From the NCBI GenBank assembly GCA_030765485.1, contig JAVCCR010000014.1, forward strand, positions 14,332 through 78,331: a stretch of 64,000 nt of DNA. The letters run 5' to 3'. This document shows positions 1 to 64,000 of the stretch, in pieces. The DNA is from Candidatus Gygaella obscura (GTDB taxonomy: Bacteria > Omnitrophota > Gorgyraeia > Gygaellales > Gygaellaceae). The notes under the pieces are model-generated. The model was not told the origin of the DNA. It did no database searches and saw nothing but the letters and a program-made list of their open reading frames with translations. The position numbers and the translations under genes are program-made. How positions within the stretch are numbered: position 1 is the stretch's first letter; each line of letters begins with the position of its first letter.

Positions 1-1734
1 TCAATCAATAAGGGAATAGAAAATCTCCAAAAATTAGGAAGTAATGTTTATAGACAGGGTGTTCATATGCTGCCGGGTGTATCTTTAATGATGGCAGAGG
101 GGGTGCTTAATTCTGTAAAAGATTTAAAAAAGCCTTTTATAACTATTATAAATTCCTACACTACACAGATTCCCGGTCATGCCCATTTGGATAAGATTGG
201 TCAAGTTGTAAAAAAAGAGTTAGAAGGCATGGGTGTCAATGTCTGGTATGCTAATATCGGAGGGGCTATTTGTGACGGTATTGCTATGGGGCATTTCGGG
301 ATGAAGTATTCTTTGGCCTCGCGTGAGCTGATAACCGATCAGATTGAGACGATTATCGGTGCTCATCCTTGTGATGCTTGGATTGGAATTGGCAATTGCG
401 ATAAGATTGTTCCGGCTATGTATAATGGCATGGTTAGGCTTAATATCCCTGCGATTTATGTAAGCGGTGGACCAATGCTCGCAGGTAAATGTAATACTGA
501 TTTAATTTCTGTATTTGAAGGTGTAGGTAAAAATAGTGTAGGTAAGCTTTCAAGGAAAGCTTTGGAAGACTTGACTGAAGTTGCCTGTCCGGGTTATGGC
601 AGCTGTTCAGGTATGTTTACGGCTAATTCCATGAATTGTCTGGGAGAGGTTTTAGGTTTTGCGTTATCTGGTAACGGAACAATCCCGGCAACAACTAGGA
701 TTAAAGGTAAAAAGAGACAGTTTACGATAAACCCTCAAAGGATAAAGTTGGCTAAGAAAGCTGCTAGGACCTTGATAGATTTGATGAAAAAAAATATCCG
801 TCCTTTGGATATTTTAACTAAAGATTCTATTGATAATGCTTTTGTGCTTGATATGGCTATGGGAGGTTCAACTAATACAGTTTTACATGTTTTGGCCTTA
901 GCGCATGAAGCAGGAATAGATTATGATTTAAAGCGGATAAGCTATATTGCCAAAAATACACCTAATGTAATAAAAATTGCCCCTTCAAGACTAGAGGTTC
1001 ATTTAGAACACGTGCATAAAATCGGAGGTATGGGTGCGATTTTAAAGTCTGTGGCAAAATCTAAAAGGACCCCTTTAAAGCTAAACGCAAAGACTGTTTA
1101 TGGAAAGCTTAAAGATTATGTTTTAAACTCTGCTGAGCCTGACGAAGATATCTTGCGCAGTATTGATAATGCCTTTTCTCAGCAAGGCGGTTTGGCTGTT
1201 CTTTTCGGTAATATTGCCAAGAAAGGTGCAGTGGTAAAGACAAGCGGTGTCGAATCTGATATGATGAGTTTTACTGGACCTGCCAGGATATATAACTCTC
1301 AGGAAGAATCTTTAGATGGGATTTTAAAAGGAGAGGTTAAAGACGGTGATGTAGTAATAATTCGTTATGAAGGCCCTAAAGGGGGTCCAGGTATGCAGGA
1401 GATGCTTTCTCCTACAGCGGCAATCAAAGGAGCAGGTATAAGAGCAGCCTTGGTAACAGATGGAAGATTCTCTGGGGGTACACGCGGGTTATGTATTGGT
1501 CATGTTTCACCTGAGGCGGCTTCTGGTGGTGAGATAGGCTTACTTAAAAATAAAGATATCATCGAAATCGATGTTAAAGAAAAGTCATTAAATGCAAAAG
1601 TCTCCAGTAAAGAATTTAAAAAAAGAGCCAAAGATAAAAAACCGTTCAAATCCAAAGTGCAGGGTGGTTGGCTGCGTAGATATTCTTATTTTGTAACCAG
1701 TGCAGATACCGGTGCTGTTTTACGCAACCCCTAA
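1..1734 (+). CDS. ilvD: IlvD/EDD-family dehydratase, most likely dihydroxy-acid dehydratase; 5'-partial, the ORF is open to the window edge
   Basis: Frame 1 is open from nt 1 (SINKGIENL... precedes the ATG at 67). The translation carries the family signature '[19 protein letters not shown]' and the N-terminal '[20 protein letters not shown]' block. Length of ~577 aa is typical. Confidence 0.85.
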
Positions 1735-1746
1735 AATTATATTAGA

Positions 1747-2877
1747 ATGAAAAACGCTTTTAAGCGTAATTTCAGGATTTTAAGTGTAATAACACTGCTC
1801 TATTTATTTTTAGTAAGCATAAAATTAATAGGTAGTTCTTTTAAGATGTTTGGCTCTGGTTTTGCCGAGAATCTTATCTGTTCCTGCAGCAATCCAATTG
1901 TTGGTCTTTTTATCGGGATTTTAACTACTAGCATCATACAGAGTTCTTCTACCACCACTTCTTTGGTTGTTGGTTTTGTTGGCGGAGGTATGCTTCCGCT
2001 AGATTATGCTATTCCTATTATCATGGGTGCTAATATCGGCACAACTATAACCAACAGCCTTGTATCATTGTCGTTTGTAACCAGAAGAGAGGATTTTAGA
2101 AGGGCTTTTTCCGGTGCGACCATGCATGATTTCTTTAATCTTTGTTCAGTAATACTGTTTTTACCTCTGGAACTAAAATTTCATTTTCTGCAACGGTCAG
2201 CCATTTTTTTAACAAAGATATTCGAGACAGTCGGCGGAGTAAAACTTACTAGTCCTTTGAAGCTGATAATTGATCCTGTAATCGGGATTATCAAACATTT
2301 TTTAAAAGATATAATTAATACCCCGGATATGCTCTGTGGTATTATTATGTTTTCGGTTTCTGTATTTGTTATGATTTTTTCACTTGTTTACATCGTTAAA
2401 GTAATGCGTTCGTTGGTGATTTCTAAGACTGAAGGATTTATCCATAAATATCTTTTCCGTAATGATGCCACTGCATTTATTCTTGCTTTGTCACTCACGG
2501 CGATTATGCAGAGCAGTTCTGTTACCACAGCTTTAGTTGTGCCTTTAATCGGTTCGGGTATCCTTACTGTATATCGGGCCTATCCATATGTTTTAGGCGC
2601 CAATCTGGGCACCACCCTTACCGCACTTCTGGCATCGTTAGCTACAGTATCCATTGTAAACGGTAAGGCAGTTAATACTATCGGGATAACCGCAGCCTTT
2701 GCCCATTTTATGTTTAATATTTGTGGAATTGCTGTTTTTTATCCTTTGAGAAAAATCCCCATATATTTTTCAACGAAGATTTCTGATTTGGCTTATCGTA
2801 AGAGAAGATGGGCCCTTATTTATGTATTGGGGTTTTTTATCATAATTCCTTTAGCTGTGATATTTTTTATTAGGTAA
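1747..2877 (+). CDS. Na+/Pi-cotransporter family (NptA/YjbB-like) membrane protein
   Basis: Polytopic membrane protein with two 'QSSSTTTSLVVGFVGGG' / 'QSSSVTTALVVPLIGSG' Na_Pi_cotrans repeats. ATG follows the ilvD stop. Confidence 0.75.
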   Translation: MKNAFKRNFRILSVITLLYLFLVSIKLIGSSFKMFGSGFAENLICSCSNPIVGLFIGILTTSIIQSSSTTTSLVVGFVGGGMLPLDYAIPIIMGANIGTTITNSLVSLSFVTRREDFRRAFSGATMHDFFNLCSVILFLPLELKFHFLQRSAIFLTKIFETVGGVKLTSPLKLIIDPVIGIIKHFLKDIINTPDMLCGIIMFSVSVFVMIFSLVYIVKVMRSLVISKTEGFIHKYLFRNDATAFILALSLTAIMQSSSVTTALVVPLIGSGILTVYRAYPYVLGANLGTTLTALLASLATVSIVNGKAVNTIGITAAFAHFMFNICGIAVFYPLRKIPIYFSTKISDLAYRKRRWALIYVLGFFIIIPLAVIFFIR

Positions 2878-2901
2878 ATCTTAAAGAAAGAGGTGGTTTA
2901 A

Positions 2902-3573
2902 ATGTTAAGAGAAATAATTGCTGTTTGGAAAGGCGAAAGTTTTATGAATAAGGTGGTTGAGGAGTTTGTTCAGATGTTAAAAGATGCAGATAGTGTCTTT
3001 GAAAAGGCCTGGAATATATTTAAAGATAGCGGGGTCAATGAACAGACAAAGAGCGAGATTTATGAAAAGGATAAATCTGTCAATAAAAAAGAGCGTAAAA
3101 TAAGAAGGATGCTTCTTGAGCACTTGAGTATAAATCCGCAACAGGATGTTTCTGGTTGTCTTGCGATGATAAGCCTGGTTAAGGATGCAGAGCGTATCGG
3201 CGATTATGCTAAGAATATCTTTGAGGTTGGTATCCTTATGGGTGATAAGTTGAAGGATATGCAATATATCACAAGGCTTAGCGATATTCAGTCTAGAATT
3301 AATAGGCATTTTATTACCCTTACCAAGGCCTTTACCGAATCTGATGATACCTCTGCAAAAAAAGTCTTGGAAGATTATAAAAGCATAAAAGAAGAGTGTA
3401 ATAACGTGTTAAACGATTTATTAAATGATTCTATGTCTAATAAGGAGGCGGTTTCAACTGCCCTTTTGTCCAGGTATTTTAAGAGAATAAACTCGCATAT
3501 CAGCAATATTGCTTCAGGATTGGTTTATCCTTTGGATAGGATTGATTTTGTCAGGGGTGATCTTTTAGAGTAG
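2902..3573 (+). CDS. PhoU-like domain protein, a split partner of the Na/Pi cotransporter
   Basis: RBS 'agaggtgg' precedes the ATG. Helical protein with a PhoU-like 'ERIGDYAKNI' motif. In YjbB-type proteins this domain is fused to the transporter. Confidence 0.6.
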   Translation: MLREIIAVWKGESFMNKVVEEFVQMLKDADSVFEKAWNIFKDSGVNEQTKSEIYEKDKSVNKKERKIRRMLLEHLSINPQQDVSGCLAMISLVKDAERIGDYAKNIFEVGILMGDKLKDMQYITRLSDIQSRINRHFITLTKAFTESDDTSAKKVLEDYKSIKEECNNVLNDLLNDSMSNKEAVSTALLSRYFKRINSHISNIASGLVYPLDRIDFVRGDLLE

Positions 3574-3670
3574 TCTAGTTTTATTGACTAATCATTCTCG
3601 CCGTACTATAATTGTATATAGATAAATCTACTGTTTGTTGGTTTTTTATAATAATCCAAAGTATCTTTAC

Positions 3671-6600
3671 ATGAGCCGAACTATTCCTAAAAACCCACAG
3701 TCAAAAAAACATAATTTCTTAGGTTCTAATAGTATGTATAAATCAACTATAGATTCTATGGCTGATGCCATACATGTTATTGATAAAGATTTTAAAATAA
3801 TTATATTCAATAAAAAATTCAAGAATTTTAACCGTAAGATAAAACTACAGATAGATGTTATTGGAAAAAGTATTTTCGATGTTTTTCCTTTTTTGTCAAA
3901 GGATATTTTGGAAGAATATAAGAAAGTATTTGAAACAGGCAAGCTTTTGATTACAGAAGAAAGTAATATTATAAACAAAAAAGAATATTTTACTGAAACT
4001 CGCAAGATCCCCGTGATGGAAAAGGGTAAGGCAATAAATATTATAACTGTAGTAAGGGATATTACTGAACGCAAGAAACAAGAAAAAGAGCTTGTTTTGA
4101 ATAATATGGCAGTGGAATCTTCCGTTGCTGCTTTTGCTGTAGCAGACATCAAAGGTGGGATTATTTCCGTAAATAAAGCATTTTTAAAAACCTGGGGTTA
4201 TAGAAGCAAAAAACATGTTTTAGGAAAGCCGGTTAGTCAGTTTTGGTTAATGGAAAAACAAGTTTTTTATGTTTTAGGGCAATTGAAAAAAAATAAAAGT
4301 TACTTTGGTGAGCTACAAGCAAGAAAAAAAGACGGCTCTTCTTTTGTTGCCAAGGTCTCAGCCAGTATTATTAGAGATAAGCAGGATAATCCTATTGCTA
4401 TGATGGCTTATTTTATGGATGTTACTAAGGAAAATCAGACAAAAGAAAGTCTAATAAATTCAGAAGCAAAGTATCGTTTGGTTATGGAGAATATGCACGA
4501 TTTGGTGTTTCAGGTTTCACCGCTTGGTTTTATTCAGTATATCAGCCCAAAGGTAAAAGATTTTTACGGTTATACTCCTAAGGAGTTAATTGGTAAACAT
4601 ATAAAACAGACTACTGTTTTAAGCCAGCTTCCCAAGGCTTTATTGGTATTGAAACGCGTTTTAAGTGGTGAGAATATCAGGGATTTTGAAATCAGGCTGA
4701 AGAATAAACAAGGTAAGCCTACGGTTATGGAGGTCAATATATTCCCTGTAGTAAGTAACGGTCGTATAATAGCAGTACAAGGAGTAATGAGAGATGTTAC
4801 TAATATTAGAAGAATCCAGCTTACTGTCAGAAAAAATGAACAGCTTCTTAAGGCCATAGTAAACAGCAGCCCCAACTGTGTTTATGTAAAAGACGATAAA
4901 GACAGATTTATTCTTGTGAATAAGAAGATGACTTCGCTTTTTTCGCTTAGGGCAGAGGATTTTATTAATAAGACTGTAAAACAGGTTTTTGCTTCTTTTG
5001 ATAAAAAGCCGGGATATGCGTTTAAGAAGATTTTTGAAGGTGATAAGGATGTAATCATAAGCAAAAAGATTAAAGTTGTCCCTGAAGAGAATTTGGTTTG
5101 TCCGGATGGCAGTAAAATCTGTTATCGGTTAAACAAAATTCCTTTAGATACAGCTGATTATAGAAATTGTGTTTTAGGTATTGCGATTGATCTAACAGAT
5201 TATAAAAAAGCAATAGAGCAAGTAAGGTTGTTAAAGGAAAGAATTGAATTTATTTTAGGAGCAACAAATACAGGCTTGGATATTATCGACAGCAATTTTA
5301 ATATTGTCTATATAGATCCAATCTGGGCCAGTAAGTATGGGAAATCAGTAGGTAGGAAATGCTACGAGTATTTTATGAAGCGCAATGAACCCTGTCTGGA
5401 TTGCGGGATAATCAAAGCTAAACGTACTAATAAACCGGTTGTTTCCGATGAGGTGTTGGTAAGGGAGAAAAACAGACTTGTACAGATAACTACAATTCCT
5501 TTTAAGGGCAAGACAGGTAATAGTTTATTTGCTGAAGTTAATGTTGATATCACTGAAAGAAAAAAAGCAGAAGAAAAAATCGCTGATACGGAAAGAAGAT
5601 TAGTGGATTTTTATGAGAGTAGCCGCGATGCGTATGTATTTGTGGATATGAAAGGTAATATTAAGGAGTTTAATAAAGCCTATAAGGATATGCTTGGCTA
5701 TACTGATAGCGAGTTGGTAAAATTGACTTATAAAAAACTAACTCCCAAAAAATGGCATGCCATGGAGGAGGAGATTGTAAAAACGCAGATTTTAAAACAT
5801 GGTTTTTCTGAGCTTTATGAAAAGGAATATGTTAGAAGTAATGGTAGTGTAATTCCTGTTGAATTAAGGACTTGTCTTGTAAAAGATGTTTTTGGTAAGC
5901 CAGAAGGGATGTGGGCTTTTATTAGGGATATATCTATTAGAAAGGAAACCGAAAATAATCTCAAGCAGGTTTATCAAAGGCTTAAGGTAACCCAGGATAA
6001 CCTTATTCTTTCTGAGAAGCTTGCTGCTTTAGGAAAATTTTCATTAGGTATTGCCCATGAAGTAAAAAATCCTTTAGGTATTGCTTTAGGCGGGGTGGAG
6101 TTTTTGAATCAGAAGCTAGCAGATAAAGATGAAGAACTTGTTCTTACTGTAGCTAAGATAAAAGATGCGCTTATGCGGGCGAATAAGATACTTTATTCTC
6201 TGTTGCAGACGGCAAGGCCAACTAAGATGAATATTGTCGAATCAGACATAAATGAGCTGATTGATGATGTTTTAAGTCTGGTGCAATTTAAGATTGATCC
6301 TCAAAGAATTACAATAGAAAAGGATTTTGTTTTAGGTTGCGTTAATGCTAAAGTTGATAAATCCCAGATTCATCAGGTTATGTTCAATGTTTTTATGAAT
6401 GCCATAGAGGCTATGCCTAAAAAGGGGAAACTATTAGTAAAGACATATATAAAAGAATTAAAAGAGAATAAAAAACAATGTGTAATAGAGGTAATTGATA
6501 CTGGTAAAGGAATAGAGAAGGATAATCTTTCTAAATTGTTTGAGCCTTTCTTTAGTACTAAGGATAAGGATAAAGGCTTGGGGTTGGGTTTAATTATTGT

Positions 6601-6694
6601 AAAGGATATAATTGACAGGCATAAAGGCACCTTTTCCATAAAGAGCCAGCCCAAAAAGGGTGCGTGTGCAGTGATTACTCTTCCAATGGATTAA
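3671..6694 (+). CDS. Multi-PAS sensor histidine kinase (~5–6 PAS/PAC modules + HisKA + HATPase_c)
   Basis: Repeated PAS-like blocks. H-box 'LGIAHEVKNPLGIA'. G-box 'GLGLGLIIVKDIIDRHKGTFSI'. The ORF-track start at 3635 is a TTG; the first ATG at 3671 is more plausible, but the start is uncertain. Confidence 0.85.
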   Translation: MSRTIPKNPQSKKHNFLGSNSMYKSTIDSMADAIHVIDKDFKIIIFNKKFKNFNRKIKLQIDVIGKSIFDVFPFLSKDILEEYKKVFETGKLLITEESNIINKKEYFTETRKIPVMEKGKAINIITVVRDITERKKQEKELVLNNMAVESSVAAFAVADIKGGIISVNKAFLKTWGYRSKKHVLGKPVSQFWLMEKQVFYVLGQLKKNKSYFGELQARKKDGSSFVAKVSASIIRDKQDNPIAMMAYFMDVTKENQTKESLINSEAKYRLVMENMHDLVFQVSPLGFIQYISPKVKDFYGYTPKELIGKHIKQTTVLSQLPKALLVLKRVLSGENIRDFEIRLKNKQGKPTVMEVNIFPVVSNGRIIAVQGVMRDVTNIRRIQLTVRKNEQLLKAIVNSSPNCVYVKDDKDRFILVNKKMTSLFSLRAEDFINKTVKQVFASFDKKPGYAFKKIFEGDKDVIISKKIKVVPEENLVCPDGSKICYRLNKIPLDTADYRNCVLGIAIDLTDYKKAIEQVRLLKERIEFILGATNTGLDIIDSNFNIVYIDPIWASKYGKSVGRKCYEYFMKRNEPCLDCGIIKAKRTNKPVVSDEVLVREKNRLVQITTIPFKGKTGNSLFAEVNVDITERKKAEEKIADTERRLVDFYESSRDAYVFVDMKGNIKEFNKAYKDMLGYTDSELVKLTYKKLTPKKWHAMEEEIVKTQILKHGFSELYEKEYVRSNGSVIPVELRTCLVKDVFGKPEGMWAFIRDISIRKETENNLKQVYQRLKVTQDNLILSEKLAALGKFSLGIAHEVKNPLGIALGGVEFLNQKLADKDEELVLTVAKIKDALMRANKILYSLLQTARPTKMNIVESDINELIDDVLSLVQFKIDPQRITIEKDFVLGCVNAKVDKSQIHQVMFNVFMNAIEAMPKKGKLLVKTYIKELKENKKQCVIEVIDTGKGIEKDNLSKLFEPFFSTKDKDKGLGLGLIIVKDIIDRHKGTFSIKSQPKKGACAVITLPMD

Positions 6695-6709
6695 AAATGG
6701 AGATTAAAG

Positions 6710-7078
6710 ATGAAAAGAATAATGATAGTAGATGATGAAAAGGACTTTTGTTTTTTTATCAAAAAGAATTTAGAGCTTACCAAACTGTTTGAGGTTTTGG
6801 TTTGTATAGATGCAAAAGAAGCGTTTCAAAAGATCAAGAATGAAAAGCCTAATCTGGTGATTCTTGATGTGGCTATGCCGGATAAAGATGGAAGCCAGAT
6901 TGCCCAGGAAATAGAAGAAGACGAAGAGCTTAAACATCTTCCTTTTATATTTTTAACCGCTTTAGTTACAGAAGAAGAAGCCAAAAGGCAAGCCAGTCAG
7001 AGTAAGCGTCAATATATATTTTCTAAGCCTGTTGAGATTCAAAGTCTTATTAACACAATTAATAAATTGCTTGTATAA
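6710..7078 (+). CDS. Stand-alone response-regulator receiver (CheY-like)
   Basis: 'IMIVDDE', 'LVILDVAMPDKDG' and 'FSKPV' motifs. GGAG RBS. Lies 16 nt after the kinase stop. Confidence 0.85.
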   Translation: MKRIMIVDDEKDFCFFIKKNLELTKLFEVLVCIDAKEAFQKIKNEKPNLVILDVAMPDKDGSQIAQEIEEDEELKHLPFIFLTALVTEEEAKRQASQSKRQYIFSKPVEIQSLINTINKLLV

Positions 7079-7115
7079 TTTTTAATTGAGTAGAAAAATA
7101 ATTTATTTTCTGCTC

Positions 7116-7145
7116 TTGACAGAAGATAAGATTTTATGTTATACT
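7116..7145 (+). promoter_or_regulatory. Sigma70-type promoter with extended -10 upstream of the fur-family gene
   Basis: TTGACA (7116-7121), an 18-nt spacer, then TGtTATACT with -10 at 7140-7145, about 40 nt before the ATG at 7187. Confidence 0.5.
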
Positions 7146-7156
7146 CTAATTGGAAA

Positions 7157-7171
7157 TGAAAACCATTTTCA
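7157..7171 (+). promoter_or_regulatory. Perfect 6-3-6 inverted repeat TGAAAA-cca-TTTTCA between the -10 and the RBS; candidate autoregulatory operator
   Basis: Read directly: 7157-7162 TGAAAA, 7166-7171 TTTTCA (the reverse complement of TGAAAA). It sits where a repressor would block transcription initiation. Confidence 0.3.
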
Positions 7172-7186
7172 ATAAGGAGAGATAGA

Positions 7187-7648
7187 ATGCCATTTAGAAA
7201 AAGAGGTTTTCAAAAGGCGTGGCAGGGGCAGATTAAAGATGCGGGATTTCGTTGGACTATGCCAAGACAGGTTATTTTGAATGTATTGGCAAATACTAAA
7301 GATCATTTAAGCGCCGAAGATATCTATTTAAAGGTACATAATATATATCCGCAGGTGGGCTTGACAACTATTTATAGGACTTTGGATCTATTGGTTAATA
7401 TGGGGCTTGTTTTAAAAAGTGATTTTGGTGATGGGCGGGCGCGTTTTGAGATTAAAAGACAGGATAAAAAACATCATCATCATCTGATATGCACGAAATG
7501 TTCTCGGGTTATAGACTATACGGATTTTATTGATAAAGAAGTTAAATTGCTTAAAGAAACCGAAAAAGGTTTAAGTGAAAAGTTTGACTTTGATATAACA
7601 GGTCATTTGATTCAATTTTATGGAGTCTGCAAAGATTGCAGAAAGTAA
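7187..7648 (+). CDS. Fur-family metalloregulator (Fur/Zur/PerR-like)
   Basis: Winged-helix N-terminus. 'HHHHLICTKCSRV' and C-terminal 'CKDC' form the two CxxC metal sites. RBS 'aaggagag'. Confidence 0.85.
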   Translation: MPFRKRGFQKAWQGQIKDAGFRWTMPRQVILNVLANTKDHLSAEDIYLKVHNIYPQVGLTTIYRTLDLLVNMGLVLKSDFGDGRARFEIKRQDKKHHHHLICTKCSRVIDYTDFIDKEVKLLKETEKGLSEKFDFDITGHLIQFYGVCKDCRK

Positions 7649-7663
7649 AAAAAGGAGGATATT

Positions 7664-8026
7664 ATGCCTAGAGGAGATGGAACAGGTCCAGCAGGACAGG
7701 GACCAACGACAGGAAGAGGCTTAGGCTATTGTGCTGGTTTTTCCGCATCTGGTTATGCTAACTCGGGTTTTGGAAGGGGATATGGCATGGGTGCAGGCCG
7801 TGGTATGGGGAGAGGCAGACGTAATTGGTTTTACCAGACAGGTATGCCTGGTTCGGTAAGGGCTGGTTATGGTATGCCTGCTTATGGTAATCCTAATCAG
7901 TTTTATGCTGCGCCTTCAAAAGAAGAACAGTTGGATATCCTAAAAAATGAGGCTGAAAGTCTAAAGGTAAGATTAAAGGATATTGATTCTCAGCTGGATA
8001 GTTTAAGCAAGGAAGAAAACAAGTAA
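7664..8026 (+). CDS. DUF5320-family Gly-rich protein
   Basis: Begins with the characteristic 'MPRGDGTGPAGQGPTTGRGLGYCAG'. C-terminal coiled coil. Perfect RBS 'aaaggagg'. Confidence 0.7.
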   Translation: MPRGDGTGPAGQGPTTGRGLGYCAGFSASGYANSGFGRGYGMGAGRGMGRGRRNWFYQTGMPGSVRAGYGMPAYGNPNQFYAAPSKEEQLDILKNEAESLKVRLKDIDSQLDSLSKEENK

Positions 8027-8045
8027 ATAAACACAAGGAGATAAT

Positions 8046-8423
8046 ATGCGTTTTGCAATATCTACCGATAAGAGTGAAGTGTCTGCTCATTTTGGCAGAT
8101 GTCCATCTTTTACTATTGTTGATATTGAGGAAGGTTCAGTAAAGACCAGGCTTTTAGTGGCTAATCCAGGGCACCATCCGGGTTTTATTCCTCAGTTTTT
8201 GCATGAAAAAGGAGTGGAGTGTGTTATTACAGGTGGGATGGGTATGAATGCAACAAATTTATTTAATCAGCATCAGATTAAAACAGTCGTAGGTGTTACC
8301 GGAAGTATTGATGATGTAATCAATGCAATATGTGAGGGTAAATTGGCCAGCGGTGAAAGTCTTTGCAAGCCAGGCCAGGGTAAAGGATATGGTTTGGATA
8401 AGACTGTTTGTGATCACGAATAA
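8046..8423 (+). CDS. NifX/NafY/NifB-C-terminal-like dinitrogenase FeMo-cofactor-biosynthesis domain protein
   Basis: 'MRFAISTDKSEVSAHFGRCPSFTIVD' is a typical Nitro_FeMo-Co domain start. ~125 aa. Confidence 0.75.
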   Translation: MRFAISTDKSEVSAHFGRCPSFTIVDIEEGSVKTRLLVANPGHHPGFIPQFLHEKGVECVITGGMGMNATNLFNQHQIKTVVGVTGSIDDVINAICEGKLASGESLCKPGQGKGYGLDKTVCDHE

Positions 8424-8447
8424 GGAAAGTTAATAAAAGGAGAGATA

Positions 8448-8813
8448 ATGAGAATTTGTGTTACTTCACAGGGTGATAATTTAGATTCAAAAGTTGACCC
8501 GCGTTTTGGCAGATGTCAGTACTTTATTATTGTAGATTCAGATACCTTGGAATTTGAGGCTGTAAAAAACCCTAATATTGATGGTATGGGTGGAGTAGGG
8601 GTACAGTCTGCACAATTTGTCATCTCCAAGGACTTAGCAGCTGTTTTAACCGGTAATGTTGGGCCCAATGCGTTCTCAACCCTAGGGGCAGCGAATCTCA
8701 AGGTTATTACCGGAGTGTCCGGTACAATAAAAGAGGTAGTGGATAATTATAAAAACGGAAAATACAATTCTATAAACGGTCCTAGCGTAGATTCTAAATT
8801 TGGGATGTCTTAA
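8448..8813 (+). CDS. Second NifX/NafY-like FeMo-cofactor-domain protein
   Basis: 'MRICVTSQGDNLDSKVDPRFGRCQYFIIVD', a paralogue of the preceding gene. Confidence 0.75.
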   Translation: MRICVTSQGDNLDSKVDPRFGRCQYFIIVDSDTLEFEAVKNPNIDGMGGVGVQSAQFVISKDLAAVLTGNVGPNAFSTLGAANLKVITGVSGTIKEVVDNYKNGKYNSINGPSVDSKFGMS

Positions 8814-8824
8814 ACTTTCATACT

Positions 8825-9685
8825 ATGATAATATCAGTTGCAAGCGGCAAGGGTGGGACAGGCAAAACAACTGTTGCTGTTAATTTAGCCTTATCTTTAG
8901 ATAAAAAACTGCAGTTTCTAGACTGTGATGTTGAAGAACCCAATGCCCATTTATTTTTAAAACCTACAATAGAGAAAATTGAGCCGAGTTTTATCAAGGT
9001 GCCTAAGATTGATGAGTCTTTGTGTAATCTATGCGGCAGGTGTTCGTCAATCTGTGAATATAATGCTTTGGCTGTTATTCCCAAGACAGAAAAGATAGCT
9101 GGCAGGGTAATGGTTTTTCAGCAGCTTTGTCATGGTTGTGGTGGGTGTATGTTGCTTTGTCCTCAGAAGGCAATTACAGAAGTCGATCGTAAAATAGGTG
9201 TAGTGGAAATCGGAAGACATAAGGATATCCAGTTTATTCATGGAAAGATTGATATTTCCGAACCAATGGCGCCACCTTTGATTCGTCATGTCAAAAAATA
9301 TATTGATAAAGATGGTTTAACTATCAGTGATTGTCCGCCAGGCACATCTTGTCCGGTAGTTACTTCTGTTAAGGGCAGTGATTTTTGTATTTTAGTGACC
9401 GAACCAACTCCTTTTGGTCTGCATGATTTAAGTTTAGCCGTAGAGCTTTTAAGGAAAATTAATATTAAATTCGCTATTGCACTGAATAAATCAGGTCCAA
9501 CGGATAAAATCATTGATGATTACTGTAAAAAAGAAAATATTTCTATTCTTATTAGAATTCCATTTGATAAAAAAATAGCCAGTGCGTATTCTAAAGGTGA
9601 AAATATCGTTGAGGTATTTCCTGAATACAAAAACGATTTTAAAGATTTATTTAATAAAATAATTTCAATAGTTAAAAAGCAATGA
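8825..9685 (+). CDS. MinD/ParA-superfamily P-loop ATPase with inserted 4Fe-4S ferredoxin domain
   Basis: Deviant Walker A 'SGKGGTGKTT'. Two Cys clusters, 'CNLCGRCSSICEYNA' and 'CHGCGGCMLLCPQKA'. Confidence 0.8.
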   Translation: MIISVASGKGGTGKTTVAVNLALSLDKKLQFLDCDVEEPNAHLFLKPTIEKIEPSFIKVPKIDESLCNLCGRCSSICEYNALAVIPKTEKIAGRVMVFQQLCHGCGGCMLLCPQKAITEVDRKIGVVEIGRHKDIQFIHGKIDISEPMAPPLIRHVKKYIDKDGLTISDCPPGTSCPVVTSVKGSDFCILVTEPTPFGLHDLSLAVELLRKINIKFAIALNKSGPTDKIIDDYCKKENISILIRIPFDKKIASAYSKGENIVEVFPEYKNDFKDLFNKIISIVKKQ

Positions 9686-10536
9686 AACAGATACTTGTAA
9701 TCAGTGGTAAAGGCGGTACAGGTAAAACAGTGCTATCGGCTTCTTTTGCAGCGCTAGCAAAAAAATGCGTGGTTTCTGATTGCGATGTGGATGCAGCGGA
9801 TTTACATCTTTTATTGCGTCCGAAGATAAAACAGACAGAAAAATTTAAAAGTGGCAAGACTGCCTATATTGACGAAAATATATGCATAAAATGTGGTAAA
9901 TGCATTAATTTTTGCAGGTTTGATGCCATAACCAAAGATTTTAGAATAGATGATGTATCCTGCGAAGGATGCGCAGCCTGTAGTTATCTGTGCCCTGTTT
10001 CAGCGATAAAGATGAGAGAAAATGAATCCGGAGAGTGTTTTGTTTCTGATACTGATTACGGCACTATGGTGCATGCCAGGCTTGGTATTGCAGAAGAAAA
10101 CTCCGGCAAGCTGGTAAGCCTGGTAAGAAAAAAATCCCAGGAGATAGCAATTGCTCAGCAGTGCGAGTTTTTAATAATTGACGGACCTCCAGGAATAGGT
10201 TGTCCTGTTATTGCTTCACTTGCTGCGGTGGATATTGCAGTTGTGGTGACTGAACCTACCATTTCTGGCTTGCATGATGCTAAAAGAGTTATTGAACTTG
10301 CAAATCATTTTAAGGTTCCAGTTAATTTAGTCATAAATAAATTCGATCTTAATTTGGAAATGAGTGAGAAAATTGAAAATTACTGTAAGGATAGTAACAT
10401 TAAAGTATTAGGTAAGATTGGTTTTGATCAAACGTTTATTAAAAGTCTTGTTGAGGCAAAGCCCATTGTAGAATGCAGTTATGCCAAGGTAAAAAAGGAT
10501 ATTGTGGATATTTGGCAAAAGTTGATTTATAATTGA
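9682..10536 (+). CDS. Second MinD/ParA-type ATPase with ferredoxin insert
   Basis: 'SGKGGTGKTV'; 'CIKCGKCINFC' and 'CEGCAACSYLCP'. Overlaps the upstream stop by 4 nt (ATGA). Confidence 0.8.
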   Translation: MKQILVISGKGGTGKTVLSASFAALAKKCVVSDCDVDAADLHLLLRPKIKQTEKFKSGKTAYIDENICIKCGKCINFCRFDAITKDFRIDDVSCEGCAACSYLCPVSAIKMRENESGECFVSDTDYGTMVHARLGIAEENSGKLVSLVRKKSQEIAIAQQCEFLIIDGPPGIGCPVIASLAAVDIAVVVTEPTISGLHDAKRVIELANHFKVPVNLVINKFDLNLEMSEKIENYCKDSNIKVLGKIGFDQTFIKSLVEAKPIVECSYAKVKKDIVDIWQKLIYN

Positions 10537-10543
10537 TTTTAAG

Positions 10544-11335
10544 ATGAAACAAAAAGATTTTAAATATATATACGGACCTGTATCAAGCTGGCGTTTGGGC
10601 AGGTCTTTGGGGGTTGATCCCATAGGCACTTCGGGTAAGATCTGTTCTTTTAACTGCATATATTGCCAGATAGGCAAAACAACAAAACTAAGCAATAAAA
10701 GAGAAGTGTTTGTGGATACAAAAAAGCTCATCAAGGAAATAAGTTTAGTGCCGCATAAGGGTATTGATTATATTACTTTTTCCGGCATGGGCGAACCAAC
10801 CCTGGCAAAGAATTTAAAAACGCTGATAAAAAAAATACAAAAAATACGTAAAGAAAAAATCGCTGTTATTACCAATTCTACGCTTATAAGCAAAAAAAGC
10901 GTAAGAGATGATTTATTATCGGCTGATTTTGTGATTGCCAAGCTCGATGCGCCGAATGAAAGTATATATTCTAAAATAAATAGACCATTTGGATTGATAA
11001 AGCTTGATGGTATTGTCAAAGGCCTTAAGGATTTTAGAAAGGTATTTAAGAAAAGACTTGCCATACAGATAATGTTTACCGTTGTTAATAAAGATTTTGC
11101 GTATGAATTGGCCAGTTTGGTTAATTCGATTAATCCTGATGAGGTCCAGATAAATACCCCTCTAAGGCCTTCAAAGACAAAACCGTTATCAAGACCTCAG
11201 ATAGAGCGCATAAGCAAGGTTTTTGTCAAGATCTGTAAAGATATCCGTGTGGTAAGCGTATATAAATCAGCAAAGAAAAAAGTGATCTCAATCAGTCAGC
11301 CAGATACCATCAGGAGAAGAGGGAAGCCTTTTTAA
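10544..11335 (+). CDS. Small radical SAM protein
   Basis: 'YGPVSSWRLGRSLGVDPIGTSGKICSFNCIYCQIG' contains CxxxCxxC (CSFNCIYC). ~263 aa. Confidence 0.6.
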   Translation: MKQKDFKYIYGPVSSWRLGRSLGVDPIGTSGKICSFNCIYCQIGKTTKLSNKREVFVDTKKLIKEISLVPHKGIDYITFSGMGEPTLAKNLKTLIKKIQKIRKEKIAVITNSTLISKKSVRDDLLSADFVIAKLDAPNESIYSKINRPFGLIKLDGIVKGLKDFRKVFKKRLAIQIMFTVVNKDFAYELASLVNSINPDEVQINTPLRPSKTKPLSRPQIERISKVFVKICKDIRVVSVYKSAKKKVISISQPDTIRRRGKPF

Positions 11336-11343
11336 CTATTCTT

Positions 11344-12234
11344 ATGCAGACTTATCTAGAATGCATTCCTTGTTTTTTTAAGCAGGCGATAGAATCTTCT
11401 CGTATGATCGGCGCTTCTTTAAGAGAGCGCGAACAGATTGTAAGAAAGGTAGCAGCTTTATTAGCTCGTTCTTCATTTAAAAAAAGCCCTCCGGAGATTG
11501 CAAGTTCAATACACGCAATAATAAAATCAGTAACTAAAAATCCTGACCCCTATAAGGAAATAAAGTACTATAGCAACAGGCAGGCTTTAAGAATATACCC
11601 ATATCTAAAAAAAATAATAAAGAGAAAAAATAATCGTCTGCTTATTGCTGTTGAGCTGGCTATTGCTGGTAATATTATCGATTACGGCGTAAAGAATTCA
11701 CTTAATGTTGAGCAGGAACTGCAGAAAATCTTAGCGCAGGAAGAGCAGAATCTAAAGAAAAAGAAAAAGTTTTTTGATTTTATTCATTTTAAAAAAGACC
11801 TGCAAAAGGCCAAGACCATACTTTATCTGGCGGATAATGCAGGGGAGACGGTTTTTGATCGAGTTTTGCTGGAAGAGATAAAAGTACTTTATCCTAAAAA
11901 GCATATTCTTTATGCTGTGAAAGAAAAGCCGATTATAAATGACGCATTAAAGGAAGATGCCTTTCTGTGTAAAATAGATAAAAGCGCAGAGATTATTACT
12001 TCAGGCATGGAAGCCCCTGGAACAATCATCAAAAAATGCAGTAAGCAATTTTTAAGGATTTTTAAAACCGCAGATATGGTAATCAGCAAGGGCCAGGGTA
12101 ATTTCGAGTCATTAAGCGGCAATAAGAGAAAGATCTATTTTTTGTTCATGGCAAAATGTCCTGTGGTTGCTAATAGTATCGGTTCTAGCGTAGGAGATAT
12201 CAATCTGGTGTATAATTACCTAAGAAAATTATAA
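11344..12234 (+). CDS. DUF89 (ARMT1-like damage-control phosphatase) family protein
   Basis: N-terminal 'ECIPCFFKQA' motif. ~296 aa. Confidence 0.65.
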   Translation: MQTYLECIPCFFKQAIESSRMIGASLREREQIVRKVAALLARSSFKKSPPEIASSIHAIIKSVTKNPDPYKEIKYYSNRQALRIYPYLKKIIKRKNNRLLIAVELAIAGNIIDYGVKNSLNVEQELQKILAQEEQNLKKKKKFFDFIHFKKDLQKAKTILYLADNAGETVFDRVLLEEIKVLYPKKHILYAVKEKPIINDALKEDAFLCKIDKSAEIITSGMEAPGTIIKKCSKQFLRIFKTADMVISKGQGNFESLSGNKRKIYFLFMAKCPVVANSIGSSVGDINLVYNYLRKL

Positions 12235-12245
12235 TTTAGAGCTAA

Positions 12246-12959
12246 ATGCATAAGATTTTACTTATTAAACAGGGTTCAACTAAGAAAGAACGCGCTTTAA
12301 GAAAGTGGGGTTTAAGTTTTTTAATTGATGAGGATATTATTTTTGACACCTTTGGCGCTAGAGATGATTTTATGCAGCAGGTAGATAGTCTGAAGATAGA
12401 TTTAAGGAAAATCCGCCACATTGTTATTTCGCACGATCACTGGGATCATATAGACGGCATATTTTCTATTCTGGCAAAGAATAAGGACTTAACAGTATAT
12501 TTACCTGTTCATGTAGATAAAGACTTAAAAGATAAAATTAAAGCCTCTGGGGTAAAGTTAAAAGAGGTTAGTGCTTCTTTAAAGCTTAAGGATGATATTT
12601 ATATCAGCAAAGAGATGTTTGAGAAAAAAGATAACGGTTTGATCTTTGAACAGTGTTTAGTGATTGATTCTGCCTCAGGAATAACGCTTATTGCAGGCTG
12701 TGCGCATCCGGGAATTGATTATATGGTCAGCGAAGTAAAAAAAGATTTTAAAAAGGATATTAAGCTATTGATTGGTGGGTTTCACTTAAAAGATACGCCG
12801 GAAAATAAAATAAAACTGATTATCGATAGCCTCATCAAATCAGGAGTAAAAGAGGTTGCGCCAATGCATTGTACGGGAAAAGAAGCTGTAGGTTTATTTA
12901 AAAGCTGCTTTAAGGATAAGTTTATCGATATGGATAAAATCCGCCAGATTGTTGTTTAA
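12246..12959 (+). CDS. Metallo-beta-lactamase-fold hydrolase
   Basis: 'HIVISHDHWDHIDG' (HxHxDH) motif. Confidence 0.65.
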   Translation: MHKILLIKQGSTKKERALRKWGLSFLIDEDIIFDTFGARDDFMQQVDSLKIDLRKIRHIVISHDHWDHIDGIFSILAKNKDLTVYLPVHVDKDLKDKIKASGVKLKEVSASLKLKDDIYISKEMFEKKDNGLIFEQCLVIDSASGITLIAGCAHPGIDYMVSEVKKDFKKDIKLLIGGFHLKDTPENKIKLIIDSLIKSGVKEVAPMHCTGKEAVGLFKSCFKDKFIDMDKIRQIVV

Positions 12960-13041
12960 TTTTACAAAAGGTTTATTTGCGATTATTTTTATTAAAATTT
13001 GTTCGCAATAGTTTATAGTTTCTGATAGAATAGATTTTATC

Positions 13042-13785
13042 ATGAAAGTTTTTAAAAATATCTTTATTGTTTTAGTTTTGAGCGTATTTTTATCTTCTTG
13101 CGCTTCCGCAGTGGTCAGGCCGATACCTGGGCCGATCTATAAACCAGCAGTGCCTGCTGTAAGAGCTAATATTACACATACAGTTGCACCCGGAGAAACC
13201 ATTTGGCGAATAAGTAAGATGTATGATGTGTCTATGGACAATATTATTGAATATAATAATATCAAAAGAGTAGATGATTTAAAGATGGGTGAAAGATTGG
13301 TCATTCCTCATGCCGCACCGATAAAACCGGTTATAACCTTATACCCCTCGCGAAAATGGAAATATATAATCATACATCATAGCGCAACAGATGAAGGAAA
13401 TGCTTTTTGTTTTTATAATTCCCATAGGAAAAGAGGCTGGAAAGATATAGGGTATCATTTTGTGATCGATAACGGCACCAAAGGAAAAACTAATGGTCAG
13501 ATTGAAACTACCTCACGTTGGCTTAAGCAGCAAAATGGTGCGCATTGTAAGGCCAATAGCATGAATTCAAGAGGGATTGGAGTTTGTCTTGTAGGTAATT
13601 ATAGCGAGGAAAGACTTTCTACCAAACAGCTTGATTCTTTGGTCTATCTGGTTAATACGTTAAGAAAGTATTATAAGGTTCCCATGAGTAATATCCTTGG
13701 CCACGGGCAGGTCAAAGGAGCAAGGACAGAGTGCCCGGGTAAGCTTTTCCCTTGGGCTGAATTCAGAAGAAGATTAAGTGAATGA
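13042..13785 (+). CDS. Lipoprotein with LysM domain + N-acetylmuramoyl-L-alanine amidase (Amidase_2/PGRP) domain
   Basis: Signal peptide with lipobox 'LSSCAS'. LysM 'HTVAPGETIWRISKMYDVSMDNIIEYNNI'. Amidase_2 'IIIHHSATDEG...KDIGYHFVI...ECPG'. Confidence 0.8.
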   Translation: MKVFKNIFIVLVLSVFLSSCASAVVRPIPGPIYKPAVPAVRANITHTVAPGETIWRISKMYDVSMDNIIEYNNIKRVDDLKMGERLVIPHAAPIKPVITLYPSRKWKYIIIHHSATDEGNAFCFYNSHRKRGWKDIGYHFVIDNGTKGKTNGQIETTSRWLKQQNGAHCKANSMNSRGIGVCLVGNYSEERLSTKQLDSLVYLVNTLRKYYKVPMSNILGHGQVKGARTECPGKLFPWAEFRRRLSE

Positions 13786-13811
13786 TTTTTATTCAATAAA
13801 AGGAGGCTGTT

Positions 13812-14270
13812 ATGAAGGCAAAAGAGATAATGTCAAAAAATGTTATTACAGTCTCGCCCAACGATGACGCACAAGAGGCTTTGGGTCTTCTGCAGCGCAA
13901 GCGCATAAGTGCCCTTCCGGTTGTTGATGATAAGGGTGAGGCAATCGGGATGTTTAGTGAGAAAGAAATTCTTTCCTTTGTTTTTCCCAGCTATATCCAG
14001 CATGTAGGTAAATTCGTCTACGAAGAAAATCCCAAGTCCATTAAGAAGAAATTCAACGAGCTCAAAGGGGTACCGGTAAGAAAACTCATGCGTGAGGGTG
14101 TTTTAACTATTAATGAAAATGTCACTCTTTGTGAGATAGCCCGTATCATGATGACGGAAAAGTCCCGCAGGATCTGCGTTATAGATGATAGTAAAAAGCT
14201 TTTAGGCATTGTCGGCAGATGTGATGCAATAGCTGCTTTAATCAAAGAAGCAGAAGAGGGCAAAGAATAG
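13812..14270 (+). CDS. CBS-domain pair protein
   Basis: Two CBS repeats ('VITVSPNDDAQEALGLL...ALPVVDDKGEAIGMFSEKEIL'). Strong RBS 'aaaggagg'. Confidence 0.75.
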   Translation: MKAKEIMSKNVITVSPNDDAQEALGLLQRKRISALPVVDDKGEAIGMFSEKEILSFVFPSYIQHVGKFVYEENPKSIKKKFNELKGVPVRKLMREGVLTINENVTLCEIARIMMTEKSRRICVIDDSKKLLGIVGRCDAIAALIKEAEEGKE

Positions 14271-14273
14271 TTA

Positions 14274-15656
14274 ATGATAAAGAAATTTATAATTCTTTTC
14301 AGCCTTGCGATAAGCGCCGGTATAATCGCCTCCAAGATCGGCCTTAACCGCCAGCAGGTAATTGCCATATCCATATTTTCCACCTCCATATTAGGTACGC
14401 TTCTATTTTGGGATTTTCGCTTAAGTTTTGCATTTTTGGGTACATCAATTCTATTGATTACCCGTACGATAAATATAGAAAGCGTAATTAAGTTTTCATC
14501 GTTAGAGGTAATCCTATTTTTGGTAGGGATGATGGTTTTGGTGGGTTTATTAAAAGACACAGGATTTTTTGCCTGGATTGTCAGTCTTATTCTTAGAATA
14601 AAAAATCTTAATGCTAATAGGTTTCTGATTGCGATTTCATTTCTTTCGGCGCTTTTAGCCTGCGCGGTGGATGAGGTAACTTCAATTATATTTGTGGTAG
14701 CGGCAATTTTTGAGATCTGTGATTATTTTGAGGTAGAGCCTACGCCCTTTTTGATTATATCAATTCTGGCAACCAATATCGGTTCAAGTGGTACGGTTTT
14801 AGGTAATCCTATAGGAATACTTATTGCAGCAAAATCTGGCCTTACCTTTGAGGATTTTATCCTTAAGGCATTTCCGGTGATGCTTCTTTGTCTTGGGGTA
14901 ACAGTATTAGTGGTAAAGCAGTGGTTTAAGAAACCTTTAAAAGAGCTGGATGAGAAAATAAAAGAATTCGGTTATAACGATATGCTGGTAAAGTTAATTT
15001 CTGTCCCTCCGGAAAGAGAATTAAAGATAAGTTTAGGTATTTTTGGCGTAACGCTTTTTTTTATCGCTTTGCATCATCGTTTTGAATTGCTTTTAGGTCT
15101 AGAACCCAATACGATACTTCTGATTATGCCTTTAATCTCAAGTGGGTGCGTAATGATTTGGAAACATAAACGTGCCAGGGAATATATTGAAAAGGATGTT
15201 GAATGGTGGACATTGTTATTTTTTATGCTTCTTTTTGCTCAGGCAGGCACTTTAAAATATACTGGTGCAACAGATGTTTTGGCAGAAAAATTAGTTAGTT
15301 TTGCTGGCAGCAGCGTTACTTTTTTAACAGGAATAGTTTTATGGGTTTCAGCAATCGGTTCGTGCATGCTGGATAATGTTGTTTTAGTTGCTGCATTTAT
15401 TCCGATTATACAGAGTTTTGAGGCTCTTAATATAAACATACAGCCGTTATGGTGGGCGCTTTTATTCGGCGGGTGTTTTGGCGGCAATATAACTATAATC
15501 GGCTCCACTGCCAATATTGTTGCTTTGGGGATATTAGAGAAAGACAAAAACATAAAAATAACCTTTTTTAAATGGTTTTGGATTGGCTCTACTATTGGGT
15601 TGATGACTACTACTATTGTCTGGATTGTATTAAGCATATTTCCATTTTATAAATAG
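14274..15656 (+). CDS. Ion-transporter-superfamily permease (ArsB/NhaD/CitMHS-like)
   Basis: 460 aa, ~12 TM segments. Shows the internal repeat architecture typical of ArsB/NhaD permeases. The family call rests on pattern recognition only. Confidence 0.5.
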   Translation: MIKKFIILFSLAISAGIIASKIGLNRQQVIAISIFSTSILGTLLFWDFRLSFAFLGTSILLITRTINIESVIKFSSLEVILFLVGMMVLVGLLKDTGFFAWIVSLILRIKNLNANRFLIAISFLSALLACAVDEVTSIIFVVAAIFEICDYFEVEPTPFLIISILATNIGSSGTVLGNPIGILIAAKSGLTFEDFILKAFPVMLLCLGVTVLVVKQWFKKPLKELDEKIKEFGYNDMLVKLISVPPERELKISLGIFGVTLFFIALHHRFELLLGLEPNTILLIMPLISSGCVMIWKHKRAREYIEKDVEWWTLLFFMLLFAQAGTLKYTGATDVLAEKLVSFAGSSVTFLTGIVLWVSAIGSCMLDNVVLVAAFIPIIQSFEALNINIQPLWWALLFGGCFGGNITIIGSTANIVALGILEKDKNIKITFFKWFWIGSTIGLMTTTIVWIVLSIFPFYK

Positions 15657-15666
15657 CGAGGTATTT

Positions 15667-16113
15667 ATGAATATAGTCGAATATATTAAAAAAGACTGCT
15701 TAGTAATGGATTTAAAATCTACTGCAAAAGAAGAAGCGGTAAATGAGATTGTTTCTTGTTTTGATAGTGAAAGCATTAAGAATAAAAAATTATTTATTAA
15801 AGAGATCTTGCAAAGAGAAGAAGAAGGTTCAACCGGCATTGGTTTTGGTGTAGCTATTCCTCATGCCCGCGCCGATCAGGTGAAAGACTTTGTAATTGGT
15901 TTTGGCCGTTCAAGAGAGGGAATTGAATTTAATTCAATTGATAAAAATAAAGTCCATATTGTATTTGTGTTAGGGGCAAACCCTAATTATATGAGCCTGT
16001 ATTTAAGGATGCTGGCGGAGTTAGCCAAGTATTTGATGTATGAGGATGTAAGAGAAAAGCTTTTGGCTGCAGAAAATGTTGATGATGTATTAGGGGTATT
16101 TAATAAGAGCTGA
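15667..16113 (+). CDS. PTS EIIA type-2 (PtsN/EIIA-Ntr-like) protein
   Basis: 'GIGFGVAIPHARAD' active-site His motif. ~148 aa. Confidence 0.75.
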   Translation: MNIVEYIKKDCLVMDLKSTAKEEAVNEIVSCFDSESIKNKKLFIKEILQREEEGSTGIGFGVAIPHARADQVKDFVIGFGRSREGIEFNSIDKNKVHIVFVLGANPNYMSLYLRMLAELAKYLMYEDVREKLLAAENVDDVLGVFNKS

Positions 16114-16136
16114 ATTCAGAATATTTTTAAATTAAA

Positions 16137-17537
16137 ATGAATAAATACGCACTAGTTTTAGCCGGAGGTAAAGGAGCGCGTCTTTGGCCGCTTTCTCGGG
16201 CCAATTATCCCAAGCAGTTCATTGATTTTATCAATGAACAGTCGCTGTTTCAGCTTACGATAATCAGGCTTTTAAGCTTTTTTAAGGCCAGTGATATTTA
16301 TTTTATCTCCCAGGATGATTACGAGTTCACTATTAAAAATCAGATTGATCAGATAAAAGGCCTAGATAGCATTAAGAAAAAAACTCTAAAAAACAATCTT
16401 ATATTTGAGCCTTGTGCGAAAAACACCCTTGCAGCAATAAGTTTGGGCATCAGGCATATCCAGGAGCATAAAAATTTAGCTGAAAAAGATCTGTTTTATG
16501 TATTTCCTTCAGATCATGTTATTGAGCCAGCGTTTAAATTCAAAAAGGCGCTTAAACAGGCAATAGATACAGCAGGCAAAGATAAGATTGTTATTTTTGG
16601 TATTAAGCCAAAGTCTCCTAAGCAGGGATACGGTTATGTATTAACTAGGGGAAGATTTGATAAAGGCTATCTAGTGGAGCGTTTTGTAGAAAAGCCTTCT
16701 TTGTCTAAGGCGAAGGCGTTATTGAAAAAAAATGCTTATTGGAATTCAGGAATATTTTGTTTTAACAAAAATCATTTTTTAAAAGAGCTTCAAAAGAACG
16801 CTCCAAAGCTACATAGGTTATATAAATGCTCTTTAAAGAAGATGCAACAGGATTTTGATAAATTAGAATCTATTTCTATTGACTATGCGATTATGCAGAA
16901 GAGTAAGGATATAGTCTTGGTAAGATTTGATCTTAACTGGTCGGATTTGGGCAGTTGGGATAGTTTTATCGAGTTTTATAAAAAAGATAAAGGCAATGTT
17001 AGTATTGGTAGGGCGGAGTTTATAGATTCAAGGGGGTGTTTTGCGCGCTCTGACAAAAGGCTTATCTCCTTTGTGGGAATTAATGATGCTATTGTCGTAG
17101 ATTCATCTGATGTGGTATTAATCGTAAAAAAGGGGTATTCCGATAAGGTAAAAGAACTTACTAGCCAAGTTGAAAAGAAAGGTCTGACCCATTTTAAAGA
17201 TAGTCTTACTGTACACAGGCCATGGGGGTATTATACGGTTTTGCATGAAGAGCCGCATTACAAGGTAAAGGAAATTGGTATTTATCCTAAAAAGGCGATA
17301 TCCTTACAGACTCATAAATACAGAAGCGAGCATTGGAATGTGGTTGAGGGCGAGCTTATTGTATTTGTTGCTGGTAAAAAGAAGAAAATTAGGCTCAATC
17401 AGAGTGTATTTGTTAGTAAAAGCACTAAACATAAAGTATATAACCCGGGTAAAAAGATTTCCAAGATAATCGAGGTGCAGATAGGTACTTACGTAGGTGA
17501 AGATGATATCAAAAGATTTGATAAATATAAAGCCTAG
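16137..17537 (+). CDS. manC: Mannose-1-phosphate guanylyltransferase / mannose-6-phosphate isomerase (type II PMI, cupin C-terminus)
   Basis: N-terminal 'LVLAGGKGARLWPLSR' NTP-transferase motif. C-terminal cupin 'HRPWGYY...HKYRSEHWNVVEG'. Confidence 0.85.
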   Translation: MNKYALVLAGGKGARLWPLSRANYPKQFIDFINEQSLFQLTIIRLLSFFKASDIYFISQDDYEFTIKNQIDQIKGLDSIKKKTLKNNLIFEPCAKNTLAAISLGIRHIQEHKNLAEKDLFYVFPSDHVIEPAFKFKKALKQAIDTAGKDKIVIFGIKPKSPKQGYGYVLTRGRFDKGYLVERFVEKPSLSKAKALLKKNAYWNSGIFCFNKNHFLKELQKNAPKLHRLYKCSLKKMQQDFDKLESISIDYAIMQKSKDIVLVRFDLNWSDLGSWDSFIEFYKKDKGNVSIGRAEFIDSRGCFARSDKRLISFVGINDAIVVDSSDVVLIVKKGYSDKVKELTSQVEKKGLTHFKDSLTVHRPWGYYTVLHEEPHYKVKEIGIYPKKAISLQTHKYRSEHWNVVEGELIVFVAGKKKKIRLNQSVFVSKSTKHKVYNPGKKISKIIEVQIGTYVGEDDIKRFDKYKA

Positions 17538-17674
17538 CTTGACAATCAAATATTTATTAAGTATGTTTGTTTTTATAAATAATCATTTATGATTACATAA
17601 AGTAATAAAGCTGTTTAATTAAGATTTATGAATACGCGGGGAGTTTATTCTTCCTGTTTTTTCTTTTTAACTCT

Positions 17675-18697
17675 ATGAACGACATAAAACAATATTCGTT
17701 AAACGAATTAAAATCCGTATTTAAAACGATGAACCTGCCGTCATTTGCTGCTGTACAGGTATTTGACTGGGTTTATAAAAAAAGAACAGAAGATTTTGAC
17801 AAGATGAGTAATCTTTCAAAAGCAACAAGAGGATTGCTTAAGGAAAATTTCTTTTGTTCATATCATAAAATAGTCGAAAGAATAAAATCAAGAGATAATA
17901 CGGAGAAATTCCTTTTTAAGCTTGATGATAGCGCTTTGATTGAGATAGTTGTGATTCCTGAGAAGACGCGTACTACTTTATGTGTTTCCACCCAGGTGGG
18001 ATGCAAGTTTAATTGTAAGTTTTGTATGAGTGCTATCGGTGGCTTTAACAGGAATTTAACTGCTGCTGAAATAATAAACCAGTTTCTGGTTGTGCTTGAT
18101 TTGATTAGGCCAGAAAGAATTACCAATATCGTTTTTATGGGAATCGGCGAGCCATTAGATAACTATAATAATTTGACTAAGGCTATTGATATTCTACAGG
18201 AACCTTTGGGCTTGGGTTTAAGTAAAAGAAGGCTGTGTGTTTCAACTTGCGGTATAATACCTAATATAGAAAGACTCGCTCAAGGTTATCCTTTGATAAA
18301 ACTTTCAGTCTCACTGCATAGCGCTTTTTCAGATAAAAGAACTCAGATTATGCCGGTAAATAAAAAATATCCTCTTGATAGATTGATAGAGAGCTTAAAG
18401 TCAGTTGCGAGAATTCAAAAATTCCCCGTAACATTTGAGTATGTGTTGTTGGATGGTTTTAATGATTCAAAGGAAGATGCATTAGAGCTTACCCGGATTT
18501 TAGATAGGTTAAGATCTAAGGTAAACTTGATTGTCTATAATCGTTCCAGTCTTAGTTTTAAGGCATCTAAAGAAAAGGCAATAAAAGAGTTTACTTTAGT
18601 GTTAAAAAATAAAGGGGTAGTTTTTACCTTGCGTCGTTCACGCGGTGAAGATATAGATGCCGCCTGTGGTCAATTAAGGGCTTCTTGGAAAAGGTAA
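17675..18697 (+). CDS. rlmN: 23S rRNA/tRNA adenine-C2 methyltransferase RlmN (radical SAM)
   Basis: 'CVSTQVGCKFNCKFCMS', 'GIGEPLDN' and C-terminal 'DAACGQL' motifs. Confidence 0.85.
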   Translation: MNDIKQYSLNELKSVFKTMNLPSFAAVQVFDWVYKKRTEDFDKMSNLSKATRGLLKENFFCSYHKIVERIKSRDNTEKFLFKLDDSALIEIVVIPEKTRTTLCVSTQVGCKFNCKFCMSAIGGFNRNLTAAEIINQFLVVLDLIRPERITNIVFMGIGEPLDNYNNLTKAIDILQEPLGLGLSKRRLCVSTCGIIPNIERLAQGYPLIKLSVSLHSAFSDKRTQIMPVNKKYPLDRLIESLKSVARIQKFPVTFEYVLLDGFNDSKEDALELTRILDRLRSKVNLIVYNRSSLSFKASKEKAIKEFTLVLKNKGVVFTLRRSRGEDIDAACGQLRASWKR

Positions 18698-18775
18698 TAA
18701 AATATATTGTCGAGAGAGTTTTTTTATGGTAAAAATCATTTTTTTCATAGGAAATTATCAAAGAAGTAATTATCT

Positions 18776-18994
18776 ATGAAAAAGATATTTAAAAAGATGA
18801 AAACGTAGGTTAACAAGAGCAAAAAGAATTCATTAAGCGGGGATGAGTTTTTCTTAAAGGTACAGCAGAAAGCCTATGAGTTGTATGAATAAAGAGGCTA
18901 CACTTCTGGTAATGAGTAGACAGATTGGTTTGAGGCGGAGAAACTTGTAAAAACAGGTAAACATAATCTAAGATTAAGAAAAATTCAAAGATAA
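18776..18994 (+). pseudogene. DUF2934-like small ORF disrupted by three in-frame stop codons (TAG 18806, TAA 18890, TAG 18917), no frameshift
   Basis: One frame reads MKKIFKKMKT*VNKSKKNSLSGDEFFLKVQQKAYELYE*RGYTSGNE*TDWFEAEKLVKTGKHNLRLRKIQR*. The 'AYELYE.RG...GN...DWFEAEK' core matches the DUF2934 pattern (AYxLWexGxxxGxdxxDWxxAE). Confidence 0.5.
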
Positions 18995-19055
18995 ATTATT
19001 TAATAACAAGTAGTTACATAATAAGGGCAAGCAAAAAAGCTTGTTCCTATTTTTA

Positions 19056-19084
19056 TTGAATTTAAGAGTTATTTGAGTTAAAAT
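19056..19084 (+). promoter_or_regulatory. Candidate sigma70 promoter for the glycan locus (TTGAAT-17-TAAAAT)
   Basis: -35 at 19056-19061, -10 at 19079-19084. The -10 ends 8 nt before the ATG at 19093, so the mRNA is leaderless or the start is mis-set. Confidence 0.3.
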
Positions 19085-19092
19085 ATTAAGCA

Positions 19093-20253
19093 ATGCAATT
19101 AATCAATTCTTTGTTGATTTTTTTAAGGCCTTTTGTTTCTGAGTTTATCTTGCCCGGGTTAACCTCCGTTTTAAATATTACTTTAGGTCTAAGTATTTCC
19201 ATATCAATTTTATTTCTGCATAGATTTAAAAAACGCAGTATCGATAATCTTTTTATCGTTTTTGTTATTGGGCTCGTATTATCTTTTATATTCTCAAAGA
19301 ATATATCTAAAAGTATTTATGCGTTGTATCAGTATTTATTGGGGATTATTATTTTCTACTGGATATTGCATAAACAAAACAAGGAAAGATTAGTTCCTTT
19401 GCTTTTGATAGCCGGTTGTATTATTGCGTTTTATAGTTTATTCCATGTTTTTTTTATAAGAGAAAAAGTAATTGAGTTTTTAACTCAGAATTCGATTAAT
19501 TATGGTTTTGCAAGAGAGTTTTTATCAAGGCAAAGGGGGTTTGTGCCCTTTGTATCGCCTAATCTTTTAGCGGGTTATCTCTCTATGCTGATTTTCATCT
19601 GTGGAGGCTGCATATTAAAGACAGTTAAGCAACGACAGTTTAATTTAGAGGCAATTATTTATTGTTTGTATTTTTTGGTTATGATTATTGCTTTATTTTT
19701 TACCAGATCTATCGGTGCATGGTTTTCAGTCGTGGGAGCACTTGTTTGTTATTTCTTAATTAAAGGCAGATCCAGTAGAAAAAGTATGTTTATATTTATT
19801 GTTTTGATCGTGGCATTTATAATAATATTTATAGTTCGTATTGGTTCAAATACTGAATTTGCTAATCCATTTTTTTCATTCGATAAGAGATTGGTTTATG
19901 TCCAGGATACGTTAAAGGTGATAGCAGCAAATCCTTTATTCGGAACAGGTGCAGGAAATTTTAGCTTAAAGGATTCACTATTCGCGCACAATTCTTATTT
20001 ACAGATATGGGCAGAACTAGGTATAGTCAGTTTTTTATCATTTTTGGGTATTGTTTATATTTTTATAAAAGAAGGGATAAGATCTGTTAGGAGGGATAAT
20101 GATTATTTAACAACTGGTTTTTTACTTGCCGGATTAAGTTTTCTTATTCATAATTTTGTTGATTTCAGCTTTTTTGTTTTTCAAGTATCCTTCCTTTGGT
20201 GGATAGTGCTAGGGTTTATCTTAAGTTCCAAAATTAATTATGCCGAAAAATAA
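19093..20253 (+). CDS. O-antigen ligase/polymerase-family (Wzy_C) membrane protein; could equally be a PglL/PilO-type O-oligosaccharyltransferase
   Basis: ~10 TM segments and a periplasmic loop with 'LFAHNSYLQIWAELGIVSFL' (Wzy_C-like). Confidence 0.6.
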   Translation: MQLINSLLIFLRPFVSEFILPGLTSVLNITLGLSISISILFLHRFKKRSIDNLFIVFVIGLVLSFIFSKNISKSIYALYQYLLGIIIFYWILHKQNKERLVPLLLIAGCIIAFYSLFHVFFIREKVIEFLTQNSINYGFAREFLSRQRGFVPFVSPNLLAGYLSMLIFICGGCILKTVKQRQFNLEAIIYCLYFLVMIIALFFTRSIGAWFSVVGALVCYFLIKGRSSRKSMFIFIVLIVAFIIIFIVRIGSNTEFANPFFSFDKRLVYVQDTLKVIAANPLFGTGAGNFSLKDSLFAHNSYLQIWAELGIVSFLSFLGIVYIFIKEGIRSVRRDNDYLTTGFLLAGLSFLIHNFVDFSFFVFQVSFLWWIVLGFILSSKINYAEK

Positions 20254-21562
20254 AAAAAGGGTTTTTATTTTAGGAGCCGGTCTCTGCGGGTTAAGCGCAG
20301 CATGGTATCTGCAGAAACAGGGTGTTGATTGCACTGTGTTAGAAAAGAATTCTAGCGCTGGTGGTTTATGCCGTTCAAAGATAATCAAAGATTTTACCTT
20401 TGATATAGACGGGCATTTGCTTCATTTTAAAAGCCGTTCAATATTTAATTTTATTAAAAGCCTGCTGGGGGATAATTTTGTTGAACATAACCGCAGTTCT
20501 TGGATTTATTTTAAAGGAAAGTATTTTCGTTATCCTTTCCAGGCAAATTTATACGGTTTTCCTCCTGATGTTGCCAGGGAATGTCTTTTGGGATTTATCA
20601 GGGCAAATTCAGATAAGGAATCTTGGATTAAGTGTAAAAACGTTTCTTTCTTGGATTGGATAAAACATACTTTTGGAGATGGCATAGCAAGATATTTTAT
20701 GATTCCTTACAATGAAAAATTCTGGAGATATCCACTTGCTAGAATGAATTGTGGTTGGCTTGATGGTTTTATTCCGGTTCCCTCTTTAAGTGAGTTAATT
20801 GACGGTACATTAGAGGAAAGTAAGGTTGATTTTGGCTATAACAAGACGTTTTGGTATCCTAAAAAAGGGGGTATTTGTCAGATTGCCGATTCTTTATCCG
20901 GCAAGATAAAAGATATTCGTTTTGATTCCAATGTCATTCATATTGATTTTAAAAACAAAGAAATTACCTATGGTAATAATCAAAGAGAGCAGTTTGATTA
21001 TCTTATATCGACTATTCCCATGCCGGAATTATCTGGCATAATAAGCAGTATTCCTAAAGGCGTTAGGAATGCGCTTAATAGACTCAGCTGGAATTCTGTT
21101 TTAAACGTTAATCTCGGGTTTAACCGCCGTTTTATGCCGGATAAGCATTGGGTGTATTTTCCCCAGAAAGATATCAGTTTTTTCAGGGTGGGTTTTTTTG
21201 ACAATATTTGCCCAAGTCTTTCTCCGAAAAATAAACAGTCTGTTTATGTAGAGATTTCTTATCCTCAGAGCGTATCTATTAATAAAAGGTCATTAATAAA
21301 AAAGGCAAAAAAAGACATGTTAAAGGTAGGGTTGATTAAAAAAGTCCATAAAGTCATTGCGGAAGATGTAAATGATATTAAATATGCTTATCCTGTTTAT
21401 GACGATAAGTACTATTTTTCACGTAATATAATTTTAGATTTTTTAGGCAAAAACGCTACTTTTTGTGTCGGGAGATACGGTTCTTGGCAATATTTTTCTA
21501 TGGAAGATAGTATAGCTGATGGGATCAAAGCAGCAAATAAACTAGCAGATATCCTCAAATAA
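20240..21562 (+). CDS. FAD-dependent oxidoreductase (amine-oxidase/UDP-galactopyranose-mutase-like fold)
   Basis: N-terminal Rossmann 'RVFILGAGLCGLSAAWYLQKQGVDCTVLEKNSSAGG'. 440 aa. Located in a glycan cluster. Confidence 0.65.
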   Translation: MPKNKKRVFILGAGLCGLSAAWYLQKQGVDCTVLEKNSSAGGLCRSKIIKDFTFDIDGHLLHFKSRSIFNFIKSLLGDNFVEHNRSSWIYFKGKYFRYPFQANLYGFPPDVARECLLGFIRANSDKESWIKCKNVSFLDWIKHTFGDGIARYFMIPYNEKFWRYPLARMNCGWLDGFIPVPSLSELIDGTLEESKVDFGYNKTFWYPKKGGICQIADSLSGKIKDIRFDSNVIHIDFKNKEITYGNNQREQFDYLISTIPMPELSGIISSIPKGVRNALNRLSWNSVLNVNLGFNRRFMPDKHWVYFPQKDISFFRVGFFDNICPSLSPKNKQSVYVEISYPQSVSINKRSLIKKAKKDMLKVGLIKKVHKVIAEDVNDIKYAYPVYDDKYYFSRNIILDFLGKNATFCVGRYGSWQYFSMEDSIADGIKAANKLADILK

Positions 21563-21575
21563 AACTATTCGTAAA

Positions 21576-22466
21576 ATGATTTCAATTGTAATTGTTAGTT
21601 TCAGCAGTAATGATATGCTTAAGCGTTGTCTAGAGTCTGTCCAGGCGCAGCGTTATAAGGATAAAGAGATTATTGTAATTTTGAATAATCCTAAGGCTAT
21701 TAATGTCGAAGAGTTTAAGATAAGATTTAAGGAGATAAATTTTATATATAACGATAAAAATGAGTATTTGGCCTCTTCTTACAACAAAGGCATACTGAGC
21801 TCAAAGGCAGAGTATGTATTATGTATGAACGATGATGTTATTTTAGAAAATAATTATTGTAGCGTTGCTGTAGACAGGATTGCCCGTAATGACAGAATCG
21901 GTATGTTTATCGGTAAAATAATGAGGTTTGATCATAAAACAATTGATACTACAGGTTTGTTTCTTTCCGGGGCAAGAACCCCCCTAGAGAGGGGTTTTGG
22001 AAAAAAAGACAACGGACAATATGGTAGAGCTGGTGTAATTTTTGGAGTAAGCGGCTGCTGCGGTATGTATAAAAGGTCTATGCTTGAAAATATTAAGGAT
22101 GAATTTGGTTATTTTGATAAAAGGTTTAAGATGTTCTATGAAGATCTAGATTTGTGTTGGAGGGCCAATAACAATGGGTATAAGGCCTATTATGACCCAT
22201 GTGCAGTTGCATACCATAAAAGATCATTAAGCGCAAGCCAGCGCATGCCTAGGTTAAGGTTTCTTCAGAAGTATTATTTTACGCATTTAACTAACCAATT
22301 GCAGGCTCAATTGATAAAAAATAGGGTTTTTACTATATTAAAAAATGACAGTATCTTGGCTTTTATAAAGAATTTCTTGTTTATATTTTATTACGACCTG
22401 AAACTATGTTTATACATATGTTTATTAAACCCAAAGCTATTTATTTTTATCATCTTTAAAACATAG
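21576..22466 (+). CDS. Family-2 glycosyltransferase
   Basis: 'ISIVIVSFSS...LESV' N-terminus, DxD region 'CMNDDVIL', 'YEDLDLCWRA'. Hydrophobic C-terminal tail. Confidence 0.8.
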   Translation: MISIVIVSFSSNDMLKRCLESVQAQRYKDKEIIVILNNPKAINVEEFKIRFKEINFIYNDKNEYLASSYNKGILSSKAEYVLCMNDDVILENNYCSVAVDRIARNDRIGMFIGKIMRFDHKTIDTTGLFLSGARTPLERGFGKKDNGQYGRAGVIFGVSGCCGMYKRSMLENIKDEFGYFDKRFKMFYEDLDLCWRANNNGYKAYYDPCAVAYHKRSLSASQRMPRLRFLQKYYFTHLTNQLQAQLIKNRVFTILKNDSILAFIKNFLFIFYYDLKLCLYICLLNPKLFIFIIFKT

Positions 22467-22528
22467 TAGAAATTATATAACCCCTTTATTACAAAGATTA
22501 TACATTTCAGAATAAGAAAATTAATCTC

Positions 22529-22557
22529 TTTATATTGGTGGTTGATTTTGTTATAAT
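22529..22557 (+). promoter_or_regulatory. Extended -10 promoter upstream of wzm (TTTATA-17-TGtTATAAT)
   Basis: Perfect TATAAT at 22552-22557 with TG at 22549-22550 and a weak -35 at 22529-22534, about 55 nt before the wzm ATG. Confidence 0.35.
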
Positions 22558-22610
22558 TAAACAATATAAATCCTACACATATTGTTAATTTTAAAGATAA
22601 TCAGCTGTAG

Positions 22611-23432
22611 ATGAAAAAAATATTCACTTCTTTGGATAACATATTAAAATACCGCAGTCTAATTTGGCAGCTTACCCTTAATGATCTAAAGATAAGATAT
22701 AGAAATCCTGTTCTTGGATTCTTATGGTCGATTATCATGCCCCTTGTGATGAGTTTGATTTTCAAATTTGTTTTTTCCAACCTTTTACGAAGTCAGATTT
22801 CAGATTACCCATTTTATATATATCTAATTGTTGCTATATTCCCCTGGAGTTACTTTTCTAGTAGTGTTTTTTCTTCCGTGGAGTCAATCGTAAACAATAG
22901 AGAGTTGATTAAAAAGAGTTATTTCCCCAGGGAGATAATCCCTTTTTCGATAGTTTTGGCAAATCTTATTAATTTTATTCCTGTTATATTGATAATGTTG
23001 TTAATTATAATGTTTTATGGTTTGAATTTCAGTCTTTTAGTTTTTTTGTTGCCTTTTGTTGTTTTGCTTGAAACAGTTTTGTTATTAGGGGTATCTCTAC
23101 TTGTTTCCAGCCTGCAGGTTTTTTTAAGAGATATAAAATATATTGTTCAGCTTGTTTTGACTGCATGGCTTTATTTTAGTCCGGCATTTTACTCGCTGGA
23201 TTTAGTGGTTGATATATCAGATTGGCTTTTGAGAGTATATATCCTTAATCCTTTTACGGGGATTTTTACTTTATATAGAATTGTACTTTTAGAAGGGTTT
23301 ATGGATAAGCTACCAACAGAATTGAATCTATTGATGCTTATAATCTGGACAATATTTGTTAGTTTTGCAATTTTCTTTATTGGTTTTTACGTTTTTAGGA
23401 AAAATGAGTCGAAATTCGTGGATCTACTATAA
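22611..23432 (+). CDS. wzm: ABC-2 type polysaccharide export permease (Wzm/TagG-like)
   Basis: 273 aa, 6 TM segments, ABC2_membrane pattern. Immediately followed by the ATPase gene. Confidence 0.8.
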   Translation: MKKIFTSLDNILKYRSLIWQLTLNDLKIRYRNPVLGFLWSIIMPLVMSLIFKFVFSNLLRSQISDYPFYIYLIVAIFPWSYFSSSVFSSVESIVNNRELIKKSYFPREIIPFSIVLANLINFIPVILIMLLIIMFYGLNFSLLVFLLPFVVLLETVLLLGVSLLVSSLQVFLRDIKYIVQLVLTAWLYFSPAFYSLDLVVDISDWLLRVYILNPFTGIFTLYRIVLLEGFMDKLPTELNLLMLIIWTIFVSFAIFFIGFYVFRKNESKFVDLL

Positions 23433-25157
23433 ATGAGTAAAGTATTCTTAGAAAATTTGGGTAAAAGCTTTATTTGTACTGATCATGTTATAAGACATAG
23501 TGGTTTGTTTCATAATTTGGTTAACCGTAAAGTGAATTCTCAATTCTGGGCATTACGTTATATTGATTTAAAGCTTGATCAAGGTCAAGTCTTGGGAGTC
23601 ATCGGCAGAAACGGTTCAGGTAAAACAACGCTTCTTAATATAATTGCCGGCATTATTCCCCATAGTGAAGGAAAGCTTGAAATCAACGGAAAGGTTTCCA
23701 GTCTTATATCTTTAGGCGCTGGTTTCCAGGATGAACTTACCGGAAGGGAGAATATCTATCTTAATGCATCGATATATGGTATGAGCAAAAAGGAGATAGA
23801 TAAAAAGATAGACCAAATTATAGAATTCTCCGAATTGGAAGGTTTTTTGGATTCCCCTCTTTATACATACTCTCAAGGCATGCGAATTAGATTGGGTTTT
23901 AGTATTGCCATATATGTTGATTTTAATATTTTATTGCTTGATGAGATAATTGCAGTAGGTGATATTGCATTCCAGAAAAAATGTTTTGCAAGTATTGATA
24001 ATTTCAAGAATCAAGGCAAGGCAATGATTATTACGACTCAAAATATGGATATTATTAACAGGCTTTGTGATAGAGCTATTTTATTAGAAAGCGGTAATAT
24101 ACTTGAAAAAGGAAATCCTGCTAAGGTGATTGCTCGCTATCTGGAGGTTTTGAATGAAAAGAAGCTTTCGCAGACATTTTCAAGGTATAACAATCCTTTA
24201 AAATGGTGGGCGGATAAACAGTCATGGGGTAAATTCGAAGGTAGCAAAGAAGCAAAGATAACAAGTATTGAGATTTGTAATTCAAAGGGAAAACTTACTA
24301 ACCGGCTTTATCCTTGCGAGAAGGTGAGGATAAAAATAAATTTTGACGTTGCAAAAGATATAGAATCCCCTCATTTCGGAGTTGCGATATTTAGAGAAGA
24401 TGGACTCTATTGTTATGGCCCTAATACACGTTTTGATGGGCACGAGATTGATAGAATCCATAAAGGCAAGGGCTTTTTTCTTATAGAATACAGGTCATTA
24501 TCATTAATGCCTGGCAAATATAGAATATCAGTTGCCATTTGGGATAAGGATGAAGTATGGGCATATGATTACCATGTGGCTTCGTATAGATTTGAGATTT
24601 TAGGAAAAAACGAATACAACCAGCTTGCGGATTTTGCCTACAGCCTTTCATTATTATCCTGGAAAGAGAAGTTTTTCAAAAAGCCAACAGTGGATTTAAG
24701 TTTATTATTTAACAGAGAGATATCTAACAATAAGGATGATAGTTGTAATGGTATAAAATTCTGTGACTTGACACTGTCTGATTCGTCAGGAAATGTAAAG
24801 GATGAGTTTTGTACAAATAGTAATCTGAGTCTTGAACTGAAGTTTGATTTCGGTAAGCTTAAACCTAGATTTAATCTTTGGGCAGGTATTTTTCGCGAAG
24901 ATGATGTTTATTTTCATGGTGTATTTAGTCCTCTTACAAAGAATAAGGTTGTAATTCTTTATCCTAAGCTGAGCTTGCTATCCGGCAGGTATTATATCTC
25001 TGTGGCAGTGTATGATTCTAAGGGCAGCAAAGTGTTATTTTTTATGAAAAAAGCAGTTTGTTTTAGTGTTAAATTTCCTAGAGAAGATCATGGGGCAATA
25101 TATCTGGATCATTCTTGGAGTTGGTTGCTACCTGTAAGTCAAAACAATGAAGAATAG
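23433..25157 (+). CDS. wzt: ABC transporter ATP-binding protein (Wzt/TagH-like) with two tandem C-terminal glycan-binding-like beta-sandwich domains
   Basis: Walker A 'GRNGSGKTTL', signature 'YSQGMRIRL', Walker B 'LLLDE'. The C-terminal ~300 aa contain two similar modules ('...HFGVAIFREDGLYCYG...GKYRISVAIWD' and '...NLWAGIFREDDVYFHG...GRYYISVAVYD'). Confidence 0.85.
   Translation: MSKVFLENLGKSFICTDHVIRHSGLFHNLVNRKVNSQFWALRYIDLKLDQGQVLGVIGRNGSGKTTLLNIIAGIIPHSEGKLEINGKVSSLISLGAGFQDELTGRENIYLNASIYGMSKKEIDKKIDQIIEFSELEGFLDSPLYTYSQGMRIRLGFSIAIYVDFNILLLDEIIAVGDIAFQKKCFASIDNFKNQGKAMIITTQNMDIINRLCDRAILLESGNILEKGNPAKVIARYLEVLNEKKLSQTFSRYNNPLKWWADKQSWGKFEGSKEAKITSIEICNSKGKLTNRLYPCEKVRIKINFDVAKDIESPHFGVAIFREDGLYCYGPNTRFDGHEIDRIHKGKGFFLIEYRSLSLMPGKYRISVAIWDKDEVWAYDYHVASYRFEILGKNEYNQLADFAYSLSLLSWKEKFFKKPTVDLSLLFNREISNNKDDSCNGIKFCDLTLSDSSGNVKDEFCTNSNLSLELKFDFGKLKPRFNLWAGIFREDDVYFHGVFSPLTKNKVVILYPKLSLLSGRYYISVAVYDSKGSKVLFFMKKAVCFSVKFPREDHGAIYLDHSWSWLLPVSQNNEE
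24240..25112 (+). other. Tandem duplicated Wzt C-terminal carbohydrate-binding-like domains (within wzt)
   Basis: Two ~130-aa segments share a conserved 'IFRED.(L/V)Y..G' ... 'G(K/R)Y.ISVA(I/V).D' core. Confidence 0.45.
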
Positions 25158-28100
25158 ATTTCCTAAAGTAAGTATAATTACGGTAAATTTTAACGGGAAG
25201 AAGTTTCTTAAAAACCTGTTAGATGGATTATTTTTTTTGAATTACCCTAAAGACAAGACAGAAATAATCTTTATAGATAATGGTTCTAGCGACGGCTCTG
25301 TAGCCTTTGTAAAGAATAAGTATCCTAAGGTTAAAATAATAAGAAATAAGCTTAATAATTACTGCGTAGGGATAAATTTGGGAATTAAAGCTTCCAAGGC
25401 AGAATTTGTAGCGTTACTGAATAATGATACTAAGGTTGATAAGGATTGGCTTGTTGAGCTTGTGAGTTGTATTCGCACAGGCAAAAATATTGCTGCTGTG
25501 GGAAGTAAGGTATTAAAATATGATGGGCTAATTCAAACTGCCGGTCATTATGAATTGCCGAATTACTACTGGGGAGAGCGACATTCTGGTAAAAAGAGCG
25601 CATCGCTGTCAAAGCGAGAGCAAGTTGATAGTCTCTGCGGTGCCTCCGTGATTTATAACCGGGCTTTAATTTTTAAATTAGGTCTATTTGATGAAGATTT
25701 TATTATGTATGGTGAAGACGTTGATATAAGTTATCGGTTAAGAAGTGCCGGTTACAGATTGTTGGTTGAACCTAAAAGCATTGTTTATCATACGTTTCAT
25801 GGTACGGCTTCAGTTGAGTTAAGTAATTTTTATATTGAAAGAAACCGTTTATTGTTTATAGCAAAACATATGCCTGATAGACTACCAGGAGCTTTATTAG
25901 GGAATGGTTATTTTGTTACTACAAAAAACCAGCATAACAAATCAGGGATATATGAAGTTTTATCTATTGTACTTCGTAAGCTTATAGATAATAGCTCTTT
26001 AGAAAAGGTAAATTATTTAATGCCGCAGATATTCGCAGAGTTAAGAAAGATTATTGCTTACGAAAACGATTATTTATCAAATGAGATCAATAAACTAAGA
26101 GACAATCTAGATAAAACCTATAAGACTTATAAGAAAATCGATAAAGAGCTTTTTGATAAAAAGGATGAATTAGCCAGAAAAGATGAGCAGAAACAAAAAC
26201 TCGATAGGCAAATTAAGGAAATAAGAATAAATGATCTGGCAAATCTCAAGAGGATTAATAACCAGCAGAATCTTTTATTAAAGCAGCAACAGAAAGAGAT
26301 TGTTTCAGTCAAAAAAGATGTTAGCAAATTATCAGATTCGGTAAATGATAGAGAAAAGCAAATTATCAAAAGGGATTCAGAGTATTCAAAGCTAAAAGAA
26401 AGTATTGAGAGTTTAAGAGATTCGATTCGATCGAAGGATTCTCAATCAAATCAGCATTTATTTAGTATAAAACGGCTTGGTGAGGAACAGCAGACTTTAA
26501 ATTCACAGCTTGAGAAGAAAAAGAGCGAAATTGTCGCCAAAGACTATGAAATTTCTAAGTTAAAAGAAAATCTTGCTCACTCTAGAGACATTTTGGATTT
26601 AAAAGAGGCTGATTTGAAAGAAAAATCTAATTACATTGATCAATTCAGCGATAGCCTGCGTAATGTAAATACCCAGTTAGAGATAAGGATTGAAGAGCTT
26701 TCTAAGCAGTTTGCTTTTATTCAAGAGGAATATGATAAAAAGTTAAAAGAATTACATGACAGCAATATTAATACCGAAAAGCTTAAGGCTGAGATAGCTG
26801 GTTTAGATAGCGGTCTTAAAGATAAGAGAAATCAACTTATAGATAAAGATAAAGAGCTAAAAGCTTCCATAGAACAAATTGTTTGTTTAAGGAATGAAAT
26901 TGATTGTATCTATTCATCAAAAGGTTATAGGTTTATTTTATCACCCATATGGAAAACGATATTCTTGTTTAAGAAGTTTTTCTCTAGCCTAAGACAATTA
27001 TTGTTGAAGGTTAAGCAAATTTTAACTTCTCTGGTGCTTAAGCCGGTTGCATTGATTAAAAAGATAGCAAGGATAATCCTTTTAGTGTTTAATAGGACTT
27101 TTTTAGCAAAATTATTTTGGTTTGGAGTGAGTGCTGTTTGTTCGTTTTTTGTTTTGTTACTTTTTTTGGGATTATCGGCAGAATATTTACTATGGAATTT
27201 ATTAAGGCCAGTATTGTCTAGAATTAAGCCCAAAAGAAACCCGATTAAAGTTAATGATTCAGTTAAGATAAGCCTGGTAATGCCTAATTACAATGGAATT
27301 GACATTTTAAAAGAGGCGCTACCTACAATATTCAGTATTGAAAGATTCGCCAATGGCAATGATGAGGTATTAATCGTAGATGATGCCAGTAAAGACGGCA
27401 GTGTTAAATTTATAAAAGAAAATTATCCAAAAATAAAGCTTATTAGGAATTATCGTAATAAGGGTTTTGGTTATACTTCTAATAGGGCGGTTAAATCAGC
27501 GAAGCATGAAGTTGTTGTGCTTATCAATAATGATATTAAACTTACTAAAGATTTTTTAAAGCATCTAGTGGATAGCCTTAAAGATAAAAATGTTTTTTCC
27601 GTTACACCTAAACTTTACGGATGGGACGAAAAGACATTTGCCTGGGGCATGCATATGGGGCATTTTGAGAATGGTTATATAAGGCTTTGGAATGAATGTG
27701 AAACTGGAAACGGGGATCGCATCAATAGGCCTTCACCGTCACTATTTGCCATAGGCGGGGCAATGGTTTTTAGAAAGTCTGATTTTATCTGGCTGAAGGG
27801 TTTTGATAGTATCTATAAGCCTAATTGTTGGGAGGATATTGATATTTCCTATCGGGCATGGAAACGAGGATTAAAGGTAATCTATGAACCAAGAAGCTTA
27901 TTGTTCCATAAGGCAAGGGCTACTTTGACATATGAAAGGCCAAAGGAAATTAAAAACGAGCTTTTATTTACCTGGAAGAACATAACAGATAAGAATATTC
28001 TTTTAAATCATATCAATCTGCTTCCTGATAATTTCTATCGTTATAGAATGAGTTTTTTAAAAGGATTCTTATGGGCATTGTTGTTTTTGCCAAGGGCGCT

Positions 28101-31100
28101 TCTACATAGATTGATGGAGAGGCCGTTTATAAAGCAAGATGATAGTTTGATTATCAATCATTGCATGAATTATTACAGGAATTTTAGATTGAGAGGTTTT
28201 AAGCATCTTTTACCGCAGGAGAAAAAGACGATTCTAATGGTTACTTCTTTTTTGCCTTTTCCTCTGAATATTGGCGGGCGAATTAGAATATATAATTTGG
28301 CTAAGCAATTAAGCAAGAAATACAACGTTATGCTTCTATCATTAATAGATAAGGAGGAAGAGCTTAATTGTGTGCCAGAGCTAAAAAAGGTTTTTAAGGA
28401 AGTTTTTACTGTTTTTCCAAAAAGCCCTTTAAACTTGAAATTATTCCCAGAACGATATAAATTCTCTTATAGCCAAATTCTTATTGAGAAGTTGATAGAA
28501 TTGAATAATGAATATGCTATAGATTTTATCCAAATAGAATCAAATGAGCTACTTTATCTCCAGCCTTACATTGACTACACGCCAGTTGTGTATACGGAAC
28601 ACGATTGCAGTTCTTTATTTTATAAAAATTCATATTATAAACGTAATGGTTTTCTAGCGGATTTCTTTGATTACCTAAAAAGGGTAAGATTCCATATTCT
28701 GGCTTTATCTAAATTAAAACATATCATTGTGCTTTCAAAAGAGGATCGCAGTATTCTGCGTAGCTTCTTACCAGAAAAAAAGTTTTCTTTGATTCCTACA
28801 GGTGTTGATCTCGAGCATTTTAAATTCAGTGAAACTATCAAAAGCCGAGGCAATAGGCTTATTTATGTTGGTCATTACCCCCATTATCCTAATGAAGATG
28901 CGGTTGTTCATTTTGTTAAAAAGATATTTCCATTAATAAGAAAACATGTTCCTGATATTGAATTTCATATCGTTGGTTCTGGAGTAACAGATGCAGTAAG
29001 CAATCTTGCACATTCTAAGGGGGTAAAGGTTATTGGTGAAGTTGAAGATGTTTATGATTATCTTAGGTTTGCAGATATATTCGTTAATCCCATTAGGATT
29101 AGTTCTGGAATAAAAGGCAAAGTTCTAGAGGCAATGGCAGTAGGGTTGCCGGTTGTTTCTACTAAGATTGGTTCATCGGGCATAACTGCTTTAGGCGGCA
29201 AAGAAATAATTTTAGTTAATTCAAATATTAATTTTGCTAGGCAGGTAGTGCGTTTGGTTAAAAACAGTGAGCTTAGGCTAAAGATAGCAAAAGATGCTCG
29301 TTTATTTGTAGAGCACAACTATGACTGGCAAAGAGTTTATACAATGCTGGATTCTTTTTTTGAAGATATCTATACTTTGTCTCTTCCTGAGGAAAGAGCG
29401 AATATGGATTTGGCAAATTTAGTCAATACGCTTAATGAGAACCTGCAGGATTCTATTGATCAGGGTGATATAAGTTATGATTTTCAGAATGGACCAAAGG
29501 AACTTCATATAGAACTTGATTATCATTGTAATAGTCGTTGTATTATGTGTGATTTATGGGATTATTCTAAAAGGAATAATTCTAAAGAAGTTTTGACTAA
29601 GAACGATATAAAGAAATTGCTTGATACTTCAAATAAGCTTGAGCATATCGATACAGTTGTTTTATCAGGCGGAGAACCTTTTTTAAAAAATGATTTATTC
29701 GATATATGCAGAATTTTATTGCAAAAGTATCCGCACCTATCTTTAGGAATACTTACCAATGGTATAGATACTCAGCGGATAATAGATATATCTGTTCGTG
29801 TAAAGAATGAACTCAGGCCAGCTAATTTCTGGCTCGGCACTTCTTTAGATGGAGTAGGTCAAGTCCATGATTATGTACGAGGCAGAAAAGGAGCGTATGA
29901 TGCTGTTATTGCCACAATAGCGCAGTGCCGTAAAAACAATATAGAAATTACAGCTACTTTTACTATTACAGCCGAAAATTTTGATTGTCTTTTGCCGGCA
30001 AAGAAAGTTGCTGATTCTTGTGGTATAGATTTCTATATCCAGTTTGTTGTTCCGAAACAGGAACGCAGTACCAGCGTATTTAAATTTAGCAATAAGGCGC
30101 TTTCTCGGATAGAAAAAGATTTATTTGAGTTGATCAGGCAAGAATTGGAAAAGACAGGTTTTAAAGATCAAGCATCTGCTAGTGAAATTGAAAAAAATCC
30201 AGGGCTTTTAGCAAAGATATATTATCTTTCTCATTTGAAGAAATATCAAACTGACCCCAAAAGATATTTTAGAAAGTGTGTTGCTGGATCAAGGTTTGCT
30301 ATGATTGATCCGTTGGGCAGGCTTTATTTTTGCCCAGGATTAAAAAATGCAGCTATAGGTAATATTAAGAAAGAGAAGTTCGATGATTTATGGATGTCTG
30401 ATAAGGCTAACAATACCAGAAAGTTTATATATAAACAACTATGTAATTGTTGGTTGGTTTGTATTGTTTTTCCGGTAATTGATAAATTTCTATTTGAGAA
30501 AGAAGAGGATGTTAAGATTGCCAATAGTAAAAACAGCTCTATCCTTAAAGTTGAAGATAAGAGAATTTCTTTTTGTAATGAGCATAAAAGTCTTCAGGAA
30601 TACAATAGGAGAGTTAATAAAGATGAGTTTGATAAGGGAGAGATTATCCTAAAGTCTACACCTCGAGGTATTGGTTTGGGGGTTCATTGGAAATGCAATG
30701 CGAATTGTGTTTTTTGTCTTGGGGGGCATCCTAAATTGTTTAATATGGATACTTACAGGAAATTCTTTGAGGAAAAACTTTTTGATATCCTGCCTCGCGC
30801 TGATTATTTGAATCTCTGCGGATTTGGAGAATTGTTATTGATGCCACAATGCAATGAGTTATTAACATATTTGAATAATTCTTTACCTCACATAAATAAA
30901 ATCATCACTACTAATGGTTCTACCATTACTGATGAAGTTATTGGTTATTTGACTTCCGGTAGGTATAGTCTGCAGGTTTCTATGCATGCCTCTAATCAGA
31001 AGCTGCATAATATGATTACAAACTTAAATAATTTCGATTTTATTGTTGGTCAGATAAAGAAGATGTTAAGACAACGAAAGGATAAATCTTCGCCTTCTGT

Positions 31101-31638
31101 CAATCTTGTGTTTGTTTTAAATACGTTTAATGTAGAGAATTTACCTGATTTTATTGAGTTTGCAGCTAGGCTTGGTGTAGATAGCGTAGTATGCAATTAC
31201 ATGACGATTTATTCTCAGAGTCATTTAAAATCTTCTTGCTTTTTTAAGCAAGATATCACTAATTCTATGATAGAAAAAGCTAAAGCAACTGCTTTAAAGC
31301 ACAATCTAATTGTTAATTTACCAGCGATGTTTAATGAAAACAGTTATCCTCGGGTTAAATGTTCTGATCCCTGGGAATATATCTATATAGAGACTGAAGG
31401 GTCAGTTTTGCCTTGCTGTTTTGCTGGGTCACATATAAGTTATTTATATCGTGATGATTTTAAGGAGATTTGGAACGGGCAGGTTTATCAGGAATTAAGA
31501 CGTTCTTTAAATAACGGCGGTCAGGCCCTATGGTGCAAGCATTGTATTAAAAATAATGCTTCAAATGTAAATAATTTGCGTTCTCACGTAAGTTTTCGAG
31601 AAGATATACAGAAGAATATCTTAGAATTCAATAAATAA
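25147..31638 (+). CDS. 2163-aa multidomain fusion: GT2 – ~290-aa coiled coil – TM hairpin – GT2 – GT4 – radical SAM/SPASM-like – radical SAM/SPASM-like
   Basis: aa 1-250 GT2 ('VSIITVNFNG...DNGSSDGS...NNDT'). aa ~300-590 continuous heptad-rich K/E/L/S sequence. aa ~600-690 two hydrophobic helices. aa ~700-950 second GT2 ('SLVMPNYNG...VDDASKDGS...INNDIKL'). aa ~1010-1340 GT4 with 'GIKGKVLEAMAVGLPVVST'. aa ~1370-1760 rSAM 'CNSRCIMC' (29527-29550) + 'SGGEPFL'. aa ~1790-2163 rSAM 'CNANCVFC' (30694-30717) with C-terminal 'PCCFAG...WCKHC' Cys cluster. Confidence 0.85.
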   Translation: MKNRFPKVSIITVNFNGKKFLKNLLDGLFFLNYPKDKTEIIFIDNGSSDGSVAFVKNKYPKVKIIRNKLNNYCVGINLGIKASKAEFVALLNNDTKVDKDWLVELVSCIRTGKNIAAVGSKVLKYDGLIQTAGHYELPNYYWGERHSGKKSASLSKREQVDSLCGASVIYNRALIFKLGLFDEDFIMYGEDVDISYRLRSAGYRLLVEPKSIVYHTFHGTASVELSNFYIERNRLLFIAKHMPDRLPGALLGNGYFVTTKNQHNKSGIYEVLSIVLRKLIDNSSLEKVNYLMPQIFAELRKIIAYENDYLSNEINKLRDNLDKTYKTYKKIDKELFDKKDELARKDEQKQKLDRQIKEIRINDLANLKRINNQQNLLLKQQQKEIVSVKKDVSKLSDSVNDREKQIIKRDSEYSKLKESIESLRDSIRSKDSQSNQHLFSIKRLGEEQQTLNSQLEKKKSEIVAKDYEISKLKENLAHSRDILDLKEADLKEKSNYIDQFSDSLRNVNTQLEIRIEELSKQFAFIQEEYDKKLKELHDSNINTEKLKAEIAGLDSGLKDKRNQLIDKDKELKASIEQIVCLRNEIDCIYSSKGYRFILSPIWKTIFLFKKFFSSLRQLLLKVKQILTSLVLKPVALIKKIARIILLVFNRTFLAKLFWFGVSAVCSFFVLLLFLGLSAEYLLWNLLRPVLSRIKPKRNPIKVNDSVKISLVMPNYNGIDILKEALPTIFSIERFANGNDEVLIVDDASKDGSVKFIKENYPKIKLIRNYRNKGFGYTSNRAVKSAKHEVVVLINNDIKLTKDFLKHLVDSLKDKNVFSVTPKLYGWDEKTFAWGMHMGHFENGYIRLWNECETGNGDRINRPSPSLFAIGGAMVFRKSDFIWLKGFDSIYKPNCWEDIDISYRAWKRGLKVIYEPRSLLFHKARATLTYERPKEIKNELLFTWKNITDKNILLNHINLLPDNFYRYRMSFLKGFLWALLFLPRALLHRLMERPFIKQDDSLIINHCMNYYRNFRLRGFKHLLPQEKKTILMVTSFLPFPLNIGGRIRIYNLAKQLSKKYNVMLLSLIDKEEELNCVPELKKVFKEVFTVFPKSPLNLKLFPERYKFSYSQILIEKLIELNNEYAIDFIQIESNELLYLQPYIDYTPVVYTEHDCSSLFYKNSYYKRNGFLADFFDYLKRVRFHILALSKLKHIIVLSKEDRSILRSFLPEKKFSLIPTGVDLEHFKFSETIKSRGNRLIYVGHYPHYPNEDAVVHFVKKIFPLIRKHVPDIEFHIVGSGVTDAVSNLAHSKGVKVIGEVEDVYDYLRFADIFVNPIRISSGIKGKVLEAMAVGLPVVSTKIGSSGITALGGKEIILVNSNINFARQVVRLVKNSELRLKIAKDARLFVEHNYDWQRVYTMLDSFFEDIYTLSLPEERANMDLANLVNTLNENLQDSIDQGDISYDFQNGPKELHIELDYHCNSRCIMCDLWDYSKRNNSKEVLTKNDIKKLLDTSNKLEHIDTVVLSGGEPFLKNDLFDICRILLQKYPHLSLGILTNGIDTQRIIDISVRVKNELRPANFWLGTSLDGVGQVHDYVRGRKGAYDAVIATIAQCRKNNIEITATFTITAENFDCLLPAKKVADSCGIDFYIQFVVPKQERSTSVFKFSNKALSRIEKDLFELIRQELEKTGFKDQASASEIEKNPGLLAKIYYLSHLKKYQTDPKRYFRKCVAGSRFAMIDPLGRLYFCPGLKNAAIGNIKKEKFDDLWMSDKANNTRKFIYKQLCNCWLVCIVFPVIDKFLFEKEEDVKIANSKNSSILKVEDKRISFCNEHKSLQEYNRRVNKDEFDKGEIILKSTPRGIGLGVHWKCNANCVFCLGGHPKLFNMDTYRKFFEEKLFDILPRADYLNLCGFGELLLMPQCNELLTYLNNSLPHINKIITTNGSTITDEVIGYLTSGRYSLQVSMHASNQKLHNMITNLNNFDFIVGQIKKMLRQRKDKSSPSVNLVFVLNTFNVENLPDFIEFAARLGVDSVVCNYMTIYSQSHLKSSCFFKQDITNSMIEKAKATALKHNLIVNLPAMFNENSYPRVKCSDPWEYIYIETEGSVLPCCFAGSHISYLYRDDFKEIWNGQVYQELRRSLNNGGQALWCKHCIKNNASNVNNLRSHVSFREDIQKNILEFNK
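26044..26914 (+). other. Long predicted coiled-coil segment inside the giant fusion protein; candidate chain-length 'molecular ruler'
   Basis: ~290 aa of uninterrupted charged, heptad-like sequence ('SKLKESIESLRDSIRSKD...ISKLKENLAHSRDILDLKEADLKEK...') between two GT2 domains. Confidence 0.55.
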
Positions 31639-31653
31639 TAATAAACAGATTAT

Positions 31654-34356
31654 ATGAAAATTGCTTTAGTGCAGTGTCCTGGTTGGGGTAGAGATTGTCC
31701 GCCTTATGCAATGGTTTTATTAGGTGCAATTTTAAAAAAAGCAGGTCACAAAGTTGATTATCTTGATATCAATAATGCTCTTTTTTGCAGTGGACCTGAT
31801 AAATATAGAAAATTTTGGGATGATAAAGATTTATATAGTTTTTGGTCATCAAAAAAAATGGTTGATGAGTTCATAAAGGACAACAAAAGGATGCTTGATT
31901 ATCAGGTGGATAGGATTTTATCTTCTGGTGTAAAGATGGTAGGTTTTACAGTACAGTTTAGTTCTTTGATTCTTAGCCTTGAGTTGGCCAAACGTATAAA
32001 GCAGCAGGATAATAGCCGTATAATTGTTTTTGGCGGGCCGGATTGCTCAAGGGAGCTTCGTGGTTTGGAAATAGCCAGAAATAAGTTTGTGGATATAGTT
32101 TGTGTTGGGGAGGGGGAAGAGGTTATAGTTGATGTTGCTTCGCTTATAGAAGGGGAAAATCGATTAGAGTTTATAAAGGGAACTTTGATAAAAGCTAAGG
32201 ATTCTTTTATTGATTGCGGTGATAGGAAGGTTATCAAGGGTTTAGACGATTTGCCTTTTCCGGATTATAAGGCGTTTGAGGAGGATATATCCTGTCGGCT
32301 TTATGCCCAGCCCGAACGTTTAGATATTTTTGATAGTCGGGGATGTCCGAGGCAGTGTCATTTCTGCAGCGAGTGGCAGTATTGGAAGAATTTCCGTTTT
32401 ATGAGCGGAGATAAGATGTTTTCTGAGGTTTGTAATGGGGTGAAGAATTTTCCTGGTGTAGATTATTTTTATTTTATCGGATCTTTGTTAAATGGTAACC
32501 TAAAGGCGCTTTCGCGTTTTTGTGATTTAGTGATTGAACACGATTTAAATATAAGATGGGCCGGACAGGTAATTATAAGGCCGGAAATGGACAAGGAGCT
32601 GCTTCAGAAGATGAAGTTAGCTGGGTGTGAGTGGTTAAGCTATGGAGTGGAAAGCGGGTCACAGAGGGTTTTAAATAAGATGAATAAAAGGTTCAGCCTT
32701 CAAGTAGCCGAAGAGGTAATTAGGAATACTCATTTGGCAGGGATTAATCAACAGGTTAATTTTATGTTTGGTTTTCCTACGGAAACAGAAGTTGAAGCAG
32801 ATGAAACAATTAATCTCTTGAAGAAAATAAGGAAAAATATCGATTCTGTATTGGCTAGCCAGTCTTTTTGTGTTATTGATAAAGGCACATATATTTATGA
32901 ACACCCAGAGGAGTTTTCACTTATCGATAAGGAACACCATCTTTTTTGGGAAAGCAAAGACAACACCTATCTTATTAGGTTTAATAGATATGAGAAGTTT
33001 TGTAAAGAAGCCTTGGCTTTGGGCCTGCCTGAAACCTCAGGACTTTTGAGAAATAAACCAGATAAATGGAGTCTTTTGGGCGAGTACCATTTATACAAAA
33101 AAGATTATGAAAATGCTATAGTTTGTTTTAAGAAAGCTTTTGACAAAGAATTTTTAAAGGAAAACATCCAAGAAAAAATAAATAAGTGCCGTGATTTATT
33201 AAGTCAGGAAACACTAGTTATCGAAAAGCCGAGTTTAGTTTCGTTTGAAGTTAAAAAAGATCAAATATTGCAGGATCATTCTTTTTTAAGCGATAGGTAT
33301 AAAGATATCGCGTGTTATCTTCTTAACCACGGCTTGGATTTAAAGCTGAAGAATTTTCTTTTGGTAGAGAAGGAAAAGATGCAGAGAAAAGAGGTTTTAT
33401 CCGGCTATCCTTATTGGTGTGTAATTGACCCAGCGAATTACTGCAACCTTAAGTGCCCATTTTGTCCTACCGGTCAAGGACGAAACTCTCGTTTTAGATC
33501 GATCTTATCACTAGATAATTATAAACGAATCATTGAAGAGATCGGACCTTATCTTATACATATTGATTTTTGTAATTGGGGAGAACCTTTTTTAAACCCG
33601 AATATTTTCGAGATGATCAGGCTTGCTAAAGAATATGATATTGATACAAAGGTTGATTCAAATTTTAATTTACTTACAGAAAATGATTTGGATAGGTTGA
33701 TAGCATCAGGTCTTGATAAGGTTATAGTATCGATTGATGGAGTTAGCGAAGAAACTTATTCAAAATATAGAGTAGGCGGTAATTATTATAAGGCAATGGA
33801 TAATATGAAGAAGCTGATTGAGAAAAAAAGACGCTTGAATAGTTTAAATCCGCAGGTTCATTGGCAATTTCTGGTATTTAGGCATAATGAACATGAGATA
33901 GAACAGGCCAAAAGAATAGCCGATAATCTGGGCGTTGATCATCTAGGCATAACTAAAGCATTTATTGGTAACAAAGATTGGTTCCCTGAGAATAAAGAAT
34001 ATAGTAATTATCACGGTGATACTTTAAAGGATGTTGATAGCGCTAAGGATACAGCTTTGTTATTTAAGGATAGTAGTTCAAAGATTTGTTATTGGCCGTG
34101 GGAGGCGATAGCTATTAATCCTAATGGTTCAGTATCAGTCTGTTGCTCGGTAGAGGAAGAAAAAGATGATTTTGGCAATATTTTTAATCAGCCTTTTAAT
34201 AAGCTATGGAATAACGATAAATACGTTTCTGCAAGAAGATTTTTGGTAAACAGAGGCAATAATGGACATAAACATTCCGAGGATAATATATGTTTTAGGT
34301 GTAAACACATAGGAATGATTAATATCAGTTTAGCTTCTATGAGCAGTTTTCAATAA
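31654..34356 (+). CDS. Two-module radical SAM fusion: B12-binding (class B) radical SAM + TPR-like linker + radical SAM/SPASM-like
   Basis: N-terminal 'MKIALVQCPGWGRDCPPYAMVLLGAILKKAGHKVDYLDIN' B12-binding-like domain, then 'RGCPRQCHFCSEW' (CxxxCxxC). Second module 'NYCNLKCPFCPTGQG' with C-terminal 'CCSVEEE...CFRCKH' cluster. Confidence 0.8.
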   Translation: MKIALVQCPGWGRDCPPYAMVLLGAILKKAGHKVDYLDINNALFCSGPDKYRKFWDDKDLYSFWSSKKMVDEFIKDNKRMLDYQVDRILSSGVKMVGFTVQFSSLILSLELAKRIKQQDNSRIIVFGGPDCSRELRGLEIARNKFVDIVCVGEGEEVIVDVASLIEGENRLEFIKGTLIKAKDSFIDCGDRKVIKGLDDLPFPDYKAFEEDISCRLYAQPERLDIFDSRGCPRQCHFCSEWQYWKNFRFMSGDKMFSEVCNGVKNFPGVDYFYFIGSLLNGNLKALSRFCDLVIEHDLNIRWAGQVIIRPEMDKELLQKMKLAGCEWLSYGVESGSQRVLNKMNKRFSLQVAEEVIRNTHLAGINQQVNFMFGFPTETEVEADETINLLKKIRKNIDSVLASQSFCVIDKGTYIYEHPEEFSLIDKEHHLFWESKDNTYLIRFNRYEKFCKEALALGLPETSGLLRNKPDKWSLLGEYHLYKKDYENAIVCFKKAFDKEFLKENIQEKINKCRDLLSQETLVIEKPSLVSFEVKKDQILQDHSFLSDRYKDIACYLLNHGLDLKLKNFLLVEKEKMQRKEVLSGYPYWCVIDPANYCNLKCPFCPTGQGRNSRFRSILSLDNYKRIIEEIGPYLIHIDFCNWGEPFLNPNIFEMIRLAKEYDIDTKVDSNFNLLTENDLDRLIASGLDKVIVSIDGVSEETYSKYRVGGNYYKAMDNMKKLIEKKRRLNSLNPQVHWQFLVFRHNEHEIEQAKRIADNLGVDHLGITKAFIGNKDWFPENKEYSNYHGDTLKDVDSAKDTALLFKDSSSKICYWPWEAIAINPNGSVSVCCSVEEEKDDFGNIFNQPFNKLWNNDKYVSARRFLVNRGNNGHKHSEDNICFRCKHIGMINISLASMSSFQ

Positions 34357-34364
34357 TAGGTAAT

Positions 34365-37310
34365 ATGGAAAAAGAAAAAAGAATAAAGTTTGTTTGGAAT
34401 CTGCATTATGCCTGTAATTACAGGTGTAGTTACTGTAATTTTAATGGTAGCTGGGATGAGCTTTCAGTAAAAAATAAGAAAATTAGCAAGAATGATTGGA
34501 TTAAGGCATGGGATAGGATTTATGATTTATATGGAAGCGTTGATATTCATCTTGTTGGTGGAGAGCCTTGCATATATCCTGATTTTACTGAGATTGTTTG
34601 TAGAATCTCAAAGAAGCATTTTTTAGGTCTTACTACTAATCTTTCAGTTGATTTTAAAAGGTTTGCTGACAGTGTTTCGCCGAAAAGATTTGAGTTTGGT
34701 ATAGGGGCTAGTTTTCATCCGCAGTACGTTAAATTTGAAGACTTTCTAAGTAAGGTGATTGAATTGAAGAATAAAGGGTTTAAAATCTGGGTAAATTATG
34801 TTGCCTATCCGCCCCAGATTGATAAAATGAATTTTTTTAAAAGCACACTTCAAAAACACGGTATTCCTTTTGTCGTACAGCCGTTTCGTGGGACATATAA
34901 TGATAAAATTTACCCTGAGGCTTATACCGATAGTGATCGGTCTATTATTAAGGATATTGCCGGTACGGATTCAAGTATTCAGCAAGACATGCAGTATCAG
35001 TTGGATCGCAAGAATACAAAAGGAGTGCTTTGTAGGGCAGGGCAGATCTTAGCACATATAGAACCCGATGGCACAGTTAAAAGATGTGGTTTGATTGAAA
35101 AGCCTATTGGTAATATATTCGATGCAAACTTTCGATTATTAGATAAACCTTTACCTTGCACTGAAGAACATTGTCCTTGTGATTATATATATTTGGTAGA
35201 TTCGAATGAAAAATTAAATGAGTATTCTGCGAAAAGACAAGATAATATCTCGGAAAAAGAAGCAAGCGCACATGTGGTTGTTGATTTGATTGAAGAGGCT
35301 GAATTTTGTCTGTTTAAGCTGGAGGATTTTGATACCGCAGAGGCATTGATAAAAAAGGCACTTGCAAAAGATAAAGATAATATTTGGGGGCTAAGGGTTT
35401 TAGCTAACATTTTTAGAAGAAAAGCTGAAAGTAATAATAATGATAATCTTTTGCTTCAAAAGGCAAGAGAAGTTATTGATGATGCGTTATTTATAAGCAA
35501 AGGGGATTCATGTGTGCTTGCTGAATCAGCGCGGATTTATCTTGCGCAGAATCAATATAGAAAGGCAGATTTTGAAATTGTTAAGGCGATTAAAAAAGAT
35601 TCGGAAAATACATATTTTCAGGAGGTGAATCAGAAGATAAAAGATACGGCCTTGTCTTCTATTGATAAGAATTCTTTATCCGTTTCTAATGATCATTTAG
35701 ATATGATGCTTGTTTTGACTCCGGGGTGGGGTAGGGAATCGGCTCCGTTTGCTCTGGCGTCTTTGACAGGTCTTTTGAGGAAGCATAATTTTATAGTTAA
35801 ATCGTTTGATATTAATAATTTTATTTTTCATAGACTTTCTTCTGATAAAAGCAGTGTACAGTTGTGGGATTGGGAGCAGTGCGGTTTTTGGGACGATCGG
35901 CCGTCTGTCGAAAATTTTATCAATAAAAATTCTATTTTAATAGATTCTATAGTTGATTCTATCCTTAAGCAAAAACCAGAGGTTATCGGTTTCTCGGTAT
36001 ATCTGACAACTAAAATAATGAGTCTTGAGTTTGCAAGACGCATAAAAGCAAAAAATCCTAATATTTTAATAGTGTTTGGTGGTTCGCAGTGTCGCCGAAA
36101 AGAAAACTGGAGAGAGCTTATTGAAAATGATTTTGTCGATGCAATTATTTTAGATGATGCAGAAGCAACAATTATCGATTTTTTGAATATTTTTAAGAAA
36201 GAAAAAAAGATTAAATATTGTCCTGGTCTTATTTATCGTGATGGTACTGATATTATAGATTGTGGTGATAGGTCTGTTGTTGATTTAGATGATTTGCCTT
36301 TTGCCGATTTTAGTGATTTTGATTTTAAAAGCTATAAATGCCCGCATATTATCAAAATTGCTTTTAGCCGTGGTTGTACAGAAGGTTGCGCTTATTGTAG
36401 TGCTCGTACAGTATGGCGGGGTTTTAGGACAATGAATGGAGAGAGGATTTTTAATGAGATAAAGTTTCAGGTCGAGAATTTTCATAAGAGAATGGATTAT
36501 TCAATGATCCCTCATTTAATTTTCCTCGATTCTTTAATCAACGCAAATATGCTTGTATTGAAGGATTGGCTTATGCGGTTAGTGGAAGTACGCAAGGATA
36601 AAAATGGTCCGCTTTTTAATTTTATCTGGAGAGCGCAAGCGATTATACGACCGGAAATGAATGAGGAGATTATATCCTTGATCAAGGATTCAGGGTGTGT
36701 AGAGATAAATTATGGGATAGAAAGCGGTTCTGCAAAGGTCTTAAAAGATATGCGAAAAAGATATACGCCTGAGATTGCAGAAAAGGTAGTTCGTTGTATT
36801 TACAAATATGGTATACCGGCAAAAGCTAATTTTATGTTTGGTTTTCCTACCGAAACAGAAGAAGATTTTAAAGGTACACTAAATTTTATTCAAAGGAATG
36901 CCCGATTTATGACAGAGGTTTATCCTAGCAGGACATTTTGTGCTATTGAGAGATTCACTTATCTGTTTGAAAATAGGGAAAAATTCGGAATTTTACCGCA
37001 AAAGCAGGAAAACCATCTTTTTTGGCAATCGCAGAACGGAAAGAATAATTATCTTGTAAGAGTGGAAAGATATTTTGCCTTCTGTAAGCTACTTGCAAAT
37101 CTTGATCATAAGCCTTTGGTGACGGGGGTTGATAATATTGAACGGGACAAGTGGCTTTCTCTCGGACAGTATTATCAGTATGAACAGGATTTTACCAAGG
37201 CGTTAGAGTGTTATGATAATTATATTAAGTTAAACGGAGTTATTGATTCAGTGGAAGAGTCTATGAATATATGCAAAGCCTATTTATCCAAAAGAGAGAC
37301 GAAAATCTAA
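34365..37310 (+). CDS. Two-module radical SAM fusion: radical SAM module + TPR region + B12-binding (class B) radical SAM
   Basis: N-terminal 'NLHYACNYRCSYCNF' + 'HLVGGEPCIYP' + C-terminal 'CRAG...RCG...PCTEEHCPCD'. After the TPR region: 'MMLVLTPGWGRESAPFALASLTGLLRKHNF' (B12-like) and 'RGCTEGCAYCSART'. Confidence 0.8.
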   Translation: MEKEKRIKFVWNLHYACNYRCSYCNFNGSWDELSVKNKKISKNDWIKAWDRIYDLYGSVDIHLVGGEPCIYPDFTEIVCRISKKHFLGLTTNLSVDFKRFADSVSPKRFEFGIGASFHPQYVKFEDFLSKVIELKNKGFKIWVNYVAYPPQIDKMNFFKSTLQKHGIPFVVQPFRGTYNDKIYPEAYTDSDRSIIKDIAGTDSSIQQDMQYQLDRKNTKGVLCRAGQILAHIEPDGTVKRCGLIEKPIGNIFDANFRLLDKPLPCTEEHCPCDYIYLVDSNEKLNEYSAKRQDNISEKEASAHVVVDLIEEAEFCLFKLEDFDTAEALIKKALAKDKDNIWGLRVLANIFRRKAESNNNDNLLLQKAREVIDDALFISKGDSCVLAESARIYLAQNQYRKADFEIVKAIKKDSENTYFQEVNQKIKDTALSSIDKNSLSVSNDHLDMMLVLTPGWGRESAPFALASLTGLLRKHNFIVKSFDINNFIFHRLSSDKSSVQLWDWEQCGFWDDRPSVENFINKNSILIDSIVDSILKQKPEVIGFSVYLTTKIMSLEFARRIKAKNPNILIVFGGSQCRRKENWRELIENDFVDAIILDDAEATIIDFLNIFKKEKKIKYCPGLIYRDGTDIIDCGDRSVVDLDDLPFADFSDFDFKSYKCPHIIKIAFSRGCTEGCAYCSARTVWRGFRTMNGERIFNEIKFQVENFHKRMDYSMIPHLIFLDSLINANMLVLKDWLMRLVEVRKDKNGPLFNFIWRAQAIIRPEMNEEIISLIKDSGCVEINYGIESGSAKVLKDMRKRYTPEIAEKVVRCIYKYGIPAKANFMFGFPTETEEDFKGTLNFIQRNARFMTEVYPSRTFCAIERFTYLFENREKFGILPQKQENHLFWQSQNGKNNYLVRVERYFAFCKLLANLDHKPLVTGVDNIERDKWLSLGQYYQYEQDFTKALECYDNYIKLNGVIDSVEESMNICKAYLSKRETKI

Positions 37311-37315
37311 TTTTT

Positions 37316-37996
37316 ATGGATAGATATGATAATGTTTCAATAATTATAGCATTTAAGGAAGAAAACGATTCCATTAAACAGGTTGTAAATGGTCTTGATG
37401 GTTTTAATTCCGAAAAGATTTTAATTGGAAAAGGTTTTTCTAAAGAAACACTTATGTTTTTGCAATCAAAAGGTGCAAAAGTTCATATTGTTGATGACCG
37501 GGGAAAAGGGCATGCTCTTCGCATTGGAGCAAAGATTGCTACTCGTGATATTCTGCTTTTTATTGACGCTGATGGTTCGCATATTCCTAGCGAAATCCCT
37601 TCTCTTGTAAGCCCGATTCTGGAGAATAAGGTTTCTTTGGTGGTTGCTTCTCGAGTATTAGGCCATAGCGAAGAGTATCATAATAATACAATTGAGAAAA
37701 TAAGACTTTTTGGTAACGTGATTGCAACAGGTATTATTAATTTTAGATGGAGTATCAGGTTGACTGATTCACAAAATGGTTTTCGGGCGATTAAAAGAAA
37801 TGTTTTTCAGAAACTTGATTTAAGAGAAGACGAATTTGCCATTGAGCAGGAAATGATTATGAAGTGCTTACGGATGAAAGAAAAGGTTTTGGAAGTGCCT
37901 AGCCATGAATTGCGTAGGGTATCAGGTTGTTCGAAGTTGAATACAATCACTATGTTACCCAAGTACATTTTTTGCCTGATTAAAAACATCATATGA
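37316..37996 (+). CDS. GtrB/Dpm1-like family-2 glycosyltransferase (polyprenol-phosphate sugar synthase-like)
   Basis: 'NVSIIIAF', 'ILLFIDADGSHIPSEI', 'ASRV'. The ORF-track start at 37271 overlaps the upstream gene. The ATG at 37316, just after that stop, is preferred, but the start is uncertain. Confidence 0.7.
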   Translation: MDRYDNVSIIIAFKEENDSIKQVVNGLDGFNSEKILIGKGFSKETLMFLQSKGAKVHIVDDRGKGHALRIGAKIATRDILLFIDADGSHIPSEIPSLVSPILENKVSLVVASRVLGHSEEYHNNTIEKIRLFGNVIATGIINFRWSIRLTDSQNGFRAIKRNVFQKLDLREDEFAIEQEMIMKCLRMKEKVLEVPSHELRRVSGCSKLNTITMLPKYIFCLIKNII

Positions 37997-39066
37997 TACG
38001 GACTATTCATTTATTAAAAAGCATAACTCTTTCTAATTTTTTAAGATTAAAATACCCTTATAAACTTACTTATGCCGTAACTTACAGGTGTAATTTGAAA
38101 TGTAAGATGTGCGCTATATGGAAAAAAGATTTATCTCAAGAACTATCTCTTGATGAAATTAACCGGTTTTTTAACAAATCGGGATTTTTTTCATGGATTG
38201 ATCTTACTGGAGGAGAGATTTTTTTAAGGGAAGATATATTTGATATATTAAGCATAATTTTAAATAATTGTTCTCGATTGAAGATAATCCATTTTCCAAC
38301 TAATGGACAGTTTCCCGAAGAAGCTCTGAAGTTTTTAATGATTGTTAATAAAACTAAAGGTGTTGTTCCCGTTGTGACTGTGAGTATTGATGGTGAGGAA
38401 GCTTTAAGCGATGACATAAGAGGGGTTAAAGGAGCTTGGAGAAACGCAGTAAACACTTTCAAAATTATCAAAGAATCAGGTTGTTCTTTTTGTTCGTTTG
38501 GCATTACTATCTCCCGCTATAATGTTCATTATTTAAGCCTTGAGCGTATTATATCTCAGGTTGTTAAAATTTATCCTGATATAGATAAGTCTGATTTTCA
38601 TTTTAACATTGCCCATTCATCTGAACATTATTACAGCAATCCATCAGAGGAAAATATGTTTAATGATTCTTATAGAGTTAAATTGTCTAATTTGTTACTT
38701 TTGAATAACAAAAACAGAATAAAAGGATTTTTACAAAATAATTATCTTTCTGGAATTAACAAGATTCTTAGAAATGGTGAATTTATGCCTTGCCAATCTC
38801 TTTCTGGTACATGTTTTTTAAATCCAGAGGGGTATTTGTATCCTTGTTCTATATATAATAGAAGATTATCACATATTCAAGAGATTGATTATGATGTGAG
38901 GCAGTATTGGGAAAATAAAGATTTAATTTGCTTATATAGGGATTTACAGTCTGGTAAGTGCCCCAAGTGCTGGACACCATGTGAAGCTTTCCCTAGCATA
39001 TTAGGATCTATATTAAGAAAACCGAGTAATATTAAAAAAAATATATTATGCAGACAAAGCGAATAG
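37993..39066 (+). CDS. Radical SAM/SPASM-like protein
   Basis: 'YRCNLKCKMCAIW', 'LTGGEIFL', C-terminal 'CQSLSGTCFLNPEGYLYPCS...CPKCWTPCEAF'. Paralogous to the first rSAM module of the giant fusion. Confidence 0.8.
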   Translation: MIRTIHLLKSITLSNFLRLKYPYKLTYAVTYRCNLKCKMCAIWKKDLSQELSLDEINRFFNKSGFFSWIDLTGGEIFLREDIFDILSIILNNCSRLKIIHFPTNGQFPEEALKFLMIVNKTKGVVPVVTVSIDGEEALSDDIRGVKGAWRNAVNTFKIIKESGCSFCSFGITISRYNVHYLSLERIISQVVKIYPDIDKSDFHFNIAHSSEHYYSNPSEENMFNDSYRVKLSNLLLLNNKNRIKGFLQNNYLSGINKILRNGEFMPCQSLSGTCFLNPEGYLYPCSIYNRRLSHIQEIDYDVRQYWENKDLICLYRDLQSGKCPKCWTPCEAFPSILGSILRKPSNIKKNILCRQSE

Positions 39067-40721
39067 CTAAATTTTATCCTTTAATACTATTTATTTTATT
39101 TCTCTCTGTTTATTTAACTACTTTTACTCAGACCCACCGTTGTTTTAACCAGGATGGTCTTGAGAATATGCAGTTTATCTCCAGCGAAGACTTTCAAATT
39201 TTCAATGCGCGTGATATAGGTTATCGGATTACCGGTAGGTTTATATATGATGTATTTAAATTGTTAGGATGGCAGGGTTCAGCAATGATTCCACTGCAAT
39301 CCTTGAGTGCTTTTTTTGGGGCTATAGCAGTGGTATGTATTTACCTTATTATATTTAAAATAATTAATAACTATAGTTTAGCTTTTATAATTTCATTATT
39401 TTTTGGTTTTTCTCACTCATTCTGGTTTTTCAGTACTGAAGCAACAGGCAGGATATACTGTCTATTCTTTGGTTTGCTGTCATTGTTATTTTTGTTTTAT
39501 AGGTTTAATTTTAAACAGAGCTATATTTATTTGATGGTTTTTTCTTTCTCCGTATCTTCTGTTATAGATTCATCTTCGCTTTTGTTTTTGCCTTTGTTAA
39601 TCTTAGGAATAATTCTGATTAACGAAAATAGAAAACAGAGCTATAAGGACGCATTAATATTTGCTGCTTTTTCTCTTGCGATAATGGCGGTTTTTCATCT
39701 AGCGTTATATACTATTAAATATAGCTCTATATCTTTAAGTGGGTTGTTTGGTTTTATTTTTAATAAGTCTCCCTCTAAAGGATTAAGTTTTTCAAAGATG
39801 TTTTTTACTGCATGGGAATCACTCATCGCTAATGGCAACATTCATTCTGATTCGATAAGATTAATGTTTTTTCCTGGAAATATTTTAGAGCTTCATAGAG
39901 GTTTTATTGTTTTTTTCTCAGCTTTAGCAGGATTTATTATTATTAGTTTAGTGTTTTTAAGAAAAAAGGTAAGTTTTTTTCATCGTAAGATTATTATATG
40001 GATGTTACTTTTTTTATTTCTGCCCTTACCTTTTTTTGCTTATCAAGAGGCAAACGCTTTAGAATATTATATTATCAGTTTGGTGCCTTTTTGGATAATC
40101 GTTGCTGTAGTTTGCTACTATTTAATTAAAAGGTTTAGGGTAATCAACTATTTACTGCCTGTTGTTTTGGTTGTTTTTGTTTTTAATAATTTTTTATTCA
40201 GTATTTTTCCTCGCACAGACGCTAGAAATAGCTTTTACTACCCGCATTATAAATATCTAAAAAAAGATTTTAATTCTCAGGAGTTAACTATTGTGTTTAC
40301 ATTTGATTACATTTTTAGTCTTAATATGCGAATAATTGATTCGAGGCTAAAAACAAACATTCACAAACAAGCTATTTTCATCGATAATTACAGCAAGATA
40401 AACGATAAATACTATGAATATTTGCTTAAAGAAGTCGCTGCGTACGATAAGGTAAAGATTGTTTTTCTTTTATGCTCGCCAGTGAAATCGCCAGATAGAA
40501 TAAAGGTAATTAATGATCAAATAAATAGATACAAGTATATTTACTCAGATTTTATTTTTGATGTTGTTTTATTGAATAGGTGTCCGTGGATAAGCGAATA
40601 TATTGGAAGATACGTCGACTTTCAAGAATTTCTATTAGGGATTGGTAATTTAGGATTTAAACCATTGTTTATGAGTGAGGGTCCATTTGAAGATATTGTT
40701 AGTATAGAGTTCAGAAAGTAA
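39048..40721 (+). CDS. Polytopic membrane protein, GT-C-fold glycosyltransferase-like (ArnT/PMT/GtrC-like)
   Basis: ≥10 TM segments over ~380 aa, then a ~170-aa soluble C-terminal domain. Sits next to a GtrB-like GT2. The fold assignment is an inference. Confidence 0.45.
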   Translation: MQTKRIAKFYPLILFILFLSVYLTTFTQTHRCFNQDGLENMQFISSEDFQIFNARDIGYRITGRFIYDVFKLLGWQGSAMIPLQSLSAFFGAIAVVCIYLIIFKIINNYSLAFIISLFFGFSHSFWFFSTEATGRIYCLFFGLLSLLFLFYRFNFKQSYIYLMVFSFSVSSVIDSSSLLFLPLLILGIILINENRKQSYKDALIFAAFSLAIMAVFHLALYTIKYSSISLSGLFGFIFNKSPSKGLSFSKMFFTAWESLIANGNIHSDSIRLMFFPGNILELHRGFIVFFSALAGFIIISLVFLRKKVSFFHRKIIIWMLLFLFLPLPFFAYQEANALEYYIISLVPFWIIVAVVCYYLIKRFRVINYLLPVVLVVFVFNNFLFSIFPRTDARNSFYYPHYKYLKKDFNSQELTIVFTFDYIFSLNMRIIDSRLKTNIHKQAIFIDNYSKINDKYYEYLLKEVAAYDKVKIVFLLCSPVKSPDRIKVINDQINRYKYIYSDFIFDVVLLNRCPWISEYIGRYVDFQEFLLGIGNLGFKPLFMSEGPFEDIVSIEFRK

Positions 40722-40751
40722 AGCCGATATTTCAGAAGAATCAGTAAAGGG

Positions 40752-43700
40752 ATGATTAAAAAGATGAATTTAGTAAAGTATGCCGAGATTATTGTGAATA
40801 ATCAAAAGATTAATGAATCGGAATTTCGAAAAGGCAGAATAACGCTTAAATCTTATCCGCCAAATGTCTTTATGCAGCTCGATGGACCTTGTAACCATAA
40901 TTGCATATTTTGTTCTCGCCCTGAAAAATATGATTATTTTAATTTAGAAGAATTTAAGAAGCGTTTTGTTGATATTATGCCAGTTTTTTTAAATGCAAAA
41001 ATGATTTATCTTACAGGCGCAGGAGAATTTTTAATGCTTCCTGATAGTCTAGATATAATTAAATTCTTTGATAATAATTTTCCCGCCTCTGGCAAAAGCT
41101 TTGCTACAAATGCAACATGTTTTAATAACTATATTTTTAATTATTTAGAAAGCATCAAGAGTAATTTTAGTATTCAGGTGTCTTTGCATGCTAGTAACGC
41201 TGAGTTACATAAAAAACTAGTTGGTAGATATGATTTTGATCAAACTATTCAAAATTTAAGTAGATTATTGGCTATTTCGGAAAATAACCGTAATTTGGAT
41301 GTTTATGCCATGTTTGTTTTAAATACGCTTAATATTTCGGATTTGCCTGAATTTGTAAAGCTGTGTAGTTCTATGGGTATAAGAAAAGTGTGTTGTAATT
41401 ATAATTCTGTTTATAGATTGGATCAGAAAAAACTTTCTTTATTTTTTAATCAGGCAAAAGCTAACGATGTTCTTAATTCAGTGCGTTCTTTAGCTTCAGA
41501 TCTTTCTATTGAGATTAATTTACCTCCTTTATTTGCGAAAGATAATTCCTATTACAAATTCTGTAAGGATTATTGCAGTGATCCTTGGTATCAGATAATG
41601 CTTAATTTCAAGGGAGAAGTTATGCCTTGCTGTTTATTTGAGGGGGTTGCTCCGGGGAATATACTGGAACAAGGGTTTAAAAAGATTTGGAATGGGGAAG
41701 TTTATAAAGCGTTGAGGGAATCAATACTCAATAAGAAAAAAGCTATTTATTGTAATTATTGCATAGAAAACAATCCGGAATCTGTGAATCATATCAAATC
41801 TCATTTGATAATTCGAGGAAAGAACAAACAAGAACTTCAGGAATTTCTTAAGCCAGAGTTTGATACGAGAGTTACTATTGATGAAAATAAAATGATTCAA
41901 TTTGTTTGGCGTTTGAACTACGAATGCAATTTTAATTGTCCTTATTGTTCAGTGATGTATTGGGGCGAAGAAAAAATTACCAGAAAAGACAAAACAGTGT
42001 TTTTATCAGTCGATGAATGGATTGAGCATTGGGAAAAGATATACGATATATACGGAAGTGTGGAGATTCATATTGTAGGTGGAGAGCCAACTATTTATCC
42101 AGGGTTTTTTAAATTGGTGGAAAGATTATCTAAAAAGCATTATTTCGGTTTTGATACTAATCTTTCTGCTGATTTTACAGATTTTATAAAAACTATTCCT
42201 CCTGAAAGAGTTAGTTTTGGTATTGGGGCAAGTTTTCATCCTACGCAGACCAAATTCGAAGATTTCATAAATAAGGTTGATAGGTTAGCAAGGGCAAATT
42301 TTAAGATATGGATAAATTATGTAGCATATCCTGAGCAATTAAACGAAATAGCTTATTATAAAAACGAGGTAGAAAAAAGAGGGTATCATTTTGTGATGCA
42401 ACCTTTTTGCGGTAAATACAAAGATAAAATCTATCCTAAGGAATATATAGATAATGAAAAAAACATAATGAGAGGTCTTGCAAAAGGTAATAGCGTTCTA
42501 GAAGAGAATATGCAGTATCAGCTTGAGCAGAAGATAGTAAAAGGTAAGCTTTGTTATGCAGGTATGAAGTTTGCTTTTATACATGCAGACGGTACTATAA
42601 AAAGATGCGGCGAGGGGCCAAGTCCTGCTATTGGTAATTTTTTCGATAAAGAGTTTAGGCTTTTTGATAAGCCGTTGCCCTGTGATTGTGATACATGCTA
42701 TTGTGAGTTTAAATGGTTGGTGGAGAATGAAAGAAAGACCACGCAGCAAGAAGAAAATAAGAGCTTAATTGTAAAGCAAGTCAAGAATAGTGATTTTGGA
42801 GATAAATTCAAGAAGATCAATAGATTAATTATGGATGATGAGTTAGATGAGTCAAAAAAAATTGCTAGAGAGGTTTTGGATTGTGATAAAGACAACGGTA
42901 ATGGTTTTAGTGTTATGGCAAAAATATACCGTATGAAAGCACAGTCGATAGATTTGGTTTCGGCTAGGGAAGATTATGCTTATTTAGCCAAGTCTAATAT
43001 AAAACGGGCATTGGAATATGACCCTGATGATTTATCTGCACAGTTGGAAGCTATTCGTATTTTTATTATCGATAAGGACGTAATTGCAGCAAAAAAGATT
43101 TTTGATAATATAATGATTAAATATCCAGAATCTGAAGAGGCACATGCACTGGTTAAAAGAATAGAGCATTTAAATAGAGAACTTCATAGAAGTCATCAAG
43201 CTGTTGAGATTTTTCGTAAAGAAAAGAATATTTTTTCAAGAATAAAATCAAAGGTAATAGCAAAAGATATGAGATTTTCTTATCGAGTTATTTTCGATTG
43301 GGATATGCATTATGATTGTAATTATAGTTGCTCATATTGTTACTATAAAAATAAATGGAATGAGTTATCGTTAAAAAACATATATCCTGGTAACAGTAAA
43401 CTAATACGGATATGGAGTAATATTTATGATACTTTCGGTAAGTGTTTTATAAGACTTAATGGTAGAGAACCAAGTGTGTACCCTGATTTTTTCAATCTTA
43501 TAAAAGGTCTTTCTTTAAAACATACATTGGAATTAAATACGAATCTGTTTTTTGATTTTGAAAGATTGATAGAGACGGTTGCTCCTGAAAACGTAAGTAT
43601 TAAAGCAATTTTCCATAAAGAAAATGTGAGTTTAGAATCATTTTTGAATAAGGCAAGTTATCTTAACAGGCATGGTTTCCAGGTAAGCGTTGTTTGTTTG

Positions 43701-44147
43701 GCTCATCCGGATAATTTAAATGAACTTTATAGGATAAAACAAGCCGTAGAAGATATTAATCTTACTTTTCTGATTGAACCGTTTCAAGGAGTATATAAAG
43801 AATTAGAATATCCCCATGGGTATTCTTTTGAACAAATGAGAATTATTTCGGATATAGTAGCTTTTTCACCTGTGAATAAACTTATTTTCGAGCCAATTCT
43901 TAGGAAAGAAAAGATAATAAATAATGATAGGCGGTTATGCAGGATGGGCCAGCTTTATGTAAAGGTTTTTTCTGATGGTGAGATATATCGCTGTAGAGAT
44001 AATTTATCAGAGAAAATCGGTAATCTTTACAATGATGATAATCTTTTTGTTTGGAACGAACCTAGATATTGTGACAAGAAAAGCTGTTCTTATTGGAATG
44101 CAATGATTGTAGGTAAAGAAAAGAAATGGATTCGATATTGGAGATAA
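40752..44147 (+). CDS. Three-module radical SAM fusion (rSAM/SPASM-like + rSAM module + TPR + rSAM module)
   Basis: Module 1 'GPCNHNCIFCSRPE...SLHASN...CSDPW...PCCLFEG...CNYCIENN', paralogous to the giant fusion's C-terminal domain. Module 2 'RLNYECNFNCPYCSV...HIVGGEPTIYP...GIGASFHP...CGEG...PCDCDTCYC', ~60% identical to the N-terminal module of 34365. Module 3 'DMHYDCNYSCSYCYY...'. Confidence 0.8.
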   Translation: MIKKMNLVKYAEIIVNNQKINESEFRKGRITLKSYPPNVFMQLDGPCNHNCIFCSRPEKYDYFNLEEFKKRFVDIMPVFLNAKMIYLTGAGEFLMLPDSLDIIKFFDNNFPASGKSFATNATCFNNYIFNYLESIKSNFSIQVSLHASNAELHKKLVGRYDFDQTIQNLSRLLAISENNRNLDVYAMFVLNTLNISDLPEFVKLCSSMGIRKVCCNYNSVYRLDQKKLSLFFNQAKANDVLNSVRSLASDLSIEINLPPLFAKDNSYYKFCKDYCSDPWYQIMLNFKGEVMPCCLFEGVAPGNILEQGFKKIWNGEVYKALRESILNKKKAIYCNYCIENNPESVNHIKSHLIIRGKNKQELQEFLKPEFDTRVTIDENKMIQFVWRLNYECNFNCPYCSVMYWGEEKITRKDKTVFLSVDEWIEHWEKIYDIYGSVEIHIVGGEPTIYPGFFKLVERLSKKHYFGFDTNLSADFTDFIKTIPPERVSFGIGASFHPTQTKFEDFINKVDRLARANFKIWINYVAYPEQLNEIAYYKNEVEKRGYHFVMQPFCGKYKDKIYPKEYIDNEKNIMRGLAKGNSVLEENMQYQLEQKIVKGKLCYAGMKFAFIHADGTIKRCGEGPSPAIGNFFDKEFRLFDKPLPCDCDTCYCEFKWLVENERKTTQQEENKSLIVKQVKNSDFGDKFKKINRLIMDDELDESKKIAREVLDCDKDNGNGFSVMAKIYRMKAQSIDLVSAREDYAYLAKSNIKRALEYDPDDLSAQLEAIRIFIIDKDVIAAKKIFDNIMIKYPESEEAHALVKRIEHLNRELHRSHQAVEIFRKEKNIFSRIKSKVIAKDMRFSYRVIFDWDMHYDCNYSCSYCYYKNKWNELSLKNIYPGNSKLIRIWSNIYDTFGKCFIRLNGREPSVYPDFFNLIKGLSLKHTLELNTNLFFDFERLIETVAPENVSIKAIFHKENVSLESFLNKASYLNRHGFQVSVVCLAHPDNLNELYRIKQAVEDINLTFLIEPFQGVYKELEYPHGYSFEQMRIISDIVAFSPVNKLIFEPILRKEKIINNDRRLCRMGQLYVKVFSDGEIYRCRDNLSEKIGNLYNDDNLFVWNEPRYCDKKSCSYWNAMIVGKEKKWIRYWR

Positions 44148-45745
44148 AAACTGATAGTTCTAGGGTATTTTTGTATAGAAGAAATGTTTTTTTGCCTATA
44201 TTATTTGTTTTTTTAATCGTAGTTTTACATGCTGCTGTTAATTATTTTATTCTTGTCAGAAGTAGGTTTTGCTTATTAGGCGATTCAGCATTCCATTATT
44301 CGGAATCGTTTGTTTTTTTTAATCAGTTAAAACAATTCTTTAAAGCAGGCGATTTTATAGATTTTTTTAGAGATTATACAGCGATTGGTAGTAATTATCG
44401 TACACCCTTTTTAATGCTTGCAACAATCCCGTTTTATTTTATTTTTGGCGTTAGTCAGACCACTGCAATAATGTCTAATATGTTATTTTTTTTAGTGTTA
44501 GTTTCATCTGTTTACGGAATTGCCAGAATTTTATATAACCAAAAAACAGCTATTTTAGCAAGTTTAATTGTTTCGGTATTGCCGGGAATTTTTTCTCAAT
44601 CGAGAATATTCTTGCAAGATTTAGCTTTATCCGCAATGGTTGCATTATCTTTTTATCTTTTAATAAAATCAGACAATTTTAAGAATTTCAGGATTAGTTT
44701 AATTTTTGGTGTTATTTTTGGTTTAGGGTTACTTACAAAATGGTCTTATCCAATTTTTATGATTTTACCAATGCTGTTTATGGTTGATTGGAGAAGGGTA
44801 GTTGTAAAGAATCTATTTTTAGGGTTATCGATTGGGTTGTTAATTGCCTCGAGCTGGTATATACCAAATTTATCCAATATAATCTTAAGATTGCCAAAAT
44901 CGGCTTTTTCTATTTTAAACGTCAACAACGATAGATGGTATTATTATTTAGAGACTCTTTATGACTATCAGTTGTTACCTGTTTATTTTGCATTGCTTAT
45001 ATCTGGTATCACGTTTTTAGTTTTAAAAAAGGAATTTATTTTCCCATTGTTTGTGATTTTTCCAATTGTTTTGTTTTCTTTTTCTCACAATAAAGATGCA
45101 CGTTTTATTCTGCCAGTTTTTTTCGTCATTGCGATTATAATTGCCCGTTTTATAGTTTGGTTTGATAGAGAGCAGATATTGGTTAAGATTATAATTATTT
45201 TTTCATTAGTGCAGTTTATAGCTATTTGTTTTTTTCCAACCAAGACGCCTTGGATTAAGAAAATTATAAATGTTAATCGTGTGTATCCAGATAATATGCA
45301 GGGCCTTTATTTTGCTACAGATAGAGGAGATTGGAAGACAACACAGATTTTTGAAACGTTATCAGTGCACCTAAGTGATGATGCAGATAAAAAATATCAG
45401 GTTTTATCTATTCCCGCTTTGCCTGGTTTGCATTCACCGTTAATTATAGCGTCAGCAAAGGAGGCTTTGTCTGTTGAATTTATTTGTCCTGCTGAGTTTG
45501 ATCAGAGCTTAATAGATCAAGAAATAGATTTTGATAAAATTATTCATGATTCAGATTTTGTCATTACAAAAACCGGATATATGGGTATTTCATTCATAAA
45601 AGGCTTTTTGAATGAAACGAATAAGGCTTTTCTAAGGCACAAGCACGAATTTATAGTTTTAAAAACATTCAGCTTAGAACATGTTCCAGGAAGCGATATT
45701 GATGATTCTGTAGTATATCTTTATAAAAGGATTGATAAAAATTGA
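44126..45745 (+). CDS. Polytopic membrane protein, GT-C-like glycosyltransferase candidate (second copy)
   Basis: ~11 TM segments + ~170-aa C-terminal soluble domain. Same architecture as 39048. Confidence 0.45.
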   Translation: MDSILEIKTDSSRVFLYRRNVFLPILFVFLIVVLHAAVNYFILVRSRFCLLGDSAFHYSESFVFFNQLKQFFKAGDFIDFFRDYTAIGSNYRTPFLMLATIPFYFIFGVSQTTAIMSNMLFFLVLVSSVYGIARILYNQKTAILASLIVSVLPGIFSQSRIFLQDLALSAMVALSFYLLIKSDNFKNFRISLIFGVIFGLGLLTKWSYPIFMILPMLFMVDWRRVVVKNLFLGLSIGLLIASSWYIPNLSNIILRLPKSAFSILNVNNDRWYYYLETLYDYQLLPVYFALLISGITFLVLKKEFIFPLFVIFPIVLFSFSHNKDARFILPVFFVIAIIIARFIVWFDREQILVKIIIIFSLVQFIAICFFPTKTPWIKKIINVNRVYPDNMQGLYFATDRGDWKTTQIFETLSVHLSDDADKKYQVLSIPALPGLHSPLIIASAKEALSVEFICPAEFDQSLIDQEIDFDKIIHDSDFVITKTGYMGISFIKGFLNETNKAFLRHKHEFIVLKTFSLEHVPGSDIDDSVVYLYKRIDKN

Positions 45746-46791
45746 TTATTTTTAAAAGAGCCTTAGGAAGTCTTATTTGTATAATTTTGGGTTTAGTTGC
45801 TGCAGTATTGATAGCCGAATTTATATTAAGGATTGTGCCTGTATGTAAAGAAAAGTATTCTTTCGATAAGTATGTTAATAGATTTGTTCCCATTGTTTCC
45901 TCAGATGACCTTGGTTCTTTATATAGGTTCTCTTCTTCTTTAGGTTATGAAAGAGTTCCTGATAGAGAAAGGGGTGTAAATTCTTTTGGGTTTATCGGAG
46001 AAGAAATCCAGCTAAAGAAAAAATACGGTGTATTTCGCATTATGGTTTTAGGAGACTCGTTAGCAGAACAGAATTTTTTTGTAGATTATTTGAGAAAGTT
46101 TATCAATGATAGAAGTCTTAAAGAAACAGTTGAGATAATTAATGCCGGCGTAGGCGGATACAACGTATGGCATTATTACCGGTATGTAACCAGCAAGGCT
46201 TTGAAGTTTAAGCCGGATGCGATTTTACTTAGTCTATGCCTTAATGATTTTCATCCAGATGTACATGCTTTTTATGGACAAGAGGGAGAGATTATTGAAT
46301 TTAATATTGAATCTTTTGAAACAAAGAAGATCCTATTATTTAGCTACAGTTTTTTTAAGAATTCTTTTGTTTATCGAGCATTAATAATTACTTTAGAAGA
46401 AATTTTATCAAAGTCTAGCGATAAGTCAGCGTTAGATAATGTTAAAAACTTTGCTTATGCCAATGAAGGTTTGTTTTTTATGAAGAAGATCAAACAGGTT
46501 TGCGATAGAAATAATATTGCTTTAGTTTGTTTTATTTGGCCTTATTTTATGCCTAATTCTGAATATAGTAATCTTCAGATGTATGAATATAATGATATGG
46601 TTAAGATCTTGGATTATTTAAGTATTGATTATTTAGACCTGCACAAATTATTCCCAGATAATAAAAGAAAAAATTTAAGGCTTAGAGAGGTTGATTATAT
46701 TCATCCTAATGCAGAAGCACATAAATCGGTTGCTTTAAGTATATTGCCAACAGTAGAGCAATTAATAATATCTGAGAGGAACAATGATTAA
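45742..46791 (+). CDS. SGNH/GDSL-hydrolase-family protein with N-terminal membrane anchor
   Basis: Block I 'IMVLGDSLAE', block II/III 'NAGVGGYN', 'LSLCLNDF', block V 'DYIHPNAEAHK'. TTG start overlapping the upstream stop. Confidence 0.6.
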   Translation: MIIFKRALGSLICIILGLVAAVLIAEFILRIVPVCKEKYSFDKYVNRFVPIVSSDDLGSLYRFSSSLGYERVPDRERGVNSFGFIGEEIQLKKKYGVFRIMVLGDSLAEQNFFVDYLRKFINDRSLKETVEIINAGVGGYNVWHYYRYVTSKALKFKPDAILLSLCLNDFHPDVHAFYGQEGEIIEFNIESFETKKILLFSYSFFKNSFVYRALIITLEEILSKSSDKSALDNVKNFAYANEGLFFMKKIKQVCDRNNIALVCFIWPYFMPNSEYSNLQMYEYNDMVKILDYLSIDYLDLHKLFPDNKRKNLRLREVDYIHPNAEAHKSVALSILPTVEQLIISERNND

Positions 46792-47788
46792 TTGCATTAA
46801 TATTGTTAAAAGAATCGGAAGATTTTTTATAAAATTGCAACAGCAAAACGACGATTGCTTGAGTCAGAAAATTTTGTTAGTAGATAGTCCTCAGGTTTGG
46901 TTAGGTCATTTGAATTCCGCGATCATAAGGACAAAAAAGATTTTTCCCAATGGCAATATCTTTGTTTTGACTAATTTTGAAAGAAAGACAAGCTTAGAAG
47001 CGGAATTCGATGATTTAAGCTATATTCTTTTTGGACAAAATAATTGCCGTAGTATAGGGAATCTTATTAAACTAATTAGGGCGAAAAAATATAATTTTGA
47101 TTTTGTTTTGTTGATTTCTTTAGATTTTACGTTTATTGCCGCAAGCCTTATTTGTTTAAAGAAGATAATTTATTTATATAATCAGTGGGGACAGTGGTGG
47201 AAGGTAAGTTTTAGAGATGCATTGTTTATGTTTAAAAGAGCTTACTATGTTAAGAAAAAAAAGTCAATTTTAATAGAGTTTATTAGTAGAGTGGGTTTAT
47301 TTTTTGTTTGCATCAGGAAAATAAATGAAGATGATCTGTGCAAAAGTTATTTCTTAAGACCTGATAAAAAAACAGTTTTTAAAGATATAGAATGCGCGAT
47401 AAACAAAATTAAGCTGTATTCGCCTTATTCTAAGGTTTATTGTGAAGCAATTAAATATAAAAAGAATATATTAGAAATTCATCCTGATATCATTTTTGTT
47501 GATAAAAATACAAGGAAAAGCTTTCTTAAGGATGCAAGTAACATAATAGTTTTTAGCCTAAGTTTACCTATTATTTTTGATAGTTTTATTTCCAAAAAGA
47601 GCCGATTGCTGTTATTTAACCGTTGGCATCAATGGTGGAAGATTAGTTTTAAAAATTTAAGGGATTATTTGATTTCTCTTTTATCATTTCTGGGGGATGT
47701 TTTTATTTTTATCTTTCTTATTATGAGAGTAAGTATTATTTTTCTAAAAAGGATGTTTTTTACAGTCGACTATATTAATGAGGAGTAA
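46784..47788 (+). CDS. Hypothetical protein; N-terminus GT9-like, with internal duplicated 'N(Q/R)W.QWWK.SF' motif
   Basis: 'KILLVDSPQVWLGHL...IFPNGNIFVLT' resembles the heptosyltransferase N-domain. Repeats occur at aa ~133 and ~275. Confidence 0.35.
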   Translation: MINCINIVKRIGRFFIKLQQQNDDCLSQKILLVDSPQVWLGHLNSAIIRTKKIFPNGNIFVLTNFERKTSLEAEFDDLSYILFGQNNCRSIGNLIKLIRAKKYNFDFVLLISLDFTFIAASLICLKKIIYLYNQWGQWWKVSFRDALFMFKRAYYVKKKKSILIEFISRVGLFFVCIRKINEDDLCKSYFLRPDKKTVFKDIECAINKIKLYSPYSKVYCEAIKYKKNILEIHPDIIFVDKNTRKSFLKDASNIIVFSLSLPIIFDSFISKKSRLLLFNRWHQWWKISFKNLRDYLISLLSFLGDVFIFIFLIMRVSIIFLKRMFFTVDYINEE

Positions 47789-47790
47789 AG

Positions 47791-48849
47791 ATGGTTAATA
47801 ATGTAAGGCAATTTAGTTCAGATAAGATCCTTAAACACCTAGACAGGGTAGTTGATTGGTTTAATGGTAATAATCCTTATCCTGTTACGGTTGAACTTGA
47901 TTTAACAAACGTTTGTAATCATAAATGTCCTGCTTGTACGGGTTGGGTTAAGAAGCAAAGAGATTTATCTATGTTGCCAGTTAATTTGACAAAAAAAATT
48001 ATTAATCAGTTGGCTTACGTAAAGATACGTGGACTAATTTTTACCGGTGGTGGTGAGCCATTATGCTATCCTCATGTCAGAGAGATTCTTAACTATGCAG
48101 CTAAGGAGAATTTTGATATTGCTTTTATAACGAATGGTTCTTTGTTGAATAAGGAAATAGCAGATCAGCTATTAAGAGTTTGTACTTGGGTTAGGGTTTC
48201 TCTTGATGCAGCCACACCAATGGTTTTTAGGAAAACACACGGTCTAGATAGAAAGAACTTTTTAACGGTAACTGAGAATATAAGATTATTAGCTAAAAGG
48301 AAAAAAGAGCTTAAAAGCAATACTGCGGTAGGAGTTGGTTTTTTAACATGTCAATATTCAAAAGGGCAAATGTATAAAGCTACTCTTCTTTGTAAGTCGT
48401 TAGGTGTTGACTACATACAATTTCGTCCAATGCAGATTGTTTCAGAAGGTAGATTAACTTACGATTTAATGAATATAGATAGGCAGTTAGTTAAATGTAT
48501 GGAAGAAGAAACAGCAAATTTTAAGGTTCTTTATTCAAAACATAAATATGAAATGATGAAAGAACCAAAATTCGGTAGATATTATAAGAAATGTTTCGGT
48601 CAACAGTTTGCAACTGTCATCTCGGCTGATGCAAAAATGTATGTTTGCTGTCATATGCGAGGTAATAATAAATATTGTATCGGAGATTTGCATAAAAGTT
48701 CATTCAAGAAGATCTGGAATTCTAATAAAAGGAAAAAAGTTGTTGAGTCTATTGATTTTAAAGATTGTGTACCTTTATGTCGTGACAATACATTCAATCA
48801 GGTGCTTTGGAATATTAAAGAAAAACGAGAACACGTTAATTTTTTATAA
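47791..48849 (+). CDS. Radical SAM protein with C-terminal Cys-rich (SPASM/twitch-like) extension
   Basis: 'LTNVCNHKCPACTGW', 'FTGGGEPL', C-terminal 'CCHMRGNNKYCIGD...CVPLCRDN'. Good RBS. Confidence 0.8.
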   Translation: MVNNVRQFSSDKILKHLDRVVDWFNGNNPYPVTVELDLTNVCNHKCPACTGWVKKQRDLSMLPVNLTKKIINQLAYVKIRGLIFTGGGEPLCYPHVREILNYAAKENFDIAFITNGSLLNKEIADQLLRVCTWVRVSLDAATPMVFRKTHGLDRKNFLTVTENIRLLAKRKKELKSNTAVGVGFLTCQYSKGQMYKATLLCKSLGVDYIQFRPMQIVSEGRLTYDLMNIDRQLVKCMEEETANFKVLYSKHKYEMMKEPKFGRYYKKCFGQQFATVISADAKMYVCCHMRGNNKYCIGDLHKSSFKKIWNSNKRKKVVESIDFKDCVPLCRDNTFNQVLWNIKEKREHVNFL

Positions 48850-48852
48850 CTA

Positions 48853-49776
48853 ATGATAGATACTTCTATAATTATTTTGACTAAAAACGCTCAGAAAACT
48901 ATTTTTCGATTGTTACAGTCAATTTTCAATCAGGATATTGATGCGTCTTTTGAAGTTATCTGTTTGGACAGTGAATCAACAGATACTACATTGGAGATTA
49001 TAGATAAGTTTCCCGTAAGGTTAGTGAGTGTTAGCCGTAATGAATTTAACCATGGGCTTACACGTAATCTGGGAATGATGAATTCAAAAGGTGAAAATGT
49101 GTTTTTCTTAACTCAAGATGCTATCCCTATAGGAAAAGATTGGATGAGATATATTTTAAATATGGTTAATTCTGATAGTTCTATTGCGGGAGTTTATTGT
49201 GATCAGGTATTAAACGATAATGTATCCTTTTTTGAGTGTTGGCAACTTAGTAACTATCTGCCTGAAAACAGCCGGATTAGTTTTATAGACGATAAAGATT
49301 ATTATAATACTATTTCACCAAAGGAAAGATTAGAATTCTGCCGGTTTGATAATGTTTGTTCGTGCATTAGAAGATCAGTTTGGACGAAAGTGCCTTTTAG
49401 AAAAATGAGTTTTGGCGAAGATTTAGATTGGGGCAAGAGAATTATTGAGACAGGCCTTAAGATTGCTTTTTGTAAAGAAGCAAAGGTTTTGCATTTACAC
49501 AGTTATTCTTTAATTGGGATACTTACTAGGTCTTTTTATACTTACAGATTATATAATTCGCTTTTTGGCTTTAAGCCATTTTATTCCTTAAAAGATTTAT
49601 TTATTAATATGGTTATTTTTCCAATTAAGGCTGTAAGGCGCTATTTAAACACAAATAAAAAACTTTTTTTGAAGATAATAAATATACCTTTTATAGGCCT
49701 TTTTTCATTAATATTAGTTTTTGGACAATATTTAGGTTCGATTAAAAATGATGAAGATATTATTCATAGTACATAA
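48853..49776 (+). CDS. Family-2 glycosyltransferase
   Basis: 'TSIIILTKNAQKTIFRLLQSIFNQ', 'LDSESTDTT', 'TQDAIP'. Confidence 0.75.
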   Translation: MIDTSIIILTKNAQKTIFRLLQSIFNQDIDASFEVICLDSESTDTTLEIIDKFPVRLVSVSRNEFNHGLTRNLGMMNSKGENVFFLTQDAIPIGKDWMRYILNMVNSDSSIAGVYCDQVLNDNVSFFECWQLSNYLPENSRISFIDDKDYYNTISPKERLEFCRFDNVCSCIRRSVWTKVPFRKMSFGEDLDWGKRIIETGLKIAFCKEAKVLHLHSYSLIGILTRSFYTYRLYNSLFGFKPFYSLKDLFINMVIFPIKAVRRYLNTNKKLFLKIINIPFIGLFSLILVFGQYLGSIKNDEDIIHST

Positions 49777-51079
49777 TTTTTTGCCTTATTCATTTGCAGG
49801 AACAGAAGTGTATGCCTATAACCTTGCTAAAGAGTTGGCGAAAAAACATGAAGTTTTTATCTTTCATAGGGTAAATGATTCTTCAATAGCCGAATATGAA
49901 CTCAGCAAAGATTATTTTGATGGGTTGACTGTTTTTAAGATGAACAATACCTGCAGGAGTTATAATTCGTTTGAGGATCTTTATTTTAATAAGAACATAG
50001 AGAAGGTATTTTTAAATGTTTTTGAACAGGTTAGGCCTGATATTGTGCATATACAGCATTTACTTTTTTTATCAGTTGGAATAATTAACTTAATTAAAAA
50101 AAGCAATATTCCAATTGCGCTGACAGTTAACGATTATTGGTTGCTGTGTCCTCAGGGGCAATTATTAAAGAAAGATTTAACTAATTGCAGCAACGTAAAT
50201 AATTTGGAATGTATTAGTTGTATAAACGGATTGATAAACATAAAAGAAGGTGTTCTTAGGCGTTATTATTTTTTACGAAAAGTTTTGCCATCTTTTTTAC
50301 TAAAATTAATGCGTAAAGTTTATCTTTTTCTTCAAGGACAAGATTTACCGGCTGCATTAGATAAGGTATCTAAGAGACAGGAATTTATAAAAAATGCACT
50401 ATCTAATGTTGATTGTTTTATATTTCCGTCAAAGTATGTTTTAGATAAGTTCAATAAACATAAAATAGAAGGAACGAGATGCTTGCTATCAAATTACGGT
50501 ATTAATAAAAAAGGCTTAAAAGGATTAGTTAAAAAAGTTTCTAGTGTTCTCAGGTTTGGTTTTATTGGTTCTATCCATCCGGCAAAGGGATTGCATGTGT
50601 TGCTAGAAGCTTTTAAGAATATAACGGATGATGAGATAGAGCTAAAAATATACGGTAAGGATATAAGTTATTCTGGATTTGAAGATTATTCTAAACGTTT
50701 AAAGTTAAGGTTTAAAAAAGATAATATTCATTTTTTGGGTAGTTTTGACAATAGGCAGATTGTAGATATTTTATCCGAAATTGATATATTAGTTTTTCCT
50801 TCGATTTGGCAGGAAAATTATCCACTGACTATACTGGAAGCTCTGTCTGTTAACATTCCGGTAATTGCTTCAAGAATTGGAGGTATACCCGAAGTCATAA
50901 GAGATGGCGATAACGGTATTTTATTTACGCCGAATGATCATAATGATCTATTAAGGTGCCTGAAGATGTTTATAAATGATAGAGCGCTTATAAAAAGGTT
51001 TGCAAATAGTTCATCTAGTGTAAAAGCTATTGAAGAGGATGCTGTTGAGCTGGAAGAAGTTTATAGTTCGTTAAATTAA
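49748..51079 (+). CDS. Family-4 (GT-B) glycosyltransferase
   Basis: 'MKILFIVHNFLPYSFAGTEVYAYNLAKEL' and C-terminal 'ENYPLTILEALSVNIPVIASRIGGIPEVI' (EX7E-like). Confidence 0.8.
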   Translation: MMKILFIVHNFLPYSFAGTEVYAYNLAKELAKKHEVFIFHRVNDSSIAEYELSKDYFDGLTVFKMNNTCRSYNSFEDLYFNKNIEKVFLNVFEQVRPDIVHIQHLLFLSVGIINLIKKSNIPIALTVNDYWLLCPQGQLLKKDLTNCSNVNNLECISCINGLINIKEGVLRRYYFLRKVLPSFLLKLMRKVYLFLQGQDLPAALDKVSKRQEFIKNALSNVDCFIFPSKYVLDKFNKHKIEGTRCLLSNYGINKKGLKGLVKKVSSVLRFGFIGSIHPAKGLHVLLEAFKNITDDEIELKIYGKDISYSGFEDYSKRLKLRFKKDNIHFLGSFDNRQIVDILSEIDILVFPSIWQENYPLTILEALSVNIPVIASRIGGIPEVIRDGDNGILFTPNDHNDLLRCLKMFINDRALIKRFANSSSSVKAIEEDAVELEEVYSSLN

Positions 51080-51093
51080 CCTGAGGTTATTTC

Positions 51094-53028
51094 TTGATAA
51101 AGAAAATTATAATTAGATTTGGTTTAATTCTTCTCGGTATTTTCTTAAGCTTAGTTTTAGTTGAGGGAGCGCTCAGACTCTCAGGATTCATTTATCAATT
51201 TAATCAACAACGGCATAACCGTATTAAATATGAGCTTGATAGCGACTATAAGATTATCTGTATAGGAGAATCAACCACGGCATTAGGCGGTAGTATTCAT
51301 TCATATCCAGCTCAGTTAGAGCAGGTTCTTAATGATAAACAGAATAAATTAAAATTTACGGTTATTAATAAAGGAATTTGCGGGACTAATAGCTCTTATT
51401 TGGTTGCTTCAGTTGGAGAAATTATAGATGAGTATAAACCGGATATGGTTATTTCTATGATGGGAATTAATGATATCTGTGATCCGATTACTAGAGAAAA
51501 TGTCTCATTATCTTTAAAAAACGGTTTTTTAAATAATATGAGGATTTACAAATTAATAAAACTAATTTTTGCTAGAATTAAAGATTCTTATAAAAAGGAT
51601 AAATTTATTGATTTAGAATTATCTTCGTTCAGTGAAGATGTTAACTATATGTTAACGCAAGAAAAAAAATCTAGTTTTACAGATAAAGATAACGATATTC
51701 CTAATGAAGAAGAATCTTATTATCTTGATTTGGGTTTTGAATATTATGAATCGGACGATTTTATTAATTCAATTAAGATGTTTCAGAAGGCCAGCAATAT
51801 TAGTCCAGAGAATGATAAGATATATGTATACTTAGCAGAAGCATATAGGGAGATTTTAGATTTCGAAAATGTTTTTAAGGTTTTAGGTAAAGCTTTAAGC
51901 CTTAATCCATATAACGATGATGCGTATATAGAGTTAGGATGGTCTATCGCTCAGTTAGGAAACATTCAAAAGTCTTTTGAAATGTTTAAAAAAGCCTTTC
52001 AGATTAATCCTGAAAATGACGAAGCTTGTATTATGCTTGGGTATTATTGTTTAAAGAAAAATGATAAAGAGAATGCCGATATTTTTTTTAAGAAAGCTAA
52101 AGAATTAACCTTTGGTACTGATGAGGCGTATGTAAAAATCGCTGATATGTATATAGAGTTAGGTGATTACGATAATGCAGTTGTTATGTTAGAAAAGGCT
52201 TTATCGATCAATTCGAATAATCCAAATAGTTATATTGAGTTGGGTAAGATATTTTTAAATGGAGATTACAAAAAGGCTGCTTCTTTGTTTAAGCAAGCTA
52301 TTCAGATTGACCCTAAAAATGATGAAGCCTTTCAGGGTCTTGGTTGGACTTATAGAAAATTAGGCAAGTTGAATATGGCTGAAAATTGTTTTTTGAAAGC
52401 CATAGTACATAATCCTTATTCTGCGCATAGTTACTATTCTCTAGCTACAATATATGTTTTACTTGATGAAATTAGTTTAGCGGAGGAAATGTATCTAAAA
52501 TCGATAAATCTTTCAACTTCCGAGCCTTATTTTATTGTTGAATTGGCTGAGTTTTATTTATCAAAGGAAGAATATTCTAAAGCAGAGAAGTTGCTTAAGG
52601 ATATGATTAATTCCGGAAAATCAAATGGGAAGATAAAGTCTCTTTATGAGTTTGCTAAAAATGGTTCCCTAAGTGATGTTGAGTCGTTACCGATAAGTTT
52701 TAATACAGAGGTTAATTCTGATTTTCCCGATATTACCGAGTATAATTACAATAAGCTTTATGAATTATTAAAGAAAAAGAATATTAAGTTGGTGGTTGTT
52801 CAATATCCAATGAGGAATATATGGCCTTTAAAGATGATGTTTGAAGATAAAGAAGTTCTATTTGTTGATAATGAAAAGCCTTTTAAAGATGTTGTTAAAA
52901 AAGATGGCTATTGGCAATATTTTAATGATATATTTGGTGGTAATTTTGGTCATTGTACAGAAAAAGGCAACCGGTTATTGGCAGAGAATATCGCTGATGT
53001 AGTGATTAGATATTTTAATAGAGAGTAG
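51094..53028 (+). CDS. Membrane-anchored SGNH-hydrolase-like protein with inserted TPR-repeat block
   Basis: N-terminal TM segment, 'IICIGESTTALGG', 'ICGTNSSY', 'MMGINDI'. ~8 TPR units (aa ~230-520). C-terminal 'GGNFGHCTEKGNRLLAENI'. TTG start with GAGG RBS. Confidence 0.55.
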   Translation: MIKKIIIRFGLILLGIFLSLVLVEGALRLSGFIYQFNQQRHNRIKYELDSDYKIICIGESTTALGGSIHSYPAQLEQVLNDKQNKLKFTVINKGICGTNSSYLVASVGEIIDEYKPDMVISMMGINDICDPITRENVSLSLKNGFLNNMRIYKLIKLIFARIKDSYKKDKFIDLELSSFSEDVNYMLTQEKKSSFTDKDNDIPNEEESYYLDLGFEYYESDDFINSIKMFQKASNISPENDKIYVYLAEAYREILDFENVFKVLGKALSLNPYNDDAYIELGWSIAQLGNIQKSFEMFKKAFQINPENDEACIMLGYYCLKKNDKENADIFFKKAKELTFGTDEAYVKIADMYIELGDYDNAVVMLEKALSINSNNPNSYIELGKIFLNGDYKKAASLFKQAIQIDPKNDEAFQGLGWTYRKLGKLNMAENCFLKAIVHNPYSAHSYYSLATIYVLLDEISLAEEMYLKSINLSTSEPYFIVELAEFYLSKEEYSKAEKLLKDMINSGKSNGKIKSLYEFAKNGSLSDVESLPISFNTEVNSDFPDITEYNYNKLYELLKKKNIKLVVVQYPMRNIWPLKMMFEDKEVLFVDNEKPFKDVVKKDGYWQYFNDIFGGNFGHCTEKGNRLLAENIADVVIRYFNRE

Positions 53029-53053
53029 TTTGCTCATAGAGAAAGGAGATTTA

Positions 53054-54313
53054 ATGGAAAGAACACTTAAGAAAGTAAATAATCTTGGTTTTATATTGCT
53101 TTCTATTATGTTTATTTGGATTTCTTTATTTGCGCCGCTTTTTTTCGAATCAATCATGTTGTATTTTTTAGTAATTATAGCTACAGTACTATTCATTTTA
53201 ATGTATATAAAAAATAATCTTAAAATAATATTTTCTTTTGAAGATTTGTTTTTTCTTTTATTTTTTGTATTTTTATCTATGGGTATTGCAACAGCAATTG
53301 ATAAAACAATAGCCTTACGTTATTTTATGTTATTTGCGTTGCCGGTTCCGTTTATATATCTATTTGCTAAGATATCTTTCGATAAGAGCTACGGAATATT
53401 TTTATTCAGGATTATAAGTTGTTTGGGCTTTTTGGTAGTTGTTTATGGATTAATTGAGTTCTTTTTTAAAGTAAATCCTGTTTTTGAGTTAAATGATTCT
53501 TTGTACAGTTTTTATTATGGAATTTTTTCCGGTAAAAGAATGCTTTCTTTGCATATGCATCCTACTCCTTTAGCAACTTATCTAGTAGCCATCTTGCCTG
53601 TTTCTTTTGGTTTATTGATAAAAGAGAGTAAGCGTATTTATAAGGTTTTAGCAGGCATAAATTGTTTATTTATATTGTGTGCTATCGTACTGACTTTTTC
53701 AAGAGGAGGGTTATTGGGTTGTTTGGTTTCTCTTGTTTTGGTCATAGTTGCATTACGTAAAAGTATAAATAAAAAATTCCTATCAATATTAATTATATGT
53801 ATCGTTATGATTATTGTTACAGTCCTCGTAATGGATAGTTTAAATTTGTCCACAATAAATAGATTTTCAGTTGAAAGTTTAATTCATCCTCATTCCTACA
53901 TGGCTAAAATAAACCGTACTATAAAGGGTTTTAATATGTTTAAAGCGCATCCTTTTTTAGGAATAGGATTAGGTCAGTACAGGGTTCTGTTTGATAAATT
54001 TTGTCCATTCATAAGCACAAATTACGATGGTAAAGTAGCTGATCTTATGTTTGTTACTATATTGACAGAATTGGGGATATTTGGCTTTTTAAGTTTTATT
54101 GCTTTTTTGATTATAATTTATAATAAGTCGATAAAATCTCTTAAAGGCAAAATGAGCGCAAACCAAAAATTCATGATTGCAGTATTATTGGCTGGGCTTT
54201 CAGGAATTATCGTTACTTTCCTGACTTATGATGTGCTTTATTGGTTTACGCCTGCTGCATTATTTTGGATTTATTGTGCGTTTTTATCCGTGCTATCCAA
54301 AAGGTCAAAATAA
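53054..54313 (+). CDS. Second O-antigen-ligase/polymerase-family (Wzy_C-like) membrane protein
   Basis: ≥10 TM segments and a loop with 'NRTIKGFNMFKAHPFLGIGLGQY'. Perfect RBS 'gaaaggagatttaATG'. The ORF-track TTG at 53030 is rejected. Confidence 0.6.
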   Translation: MERTLKKVNNLGFILLSIMFIWISLFAPLFFESIMLYFLVIIATVLFILMYIKNNLKIIFSFEDLFFLLFFVFLSMGIATAIDKTIALRYFMLFALPVPFIYLFAKISFDKSYGIFLFRIISCLGFLVVVYGLIEFFFKVNPVFELNDSLYSFYYGIFSGKRMLSLHMHPTPLATYLVAILPVSFGLLIKESKRIYKVLAGINCLFILCAIVLTFSRGGLLGCLVSLVLVIVALRKSINKKFLSILIICIVMIIVTVLVMDSLNLSTINRFSVESLIHPHSYMAKINRTIKGFNMFKAHPFLGIGLGQYRVLFDKFCPFISTNYDGKVADLMFVTILTELGIFGFLSFIAFLIIIYNKSIKSLKGKMSANQKFMIAVLLAGLSGIIVTFLTYDVLYWFTPAALFWIYCAFLSVLSKRSK

Positions 54314-54322
54314 AAAAACATT

Positions 54323-55042
54323 ATGCTTGGAATTAATATCGCAGTGTTAACTAAACAGCAAATTGTTCAAAAGCTTATTGAATTCTCCAGGCCGCCAATG
54401 GTGAATACGGTTTTTTATTTAAACGCTCATTGTATTAATCTTGCTTCTGTAGATGCAGATTATCGTAAGATATTAATTAATAGCGATATTGTTTACTCAG
54501 GGGGATTTGGTGTAGTGTGGGCATCAAGTTTTTTGGGTAAATCACTGCCAGAGAGAGTCAACATTTTGGATTTTTTTGACGAGTTAACTAGTCATTTGAT
54601 TGAGAATAAGACTAAGGTTTATTTGCTTGGTGATGAAGATATTGTTATTAAAGCCTGCGAACTTGAATTAAAGGGAAAAGGAATAAATATAGTTGGTTGT
54701 CATAGTGGTTTTTTTGGCGATGGCGAAGAAAAATCCATTATTGAGAACATTAATCGGTTATCTCCTGATATTTTAATGGTTGGTATGGGCGTTCCAAGAC
54801 AAGAAAAATGGATTAGTAGAAATAAATCCAAAATTAAGGCGAATTTAATATGGGGTGTTGGTGGTGCATTCTGTTGGCTTTCTGGAAAACGTAAGAGAGC
54901 CCCACGCTGGATGATAAATAGTGGTTTTGAGTGGTTCTATAGGTTAATGCAGGAGCCAAAAAGGCTACGGAGCCGTTATGTATTCGGCAATATTGTGTTT
55001 CTTTCCAGAGTTTTATTCTGGAAAATAAGAAGAATTGATTAA
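54323..55042 (+). CDS. WecB/TagA/CpsF-family (GT26) glycosyltransferase
   Basis: 'GINIAVLTKQQIVQKL', 'FYLNAHCINLA', 'MVGMGVPRQEKWI'. Confidence 0.8.
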   Translation: MLGINIAVLTKQQIVQKLIEFSRPPMVNTVFYLNAHCINLASVDADYRKILINSDIVYSGGFGVVWASSFLGKSLPERVNILDFFDELTSHLIENKTKVYLLGDEDIVIKACELELKGKGINIVGCHSGFFGDGEEKSIIENINRLSPDILMVGMGVPRQEKWISRNKSKIKANLIWGVGGAFCWLSGKRKRAPRWMINSGFEWFYRLMQEPKRLRSRYVFGNIVFLSRVLFWKIRRID

Positions 55043-55043
55043 A

Positions 55044-56030
55044 ATGAATAGGAAGTTTAAGATAATTTTATTTTTATTCTTAATGATTGATTTAGCGATA
55101 ATTTTTTTATTATTTAACTCGCGGAGCTTTTCGCATTTAGCAATATGGAATATTGAGGAATCATTGTCACAAAAAGATTTTAATTGGTTCAAGGAAACGC
55201 CTGCTCCAAAATCTTATGTTATTCCGGATAAAGAAAAGCTTAGCTATTTCAACCAAGAGGCTAATAAAATTAACCTTAAGAATAAAAATGAACTAGAAGC
55301 CGTATTGTTTTTATCAGGAAGGTTAATAGGTGCGCTAAATGTTAATTATCAAACAAAAAAATATGTTACATGGGATCATCCTCAATCAATGGATAGATAT
55401 ATACAGGATGGCCACGGTGCAAATTGCATATATCGCTCTATTGTTTTATCAAGTTATCTTTCAAGTATGGGTATTTATTCTAGGTTGTGGAGTTTGGAGA
55501 ATATATTTTTTGAAGATATTCCGCATACGGTAATTGAAGTTTATGCAAAACATTTAGAAAAATGGGTTTTTCTTGATGTTATGCATGATTTTATGGTTTT
55601 GAAAGATGGAATTCCATTGTCATTGCTTGAATTTAGATCCCTAGTTTTAAGTGAAAGTGACGCTGATATAAAAATAATACGTATTTCTACACGCAAAGAG
55701 ATGGATAAGGATTTTCTGGATGGGTATAGGCACTTGTTAAATACCGTTTTTTTGAGGCTTGACAATGATTTTATCAAGGGATTTGAGAAAAGATACGGAA
55801 TATTGAATATATTTTCATTATCTATCGATCGTTTAAGCGATAAATTTAGAAGAGGTATTGATTATATTTTTGGCTCAAAGGAATATTTTATTCATTTTGT
55901 AGATAGATATAGTCCCAGTCTAAGTTCCGGTATTCTTTTTTCAAAAAGTGTTTATTTATTTTTCGTGTTTAGTTTTCTTTTATTTTTCATTATTTGTTTT
56001 GTATATTTAATGAAAAGAAGAAAAAGATAA
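55044..56030 (+). CDS. Hypothetical membrane-anchored protein (possible transglutaminase-like Cys-His-Asp core)
   Basis: N- and C-terminal TM helices. 'GHGANCIYRSIV' ... 'IPHTVIEVY' ... 'WVFLDV' ordering resembles a transglutaminase-like core. Weak. Confidence 0.35.
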   Translation: MNRKFKIILFLFLMIDLAIIFLLFNSRSFSHLAIWNIEESLSQKDFNWFKETPAPKSYVIPDKEKLSYFNQEANKINLKNKNELEAVLFLSGRLIGALNVNYQTKKYVTWDHPQSMDRYIQDGHGANCIYRSIVLSSYLSSMGIYSRLWSLENIFFEDIPHTVIEVYAKHLEKWVFLDVMHDFMVLKDGIPLSLLEFRSLVLSESDADIKIIRISTRKEMDKDFLDGYRHLLNTVFLRLDNDFIKGFEKRYGILNIFSLSIDRLSDKFRRGIDYIFGSKEYFIHFVDRYSPSLSSGILFSKSVYLFFVFSFLLFFIICFVYLMKRRKR

Positions 56031-56042
56031 TAATATAATTAA

Positions 56043-56960
56043 ATGCAATTAGAAATAAGAAACAAAAATAGATTATTTTACGAAATACGTTTAAAAATTA
56101 AAAAGATAATCTATTCAAACGAATATTTATTAAGAAAGTATTCTTTTCTCAAAAGTATTGTCATTAAATATTTTTCTTGTAACCAATTGAAAGATAATAA
56201 GTTATTTGAAAAGGTGTTTATTGAGACTATCTCATATTGTAATAATGATTGTGAATTTTGTTCTGTTCGCATATCAAGCGTTATAAAGAAAAGTTCCAAT
56301 TTGATGGAAGAGGGTATTTTTTTAAAGATAATTGAGGAATTAGTTAATTTATCTTTTAAAGGAAGCGTTGCTTTTCATTGTAATAATGAGCCATTTTTGG
56401 ATGAAAGACTACCGTATTTTATAAAGCTAGCTAGAAAAATGCTTAAAAAAAACTTCTTTTATTTATATACAAATGGAACATTACTTACGGATGAATTATT
56501 AAAAGATGTTTTTATTGTTGGGATCAATCGTATTATAGTTAATGATTATAATGGTTCGTTTAAATTAATGCAAACAGTTGAAAATTTTGTTAAACATAAT
56601 CGCGAACTAAATGGTGAGATAATATTTTACCATAGAAAAACAAATGAATTTTTAGGCAATAGATCAGGTGCAAGCCCCAATAAGAGGTTAATTTTAGAAA
56701 AACCATTAAAGGCAATATGCATAAGGCCGGCAAAAGAGATTGTTATTTGTTATGATGGTTCGGTTATGTTATGTTGCTGCGATAGTTTATGGAAAAATAA
56801 AATGGGTAATATTAATGAAAGTAGCTTAAAAGATATATGGGTAGGCCATGATTTTGCAAGTAAGCGTAAGGCATTGTTGAGGTTTAACCGAAATATTAGT
56901 TCAATTTGTAAAGTTTGCGATGCGGTGGATTTATCCGTTAAAAAAGGAGTCTTGTTCTAA
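56043..56960 (+). CDS. Radical SAM/SPASM-like protein
   Basis: 'ISYCNNDCEFCSV', C-terminal 'CIRPAKEIVICYDGSVMLCCCDSLW...CKVCDA'. Confidence 0.75.
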   Translation: MQLEIRNKNRLFYEIRLKIKKIIYSNEYLLRKYSFLKSIVIKYFSCNQLKDNKLFEKVFIETISYCNNDCEFCSVRISSVIKKSSNLMEEGIFLKIIEELVNLSFKGSVAFHCNNEPFLDERLPYFIKLARKMLKKNFFYLYTNGTLLTDELLKDVFIVGINRIIVNDYNGSFKLMQTVENFVKHNRELNGEIIFYHRKTNEFLGNRSGASPNKRLILEKPLKAICIRPAKEIVICYDGSVMLCCCDSLWKNKMGNINESSLKDIWVGHDFASKRKALLRFNRNISSICKVCDAVDLSVKKGVLF

Positions 56961-56962
56961 GG

Positions 56963-57415
56963 ATGAATAATAAAAAAGATAATGTTTTATCAGAAACTTT
57001 CTTTTATGAGGCGAATGGTTATAGCATGTGGCCTTTTTTAAAACCGGGTTATAAACTTATAGTAAAAAAAATATCTATTTATGAGATAAAATTAGGAGAT
57101 TTGGTTTTGTATAGATATAAGAATAAACTAATTTGCCATAGAGTTATCAGAAAGAGTTTAAAGAATGATGATGTTGTTCTTTATTTGAGAGCAGATAATT
57201 CCTGCTGTGGTAGTGAATGTATAAGTAGTGTTAATTATGTTGGTAAGGCAGTTGAATTATGTTTGGAAAATAAGGTTATAAGTCTTATTTCATGGCAAAT
57301 GATATTTGTTAATCGTTTGTTAGTAATATTTTCCCCATTTGTTTATTGTGTAATAAAGCCGTTGTGGCAAATTTTGCGAAAGGTAAGGAACTCTTGGCAA
57401 AAAAGAAGAAAATAA
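56963..57415 (+). CDS. S24/S26-family (signal-peptidase/LexA-like) Ser-Lys peptidase-like protein
   Basis: 'NGYSMWPFLKPGYKLIV...GDLVLYR' (Ser nucleophile motif) and 'CHRVIRK' (candidate general-base Lys). 150 aa. Confidence 0.45.
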   Translation: MNNKKDNVLSETFFYEANGYSMWPFLKPGYKLIVKKISIYEIKLGDLVLYRYKNKLICHRVIRKSLKNDDVVLYLRADNSCCGSECISSVNYVGKAVELCLENKVISLISWQMIFVNRLLVIFSPFVYCVIKPLWQILRKVRNSWQKRRK

Positions 57416-59592
57416 AGCTTTTATTTATTCAGTTACCTTCTCCAGAGTATGTTTTTCAGAAGTTTTGGGGAAATGTTCCTCTTGCCGCGGGTTATCTCAA
57501 GGCCATGGCTTATAAAAATAAACTACTTAAGTATATTGATATAGAAATTTTAAGGCCCATAGATACAAATCTATCTTCAGATTCAAGACTTGTTAATTTA
57601 ATAGTTAATAAATCTCCTGATGTATTAGCGGTATCTTTATATATCTGGAATTCTTTGAGAAGTCTCCATATGATTAATCAGGTAAAGAAGAAATTACCAA
57701 ACATTACTATACTTTGTGGGGGGTCAGAGGTATCGGATGATTCTAAATATATTCTTAATAATCCGAATGTAGATTTTGGTTTTCTTGGAGAAAGCGAGAT
57801 ATCATTCGTTAACTTTTTGAAGGAATTAATTAGTAAAAATAGAGATTTTAGTAAAGTAAAAGGTATTTTTTATCGCGAAAAAGATAGAATTATAATTAAT
57901 CCCAGAGAAGAAATTATGCATAATCTAGATGAAATTCCATCTCCTTTTGAATTAGGTTTTCTGGATGTGTCTGAATATAAAGTAGTATCCTATGAGTCCG
58001 TTAGAGGGTGTATTAATAATTGTTCTTATTGTGGTGTAGGAATAAGACCAATGAGGTTTTTTTCTGCAAAAAGAGTAGGTAACGATTTAAAAATTATTAT
58101 TAAAAAAAGAGTTATAGCAATTCGTTTTATTGATAGTGATATCTTACTTCATCCTTATTTTGAGCAAATTGGTGAACAGATTAAGGTTATTAATAGAAAT
58201 AAAAACACTGTATTCTTTGCTTTTTCATATCCAGAGAGGATAGATCAAAGAATAGCGAGGCTTTTTAAAGATTGTAATTTTGATTTTTTTGAATTAGGTT
58301 TACAGTGTTTAAAAACTAAGACATTTAGAAATATTAAAAGATCTATTATGAATAAACAAAAGTTTATTAAAGGAATTAGGTGTTTATCAAAAGAAGGAAT
58401 CAATTATGCTATTGATGTTATGATAGGTTTACCTGATGATACCTTGTCAGATTTGAAAAAGGTAAAAAAGTTTATAGATAATAATAGGATTCCTAAGATT
58501 ATCCCTGCAGTTTTGATGATACTTCCTGATACACCTTTAAGAAAACAAGCAAAGAAACGCAAGATAGTGTTTTCAAAAATTCCTCCATATTTTATTAAAA
58601 AAGCTCCTTATATTTCAGGTGATGAAATCAAAAAGGCTAAAGATTTGTTAGGAGTAAGAGAAGATTACGTTAAGTTACCAGATTTATTTTCTGAGAATTA
58701 TGATCTTCCATTTAGATCAAAGCTTCAAATAAAGACAAATAATCTAAATTTATCAAAAGTGGGTAATGGAAAATTACTAATAAATAAGTTGATTATTGAT
58801 TTAGACAATCTAAATTATTTGAGTTTTAAAAAAAAGATTAGTTTAGTCTTAAAAAATATTTCATCTCCATTTACTTTTTGGATAAAAACAAGAGATTTTG
58901 ATAGATCAGTTGGTTTATTTTACGAGATTGTTGATTTCATAGCATTGGATAATCCATATTTAATGTGGAATATAATTATTGAAAGCAAAAAGGTCTTTTC
59001 TAGGACAATACCAAGAGAAATTAGTAAAAAGGTTATTTGTAAAGAAAATGTCGTGGCGGATATCTGTAATTGTGTTAAACCTATAAAAATCTGTGCTGTT
59101 TTTGATTTTGGTTTGACTGAAGAAAAAGAAATCTCAGATTTAAATATGGAAATTCCAGTTTTTCGATCTATTTTTGCTAAGGATACTTTGAATTTTGAAA
59201 AAGATTGCTTAAAGGTTTTAGAATTAAATAATTCTAAAGGTATAATTGTATCATTCAAAAAAAACTTAGACCATAAAGATTTCATTATAATGTTAGATTT
59301 TATGTTTAGTTTATTTCATAAATCCTCCAAAGATGTTGTTTTTAGAAGTTACGTAGTAAGATTTCTTTGGAAGTTATTTACTAAGAAAGATAAGAATATT
59401 GTTATTTTTCCTGATGTTTTAGAGTCTATTTTAAAGTTAGGGCATAAAAATAATTATTTATTTATTGAGGCTAATACTAAGTTATTGTATTCTTTGCTAT
59501 GTCTACAGTTGGAATTCAATAAGTATATTAATAATAGTACTAAAGATTTAAATAATTCTTTATCTAATCATAAAAATGACTATTTTGTATAG
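57394..59592 (+). CDS. B12-binding (class B) radical SAM protein with long C-terminal extension
   Basis: 'KIKLLFIQLPSPEYVFQKFWGNVPLAAGYLKAMAY' B12-binding-like N-terminus, 'RGCINNCSYCGVG'. Start uncertain: TTG 57394 has an 'aggtaagga' RBS, and the ORF track offers TTG 57346. Confidence 0.7.
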   Translation: MAKKKKIKLLFIQLPSPEYVFQKFWGNVPLAAGYLKAMAYKNKLLKYIDIEILRPIDTNLSSDSRLVNLIVNKSPDVLAVSLYIWNSLRSLHMINQVKKKLPNITILCGGSEVSDDSKYILNNPNVDFGFLGESEISFVNFLKELISKNRDFSKVKGIFYREKDRIIINPREEIMHNLDEIPSPFELGFLDVSEYKVVSYESVRGCINNCSYCGVGIRPMRFFSAKRVGNDLKIIIKKRVIAIRFIDSDILLHPYFEQIGEQIKVINRNKNTVFFAFSYPERIDQRIARLFKDCNFDFFELGLQCLKTKTFRNIKRSIMNKQKFIKGIRCLSKEGINYAIDVMIGLPDDTLSDLKKVKKFIDNNRIPKIIPAVLMILPDTPLRKQAKKRKIVFSKIPPYFIKKAPYISGDEIKKAKDLLGVREDYVKLPDLFSENYDLPFRSKLQIKTNNLNLSKVGNGKLLINKLIIDLDNLNYLSFKKKISLVLKNISSPFTFWIKTRDFDRSVGLFYEIVDFIALDNPYLMWNIIIESKKVFSRTIPREISKKVICKENVVADICNCVKPIKICAVFDFGLTEEKEISDLNMEIPVFRSIFAKDTLNFEKDCLKVLELNNSKGIIVSFKKNLDHKDFIIMLDFMFSLFHKSSKDVVFRSYVVRFLWKLFTKKDKNIVIFPDVLESILKLGHKNNYLFIEANTKLLYSLLCLQLEFNKYINNSTKDLNNSLSNHKNDYFV

Positions 59593-59613
59593 AAATATAT
59601 TTTGTGGTATAAT
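59585..59613 (+). promoter_or_regulatory. Extended -10 sigma70 promoter for the small peptide gene (TTGTAT-17-TGgTATAAT)
   Basis: -35 at 59585-59590, TG at 59605-59606, perfect TATAAT at 59608-59613. Followed by AGGAGG (59632-59637) 7 nt before the ATG at 59645. Confidence 0.4.
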
Positions 59614-59644
59614 TAATTATTAATTGGATTAAGGAGGAGTGATT

Positions 59645-59881
59645 ATGAAGAAGAAAAAATTTATTTCACCGAAAATTTCTGTGATAAAACTTGCCCCTGA
59701 GCAGGCGGTTTTATCTTGTAATTGTTATAGTAGCGGGAGCCATGTTACTGGCAGTAGTGTACATAATGTTGGAATTGCTTCTGCGTCAAGAGGTTATTGT
59801 TGGGCAAGGGGAAATGCATTTCATTTAATTCATGCAAGTGGGGGAAGATGGGGTTCTGCAAGCAGTTCAAGTAGTTCCTAG
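59645..59881 (+). CDS. 78-aa Ser/Gly/His-rich peptide with basic N-terminal leader-like segment and poly-Ser C-terminus; candidate RiPP/glycopeptide precursor
   Basis: MKKKKFISPKISVIKLAPEQAVLSCNCYSSGSHVTGSSVHNVGIASASRGYCWARGNAFHLIHASGGRWGSASSSSSS. Has its own promoter and consensus RBS, and is flanked by modifying enzymes. Confidence 0.5.
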   Translation: MKKKKFISPKISVIKLAPEQAVLSCNCYSSGSHVTGSSVHNVGIASASRGYCWARGNAFHLIHASGGRWGSASSSSSS

Positions 59882-59961
59882 TCTATCTATAATATAATGT
59901 GGTTTCTATTCAATTAATAAACTAATAATATTATAACATTAGGTAAATATATTTGCTTTTT

Positions 59962-60915
59962 ATGAAAACGGGCAAATTAAAACATATATATAAATTCAAA
60001 ATAGCAGATATAATTGTTCATATATCAAGCTATATAAAATTAAGGGATAATTCATTTACCCTCCATAAGCAGAGGTTTTCCCGTTTTATGTACAGCGGTA
60101 AAAAACTCCCTTCTATCACAATCGATGTAAAAGTAGTAGATTCTTTTCCCGAAATAACCTTAAAGCCTATTTTTGTAGTTTATGATTTGGATCTAGATAG
60201 TGCAAATTGGAAATTATACAAGAAAAATAATGAGTACATCTACGCAATAAAATGCATAGGAACGGATATGGTCGCTTTTATAAATAGAAAGTTTGATAAA
60301 GCTCGTGTTTTTATCAGTAAGAAAGAAGAATGTAACTATCGGGGAGAATTTATTAGATTTGATTTTTCTTGGGAGATATACGACGTTGTTACATATCTAC
60401 TTCAATTTCTTATGACTCATTATTTGATTGAAAATAAATTAGGAGTGATAATACATTGTTGTGGTATAAAAAATCGTTTTAATAAAGGGTTTATTTTTGC
60501 AGGTAGTTCTGGATGCGGAAAGACAACAATTGCGAGAATAATGGAGAAATCAAAAGAAAATGAAGTTTTAAACGACGATAGGATAATTGTTAGAAAAAGT
60601 AAAGATAAGTTTAAAATGTATGCCTCTCCTTGGAGAGGGGAGTTTGAGAATTTTGTAAATTCAAATACAAATGGGATTGATTTAAATAAAATTTATTTTA
60701 TTTATCCTCACCAGGAAAATGTATTAGGTTTAATTGAACCCAAAAAAGCTTTTTACAAAATAAGTACTTTGATTTTAGCGTCATTTTGGAATAAAGAATA
60801 TATTAAGAGAGCTTTTGATTTCTGTAAGTATTTAGTGAAAGATATTTCTTGCTATGATCTTGGGTTTAAAAACAACAAATCAATAACAAAATATTTGTTT
60901 TCAAAAAAGAAATAA
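59962..60915 (+). CDS. HPr-kinase/phosphorylase C-terminal-domain-like P-loop protein
   Basis: 'GFIFAGSSGCGKTTIARI' matches the HprK-type GxSGxGK(S/T) P-loop. ATG at 59962 (the ORF-track TTG at 59953 is an alternative). Confidence 0.5.
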   Translation: MKTGKLKHIYKFKIADIIVHISSYIKLRDNSFTLHKQRFSRFMYSGKKLPSITIDVKVVDSFPEITLKPIFVVYDLDLDSANWKLYKKNNEYIYAIKCIGTDMVAFINRKFDKARVFISKKEECNYRGEFIRFDFSWEIYDVVTYLLQFLMTHYLIENKLGVIIHCCGIKNRFNKGFIFAGSSGCGKTTIARIMEKSKENEVLNDDRIIVRKSKDKFKMYASPWRGEFENFVNSNTNGIDLNKIYFIYPHQENVLGLIEPKKAFYKISTLILASFWNKEYIKRAFDFCKYLVKDISCYDLGFKNNKSITKYLFSKKK

Positions 60916-60922
60916 GTAAACA

Positions 60923-62146
60923 ATGAAATGGCTAAGAATTGAAGTAGCGAATTATTGTAATTTAGAGTGTAAATATTGTTTTTTTGCTGATTTAAGGAGC
61001 AAGAATAAAGATGATGTTATGAGTTTTGATGAGTTTAAAAGAATTGTTAGTCTTTGTCGTAAGGAAGGGATTAAGGAAATTTATATACAGGGCGGCGAGC
61101 CTATGCAGAATCCTAATATTGAAAAAATGATTAACTTATTGGTTTCTTATGATGATTTTAATGTAACTTTATTTACAAACGGGTTGTTTCCTATTGGTTT
61201 AACAGAGATTTTAAATTATCCAAGAATAAAAACGCTTTTAAATTATAATCACCCAAATAATTGTAATAATTATAAAGATTGGGAAGATATAAATCAAAAC
61301 ATAAAAAAACTGAAAAAAATTGGTGCAGATTTTTCTCTAGGTTTTAATTTTTATCAACATAAACCAGACTATGGATATTTTATTGACGCCATAAAAAAAT
61401 ATAAGTTTAAAAACATAAGATGGGATTTAGCAAGGCCTTCTGGTATGCTTAAAAATAGTTTTTTTTCTTTTAAAGAGATATTCAGTTTGCGTATCATCTT
61501 AGCAAAGTTTTTAAAAGACTGTCTTGATGCTGGAGCATTTCCTAATTCAGATTGTCCTCTGCCGGTATGTTTCACGAAAGATAAGATTTTTTCTTTTCTT
61601 CCCAGGGGACTATTTAGTCCTTTTTCGAGCTGTGATTCAATTGTTAATATTGGTCCAGGGTTGCGAATTTCTAGTTGTCCGGCATCAGTGATGTTTGATA
61701 AGATAAGACTTGATGATTTCGGTTCTTTAAATCAAGTAGCAGAATTTGTATCTTACTCTATAGATAAAATAAGATGGAGAATTCCTTCAAACGTTAAATG
61801 CAAAAAATGTTTTTATTGGGAAAATAGACTTTGTCAAGGTGGTTGTGTAGGTTATAAACGTATAAATAATAATAAAGTTATTGGACGTAGAGAGTTGCAC
61901 GATTTTTTTAAAGATAAGGATAATTATAAAAAGATATCTTCCAGGGATAGTTTCTATTCTAAGAAATTGAATAAAGAGAAAGATTTCTTTAAAAAAGGAC
62001 TTTTGTCGCTGAAAATTAGTGATAATGATCAGGCTTTTAAAAATTTCATTAAAGTAGATAAAAGAACGCTTTCTATAACAGAGAAAAAATGGTTAAACAA
62101 CTATTTGAATGATCAGATTAGTTTTATTGTAAATGAGAGAAATTAA
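60923..62146 (+). CDS. Radical SAM/SPASM-like protein
   Basis: 'NYCNLECKYCFF', 'IQGGEP', C-terminal 'CPLPVCF...SSCDS...SSCPAS...CKKCFYWENRLCQGGCVGY'. Confidence 0.8.
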   Translation: MKWLRIEVANYCNLECKYCFFADLRSKNKDDVMSFDEFKRIVSLCRKEGIKEIYIQGGEPMQNPNIEKMINLLVSYDDFNVTLFTNGLFPIGLTEILNYPRIKTLLNYNHPNNCNNYKDWEDINQNIKKLKKIGADFSLGFNFYQHKPDYGYFIDAIKKYKFKNIRWDLARPSGMLKNSFFSFKEIFSLRIILAKFLKDCLDAGAFPNSDCPLPVCFTKDKIFSFLPRGLFSPFSSCDSIVNIGPGLRISSCPASVMFDKIRLDDFGSLNQVAEFVSYSIDKIRWRIPSNVKCKKCFYWENRLCQGGCVGYKRINNNKVIGRRELHDFFKDKDNYKKISSRDSFYSKKLNKEKDFFKKGLLSLKISDNDQAFKNFIKVDKRTLSITEKKWLNNYLNDQISFIVNERN

Positions 62147-62165
62147 AGCATTTTCGTGGTTTTAA

Positions 62166-62894
62166 ATGAAAAAAGAAAGTTTGATTGTTTTGTTTTCCGG
62201 GGGGGTTGATTCTACTTATACCGCCATGAAAATGGCAGATATTTATAAGACTCTGCATTGCCTTACTTATGAAAGATTTGGTTTTATAAATGCAAGTAAT
62301 TCTGAAAAAAGTTTCCAGCAGGTATCTGAAAATAACAAAGACATCAAAGCAGTACATAAAATTATTAATATCGATAATTTTGTTAAGAAAGTTTCCTACA
62401 GTAATTATTTAATAAATCTTTGTAAATATGGTTTTGTTGTTCTGTCGAATTGTCTTATTTGCAAATTAGCAATGCATTGGAGGACAATAATTTATTGTAG
62501 AGAAAATAATTTGAAAGAGGTTTGTGATGGTGCAAATAAGGAAATGTATGGAGACCCATCCCAGAATAAAGTTATTTTAGAAAAGATTGTGAAGTTGTAC
62601 GAGTATTTTAATATTAGATATTTTAGTCCATTTTTTGATGAGTTAAGAAAAGAAAGAGAAGATTATCTTTTTGCTGTTGAAATAATTCCTGTGCAGTATG
62701 CGAAATGGAGTAGGTTTTCAAGGGAGAGACAACCTTTTTGTTGCCAAGAGCATCTATCTGTTTTATTTAAGCGGTTTAGAGAAAATATTTTAAATCAATA
62801 TTCTAATTTGAATATGAAAAATATCGAAAAAGATATTTGTGAGTATTGTGATGAAAAAATAAGCTGTATCAAAAATGAAATTGAAAGAAATTAG
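62166..62894 (+). CDS. PP-loop ATP pyrophosphatase family protein (QueC/ExsB-like)
   Basis: 'LIVLFSGGVDSTYTA' SGGxDS motif. C-terminal Cys pairs ('CEYCDEKISC'). Confidence 0.55.
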   Translation: MKKESLIVLFSGGVDSTYTAMKMADIYKTLHCLTYERFGFINASNSEKSFQQVSENNKDIKAVHKIINIDNFVKKVSYSNYLINLCKYGFVVLSNCLICKLAMHWRTIIYCRENNLKEVCDGANKEMYGDPSQNKVILEKIVKLYEYFNIRYFSPFFDELRKEREDYLFAVEIIPVQYAKWSRFSRERQPFCCQEHLSVLFKRFRENILNQYSNLNMKNIEKDICEYCDEKISCIKNEIERN

Positions 62895-63318
62895 ATTTTT
62901 GTCTTTGTGTTTGAATGTATTACGACATGGATTACTTTTTTTGAAGCTACTAGTTGCAGTATTTTTACCTTATAAAATTAGATGTTTTTATTCTGAATGG
63001 TTAATGAAACTGGAATTTGGTTTTAAAATTGATAAGAAAAATGGCATTATAGCAGGTGAAAAATTTGATAGAAGAAGAGAATATGATATTTTTGTTTCAA
63101 GAGGGATAGCTTACTATAATGATGGTTGTGTTGAAAAGGCATTAAAAAGCTTTAATAAAGCATTGGAGTTGTCTTTTAATAAAAAAAGCGCATTTTATGT
63201 TTATTCACTGCTTCAAGAAATATATAGCAAGAATGATATTACTGATTTATATTTTGAAACAATTTTGAGTGCTTATAAATCCAAAAAAGATTTAATTAAT
63301 AAGGAAGAGGTTTTGTAG
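62875..63318 (+). CDS. Small hypothetical protein with TPR-like helical repeat
   Basis: 'GIAYYNDGCVEKALKSFNKALELSFNKKSAFYVYSLLQEIY' is TPR-like. Overlaps the upstream gene by 20 nt. Confidence 0.4.
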   Translation: MKLKEIRFLSLCLNVLRHGLLFLKLLVAVFLPYKIRCFYSEWLMKLEFGFKIDKKNGIIAGEKFDRRREYDIFVSRGIAYYNDGCVEKALKSFNKALELSFNKKSAFYVYSLLQEIYSKNDITDLYFETILSAYKSKKDLINKEEVL

Positions 63319-63319
63319 C

Positions 63320-64000
63320 GTGGTAAACAAGAAGATTTTTTTAATTGAAAATCATGATAGTGCTTTGAAAGTTTGGAAAGACAATAGAATTAAATGTTGT
63401 AATTTGGTGCACATAGATGCTCATATTGACTGGAATTTCATTAAAGCAAGACCTTTAAAGCGCGTACTTAAAGAGTCTTGTTCTTTAAAAGAATTAAAGA
63501 CTAATCTTGAGTATAGCTATGCCTATTTGCGTTACGATCGTGATTTTAATAAGCAAGTCAATGAGGGCAATTATATTTTTCAGGCTTTTGAAGAAGGCAT
63601 AGTTAAAGATTTTTTTTGGGTTATTCCAGGAGATAAGAAAATATTTAAAGATTCAAGCAAGATTATAAGAGGATTACTTTTAAGAATTGGTAGGTTTTAT
63701 AGTAAAAAAAGCACTATAAGAATCGATAAAAAATCGTGCAAAGCGGAAATAAGATTCAATGGAAGAAAGATAGTATTTTGTACTTTGGACGGCCTTGATT
63801 TTATCAACAGAGATGTGCTTCTTGATATAGACATAGATTTTTTGGTGATTAAAAGCATTAAGCGGTCTCTTAATATTCAAGATATAGGAACACGGCAGCT
63901 ATGGATAAACCCTGAGAAATTAATTGTTTGTTTAAAAAGTAAAATTCGTAAATTCAAGATTGCAACAATTGCGTATTCTGTTAATGGGGGGTGGACTCCT
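63320..64000 (+). CDS. Hypothetical protein, 3'-partial (open to the window end); GTG start 2 nt after the upstream stop
   Basis: Frame 2 is open from 63320 to the window edge. 'IFLIENHDSALKVWKDNRIKCCNLVHIDAHIDWN' resembles a metal-binding DxHxD-type motif. Missing from the ORF track only because no stop falls inside the window. Confidence 0.45.
   Translation, partial: MVNKKIFLIENHDSALKVWKDNRIKCCNLVHIDAHIDWNFIKARPLKRVLKESCSLKELKTNLEYSYAYLRYDRDFNKQVNEGNYIFQAFEEGIVKDFFWVIPGDKKIFKDSSKIIRGLLLRIGRFYSKKSTIRIDKKSCKAEIRFNGRKIVFCTLDGLDFINRDVLLDIDIDFLVIKSIKRSLNIQDIGTRQLWINPEKLIVCLKSKIRKFKIATIAYSVNGGWTP

Follow-up and report, generated by a model that had tools for sequence, protein, structure and literature searches.

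Radical-SAM domains fused to and arrayed beside glycosyltransferases at a Wzm/Wzt locus of Candidatus Gygaella obscura, with an adjoining RiPP-type cassette

Gene content and layout of the locus

The DNA analysed here (64,000 nt, hereafter the window; Table 1) belongs to Candidatus Gygaella obscura, an uncultured member of the Omnitrophota from an Antarctic lake; the organisms compared with it, whose loci carry L numbers below, are all uncultured metagenome assemblies. From 19093 to the window end every gene lies on a single strand, with overlaps or tiny gaps in between, GC content falls gradually toward the 3' end, and profile searches found no transposase or integrase among the window ORFs scanned. 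On balance, we favour reading the region as a composite of two modules, a glycan locus (module A) and a RiPP-type peptide cassette (module B). Module A spans about 19093-55042, with its core from the giant fusion gene on (25147-55042) and its 11 radical-SAM domains within 25147-48849. Module B begins at about 56043 and, in the gene table of the same organism (L064), the radical-SAM-rich stretch runs on for at least 8 kb beyond the window end. To which module the 55035 protein belongs is uncertain. Neither module was found described in the literature searched.

Table 1. Genes and domains of the region, with the positions of CxxxCxxC motifs
Feature	Position (nt)	Strand	Evidence	CxxxCxxC (aa)
ManC-type mannose-1-phosphate guanylyltransferase/isomerase (upstream context)	16137..17537	+	Pfam NTP_transferase 154 bits, MannoseP_isomer 115 bits	
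Wzy_C (O-antigen ligase/polymerase family) polytopic membrane protein (upstream context)	19093..20253	+	PF04932 63 bits; 8 hydrophobic segments	
Amine-oxidase-family flavoprotein	20240..21562	+	PF01593 81 bits; NCBIfam PRK07208-type match below cut-off	
GT2 glycosyltransferase	21576..22466	+	PF00535 73 bits	
Wzm, ABC-2 permease of O-antigen-type exporter	22611..23432	+	PF01061 69 bits	
Wzt, ABC ATPase with C-terminal carbohydrate-binding domain	23433..25157	+	PF00005; PF14524 Wzt_C 115 bits	
Giant fusion protein, 2163 aa: GT2-coiled coil-GT2-GT4 plus two radical-SAM/SPASM domains	25147..31638	+	Pfam	1461, 1850
Giant, first GT2	25162-25806	+	Pfam	
Giant, coiled coil	~26044-26916	+	K/L/E-rich composition	
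Giant, two-helix membrane hairpin	27031-27195	+	hydrophobic segments	
Giant, second GT2	27271-27903	+	Pfam	
Giant, PimA-like GT4	28279-29346	+	Pfam	
Giant, radical-SAM/SPASM domain 1	29464-30546	+	Pfam	
Giant, radical-SAM/SPASM domain 2	30547-31635	+	Pfam	
B12-binding class-B radical SAM (aa 1-560, one TPR), then radical SAM/SPASM (aa 561-900)	31654..34356	+	Pfam/NCBIfam profiles	231, 597
STM4011-like radical SAM (aa 1-300), TPR, B12-binding class-B radical SAM (aa 481-981), TPR	34365..37310	+	profiles	17, 671
Small GT2, polyprenyl-phosphate-sugar synthase type	37271..37996	+	PF00535	
Radical SAM, weak SPASM region	37993..39066	+	PF04055 45 bits; PF13186 16.7 bits, below cut-off	33
Polytopic membrane protein, soluble C-terminal domain	39048..40721	+	~9 hydrophobic segments	
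Triple radical SAM: SPASM-type (aa 1-345), two STM4011-like, TPR between the latter	40752..44147	+	profiles	47, 392, 856
GT-C fold glycosyltransferase (PMT_2/ArnT-like), polytopic	44126..45745	+	PF13231 50 bits; 8 hydrophobic segments	
SGNH/GDSL hydrolase, N-terminal anchor	45742..46791	+	PF13472 45 bits; hydrophobic N-terminus	
Protein with 4 hydrophobic segments	46784..47788	+	hydrophobicity	
Radical SAM/SPASM	47791..48849	+	PF04055 67 bits; PF13186 38 bits	42
GT2 glycosyltransferase	48853..49776	+	PF00535 60 bits	
GT4 glycosyltransferase	49748..51079	+	PF00534 115 bits	
SGNH hydrolase fused to TPR array, N-terminal anchor	51094..53028	+	Pfam	
Wzy_C family (O-antigen ligase/polymerase-like) membrane protein	53030..54313	+	PF04932 60 bits; 9 hydrophobic segments	
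GT26 WecG/TagA/TarA-type transferase	54323..55042	+	PF03808 186 bits; TIGR00696 133 bits (cut-off 69)	
Membrane-anchored protein, weak transglutaminase-core match	55035..56030	+	PF01841 E 8e-4, below cut-off; terminal hydrophobic segments	
Radical SAM/SPASM, first gene of peptide module	56043..56960	+	PF13186 41 bits; PF04055 33 bits	66
Signal-peptidase-I/S24-like peptidase	56963..57415	+	PF00717 26 bits; TIGR02228 44 bits (cut-off 52)	
B12-binding class-B radical SAM, 748 aa	57346..59592	+	PF02310 42 bits; PF04055 59 bits	222
Candidate RiPP precursor peptide	59639..59881	+	80 aa from GTG; 78 aa from ATG at 59645	
ScmC-like, HprK-related P-loop protein (GSSGCGKTT)	59953..60915	+	weak HprK_rel_B and ScmC matches	
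Radical SAM, 407 aa, accessory enzyme of cassette	60923..62146	+	PF04055 56 bits	12
PP-loop ATPase-like protein	62166..62894	+	weak LarE, QueC, MnmA matches	
Small TPR protein	62875..63318	+	profile searches	
5' part of 487-aa protein, peptide-arginase-like (UPF0489/FlmR-OhkR N-domain) plus TPR, cut by window end	63320..64000	+	NF052474 E 4e-5, PF12640 E 1e-4, both below cut-off	

The identity of the exporter follows from Wzt, whose residues 32-372, carbohydrate-binding domain included, match the Aquifex aeolicus Wzt structures 8dku/7k2t (E 6e-67), and Wzm homologs (41-56% identical) adjoin Wzt and the giant in relatives. Upstream, the ManC-type protein probably supplies GDP-mannose, homologs of the flavoprotein (41-52% identical) precede Wzm in more than 15 loci, and homologs of the 19093 Wzy_C protein lie near the giant in L019, L029, L043 and L049. 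A WecA-type initiating phosphoglycosyltransferase was not found within the window and is present upstream in relatives L007 and L008. Further radical-SAM genes upstream, at 10544 and 17675 (RlmN), are unrelated to the island.

Downstream of the giant, profiles bear out the neighbours named in the initial annotation: GT2 (37271, 48853), GT4 (49748), GT26 (54323), GT-C (44126), Wzy_C (53030) and SGNH (45742, 51094). The top NCBIfam matches of the 37271 GT2, all below cut-off, are AglJ, PpgS and dolichyl-phosphate hexose transferase, and this enzyme probably makes a lipid-linked donor for periplasmic GT-C enzymes. The 39048 membrane protein, which is possibly GT-C-like, and the 46784 protein have no match in Pfam or NCBIfam. 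Members of the GT26 WecG/TagA/TarA family use undecaprenyl-PP-GlcNAc as substrate.

Radical-SAM domains and the giant fusion

Between 25147 and 62146 there are 14 CxxxCxxC sites spread over nine proteins, the same number (in ~37 kb) and the same proteins as initially annotated, whereas shuffling residues within 22 proteins gave a mean of 0.15 and a maximum of 3 (2000 trials). Matches to PF04055 cover all 14 sites, and in a scan of the individual pieces 12 domains exceed the Pfam cut-off. The other two, giant domain 2 (24.6 bits) and 40752 domain 3 (19.9 bits), are supported by their paralogy to other domains of the locus, the former being 34% identical to 40752 domain 1 and the latter 33-36% identical to 34365-N and 40752 domain 2; the 34365 N-domain is itself 49% and 36% identical to 40752 domains 2 and 3, respectively. 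In addition, an AlphaFold model of giant domain 2 (pLDDT 86.8) matches radical-SAM/SPASM structures. Judged by these profiles and paralogies, all 14 are genuine radical-SAM domains and none falls in a characterised family, none of them reaching an NCBIfam equivalog cut-off.

That most carry SPASM/twitch clusters was a generous estimate: six are above the PF13186 cut-off (both giant domains, the 31654 C-half, 40752 domain 1, 47791 and 56043) and three more match weakly (37993, 40752 domain 3 and 34365-N). Two of the three reported B12-binding class-B domains are clear by PF02310 (31654-N, 39 bits; 57346, 42 bits); 34365-C is borderline (31-32 bits against a cut-off of 32.1), yet 35% identical to 31654-N. 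The class-B gene placed at 57394 begins instead with a TTG at 57346 or, following public gene calling, ~18 bp after it.

The giant has ~31 homologs of common architecture (29-49% identity); in the PDB, its own sequence matches chondroitin synthase (GT2) and PimA (GT4). The annotated fusion of radical SAM to glycosyltransferases recurs, the fused motif being present in 24 of 32 giant homologs, and C1461/C1465/C1468 and G1508-G-E-P1511 (GGEP) are invariant across 16. Moreover, the place of domain 2 varies: some species have it within the giant, and others (L014, L017, L020-22 and L028-29) encode it in a gene of its own next door, a fusion/fission link. The membrane hairpin leaves glycosyltransferase and radical-SAM domains on the same side, presumably the cytoplasmic one.

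The fold of giant domain 2 gives no pointer to substrate, since its matches are split, at similar scores, between peptide maturases (SuiB, SkfB, CteB, anSME) and sugar- or nucleotide-acting enzymes (DesII, BlsE, viperin, MoaA, BtrN). BtrN, GenK and Fom3, earlier put forward as precedents, are not close relatives; for BtrN the sequence match has E 3e-4, and the fold search places it 50th. None of the module-A radical-SAM domains comes close to a sugar-acting enzyme of known function, and the nearest NCBIfam names, all far below cut-offs, include many peptide or cofactor maturases, which counts against a glycan reading. One may ask whether the SPASM-type domains are protein maturases, comparable to the anaerobic sulfatase-maturating enzyme, whose target would be some enzyme or structural component encoded at the locus and not a glycan or small molecule. 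Several best NCBIfam names (metalloenzyme/tungsten-enzyme maturases, NirJ/AhbD-type; all below cut-off) point this way, as do anSME among the fold matches and a sulfatase gene directly 3' of the giant homolog in L009, but that sulfatase occurs in one relative only, profile searches found no sulfatase or other obvious client within the window, and it is difficult to see why a single client should need 11 domains belonging to four paralogous types. We consider the maturase explanation quite improbable.

Conservation of the glycan locus and its proposed pathway

The order Wzm-Wzt-giant-radical-SAM array is found in ~30 Omnitrophota assemblies across the phylum, at only 40-55% protein identity. 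Where the upstream side can be seen (16 loci), Wzt is the giant's neighbour in 14. Of 19 loci, 15 have one or more radical-SAM genes downstream of the giant and 11 have three or more; the motif count there reaches 12 within 12.6 kb. The giant's best-conserved partner, the 31654 protein (54-63% identity), has a homolog directly 3' of the giant in nine loci (L008, L010, L011, L013, L015, L020, L022, L029 and L030). Next to giant homologs are also a 60% identical homolog of 47791 (L024) and homologs of the 48853 GT2 (L024, L038, L052); the 49748 GT4 has 38-46% identical homologs in L024, L038, L047, L049 and L052. Homologs of the GT-C gene (L014) and of the SGNH-TPR gene (L020, L022, L028, L029) are interleaved with radical-SAM genes.

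Scattered genes lacking such co-conservation had been named in advance as an outcome that would refute the link; in relatives the radical-SAM genes are instead co-conserved, as a block, with Wzm, Wzt and the multi-glycosyltransferase protein. This bears on the idea that they are functionally unlinked to the glycan genes, in a variable cell-surface or cargo region that collects unrelated genes. Omnitrophota chromosomes are reported to have hypervariable loci enriched in LPS and capsule glycosyltransferases (2026 preprint, 10.64898/2026.06.07.730766), and the drift in GC content would fit, but the kept gene order, the fusion proteins with invariant catalytic residues, the fusion/fission of one domain and the lack of a transposase or integrase among the window ORFs scanned argue otherwise. 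Synteny and fusion data largely refute this explanation, which we regard as very improbable.

For module A we propose an ABC-transporter-dependent, O-antigen-type surface-glycan pathway; for both modules, the data establish domain identities, fusions, synteny, the conservation of catalytic motifs and a conserved precursor family, and substrates, reaction types and order of steps are proposals. A lipid-linked glycan would be made on the cytoplasmic face by the membrane-anchored giant and further GT2/GT4 enzymes, with GDP-mannose from ManC as a likely donor and the WecG/TarA-type enzyme working at the lipid-linked primer. The 11 radical-SAM domains, two attached to the polymerase and others of class-B/B12, SPASM/twitch and STM4011-like types, several with TPR, may modify the lipid-linked glycan during or after its assembly, or its sugar donors, before Wzm/Wzt export. 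C-methylation would be the likely chemistry of class B, and oxidation, epimerisation, dehydration or cross-linking that of SPASM/twitch. Periplasmic steps after export might involve the polyprenyl-P-sugar synthase and GT-C, SGNH esterases/acyltransferases and a Wzy_C ligase. If the organism is a strict anaerobe, such radical chemistry would stand in for oxygen-dependent tailoring.

Lipid and not sugar might be tailored: alkyl chains could, for instance, be methylated, cyclised or cross-linked in the polyprenyl carrier or in a membrane or anchor lipid belonging to a glycolipid that is exported. The amine-oxidase/desaturase-family flavoprotein conserved directly upstream of Wzm (beside a polyprenyl synthase in L007) is compatible with this, and PMC11868695 and 10.1101/2023.10.20.563219 discuss Omnitrophota as bearing radical-SAM genes for lipid modification. 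The class-B halves match HpnJ, HpnR and the ladderane-lipid B12 radical-SAM family, but far below family cut-offs and outscored by RiPP methyltransferase models, and the physical fusion partners are glycosyltransferase domains, not lipid enzymes. Lipid tailoring is improbable to us. The radical-tailored glycan pathway of the initial annotation is partly supported: the linkage holds for module A, and the specific chemistry, marked there as conjecture, keeps that standing. A single glycan pathway that also takes in the genes from 56043 onward is not supported.

A RiPP-type cassette at the 3' end

From 56043 on, the genes form a previously uncatalogued RiPP-type cassette, so the three radical-SAM domains at 56043, 57346 and 60923, out of 14, are probably peptide-directed. 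The precursor, a called gene in public assemblies, has the leader MKKKKFISPKISVIKLAPEQAVLSCNC and the C-terminus ...GSASSSSSS. Family members occur in L043, L049, L067 (two), L068 and L069, and 115 unique complete metagenomic members share a KLNPEQAVLxCxC leader; their last residue is Ser in 98 and Thr in 12 (110/115, 96%). The family has no Pfam or NCBIfam entry. The 59953 ScmC-like gene adjoins the precursor in the conserved order, and its product, a candidate peptide Ser kinase, has more than 140 homologs (32-39% identity), nearly all with PF27840 ScmC. The 56963 protein is a candidate leader peptidase with homologs recurring in the cassette (L069, L071, L082, L121, L127, L159).

Beyond the window, the 63320 gene of the same organism is followed by PqqD (PF05402 44 bits, cut-off 23.4), radical SAM, YcaO, B12-radical SAM, NTP_transf_5 (minus strand), B12-radical SAM and QueC-like genes. 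The consensus order is arginase-like/TPR (directly upstream of PqqD), PqqD, precursor, two radical-SAM genes, ScmC and another radical-SAM gene; arginase-like/TPR homologs occur in 27 of 117 metagenome loci, and among the 26 loci of at least 5 kb, 9 have one. We propose that PqqD would bind the ribosomal precursor by its conserved leader, that radical-SAM enzymes, YcaO and the arginase-like protein would modify it, that the ScmC/HprK-like kinase would phosphorylate its C-terminal Ser/Thr, which NTP_transf_5 might extend, and that the S24/S26-like peptidase would cleave it.

The two modules could also be one integrated ~50-kb pathway for a peptide-glycan conjugate, in which the ribosomal peptide, radical-SAM-modified, phosphorylated on its C-terminal Ser and glycosyl-phosphorylated, primes the module-A glycan or receives it via a Wzy_C/PglL-like ligase, with module-A radical-SAM enzymes acting on peptide, glycan or both. 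The single-strand organisation is in keeping with this. A parallel to such a pathway is mycofactocin biosynthesis, whose oligoglycosylated product arises through the joint action of a PqqD-like protein with a radical-SAM/SPASM enzyme and a GT2. Bioinformatics of the mycofactocin cluster is covered in PMC3023750. An HprK-family kinase has been shown experimentally to phosphorylate a RiPP C-terminal Ser, with NTP-transferase-dependent addition of hexose on the phosphate (PMC6993621), and this phospho-hexose tail of pseudomycoidin is paralleled by the near-universal C-terminal Ser/Thr, ScmC-like kinase and NTP_transf_5 of module B. Furthermore, the cassette or its parts (PqqD, NTP_transf_5, ScmC, precursor) lie beside polysaccharide genes in several species, so the two modules may not be independent: they adjoin the giant, Wzm/Wzt or other polysaccharide genes in the divergent L009, L024, L033, L043 and L049, and cassette neighbours are GT4, WecA-type and Wzy_C (L067), Wza, deacetylase and epimerase, with two GT4 genes inside the cassette (L068), Wza, Wzc and Wzy_C (L069) or GT-C, GT4 and Wzy_C (L071). 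Against integration, the Wzm-Wzt-giant-radical-SAM arrays (10-14 kb) of the closest relatives lack a PqqD homolog and the precursor motif, and most of the 26 longer cassette loci lack a module-A-type gene within ~5 kb, as judged with a limited detection library. We regard integration as possible though doubtful, and retain the composite of two modules. Module-A radical-SAM types differ from the cassette's core type, and in each of L067, L068 and L069 the canonical cassette has an ABC_membrane-type exporter of its own, suggesting independent export.

Radical-SAM domains between 25147 and 62146

A motif scan of this region finds the CxxxCxxC signature at 14 sites in nine proteins, in agreement with the number and places given by the initial annotation, and all 14 motifs fall within matches to the radical-SAM profile PF04055. 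Shuffling residues within the region's 22 proteins gives a mean of 0.15 such motifs, and the proteins that bear the domains make up 60% of the region's coding residues. When multi-domain proteins are scanned as separate pieces, 12 of the 14 domains pass the Pfam gathering cut-off of 29.5 bits, while the second domain of the 2163-aa fusion protein termed the giant (24.6 bits) and 40752-3 (19.9 bits) score below it and are clear paralogs of domains that pass (proteins are named by start coordinate, and suffixes mark their N-terminal, C-terminal or numbered radical-SAM domains). The glycosyltransferase, Wzy_C, GT-C, WecG/TarA and SGNH genes described as interleaved with these proteins are all confirmed by profile matches. 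Features with coordinates are collected in the table.

Coordinates and content of the main features in the window and in the compared loci (L-numbers; L064 is the same organism, running past the window end)
Feature	Position	Strand	Content
Housekeeping genes	1-18 kb		IlvD, phosphate transport, PAS histidine kinase, Fur, Fe-S P-loop ATPases, amidase, ManC, RlmN
Wzm	22611		PF01061; O-antigen-type exporter subunit
Wzt	23433		PF00005 + PF14524; O-antigen-type exporter subunit
Giant	25147-31638	+	N to C: GT2, coiled coil, two-helix membrane hairpin, GT2, PimA-like GT4, radical SAM/SPASM twice
Peptide cassette	from ~56043		Radical SAM/SPASM; signal-peptidase-I/S24-like peptidase; class-B radical SAM; 80-aa ORF; ScmC-like P-loop protein; radical SAM; PP-loop protein; TPR protein; peptide-arginase-like/TPR protein, cut at the window end
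Continuation past the window	L064:11155-20729 (window ~63320-72900)	NTP_transf_5 on -	Radical-SAM-rich stretch goes on: PqqD; 359-aa radical SAM; YcaO; 514-aa B12-type radical SAM without canonical CxxxCxxC; NTP_transf_5; 767-aa B12 radical SAM; QueC-like gene
Precursor, window	59639-59881		80-aa ORF
Precursors, other loci	L043:18838-19035; L049 ~18272; L067:68-292 and ~3484; L068 ~5246-5461; L069:11018-11275; L070-L186		

As to sub-types, the initial annotation held that most of the domains carry SPASM- or twitch-like cysteine clusters. This stands for the six that exceed the PF13186 cut-off of 21.5 bits (giant 1, giant 2, 31654-C, 40752-1, 47791 and 56043), but the matches are weak in 37993 (16.7 bits), 40752-3 (18.3 bits) and 34365-N (13.8 bits). 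Its three B12-binding class-B domains are also found: PF02310 (cut-off 32.1 bits) precedes the radical-SAM core clearly in 31654-N (39.1 bits) and 57346 (41.6 bits), and with a borderline score in 34365-C (30.8-31.7 bits), which is 35% identical to 31654-N. On sequence grounds, all three are class B radical-SAM enzymes, predicted to depend on cobalamin. The start of the class-B gene at 57346 is ambiguous: its longest ORF opens with TTG there and shares 70 nt with the peptidase gene, the earlier reading placed the start at 57394, and the public call (L001:6277-8505) has 742 aa. Besides this class-B type, to which 57346 belongs at 23-25% identity, there are two other paralogous types, one STM4011-like and about 280 aa long (34365-N, 40752-2 and 40752-3, 33-49% identical) and one SPASM type (giant domain 2 and 40752-1, 34% identical), together with the more isolated SPASM or plain types giant domain 1, 37993, 47791, 31654-C, 56043 and 60923. 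For the function of STM4011, the only mention found in the literature is one expression table.

None of the radical-SAM pieces reaches an equivalog cut-off in an NCBIfam scan, thus no function is transferable to these domains. For the class-B domains, the best family match is TIGR03975, a RiPP C-methyltransferase (129-140 bits against a cut-off of 282), the HpnJ model gives 82-108 bits against 578, and the curated cut-offs of characterised class-B families (TIGR03975, HpnJ, PhpK, BchE and others) are all missed. PDB sequence searches with four domains return remote matches only (6y1x, SkfB, BtrN, PqqE, 9ccb and OxsB). The AlphaFold model of giant domain 2 (pLDDT 86.8) is a radical-SAM/SPASM fold by Foldseek against the PDB (E 2e-13), yet its matches, at TM-scores of 0.5-0.6, mix peptide maturases with sugar- and nucleotide-acting enzymes, so that the fold does not discriminate its substrate class. 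The known sugar- and nucleotide-acting enzymes (BtrN, DesII, BlsE, AprD4, GenK and Fom3) share with the present domains the superfamily and its broad sub-types, namely twitch/SPASM auxiliary-cluster domains and B12-binding class B, and DesII, BlsE and BtrN are among the fold matches of giant domain 2. However, identity to these enzymes is at most 18%, peptide maturases score equally well or better in Foldseek, and the NCBIfam models for AprD4 and BlsE give scores far short of their cut-offs; moreover, the known enzymes act on soluble small-molecule substrates of antibiotic pathways, without Wzm/Wzt loci or fusion to glycosyltransferases. In particular, BtrN, cited earlier as a precedent, turns out not to be closely similar: it is the sole PDB sequence match of giant domain 2, and of that domain only (phmmer E 3e-4, 23 bits), and it ranks 50th in Foldseek with a TM-score of 0.46 query-normalised and 0.65 target-normalised.

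An O-antigen-type exporter and a conserved fusion protein

The glycan locus (25147-55042) holds 11 of the radical-SAM domains. Its Wzt, carbohydrate-binding domain included, matches the Aquifex aeolicus Wzt structures (PDB 8dku/7k2t) at E 6e-67, and, judged from their sequences, Wzm and Wzt are a bona fide O-antigen-type exporter. Beside it lies the gene of the giant, a polymerising-type GT2-GT2-GT4 protein, whose start overlaps the 3' end of wzt. The closest known systems are the ABC-dependent O-antigen systems (E. coli O9a WbdA/WbdD and Klebsiella/Raoultella O12 WbbB, with Aquifex aeolicus Wzm/Wzt as the structural reference), which share Wzm, Wzt with a C-terminal Wzt_C domain, and, directly downstream, a membrane-associated multi-glycosyltransferase protein with a long coiled coil. 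The present locus also has a GT4 related to the GDP-mannose-dependent PimA, a ManC gene nearby and a Wzy_C ligase-family protein. It differs in its 11 radical-SAM domains and in the lack of a WecA-type initiating enzyme in the window, and we know of no described ABC-dependent O-antigen system with radical-SAM domains fused to the polymerase or with an array of radical-SAM genes. The exporter and the multi-glycosyltransferase protein fit the ABC-transporter-dependent O-antigen paradigm, whereas the radical-SAM complement does not. As for initiation, none of the window ORFs scanned matches PF00953 or PF02397 (WecA/WbaP-type enzymes); a PF00953 gene is nearby in the relatives L007, L008 and L067, and the initiating phosphoglycosyltransferase may be elsewhere in this genome.

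About 31 database proteins have the architecture of the giant, at 29-49% identity, and all the named ones are from Omnitrophota. An NCBI entry for a Candidatus Gygaella obscura glycosyltransferase is 100% identical to the giant. In radical-SAM domain 1, the three cluster cysteines and the GGEP SAM-binding motif are invariant across 16 aligned homologs, and in domain 2, C50/C54/C57 are invariant across nine sequences aligned over the excised regions. At least one CxxxCxxC is fused in 24 of 32 giant homologs. Furthermore, some species have the second radical-SAM domain as part of the giant, whereas L014, L017, L020-22 and L028-29 encode it in a separate adjacent gene; fusion and fission of this kind are a classic sign that functions are linked.

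Between the two GT2 domains, giant residues ~300-683 (window 26044-27195) comprise a K/L/E-rich coiled coil of ~290 residues and the two-helix membrane hairpin; the length of the coiled coil varies among homologs, whose alignment runs to 2575 columns for proteins of ~2000 aa. These elements recall the "ruler" proteins that set chain length in ABC-dependent O-antigen systems, and the parallel to the WbdD/WbbB "molecular ruler" is one of layout. In L009, a distant relative, a sulfatase gene (15031-16398) lies directly 3' of the glycosyltransferase-radical-SAM fusion gene; this single instance recalls the maturation of anaerobic sulfatases by SPASM enzymes.

With one genome scanned for each GTDB species, 54 loci are obtained, 30 of them titled Omnitrophota and 13 titled uncultured Planctomycetia, Planctomycetales or Pirellulales, with a few partial matches from other phyla. 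Several loci titled "uncultured Planctomycetia/Planctomycetales" (L011, L013, L017, L025 and others) have giant homologs 45-53% identical and the synteny of the Omnitrophota type, and these assembly labels may be unreliable. In BLAST-based synteny, the upstream side can be read in 16 loci, and in 14 of these Wzt adjoins the giant. For 19 loci the downstream sequence extends to 5 kb or more; one or more radical-SAM genes occur there in 15 of them and three or more in 11, and in L011, L013 and L030 there are 12 CxxxCxxC motifs in the 12.6 kb downstream of the giant. The most conserved neighbour is the 31654-type protein (54-63% identity), and in other species the radical-SAM genes are interleaved with GT-C (L014) or SGNH-TPR genes (L020, L022, L028 and L029). 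Independent look-ups of the homologs L007 and L008 give the same gene order, with a WecA-type initiating enzyme upstream. The initial annotation had set against its own reading the case of scattered single insertions without co-conservation; given the adjacency to Wzt, the downstream radical-SAM arrays, the fusion and fission of domains and the interleaved glycan genes, the relatives instead keep a block. The island was also considered as mobile cargo, an idea rejected because synteny is conserved and no transposase or integrase is present among the window ORFs scanned.

Radical-SAM enzymes are known as tailors of small sugar-containing antibiotics and of peptides. A full-text search, outside which most subscription journals lie, found nothing that bears on the present locus and none of these enzymes described as integral, fused parts of a polysaccharide assembly or export line, and the sole related remark found is in a 2026 preprint, which notes radical-SAM together with glycosyltransferase domains in one Pfam module of long Omnitrophota proteins. 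Xanthomonas papers that mention radical SAM, O-antigen and Wzt were set aside, as their radical-SAM genes have no connection with the LPS locus. The association of radical SAM with polysaccharide assembly is real, conserved and apparently undescribed.

The peptide-type cassette and its relation to the glycan locus

The three radical-SAM domains at the 3' side, together with more past the window end, seem to belong to a separate RiPP-type cassette, a reading to which we give a little better than even weight. Homologs of the ScmC-like protein number more than 140; almost all have Pfam ScmC (PF27840), and those with names are from Omnitrophota. About 0.8 kb past the window end (L064:12638-12928) there is a PqqD gene (PF05402, 44 bits against a cut-off of 23.4). 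Three loci picked as homologs of the ScmC-like protein without regard to glycan genes (L067-L069) each have a small ORF with the leader of the window peptide, PqqD, an ABC exporter and three paralogous radical-SAM genes orthologous (31-47% identity) to the one immediately beyond the window end, with NTP_transf_5 in L068 and L069. In L043 (16815-18770), the ScmC-like part belongs to a protein of 651 aa, roughly double the normal size, whose gene immediately precedes a precursor gene.

The fetched loci contain seven members of the precursor family. Searched against metagenomes, a degenerate DNA pattern that encodes the leader motif K-L-x-x-E-Q-A-V-L-x-C-x-C matches at least 117 stretches, with chance matches roughly estimated at a handful, and among the matches listed there are at least 115 unique complete precursor peptides with a median of 78 aa. 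In the 115 unique members listed, the leader is near-fixed (KPKFKPxITRVKLNPEQAVLxCxC[YW]), the cores are hypervariable, and 110 end in Ser (98) or Thr (12); two or three tandem copies occur in L071, L085, L088, L111 and L119. No Pfam or NCBIfam model matches these peptides. The order that recurs in longer loci is arginase-like/TPR, PqqD, precursor, two radical-SAM genes, ScmC and another radical-SAM gene; PqqD, directly upstream of the precursor in this consensus, is detected in 15 of the 26 metagenome loci that reach 5 kb.

Several known systems resemble the cassette in part. The SynChlorMet (SCM) cassette shares the ScmC family (PF27840 in the homologs), a PqqD-family protein (ScmD, E 2e-6) and several radical-SAM enzymes, but all its equivalog cut-offs are missed (ScmC 16 against 125 bits, ScmD 28 against 100, ScmE 24-58 against 400 and ScmF 34-49 against 400). 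What sets the present cassette apart from SCM is a recognisable precursor family together with an arginase-like TPR protein, an S24-like peptidase and NTP_transf_5, to which this organism adds YcaO and class-B radical-SAM enzymes. In mycofactocin synthesis, the precursor MftA, the PqqD-like MftB, the radical SAM/SPASM enzyme MftC and the GT2 enzyme MftF lead to an oligoglycosylated product. That pathway has one radical-SAM enzyme and no Wzm/Wzt exporter, whereas radical-SAM enzymes are many here, and its models are weakly matched (MftC 19-59 bits against 265, MftF 44 against 280; for the bioinformatics of the cluster, see PMC3023750). Paeninodin and pseudomycoidin (PsmK/PsmN) offer further parallels: their clusters likewise pair a kinase of the HprK family with PqqD-type recognition, and Ser is the last residue of the precursor. 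The pseudomycoidin kinase phosphorylates this residue, after which hexoses are attached to the phosphate group in a step that requires an uncharacterised NTP transferase (PMC6993621); NTP_transf_5 is parallel to that transferase by cluster content. In contrast to these lasso peptides, there is no lasso cyclase here and the main maturases are radical-SAM enzymes. A lasso-peptide reading of the cassette was rejected, since it has no Asn-synthetase-like cyclase and the window peptide has no Asp or Glu after the leader; its only PP-loop proteins are of ~240 aa with weak LarE/QueC matches.

Parts of the cassette neighbour Wzm/Wzt-giant loci in L009, L024, L033, L043 and L049; in L067-L069 and L071, the genes next to them include GT4, WecA, Wzy_C, Wza and Wzc. 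Across both modules, the window genes are co-directional with minimal gaps. Such proximity would suit a single product, a radical-SAM-modified ribosomal peptide whose phosphorylated C-terminal Ser is the attachment point of a radical-SAM-tailored polysaccharide. However, in the closest relatives, the 10-14 kb radical-SAM array that follows the giant contains no PqqD and no precursor, and canonical cassettes (L067-L069) carry an ABC exporter of their own. In addition, the radical-SAM types of the glycan locus differ from the core type of the cassette, and most longer metagenome cassette loci have no gene of the glycan-locus type nearby, as searched in short flanks with the window proteins as library. 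Weighing independence against coupling, we lean slightly towards two modules, a glycan locus and a RiPP-type cassette, and regard the single conjugate as the main rival though an improbable one. A promoter and terminator scan of 44-64 kb gives counts at shuffle expectation and is therefore uninformative on a break between the modules. The single undescribed radical-tailored glycan pathway of the initial annotation is kept as to the conserved link between radical SAM and polysaccharide, but three of its 14 domains probably belong to the RiPP-type cassette.

A putative pathway, its implications and the surroundings of the island

The identities and fusions of the domains, the conservation of catalytic motifs, the synteny and the family of precursors are observed, and from them we infer the steps of a mechanism. 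A lipid-linked glycan would be built in the cytoplasm by the giant and the other GT2/GT4 enzymes; ManC and the PimA-like GT4 suggest mannose as a sugar, and WecG/TarA suggests a primer of the Und-PP-GlcNAc-ManNAc type. The radical-SAM domains would modify this glycan ahead of export by Wzm/Wzt, and most plausibly the class-B domains C-methylate, whereas the SPASM/twitch domains oxidise, epimerise, dehydrate or cross-link. Finishing in the periplasm could involve a polyprenyl-P-sugar synthase-type GT2 (37271), a GT-C (44126), possibly the 9-TM protein 39048, as well as SGNH proteins and the Wzy_C ligase. In known systems, the carbohydrate-binding domains of Wzt recognise a chain-terminal modification, and it is tempting to speculate that the fused radical-SAM domains make such an export signal.

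That glycosyltransferases and radical SAM are fused beside Wzm/Wzt in ~30 Omnitrophota assemblies suggests that anaerobes have a whole class of glycan modifications independent of oxygen. The modified sugars could include C-methyl, keto, epimerised or cross-linked forms new to glycan chemistry, and they would lie on the cell surface, which matters for Omnitrophota, thought to be nanobacterial predators or parasites. The fusion proteins are also defined candidates for enzymology, with the substrate-making enzyme physically attached. If the modules are separate, the glycan locus would still be the first polysaccharide line with radical SAM in its polymerase; if the single conjugate were true, Omnitrophota would have a novel class of peptide-glycan conjugate, either secreted or on the surface. 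Moreover, the uncatalogued precursor family, with at least 115 members, is a candidate substrate for ScmC-type cassettes, whose precursor lacks a Pfam or NCBIfam entry.

Candidatus Gygaella obscura was described as a species from Ace Lake, Antarctica, and the description mentions neither radical SAM nor the present locus (PMC8542988). GC content in the window is 27-39%, and ORFs of at least 150 aa are on the plus strand throughout, except two short overlapping ones on the minus strand. Outside the radical-SAM island, 8825-11335 encodes a tandem pair of MinD/NUBPL-like P-loop ATPases, both of which contain a 4Fe-4S ferredoxin domain as an insertion, and then a radical-SAM protein of 263 aa whose CxxxCxxC is at aa 34; together they may form an Fe-S delivery or activase unit. 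An amine-oxidase-family flavoprotein (20240-21562) with a weak UDP-galactopyranose mutase match has homologs of 41-52% identity directly upstream of Wzm in more than 15 loci from Omnitrophota, and in L007 it lies beside a polyprenyl synthase.

What the first reader, a model, noticed from the sequence alone, without database searches (positions are those of the whole stretch)
25147..31638. 2163-aa single polypeptide fusing three glycosyltransferases, a ~290-residue coiled coil and two radical-SAM domains
The architecture GT2–coiled coil–TM hairpin–GT2–GT4–rSAM–rSAM is read directly from the translation. It recalls the WbdA/WbdD and WbbB systems of ABC-transporter-dependent O-antigen synthesis, where a coiled coil between polymerising and chain-terminating modules sets polymer length. 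If that holds, the two C-terminal radical-SAM domains occupy the position of the chain-terminating or capping enzyme. The wzt just upstream carries tandem terminal-cap-binding-like domains, which fits that reading. I do not know of a described radical-SAM glycan terminator.
Basis: partly seen in the sequence, partly recalled or inferred. Interest (0 to 1): 0.85.

Follow-up and report, generated by a model that had tools for sequence, protein, structure and literature searches.

The report
Giant glycan assembly enzyme with radical-SAM domains
A real, conserved 2163-residue protein of uncultured Omnitrophota bacteria joins a coiled-coil "ruler"-type surface-sugar polymerase to two radical-SAM enzyme domains, but the likely chain-capping module is its N-terminal glycosyltransferase, not the radical-SAM domains.

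Summary
ORF 25147-31638 is an uninterrupted 2163-aa gene with the stated domain order, and it is 100% identical to a Candidatus Gygaella obscura (Omnitrophota) protein. The same seven-module fusion recurs in at least 8 other species-level genomes at 41-53% identity. The spacer (aa ~285-590) is a true heptad-periodic, proline-free helix. In homologs it varies from ~170 to ~545 residues, partly through exact 35-residue (5-heptad) repeats. Wzt upstream carries two Wzt_C modules.

The locus does look like a WbdD/WbbB/O7-ORF6-type system, with an ABC transporter that senses a chain cap and a coiled-coil ruler. [quoted passage not shown] That GT2 and the tandem-CBM Wzt are the invariant pair across five architecture classes. 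The radical-SAM tail is variable: two, one, a different one, or none. rSAM2 is a separate gene in many genomes, and rSAM1 stays with GT2b-GT4 even where the coil is absent.

The radical-SAM domains are intact SPASM/twitch enzymes of no named family. They most likely tailor the sugar or polymer. The locus holds 13 radical-SAM domains, which has no described counterpart in this pathway.

The parts
22611..23432 (+). Wzm, ABC-2 permease of the glycan exporter
   Evidence: PF01061 ABC2_membrane, E = 5.8e-19. Conserved directly upstream in all homolog loci with enough flank.
23433..25157 (+). Wzt, ABC ATPase (aa ~1-250) with two tandem Wzt_C carbohydrate-binding modules (CBM1 ~aa 255-410, CBM2 ~aa 425-574)
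   Evidence: PF00005 plus PF14524 in 2 stretches. The two halves align at 27% identity, E = 1e-9. CBM1 is 44-59% identical across classes A-E, as conserved as the ATPase domain. CBM2 is 26-43% identical.
25147..25926 (+). GT2a (aa 1-260): N-terminal GT-A glycosyltransferase at the membrane-distal end of the coil; proposed chain terminator
   Evidence: PF00535/PF13641 at aa 6-220. Acidic motifs are invariant in 9 sequences: D44, D49, N92, D94, E183, D184, E190, D191, D193. It is the most uniformly conserved module across classes A-E, 47-61% identity. Foldseek best matches are GT-A enzymes.
25999..26916 (+). Coiled-coil spacer (aa ~285-590), proposed molecular ruler
   Evidence: No proline. Heptad power 1.18 vs 0.22 +/- 0.22 for shuffles. 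AF2 helices 285-431 and 441-590 with a low-confidence break at 432-440. Homolog spacers are ~170-545 aa, with periods that are multiples of 7 and exact 35-aa repeats.
26932..27099 (+). Cationic amphipathic helices (aa 596-651), interfacial membrane-binding region
   Evidence: 11 K/R, 0 D/E, hydrophobic moment 0.45-0.58. AF2 helices 592-629 and 636-646. Preceded by the conserved G[FY]RF.L.P.W motif in homologs.
27100..27204 (+). Hydrophobic membrane anchor (aa 652-686), probably re-entrant because both flanks are cationic
   Evidence: Kyte-Doolittle peak of 2.47. One ~30-35-residue hydrophobic segment at the same place in all class A-C homologs, most with a central [S/T]-P. The following flank, aa 687-706, has 6 K/R.
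27271..27903 (+). GT2b (aa 709-919): membrane-proximal GT-A glycosyltransferase, proposed polymerase module 1
   Evidence: PF00535 best stretch 709-879, PF13506 780-919. 64-73% identity in classes A/B.
28279..29340 (+). GT4 (aa 1045-1398): GT-B glycosyltransferase, proposed polymerase module 2
   Evidence: PF13439 at 1045-1223, PF00534/PF13692 at 1225-1398. PDB sequence match to PimA-type mannosyltransferases, E = 4e-7.
29494..30471 (+). rSAM1 (aa ~1450-1775): radical-SAM domain with a twitch/partial-SPASM auxiliary-cluster region
   Evidence: PF04055 at 1460-1605. Invariant C1461/C1465/C1468 plus C1594, C1711, C1729, C1766, C1768, C1772 in 14 sequences. Below every NCBIfam cutoff; the best is N_Twi_rSAM at 107 bits against a cutoff of 170. 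Fused to GT2b-GT4 in classes A, B and F.
30664..31566 (+). rSAM2 (aa ~1840-2140): second radical-SAM/SPASM domain, BtrN-like at the sequence level
   Evidence: PF13186 at 2072-2133. Invariant C1850/C1854/C1857 plus C1891, C2031, C2072, C2090, C2091, C2130, C2133 in 11 sequences. Best PDB sequence hit is BtrN, E = 3e-4. A separate gene in class B.
31654..34356 (+). 900-aa fusion of a B12-binding radical-SAM (class B methyltransferase-like) domain and a SPASM radical-SAM domain; conserved operon partner
   Evidence: PF02310 plus PF04055 (2 stretches) plus PF13186. 46-63% identity at 99% coverage, directly after the giant gene or rSAM2, in 8 homolog loci.

Best explanation
The gene encodes a single-polypeptide polymerase, ruler and terminator for a surface glycan. 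The glycan is built on a lipid carrier at the cytoplasmic face of the membrane and exported by Wzm/Wzt. This is the same logic as Klebsiella O12 WbbB and O7 ORF6.

A cationic amphipathic region and a re-entrant hydrophobic segment (aa 596-686) pin the middle of the protein to the membrane. GT2b and GT4 sit next to the anchor and polymerise the chain, most simply as an alternating two-linkage repeat. The ~300-residue coiled coil, probably a parallel homo-oligomer, holds the N-terminal GT2a away from the membrane. GT2a therefore caps only chains that have reached a set length. The cap is then read by the conserved first CBM of the tandem-CBM Wzt, which licenses export.

The two C-terminal radical-SAM domains are not the terminator. 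They are tailoring enzymes tethered to the polymerase. They abstract a hydrogen atom from a sugar C-H of the nascent lipid-linked chain, or of the donor sugar. With an auxiliary Fe-S cluster as electron sink, they resolve the radical as oxidation to a keto-sugar or as epimerisation. They work with the conserved downstream B12-radical-SAM/SPASM protein, a probable C-methylase.

Shown: the ORF, the domains, the heptad repeat, the membrane segment, intact catalytic motifs, conserved synteny, and modular variation. Inferred: which module terminates, the ruler function, the coil's oligomeric state and orientation, and the radical-SAM chemistry and substrate.
For: 1. System type. Wzm plus Wzt with Wzt_C lie directly upstream, and this holds in every architecture class. 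An extended heptad coil is present. [quoted passage not shown]

2. Geometry. The membrane anchor lies between the coil and GT2b, so only GT2a is distal.

3. Co-variation. GT2a is 47-61% identical in classes A-E, while GT4 drops to 30-37% in class C and GT2b/GT4 are absent in class D. In class E no GT2b is detected, the query's GT4 finds no match, and Pfam finds only a divergent C-terminal GT1-type domain. The same classes always carry a 548-580-aa tandem-CBM Wzt with CBM1 at 44-59%. Class F, without GT2a or coil, has a 423-aa single-CBM Wzt at 28-31%.

4. GT2a keeps invariant acidic motifs.

5. The spacer behaves like an evolvable ruler. It ranges from ~170 to ~545 aa, its periods are multiples of 7, and it contains exact 35-aa (5-heptad) tandem copies.

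6. The radical-SAM tail is accessory and tied to the polymerase. It has 2, 1, another type, or 0 domains. rSAM2 is a separate gene in class B. rSAM1 is fused to GT2b-GT4 in class F. In L006 a methyltransferase with a coiled-coil tail sits next to the class F gene.

8. The B12-rSAM/SPASM partner is conserved.
Against: No experiment exists for any family member.

A GT2-type terminator has not been described. Known terminators are the methyltransferase and kinase domains of WbdD and O7 ORF6, and the GT99 and GT137 Kdo transferases. The high conservation of GT2a could equally mean that it builds a conserved backbone or primer.

The AF2 monomer model breaks the coil at its exact midpoint (aa 432-440). 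If the two ~150-residue helices fold back on each other, GT2a would return to the membrane and the ruler geometry would fail.

The hydrophobic segment is modelled as one long helix, so its topology is inferred from charge distribution only.

Class D places the radical-SAM pair directly after the coil, so a coil-to-rSAM relationship exists in some relatives.

Confidence: 0.55

Rival explanations
1. GT2a, GT2b and GT4 together build the chain, and the C-terminal radical-SAM didomain makes the chain-terminating modification (for example an oxidised, rearranged or methylated terminal sugar). The Wzt CBMs recognise that modification.
For: The locus clearly belongs to a cap-sensing export system. 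The radical-SAM domains are intact and conserved. Class D proteins are GT2a-coil-rSAM-rSAM, so in those the coil does separate a GT from the radical-SAM pair. Two CBMs could read two features, and CBM2 varies more (26-43%), as the radical-SAM complement does.
Against: The radical-SAM domains sit on the polymerase and membrane side of the coil, contrary to the rule for all characterised systems. Classes C and E and protein P0026 keep the same tandem-CBM Wzt and GT2a-coil but have a different radical-SAM domain or none. rSAM2 is an independent gene in many genomes. rSAM1 travels with GT2b-GT4 where no coil exists.
Confidence: 0.12
2. The coil is not a ruler. It is an oligomerisation or scaffold element that assembles a multi-enzyme complex. 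GT2a is a primer, adaptor or co-polymerase. Chain length is set otherwise, for example by transporter-to-synthase stoichiometry as in Klebsiella O2a.
For: GT2a and GT2b are paralogues at about 30% identity, which fits both being chain-building enzymes. GT2a is very conserved, as a backbone enzyme would be. The AF2 monomer model has a mid-coil break that could indicate a fold-back arm. O2a-type systems regulate length without a terminator.
Against: O2a-type systems lack a CBM on Wzt, whereas here two CBMs are present and conserved. Spacer length changes in register-preserving 35-residue blocks over a threefold range, which is expected for a distance-setting rod but not needed for a simple oligomerisation motif. 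Published work treats the coil plus CBM combination as diagnostic of terminator control.
Confidence: 0.2
3. A variant of the best explanation regarding radical-SAM function. The radical-SAM domains act on nucleotide-sugar donors, not on the polymer. They would carry out, for example, BlsE-like decarboxylation or DesII-like deamination/oxidation, and channel an unusual donor to the adjacent GT4 or GT2b.
Against: Thirteen radical-SAM domains, several fused to TPR repeats, are more than donor synthesis would plausibly need. Sequence and fold similarity to BlsE and DesII is remote, 15-16% identity. No test distinguishes a polymer substrate from a donor substrate here.
Confidence: 0.2

Closest known systems
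WbbB of Klebsiella pneumoniae O12 / Raoultella terrigena (single-protein polymerase-ruler-terminator)
   Same: One polypeptide with an N-terminal single GT module, an extended coiled coil and two C-terminal polymerising GT modules. It works with Wzm/Wzt whose ATPase carries a cap-binding CBM (for the query).
   Different: The WbbB terminator is a GT99 beta-Kdo transferase, whereas here the distal module is a GT-A GT2. The query has an internal amphipathic and hydrophobic membrane anchor between coil and polymerase, a coil of ~300 residues, two CBMs on Wzt instead of one, and two radical-SAM domains appended to the polymerase. No sequence homology to WbbB was detected in the PDB sequence searches.
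ORF6 of Klebsiella pneumoniae O7, and WbdD/WbdA of E. coli O9a/O8 (Klebsiella O3/O5)
   Same: The terminator sits at the distal end of a coiled-coil ruler. The polymerase GT2 modules lie at the C-terminal end in cis (O7 ORF6), or are recruited to the membrane-proximal end next to an amphipathic helix (WbdD). Export needs the cap to be read by the Wzt CBM.
   Different: Those terminators are methyltransferase or kinase domains that use ordinary SAM/ATP chemistry. The query has no such domain. Only the class F relative in L006 has a neighbouring methyltransferase with a coiled-coil tail. None of these systems contains radical-SAM enzymes (literature searches found none).
SPASM/twitch radical-SAM enzymes acting on carbohydrates: BtrN, BlsE, DesII
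   Different: Identity is only 15-18%. No curated family cutoff is reached. The known enzymes are free-standing, soluble, and act on small molecules in antibiotic pathways. Here the domains are fused in tandem to a membrane-anchored glycan polymerase.

Membership tests
Terminator-coupled, coiled-coil-ruler, ABC-transporter-dependent glycan assembly (WbdD / WbbB / O7-ORF6 type) | Wzm/Wzt ABC transporter encoded with the synthase | tested here: met
   PF01061 and PF00005 genes lie directly upstream, and the wzt stop overlaps the ORF start. Conserved in all classes.
Terminator-coupled, coiled-coil-ruler, ABC-transporter-dependent glycan assembly (WbdD / WbbB / O7-ORF6 type) | Carbohydrate-binding module (Wzt_C) on the C-terminus of the Wzt ATPase | tested here: met
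   PF14524, E = 2.6e-33, two stretches. Internal duplication confirmed.
Terminator-coupled, coiled-coil-ruler, ABC-transporter-dependent glycan assembly (WbdD / WbbB / O7-ORF6 type) | [quoted passage not shown] | tested here: met
   Heptad periodicity, AF2 helices 285-431 and 441-590, and family-wide periods that are multiples of 7.
Terminator-coupled, coiled-coil-ruler, ABC-transporter-dependent glycan assembly (WbdD / WbbB / O7-ORF6 type) | [quoted passage not shown] | tested here: inconclusive
   A GT2 with intact motifs occupies that position and co-varies with the CBM-Wzt. Its terminating activity is inferred, not shown.
Terminator-coupled, coiled-coil-ruler, ABC-transporter-dependent glycan assembly (WbdD / WbbB / O7-ORF6 type) | Membrane-association element at the polymerase-proximal end of the coil | tested here: met
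   Cationic amphipathic helices at 596-651 plus a hydrophobic core at 652-686. Conserved in classes A-C.
Terminator-coupled, coiled-coil-ruler, ABC-transporter-dependent glycan assembly (WbdD / WbbB / O7-ORF6 type) | Coil length sets modal glycan chain length | not testable with these tools
   Only indirect evidence: a threefold natural length range generated by 35-residue blocks.
WbbB / WbdD protein families (homology, not mechanism) | GT99 Kdo-transferase domain (WbbB), or methyltransferase plus kinase domains (WbdD, O7 ORF6) | tested here: not met
   No such Pfam or NCBIfam hit. The distal domain is a GT-A GT2 whose nearest structures are GT2/GT27 enzymes. It works like these systems but is not a homologue of their terminators.
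Radical-SAM superfamily, SPASM/twitch subgroup | CX3CX2C cluster motif, partial TIM-barrel fold, and a C-terminal cysteine-rich auxiliary-cluster domain | tested here: met
Any functionally defined radical-SAM family (NCBIfam equivalogs such as NirJ, MftC, PqqE, AhbD, tungsten-cofactor maturase, twitch N_Twi_rSAM) | Score at or above the curated family cutoff | tested here: not met
   All hits are far below cutoff: N_Twi_rSAM 107 vs 170, NirJ2 96 vs 500, W_rSAM_matur 96 vs 380.
GT2 and GT4 glycosyltransferase families | Pfam domain above the gathering score, with acidic catalytic and metal-binding motifs retained | tested here: met
   PF00535 at 145 bits, PF13692 at 93.5 bits, PF13439 at 36.7 bits. 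Invariant D/E motifs in GT2a.

The most novel reading that the evidence does not exclude
Omnitrophota mature a lipid-linked polysaccharide much as some bacteria mature ribosomal peptides. A battery of radical-SAM enzymes (13 domains in this locus, four of them a conserved core) is partly welded to the polymerase. These enzymes rewrite unactivated C-H bonds of the nascent chain in the cytoplasm by epimerisation, oxidation and B12-dependent C-methylation. Simple donor sugars are thereby turned into a chemically unprecedented polymer. One such modification, read by the second and more variable Wzt CBM, acts together with the GT2a cap as an export checkpoint.
Probability: 0.25. Interest if true: 0.88.

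Novelty: new variant of a known kind. Interest (0 to 1): 0.62.

Why it matters
Coiled-coil rulers with cap-sensing ABC exporters are the best-understood way bacteria set the length of surface polysaccharides. All studied cases come from Proteobacteria and use conventional transferases.

This family would extend the principle to a deep-branching, uncultured phylum. It has a different type of candidate terminator (a GT2), an internal membrane anchor, a coil up to ~545 residues long that evolves by five-heptad blocks, and a duplicated cap-reading module.

More unusually, radical-SAM domains are covalently coupled to a glycan polymerase and sit inside a locus with 13 such domains. Radical chemistry on polysaccharide backbones is essentially undescribed. 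If it is real, it would open a new class of glycan modifications and of radical-SAM substrates. The fused, modular proteins offer a defined starting point for reconstitution.

Tried and rejected
- An exact-sequence lookup of the protein found no encoding contig. The source was identified through the homolog search instead.
It was repeated without that row.
- AF2 coordinates are not exposed. Whether the two ~150-residue coil helices are extended or folded back could therefore not be determined.
- Distant tandem radical-SAM relatives in cultured Prosthecochloris (L039, L041, 26% identity) turned out to be four stand-alone rSAM/SPASM genes beside a GFO/IDH/MocA oxidoreductase, with no GT, Wzm or Wzt. 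They were rejected as a model for this system.
- Four literature searches for radical SAM combined with O-antigen, Wzt, ABC-transporter-dependent synthesis or glycan epimerase, plus one read of an Omnitrophota preprint, found no description of radical-SAM enzymes in this pathway. The library is open-access only, so absence is not proof.
- NCBIfam gave no functional family for any radical-SAM domain in the locus.
- A single-pass TM reading of aa 652-686 was rejected. Both flanks are strongly cationic, and both flanking parts need cytoplasmic substrates and cofactors (NDP-sugars, SAM, Fe-S). This is inference.

Full report
**What is there**

The window is low-GC (~33%), and every listed ORF of at least 150 aa except two that overlap larger + strand ORFs is on the + strand. 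ORF 25147-31638 is an uninterrupted 2163-codon reading frame. Its ATG overlaps the stop of the preceding wzt by 11 nt.

- GT2, aa 6-220
- a domain-free helical stretch
- a hydrophobic region
- GT2, aa 709-919
- GT4, aa 1045-1398
- Radical_SAM, two stretches
- SPASM, two stretches

The protein is 100% identical to an NCBI entry annotated only as 'glycosyltransferase' from a Candidatus Gygaella obscura MAG (Omnitrophota).

**Is the fusion real?**

Yes. Ten further protein clusters have the same seven-part architecture at 44-49% identity. In GTDB species-representative genomes the radical-SAM-bearing reading frame is continuous through rSAM2 in eight loci, and all relatives at 35% identity or more come from Omnitrophota-type MAGs. 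A frameshift or chimeric assembly is excluded.

**Coiled coil**

- Residues 294-595 have no proline and 1.3% glycine, and are rich in K, L, E, I and D.
- Hydrophobic periodicity at 3.5 residues is coherent over all 302 residues: power 1.18, against 0.22 +/- 0.22 for shuffles, with 10 of 2000 shuffles reaching it. Three globular control domains show nothing.
- AlphaFold2 on aa 1-720 (pLDDT 67.6) gives helices 285-431 and 441-590.
- Across 29 homologs the strongest internal self-similarity periods of the spacer are almost all multiples of seven: 35, 70, 105, 28, 21 and so on.
- Several homologs carry exact tandem copies of a 35-residue, five-heptad unit.
- The distance from GT2a to the membrane segment ranges from about 170 to about 545 residues.

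This spacer is a register-constrained rod whose length evolves in heptad-preserving blocks.

**Membrane element**

The 'TM hairpin' needs refining. Residues 596-651 are amphipathic and very cationic (11 K/R, no D/E, hydrophobic moment 0.45-0.58). Residues 652-686 are a single 35-residue hydrophobic core. Residues 687-706 are again cationic.

The model draws the core as one 40-residue helix. Most homologs have a central [S/T]-P in it. Both flanks are positive, and both flanking parts need cytoplasmic substrates. I therefore infer a re-entrant or hairpin anchor plus an interfacial helix. This is analogous in role to the amphipathic helix of WbdD.

**Surroundings**

- Upstream lie Wzm (22611) and a 574-aa Wzt with two Wzt_C modules.
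- Further upstream are a GT2, an FAD oxidoreductase, a Wzy_C ligase-like gene and ManC.
- Downstream is a long run of glycan genes: GT2, GT4, a PMT_2-type GT-C, GDSL esterases, a second Wzy_C and WecG/TagA.
- Interleaved with these are radical-SAM genes at 31654 (two domains, one B12-binding), 34365 (two, one B12-binding), 37993, 40752 (two), 47791, 56043, 57346 (B12-binding) and 60923.
- That makes 13 radical-SAM domains between 25 and 62 kb.

**Comparative anatomy**

Relatives fall into architecture classes:

| Class | Architecture |
|---|---|
| A | full seven modules |
| B | as A, without rSAM2 |
| C | same core, with one unrelated radical-SAM domain |
| P0026 | core only |
| D | GT2a-coil-rSAM-rSAM |
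| E | GT2a-coil, then an unassigned ~680-residue region and a GT1-type domain (Pfam); no radical-SAM domain |
| F | short N-terminus, hydrophobic segment, GT2b-GT4-rSAM1; no GT2a or coil |

Four facts matter most.

1. In every class with GT2a and coil, the gene follows Wzm and a long Wzt directly.
2. GT2a is the most evenly conserved module, at 47-61% identity in classes A-E. Those classes always have the tandem-CBM Wzt, with CBM1 (44-59%) as conserved as the ATPase domain. Class F has a 423-aa, single-CBM Wzt at only 28-31%.
3. rSAM2 is a stand-alone gene immediately downstream in class B (47% identity, E = 8e-127; eight loci). Its fusion is therefore lineage-specific.
4. rSAM1 remains fused to GT2b-GT4 in class F. 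In L006 the neighbouring 331-aa gene is a Methyltransf_11 protein with a coiled-coil-like tail, a WbdD-like arrangement in trans.

**Comparison with known systems**

The Klebsiella O4/O7 study summarises the field (PMC11231755):
- They all have a CBM on Wzt that admits only capped chains.
[quoted passage not shown]'

WbbB (O12) is terminator GT, coil, two polymerase GTs. O7 ORF6 is methyltransferase-kinase, coil, two GT2 modules.

Mapped onto the query, GT2a is the distal module and GT2b-GT4 are the membrane-proximal polymerase pair. The radical-SAM domains hang off the polymerase.

The invariant pairing of GT2a-coil with a conserved CBM1, against a variable polymerase and radical-SAM complement, is what a terminator and cap-reader pair would show.

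**The radical-SAM domains**

- Both keep CX3CX2C. rSAM1 has six further invariant cysteines and rSAM2 has seven.
- The didomain model has pLDDT 80.
- By sequence, rSAM2 is closest to BtrN, including the C-X17-C ... C-X2-C auxiliary-cluster region.
- No curated NCBIfam family is reached.

The nearest precedents for sugar-like substrates are dehydrogenation (BtrN), decarboxylation (BlsE) and deamination/oxidation (DesII). I therefore commit to hydrogen abstraction from a sugar C-H, resolved as oxidation or epimerisation. I cannot tell whether the substrate is the nascent polymer or a donor sugar.

The 900-aa protein combining a B12-radical-SAM and a SPASM radical-SAM domain (31654) is a conserved operon partner, at 46-63% identity and full length in eight loci. 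This suggests a multi-step radical tailoring pathway that includes C-methylation.

**Limits**

- Nothing here is experimental.
- The AF2 monomer breaks the coil exactly at its midpoint (aa 432-440). Without coordinates I cannot exclude a fold-back arm. I regard repeated one-sided insertion of five-heptad blocks as easier to reconcile with a parallel homo-oligomeric rod, but that is inference.
- A GT2-type terminator has no precedent.
- The final acceptor of the glycan (LPS core or protein) is unknown.

**Novelty and verdict**

The strategy of ruler, cap and cap-sensing exporter is known. This family is a new variant of it in Omnitrophota. Its distinguishing features are a candidate GT2 terminator, an internal membrane anchor, duplicated CBMs and, most unusually, radical-SAM domains fused to the polymerase within an exceptionally radical-SAM-rich glycan locus.

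I found no description of radical-SAM enzymes in this pathway in the searchable literature. Interest is moderate to high.

Noticed in passing
window 25147-62146: Exceptional density of radical-SAM domains in one glycan locus: 13 domains in 9 genes. These are the giant ORF (2), 31654 (2, one B12-binding), 34365 (2, one B12-binding, plus TPR), 37993, 40752 (2, plus TPR), 47791, 56043, 57346 (B12-binding) and 60923. They are interleaved with GT2, GT4, GT-C, GDSL and Wzy_C genes.
   Followed up: partly
window 31654-34356: A 900-aa fusion of a B12-binding radical-SAM (methyltransferase-like) domain and a SPASM radical-SAM domain. It is a conserved partner placed directly after the giant gene (or after rSAM2) in 8 homolog loci at 46-63% identity.
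   Followed up: partly
window 23433-25157: Wzt carries two tandem Wzt_C carbohydrate-binding modules. CBM1 is as conserved across relatives as the ATPase domain (44-59%), and CBM2 is much more variable (26-43%). Relatives lacking the GT2a-coil protein have a single CBM. Characterised Wzt proteins that I know of have one CBM (own knowledge).
   Followed up: partly
homologs P0003, P0004, P0005, P0008 (coiled-coil regions): Near-exact tandem copies of a 35-residue (five-heptad) unit, e.g. LIEKDQQLTSLKEELTNLSNQLKHRMDEVLIKDGQ three times in P0005. This shows recent length change of the coil in register-preserving steps.
   Followed up: partly
L006:4017-5012 (+), next to class F gene L006:5363-9040: A 331-aa protein with a Methyltransf_11 domain (23.3 bits, cutoff 21.2) and a C-terminal coiled-coil-like tail lies directly upstream of a GT2b-GT4-rSAM1 protein and near a single-CBM Wzt. 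This is a possible WbdD-like terminator acting in trans.
   Followed up: partly
P0139 (Vibrio hyugaensis, 768 aa): A distant rSAM1-like domain (27% identity) is fused to a polysaccharide pyruvyl transferase domain (PF04230) in a cultured Vibrio. This is another radical-SAM plus polysaccharide-modifying fusion, in a tractable organism.
   Followed up: no
L030 and L020: L030 has a rearranged order: Wzm, tandem-CBM Wzt, a stand-alone rSAM1-like gene (409 aa), then the GT2a gene. In L020 the frame changes between GT2b and GT4, which means either a split gene or a frameshift in that MAG.
   Followed up: no
window 37271-37996 and 44126-45745: A small GT2 (241 aa) plus a PMT_2-type GT-C membrane protein. 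These could form a polyprenol-phosphate-sugar route for periplasmic decoration of the exported glycan. Two Wzy_C (O-antigen-ligase-like) genes are present, at 19093 and 53030.
   Followed up: no
window 8825-12234: Two tandem ParA/MinD-type ATPases, each with an inserted 4Fe-4S ferredoxin domain. They are followed by a small radical-SAM protein (10544) and an ARMT1-like damage-control phosphatase (11344). This looks like a separate Fe-S-related cassette of unknown role.
   Followed up: no
window 39048-40721, 46784-47788, 59953-60915, 62166-62894: Four ORFs of 242-557 aa inside the glycan/radical-SAM locus have no Pfam match. The first two also have no NCBIfam match.
   Followed up: no
window 1-64000: GC skew is strongly and uniformly positive in every 2-kb bin. 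All listed ORFs of at least 150 aa except two (3667-4152 and 14018-14560, both overlapping larger + strand ORFs) are on the + strand. GC falls from ~0.36 to ~0.28 towards the 3' end of the window.
   Followed up: no

Follow-up and report, generated by a model that had tools for sequence, protein, structure and literature searches.

The analysed window, a 64,000-nucleotide stretch of the genome of Candidatus Gygaella obscura, an uncultured Omnitrophota bacterium, carries a locus of the Wzm/Wzt (ABC-transporter) type for the export of a cell-surface polysaccharide; all parts described between 22611 and 48849 are encoded on the plus strand, and all open reading frames listed in an earlier sequence-only reading exist. 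A Wzm-like ABC-2 membrane permease (22611..23432; Pfam ABC2_membrane, E 6e-19) and a Wzt-like ABC ATPase (23433..25157; Pfam ABC_tran and two C-terminal Wzt_C carbohydrate-binding stretches, E 3e-33) precede a giant protein, the glycosyltransferase part of which (25147..29463) was delimited by Pfam and by matches to the solved structures of chondroitin synthase, Dol-P-Man synthase and PimA. Its order is GT2 (aa 6-220), coiled-coil-like stretch (K/E/Q/L-rich, about aa 300-620; character judged from the sequence), hydrophobic segment, GT2 (aa 709-919) and GT4 (aa 1045-1398). Joined directly to this part are two radical-SAM (rSAM) domains: module D1 (29464..30546; CNSRCIMC at aa 1461), for which the giant proteins of loci L004 and L005 have an orthologue in the corresponding place, and the rSAM-SPASM module A1 (30574..31638; CNANCVFC at aa 1850; A1 clade bootstrap 97). 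The genes that come next encode a further eight rSAM domains, and another four lie farther downstream.

Gene g31654 encodes module C3, a B12-binding domain plus rSAM (31654..33033; Pfam B12-binding, 37.6 bits, and Radical_SAM; C3 clade bootstrap 100; top NCBIfam match TIGR03975 with 130 bits, below the cut-off of 282), a TPR linker (33034..33360; TPR_2/TPR_1 at aa 471-496, below the Pfam curated cut-offs) with weak homology to the TPR tail at the C-terminal end of g34365, and the rSAM-SPASM module E (33361..34356), whose closest solved sequences are BtrN and BlsE. In g34365, module B1 (34365..35234), an rSAM of about 285 aa with a Cys-rich C-terminal auxiliary-cluster region, is followed by a TPR linker (35235..35696; TPR_14/TPR_19 at aa 316-349), the start of which is homologous to the g40752 linker, and by the B12-rSAM module C6 with the TPR tail (35697..37310; C6 clade bootstrap 100). 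A small GT2 (37271..37996; Pfam GT2) resembles polyprenyl-phosphate sugar synthases, its sole solved-structure match being Dol-P-Man synthase (5mlz, E 4e-10). Next to it lie g37993, i.e. module D7 (37993..39066; rSAM with a weak SPASM match; L001 orthologue, 342 bits), and a polytopic membrane protein (39048..40721) that matched nothing in Pfam and NCBIfam searches, is not assigned to a family and is kept at the same position in L001/L002. Gene g40752 comprises the rSAM-SPASM module A2 (40752..41861; A2 clade bootstrap 95), module B2 (41877..42761), a TPR linker (42762..43268; TPR_19 at aa 746-804, below the Pfam cut-off) and B3, the most divergent B copy (43269..44147). Downstream are a PMT_2/GT-C family membrane glycosyltransferase (44126..45745; Pfam PMT_2, E 6e-13), a family that also flanks arrays in L058, L083, L032 and L035, a GDSL/SGNH hydrolase-like protein (45742..46791; Pfam) that recurs within related arrays, and a 334-aa protein without assignment plus the rSAM-SPASM module F (46784..48849), a pair kept in related loci.

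Ten rSAM domains are thus encoded between 25147 and 44147 (three B, two A, two B12-rSAM C, two D and one E), all with an intact CX3CX2C motif. The domain orders proposed in the sequence-only reading are correct, with an additional TPR between the halves of g31654; indeed, the same module types appear in differing fusion orders, joined by TPR linkers. With module F, the rSAM domains represent about six old paralogous module families, A-F, with D, E and F as rSAM-SPASM types in addition to A.

According to BLASTP, the three B modules are paralogues as had been suggested: B1 (g34365 aa 1-290) and B2 (g40752 aa 376-670) share 49% identity over 291 aa (E 5e-106), B1 and B3 (g40752 aa 840-1131) 36% (E 2e-55), and B2 and B3 33% (E 6e-47). 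The identity of about 60% given earlier for the first two was an overestimate (49% for the whole module, 55% for the core), and the four sequence blocks quoted as common to all three apply to B1 and B2 only, since B3 reads FDW, RLNGREP, IKAIFHK and VVCLAHP at these places. B3 thus has GRE for GGE and FHK for FHP, and it lacks the last auxiliary Cys; with its GRE motif it may be impaired. The proposed match of the N-terminal module of g40752 (A2, aa 1-370) to the last domain of the giant protein (A1, aa 1810-2163) was likewise recovered (34%, E 8e-74), and C3 (g31654 aa 1-460) and C6 (g34365 aa 445-930) are 36% identical (E 3e-106). The match of g37993 (D7) to the first rSAM domain of the giant protein (D1, aa 1440-1800) is reciprocally best in the window but weak (only 23%, E 7e-16). 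Scores within families B, A and C were 150-315 bits, whereas no match across families, or to rSAM genes elsewhere in the window that are unrelated (10544 and RlmN 17675), exceeded 89 bits; the modules of these three families are therefore more similar to each other than to unrelated rSAM families.

The age of these duplications, which had been regarded as recent, had to be revised. The paralogues are only 23-49% identical at the protein level and their DNA similarity is nearly lost, a single 452-nt core of B1/B2 (69% identity) being the only DNA-level alignment of paralogues. Orthologues elsewhere are 51-61% identical, versus 34-49% for paralogues in the genome, although for B2 the margin is narrow (51 versus 49). 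In neighbour-joining trees of the short modules, subfamilies B1, B2, A1, A2, A3, C3 and C6 were separated at bootstrap values of 91-100, and the window copies grouped with orthologues of other genomes, contrary to a recent origin; paralogues of the window were paired together in none of 100 bootstrap replicates. B3, the sole named subfamily below 91, grouped with L005_628aa_C at a bootstrap of only 49, i.e. with weak orthology. In addition, the window shares its gene order and almost the same fusion genes with the L001/L002 metagenome locus at an identity of about 43-57%. The module duplications are older than the divergence of the compared genomes. A recent in-genome duplication with recombination, as proposed earlier, could draw on B1/B2 as the closest pair, on the confinement of the B1+B2 clade to the window, L001, P0004 and P0005 lineages, and on a 35-nt stretch that is 97% identical between both B12 modules; however, B1 and B2 each have orthologues in other genomes (bootstrap 100 each), the remaining paralogue pairs are 23-36% identical without alignable DNA, and the fusion genes are kept in a locus of 43-57% identity. 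Contradicted by locus conservation, identity comparison and trees, a recent duplication was rejected as very improbable.

In contrast to their recency, the shuffling of modules is real between lineages, the fusion partners differing across related loci: Orthologous modules elsewhere are free-standing, fused to other neighbours or replaced at the TPR linker. Gene g40752 has the order A-B-TPR-B and its orthologue P0002 A-B-A; BLASTP collinearity of the two stops inside the TPR linker at about aa 770, beyond which the C-terminal module is B-type in the window and A-type in P0002. Further fusions are B-C-A (P0004, P0005), C-A (P0007, L005), C-B-A and B-B-B (both L004) and B-B-B-B (L003), and the modules of L007 are mostly free-standing. 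It is the packaging that varies by lineage, through fusion or splitting of adjacent genes, with occasional module replacement at TPR or other linker segments. The present Omnitrophota genome is heavily fused, including the two rSAM domains on the GT2-GT2-GT4 protein.

Arrays that combine families B, C and A, with up to about ten B modules, occur in Omnitrophota, Elusimicrobiota and some Planctomycetota. Among 46 B-containing loci of at least 15 kb, C was present in 42, A in 30 and E in 24; the module families travel jointly as one toolkit. The arrays repeatedly adjoin glycosyltransferases and Wzm/Wzt, as in the window (ManC, Wzm, Wzt with Wzt_C, GT2, GT4, WecG, PMT_2, GDSL and O-antigen-ligase-like genes) and in a minimal Endomicrobiaceae operon (Wzm-Wzt-B-C-D-GT2, PMT_2 nearby); single B genes also occur among GT2, GT4, GT9, sulfotransferase and Polysacc_synt genes. 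The 53 homologues retrieved include more than 30 protein clusters that combine glycosyltransferase with Radical_SAM Pfam domains; wherever a source names the organism, it is Omnitrophota/Omnitrophica. A BLAST-detectable glycan-type gene was present within 20 kb in only 23 of 44 related loci, many of which are entirely filled by rSAM genes. The “tailoring machinery” of the earlier reading fits this Wzm/Wzt polysaccharide context, which that reading did not include.

Assembly of ABC-transporter-dependent O-antigens uses multidomain polymerase-terminators (WbdA/WbdD of E. coli O9a, WbbB of Klebsiella O12). The window resembles these systems in Wzm and a Wzt with C-terminal carbohydrate-binding domains, in a very large multi-glycosyltransferase protein with a long coiled-coil-like segment, and in ManC, WecG/TagA-type and O-antigen-ligase-like genes; they tailor or terminate, however, by SAM methyltransferase/kinase or Kdo-transferase domains, whereas rSAM domains are fused to glycosyltransferases in the window. 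A literature search did not turn up rSAM domains in ABC-transporter-dependent glycan pathways, nor any account of an rSAM array of this kind. Sugar-tailoring rSAM enzymes (BtrN, BlsE, DesII, AprD4, GenK/GenD1-type) are likewise of twitch/SPASM and B12 type and act on carbohydrate carbons, and the nearest solved relatives of module E (BtrN, BlsE, DesII) act on sugars. Identities are 11-18%, however, with no family threshold met, and BtrN/BlsE-type enzymes are single proteins with small-molecule substrates from secondary-metabolite clusters, unlike the present array, which lies in a locus for surface-polysaccharide export. For all three B modules, the best NCBIfam model, nearly full-length, was NF038073 (uncharacterised “STM4011 family radical SAM protein”), to the function of which the title and abstract of the literature match make no reference; with scores of 100, 87 and 54 bits against a cut-off of 200, the B modules fall well short of membership and can at most form a sister group. 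The fold search for family B was generic, with SkfB (a peptide maturase) first and BlsE (a sugar enzyme) second. Since no module reached a curated family cut-off, chemistry cannot be transferred by homology.

Proteusin (polytheonamide) maturation relies on an rSAM epimerase and several B12-rSAM C-methyltransferases, which act repeatedly on one polymer. Like the present locus, it combines several B12-rSAM enzymes with auxiliary-cluster rSAM enzymes in one gene set, and it is the best analogy for how one polymer could be edited by many radical enzymes. The array could, in a comparable way, mature a ribosomal peptide or protein (RiPP-like) that is then glycosylated by the glycosyltransferases, the O-antigen-ligase-like proteins and PMT_2, some members of the Wzy_C and PMT_2 families being protein O-glycosylating enzymes; the best scores of the B12 modules are to RiPP C-methyltransferase models (TIGR03975, ApyD), several SPASM modules match peptide-maturase models, and TPR domains are capable of peptide binding. 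All these matches are far under the family cut-offs, however, and the locus shows no sign of a peptide substrate: Proteusins derive from a leader-bearing ribosomal peptide, whereas here the genes are tightly packed (gaps of at most 31 nt or overlaps), no small ORF lies in 25147-48849, no called gene of the L003 and L004 arrays is below 268 aa, Pfam scans revealed no PqqD/RRE domain, and a RiPP-type protease or exporter is not present, the transporter being Wzm/Wzt with Wzt_C. The CX3CX2C motif begins at aa 17-47 of each module, too close to the N-terminus for a peptide-recognition domain to precede it. Together with the direct rSAM-glycosyltransferase fusions, this renders a peptide substrate rather unlikely.

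A lipid substrate (polyprenyl carrier, glycolipid anchor, or membrane-spanning or branched lipids), methylated, cyclised or C-C coupled as by Tes, GrsA/B, HpnP/HpnR or ladderane enzymes, would agree with weak matches between the B12 modules and HpnJ, HpnR and the B12-rSAM model for ladderane lipids, with weak Tes matches of module E and g60923, and with the discussion of Omnitrophota and Planctomycetota as possible makers of unusual lipids (PMC11868695). The scores are no better than those to many other rSAM families, though, and neither the window nor the related loci examined contain lipid-synthesis genes, the conserved neighbours being glycosyltransferases and Wzm/Wzt; we consider this unlikely. 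Highly unlikely is a role in making or modifying a cofactor or tetrapyrrole, as proposed for the rSAM suites of group VI nitrogenase paralogues in groundwater Elusimicrobia, where up to 13 rSAM genes, some B12-fused, lie beside NifHDK paralogues (Meheust et al., 10.1101/765248). Genomes with these suites include carriers of family B (GWA2_69_24), and NirJ/AhbD-type models are among the weak matches. Yet the published suites are only candidate members of the present module families, neither the glycan locus of the window nor the loci L058, L062 and L082 of these Elusimicrobia contain a NifH/D/K-like gene, and the flanks of the latter three encode PMT_2, GT2, YdjC, methyltransferases, sulfotransferases and a Wzx-like flippase instead.

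The best explanation, which we regard as fairly probable, is an old co-travelling toolkit of variable packaging that forms the glycan-tailoring arm of a Wzm/Wzt pathway. Its function would most likely be the radical tailoring of a lipid-linked glycan by C-methylation plus oxidation or epimerisation. The glycosyltransferases would build a polyprenyl-linked glycan or polyprenyl-phosphate sugar at the cytoplasmic face; each rSAM module would act on a particular carbon of the sugar by removing a hydrogen atom, upon which the B12 modules would C-methylate and the twitch/SPASM modules catalyse oxidation, epimerisation, dehydration or decarboxylation, the TPR segments keeping the enzymes together. 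The product would be exported by Wzm/Wzt, and further decoration may come from the GtrB-like GT2 together with GT-C membrane proteins. The window is one example of a widespread, uncharacterised rSAM enzyme array.

In all ten radical-SAM (rSAM) domains encoded between positions 25147 and 44147 (10/10), the CX3CX2C motif was present, which binds the [4Fe-4S] cluster of the radical SAM superfamily (PF04055): it starts at residues 1461 and 1850 of the giant protein, 231 and 597 of g31654, 17 and 671 of g34365, 33 of g37993, and 47, 392 and 856 of g40752 (genes are named by their start coordinate). All five proteins matched PF04055 with 45-125 bits (gathering cut-off 29.5); in g40752, only two stretches were recognized, one of them at residues 392-529, and one of the three modules remained below the per-stretch threshold. 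Module-against-module BLASTP defined family B (g34365 residues 1-290, g40752 residues 376-670 and 840-1131, termed B1, B2 and B3; 49%, 36% and 33% identity, E 5e-106 to 6e-47), family A (giant protein residues 1810-2163, A1; g40752 residues 1-370, A2; 34%, E 8e-74), family C, i.e. the B12-rSAM modules (g31654 residues 1-460, C3; g34365 residues 445-930, C6; 36%, E 3e-106), family D (giant protein residues 1440-1800 and g37993; 23%, E 7e-16) and the single-copy family E (g31654 residues 570-900). Comparisons across families, or with the two unrelated rSAM genes of the window, gave at most 89 bits, so that the modules resemble one another much more than they resemble other rSAM proteins; the sequence-only reading, which had described them as paralogues, was borne out by the scores within families A, B and C, which lie far above this level. 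Its domain orders were likewise reproduced by Pfam. The identity of about 60% that it gave for the first two B modules came to 49% over the whole module and 55% over the core, and the motif blocks it quoted as shared apply to these two copies only, not to the third.

The SPASM domain (PF13186) was recognized above cut-off in the giant protein (two stretches), in g31654 (residues 812-884) and in g40752 (residues 275-337); g37993 stayed below it (16.7 versus 21.5). In the SPASM/twitch subgroup, one or two additional [4Fe-4S] clusters are bound by a Cys-rich domain at the C-terminus. Family B gave no PF13186 match; its C-terminal region contains the invariant cysteines C223, C241, C265 and C270 as well as C272 in at least 90% of the sequences, and its fold was close to those of SkfB, BlsE and MoaA in a fold search. 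The Cys-rich C-terminal domain of the subgroup is present in these sequences, and auxiliary cluster binding is predicted. In B3 (43269-44147), the CX3CX2C motif is kept, GRE stands for the near-universal GGE and FHK for FHP, the last auxiliary cysteine is absent and the branch is the longest in the family tree; the activity of this module may be altered or reduced. Both C modules matched Radical_SAM, and the B12-binding domain (PF02310) was found in g31654 (37.6 bits, cut-off 32.1) and, just under the cut-off, in g34365 (30.8 bits): according to their sequences, an N-terminal B12-binding Rossmann domain is followed by the rSAM core (class B layout), with cobalamin binding and methyl transfer as predicted properties. 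The solved sequence nearest to module C was that of the methylase MgmA (9ccb), those nearest to module E were the sugar enzymes BtrN and BlsE; g40752 retrieved no solved structure by sequence search at E ≤ 1e-3. NCBIfam scans of all ten modules and of the downstream and unknown genes yielded no match above any cut-off, so that no function could be transferred: the C modules scored best, with 130-140 bits, to TIGR03975 (RiPP C-methyltransferase, cut-off 282), all other models being lower, and do not belong to the characterised methyltransferase equivalogs (e.g. TIGR03975, PhpK, HpnR, KedN5); the best model for family B, the uncharacterised STM4011 family NF038073, gave 100.4, 87.4 and 54.1 bits for B1, B2 and B3 (cut-off 200). 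The TPR linker after B1 shows homology, in its initial part, to that after B2, and weak homology connects the TPR region after C3 with the C6 tail.

The evolutionary reading proposed from the sequence, recent modular evolution, stood with regard to the modular, differently fused architecture; a recent duplication was rejected both at the DNA level and by phylogeny. Only the core of B1 and B2 still aligns as DNA (69% over 452 nt, 34492-34936 versus 42013-42457). The two B12-rSAM modules share a 35-nt stretch with 34/35 identical positions (32757-32791 versus 36827-36861) that encodes NFMFGFPTETE, the proteins being otherwise 36% identical; this match could stem from codon bias that both genes share at the conserved motif, or from a short tract of gene conversion. 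Among the related loci, which were found via homologues of g40752, L001 and L002 keep the gene order of the window (giant GT-rSAM protein; B12-rSAM + rSAM-SPASM, 871 aa; rSAM + B12-rSAM, 894 aa; GT2; rSAM-SPASM; membrane protein; triple rSAM, 1126 aa; unknown; rSAM-SPASM), and their triple-rSAM protein is 43% identical. Orthologous modules are 51-61% (B1, B2, C3, C6) or 45-49% identical (A1, A2), in-genome paralogues 34-49%; for B2, the margin is small (51% to the L001 orthologue versus 49% to B1). In neighbour-joining trees with 100 bootstraps, the subfamilies were recovered with values of 100 (B1, B2, C3 and C6), 97 (A1), 95 (A2), 91 (A3) and 93 (B1+B2), and the paralogues of the window paired with each other in 0/100 replicates; the grouping of B3 with a module of L005 (L005_628aa_C) was weak (49). 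The higher identity of orthologues compared with paralogues and the subfamily trees argue, with high confidence as to age, that the duplications predate the split of the compared genomes. According to these comparisons, B1/B2 is the youngest pair and confined to the window lineage and those of L001, P0004 and P0005.

The arrangement of the modules varies between lineages, as revealed by typing every rSAM domain of the related sequences with the window modules. B1-C6-A2 fusions occur in the g40752 homologues P0004 and P0005, C6-A2 in P0007 and L005; the latter locus also contains C3-E-E', a B module without CX3CX2C fused to B3, and a free-standing A3. C-B-A3, B-B-B, five free B genes and TPR-B are found in L004, B-B-B-B and C-A3 in L003, and nearly all modules of L007 are free-standing. 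The protein g40752 (A2-B2-TPR-B3) is collinear with its orthologue P0002 to approximately residue 770, inside the linker; beyond this point, which is the end of collinearity at protein level, P0002 has an A3 module where g40752 has more TPR and B3. In most fusions, the joined modules are encoded side by side in other loci; the dominant process therefore seems to be the merging and splitting of adjacent genes at linkers, with occasional module replacement. The degenerate B module of L005 (12727-14613, N-terminal half of a 628-aa protein) is devoid of all three CX3CX2C cysteines (…KHNHSCQYG…) and of GGE; it is still joined to an intact B3 and has the appearance of a pseudo-rSAM domain retained as a partner. 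Paralogy, age and variable fusion of the modules are held with high confidence. The locus is a clear natural example of the same enzyme modules packaged free or as two-, three- and four-domain fusions, a variation useful for studying the origin of multi-enzyme proteins in Omnitrophota, a phylum known for its giant proteins.

The window is one long gene array on the + strand, in which housekeeping genes extend to approximately 15.6 kb and a polysaccharide locus follows from approximately 16.1 kb onward. The latter contains ManC (16137), RlmN (17675; probably unrelated to the locus), an O-antigen-ligase-like gene (19093), an FAD oxidoreductase (20240), a GT2 (21576), the Wzm permease (22611-23432, ABC2_membrane in Pfam), the Wzt ATPase (23433-25157, ABC_tran and Wzt_C in Pfam) and the 2163-aa giant protein (25147-31638: GT2, coiled-coil-like stretch, hydrophobic segment, GT2, GT4, rSAM, rSAM-SPASM). 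Among the rSAM genes and downstream of them lie a small GT2 resembling Dol-P-Man synthase (37271), a PMT_2/GT-C gene (44126), a GDSL gene (45742), a 334-aa protein without family match (46784-47788), directly followed by an F-type rSAM-SPASM gene (47791), a GT2 (48853), a GT4 (49748), GDSL-TPR and a second ligase-like gene, and finally WecG/TagA (54323). Wzm and Wzt are combined in one array with cytoplasmic glycosyltransferases and sugar-nucleotide supply (ManC 16137, GT2 21576, the GT2-GT2-GT4 giant protein, GT2 37271, GT2 48853, GT4 49748, WecG 54323); as judged from gene content, transport and assembly correspond to an ABC-transporter-dependent glycan pathway of the standard type. Wzt carries two tandem Wzt_C carbohydrate-binding stretches instead of one, which suggests recognition of a specific, possibly modified, glycan terminus. 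Between its first GT2 and the remainder (approximately residues 300-700, 26044-27250), the giant protein contains a coiled-coil-like stretch of some 320 residues, rich in K, E, Q and L, and then a hydrophobic segment; Pfam gave a weak match to the coiled-coil family ATG16 (18 bits). In polymerase-terminators of the WbbB/WbdD type, a long coiled coil ("molecular ruler") parts the terminating domain from the polymerising GT domains; to judge from its sequence, the giant protein may share with these multidomain proteins a long coiled-coil-like spacer. The 334-aa protein contains an internal repeat of the motif W(G/H)QWWK(V/I)SF, and its gene is usually located directly upstream of the F-type rSAM-SPASM gene (window, L001, L005, L039, L046, L051, L068); relaxed Pfam scans matched neither this protein nor the membrane protein g39048. 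Over the whole window, no Rfam family and no tRNA was detected. The database protein with 100% identity to g40752 (P0001, named as the uncultured Candidatus Gygaella obscura, phylum Omnitrophota) is annotated with 1127 aa; its start lies four codons after the first ATG, from which the 1131 aa of g40752 are counted here (40752-40763).

Two further gene sets were observed. Downstream of the glycan locus (55035-62894), a weakly matching transglutaminase-like protein (55035), an rSAM-SPASM (56043), a 150-aa S24/S26-peptidase-like protein (56963), a 748-aa B12-rSAM nearest to the KedN5 family (57346), a P-loop protein with weak HprK-related-kinase and ScmC matches (59953), an rSAM (60923) and a PP-loop ATPase (62166) may form a separate cassette of the peptide-maturation type; its rSAM genes had no counterpart in 81 related loci. 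Upstream, the stretch 7187-11335 comprises, after a Fur gene, a Gly/Arg-rich ORF of 120 aa, a pair of ORFs with about 120 aa each (8046-8423, 8448-8813), a pair of ParA/MinD-type NTPases that have 4Fe-4S ferredoxin inserts, and an rSAM protein of 263 aa; this looks like an Fe-S-related cluster unrelated to the glycan locus.

Family B is a large uncharacterised rSAM family: among 1.84 billion proteins, its profile retrieved 925 cluster representatives at E ≤ 1e-30 and 4409 at E ≤ 1e-10, many of them multi-domain proteins of 480-1623 aa. Species-representative genomes contained at least 202 tblastn-confirmed matches, the best 80 of which belonged almost entirely to Omnitrophota, Elusimicrobiota (including gut/rumen Endomicrobiaceae) and some Planctomycetales MAGs. 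In the B-containing loci of at least 15 kb (n=46), C-type B12-rSAM modules were present in 42, A in 30, E in 24, F in 17 and D in 15, and arrays reached about ten B modules.

With regard to the substrate of the rSAM array, the genomic surroundings point to a glycan. In the window, the rSAM genes are enclosed by the Wzm/Wzt locus and the glycosyltransferase domains of the giant protein are fused directly to D and A modules; among the 53 homologues found, GT and Radical_SAM domains occur together in more than 30 protein clusters, every organism name given by the source being Omnitrophota/Omnitrophica. A compact Endomicrobiaceae operon (L083) reads Wzm-Wzt-(DUF5989)-B-C-D-GT2 with PMT_2 and GT2 nearby, one Elusimicrobia array is flanked by PMT_2, GT2-methyltransferase, YdjC and O-methyltransferase, and single B genes lie among sulfotransferases, a GT2-sulfatase fusion and a Wzx-like flippase, or elsewhere among GT9, GT2, GT4 and a GH5 gene; PMT_2, GDSL and FAD oxidoreductase recur with arrays in Planctomycetales and Omnitrophota. 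The small GT2 g37271, the membrane protein g39048 and PMT_2 suggest periplasmic decoration from polyprenyl-P-sugars, and because the rSAM genes are interleaved with them, lipid-linked sugars are plausible rSAM substrates. Against a peptide as substrate argue, at the level of gene content, the lack of an intergenic gap longer than 31 nt and of any small ORF for a precursor between 25147 and 48849, of any called gene under 268 aa in the arrays of L003 and L004, and of a PqqD match in Pfam scans; since CX3CX2C begins 17-47 residues into each module, an RRE of about 90 aa would not fit in front of it. A small ORF adjoining a B gene was seen only in L083 (9830-9982), where a 50-aa DUF5989 ORF separates the Wzt ATPase gene from the first rSAM (B) gene; its product may be a substrate or a membrane subunit. 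rSAM suites adjoining nitrogenase paralogues have been reported in Elusimicrobia (10.1101/765248); this lead did not fit the loci examined here, in which no such association was found, and a role as lipid synthase received no specific support. On this gene-context evidence, a glycan is the probable substrate, and the "tailoring machinery" envisaged from the sequence appears plausible and can now be placed in a surface-glycan pathway.

By analogy with the known abilities of these enzyme classes, and with low confidence for the specific chemistry, the rSAM modules would abstract an H-atom from sugar carbons, the C modules would carry out methylcobalamin-dependent C-methylation, and the auxiliary-cluster modules would oxidise, epimerise, dehydrate or decarboxylate. 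A more far-reaching proposal, which we regard as tentative and rather doubtful as a whole, is that the arrays are the polysaccharide counterpart of proteusin maturation: TPR-docked, site-specific radical enzymes on a polymerising glycosyltransferase would edit the nascent lipid-linked glycan at unactivated carbons by C-methylation, epimerisation or deoxygenation/oxidation, the number of B modules (1 to ~10) would set the positions edited, and surface glycans of undescribed chemistry would result in Omnitrophota, Elusimicrobiota and Planctomycetota.

rSAM enzymes tailor small-molecule sugars and peptides. No rSAM tailoring of bacterial surface polysaccharides was found in the literature searched, and no counterpart of the rSAM array in ABC-transporter-dependent glycan pathways is described in the searchable literature; a 2026 preprint on Omnitrophota notes only the co-occurrence of GT1 and radical-SAM domains in long proteins. 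What appears to be new here, as predicted from the gene array, is rSAM sugar tailoring in the form of a multi-module array attached to a polysaccharide assembly line, and this array could represent a new kind of polymer-level glycan editing. The locus physically fuses rSAM domains to a polymerising glycosyltransferase, and in three poorly known phyla, including gut/rumen Endomicrobiaceae, these module families are again found together with Wzm/Wzt and glycosyltransferases. If the glycan is the substrate, these organisms would possess a new class of glycan modification, which might take place on the polymer, and the Endomicrobiaceae operon Wzm-Wzt-B-C-D-GT2 would offer a compact test system.
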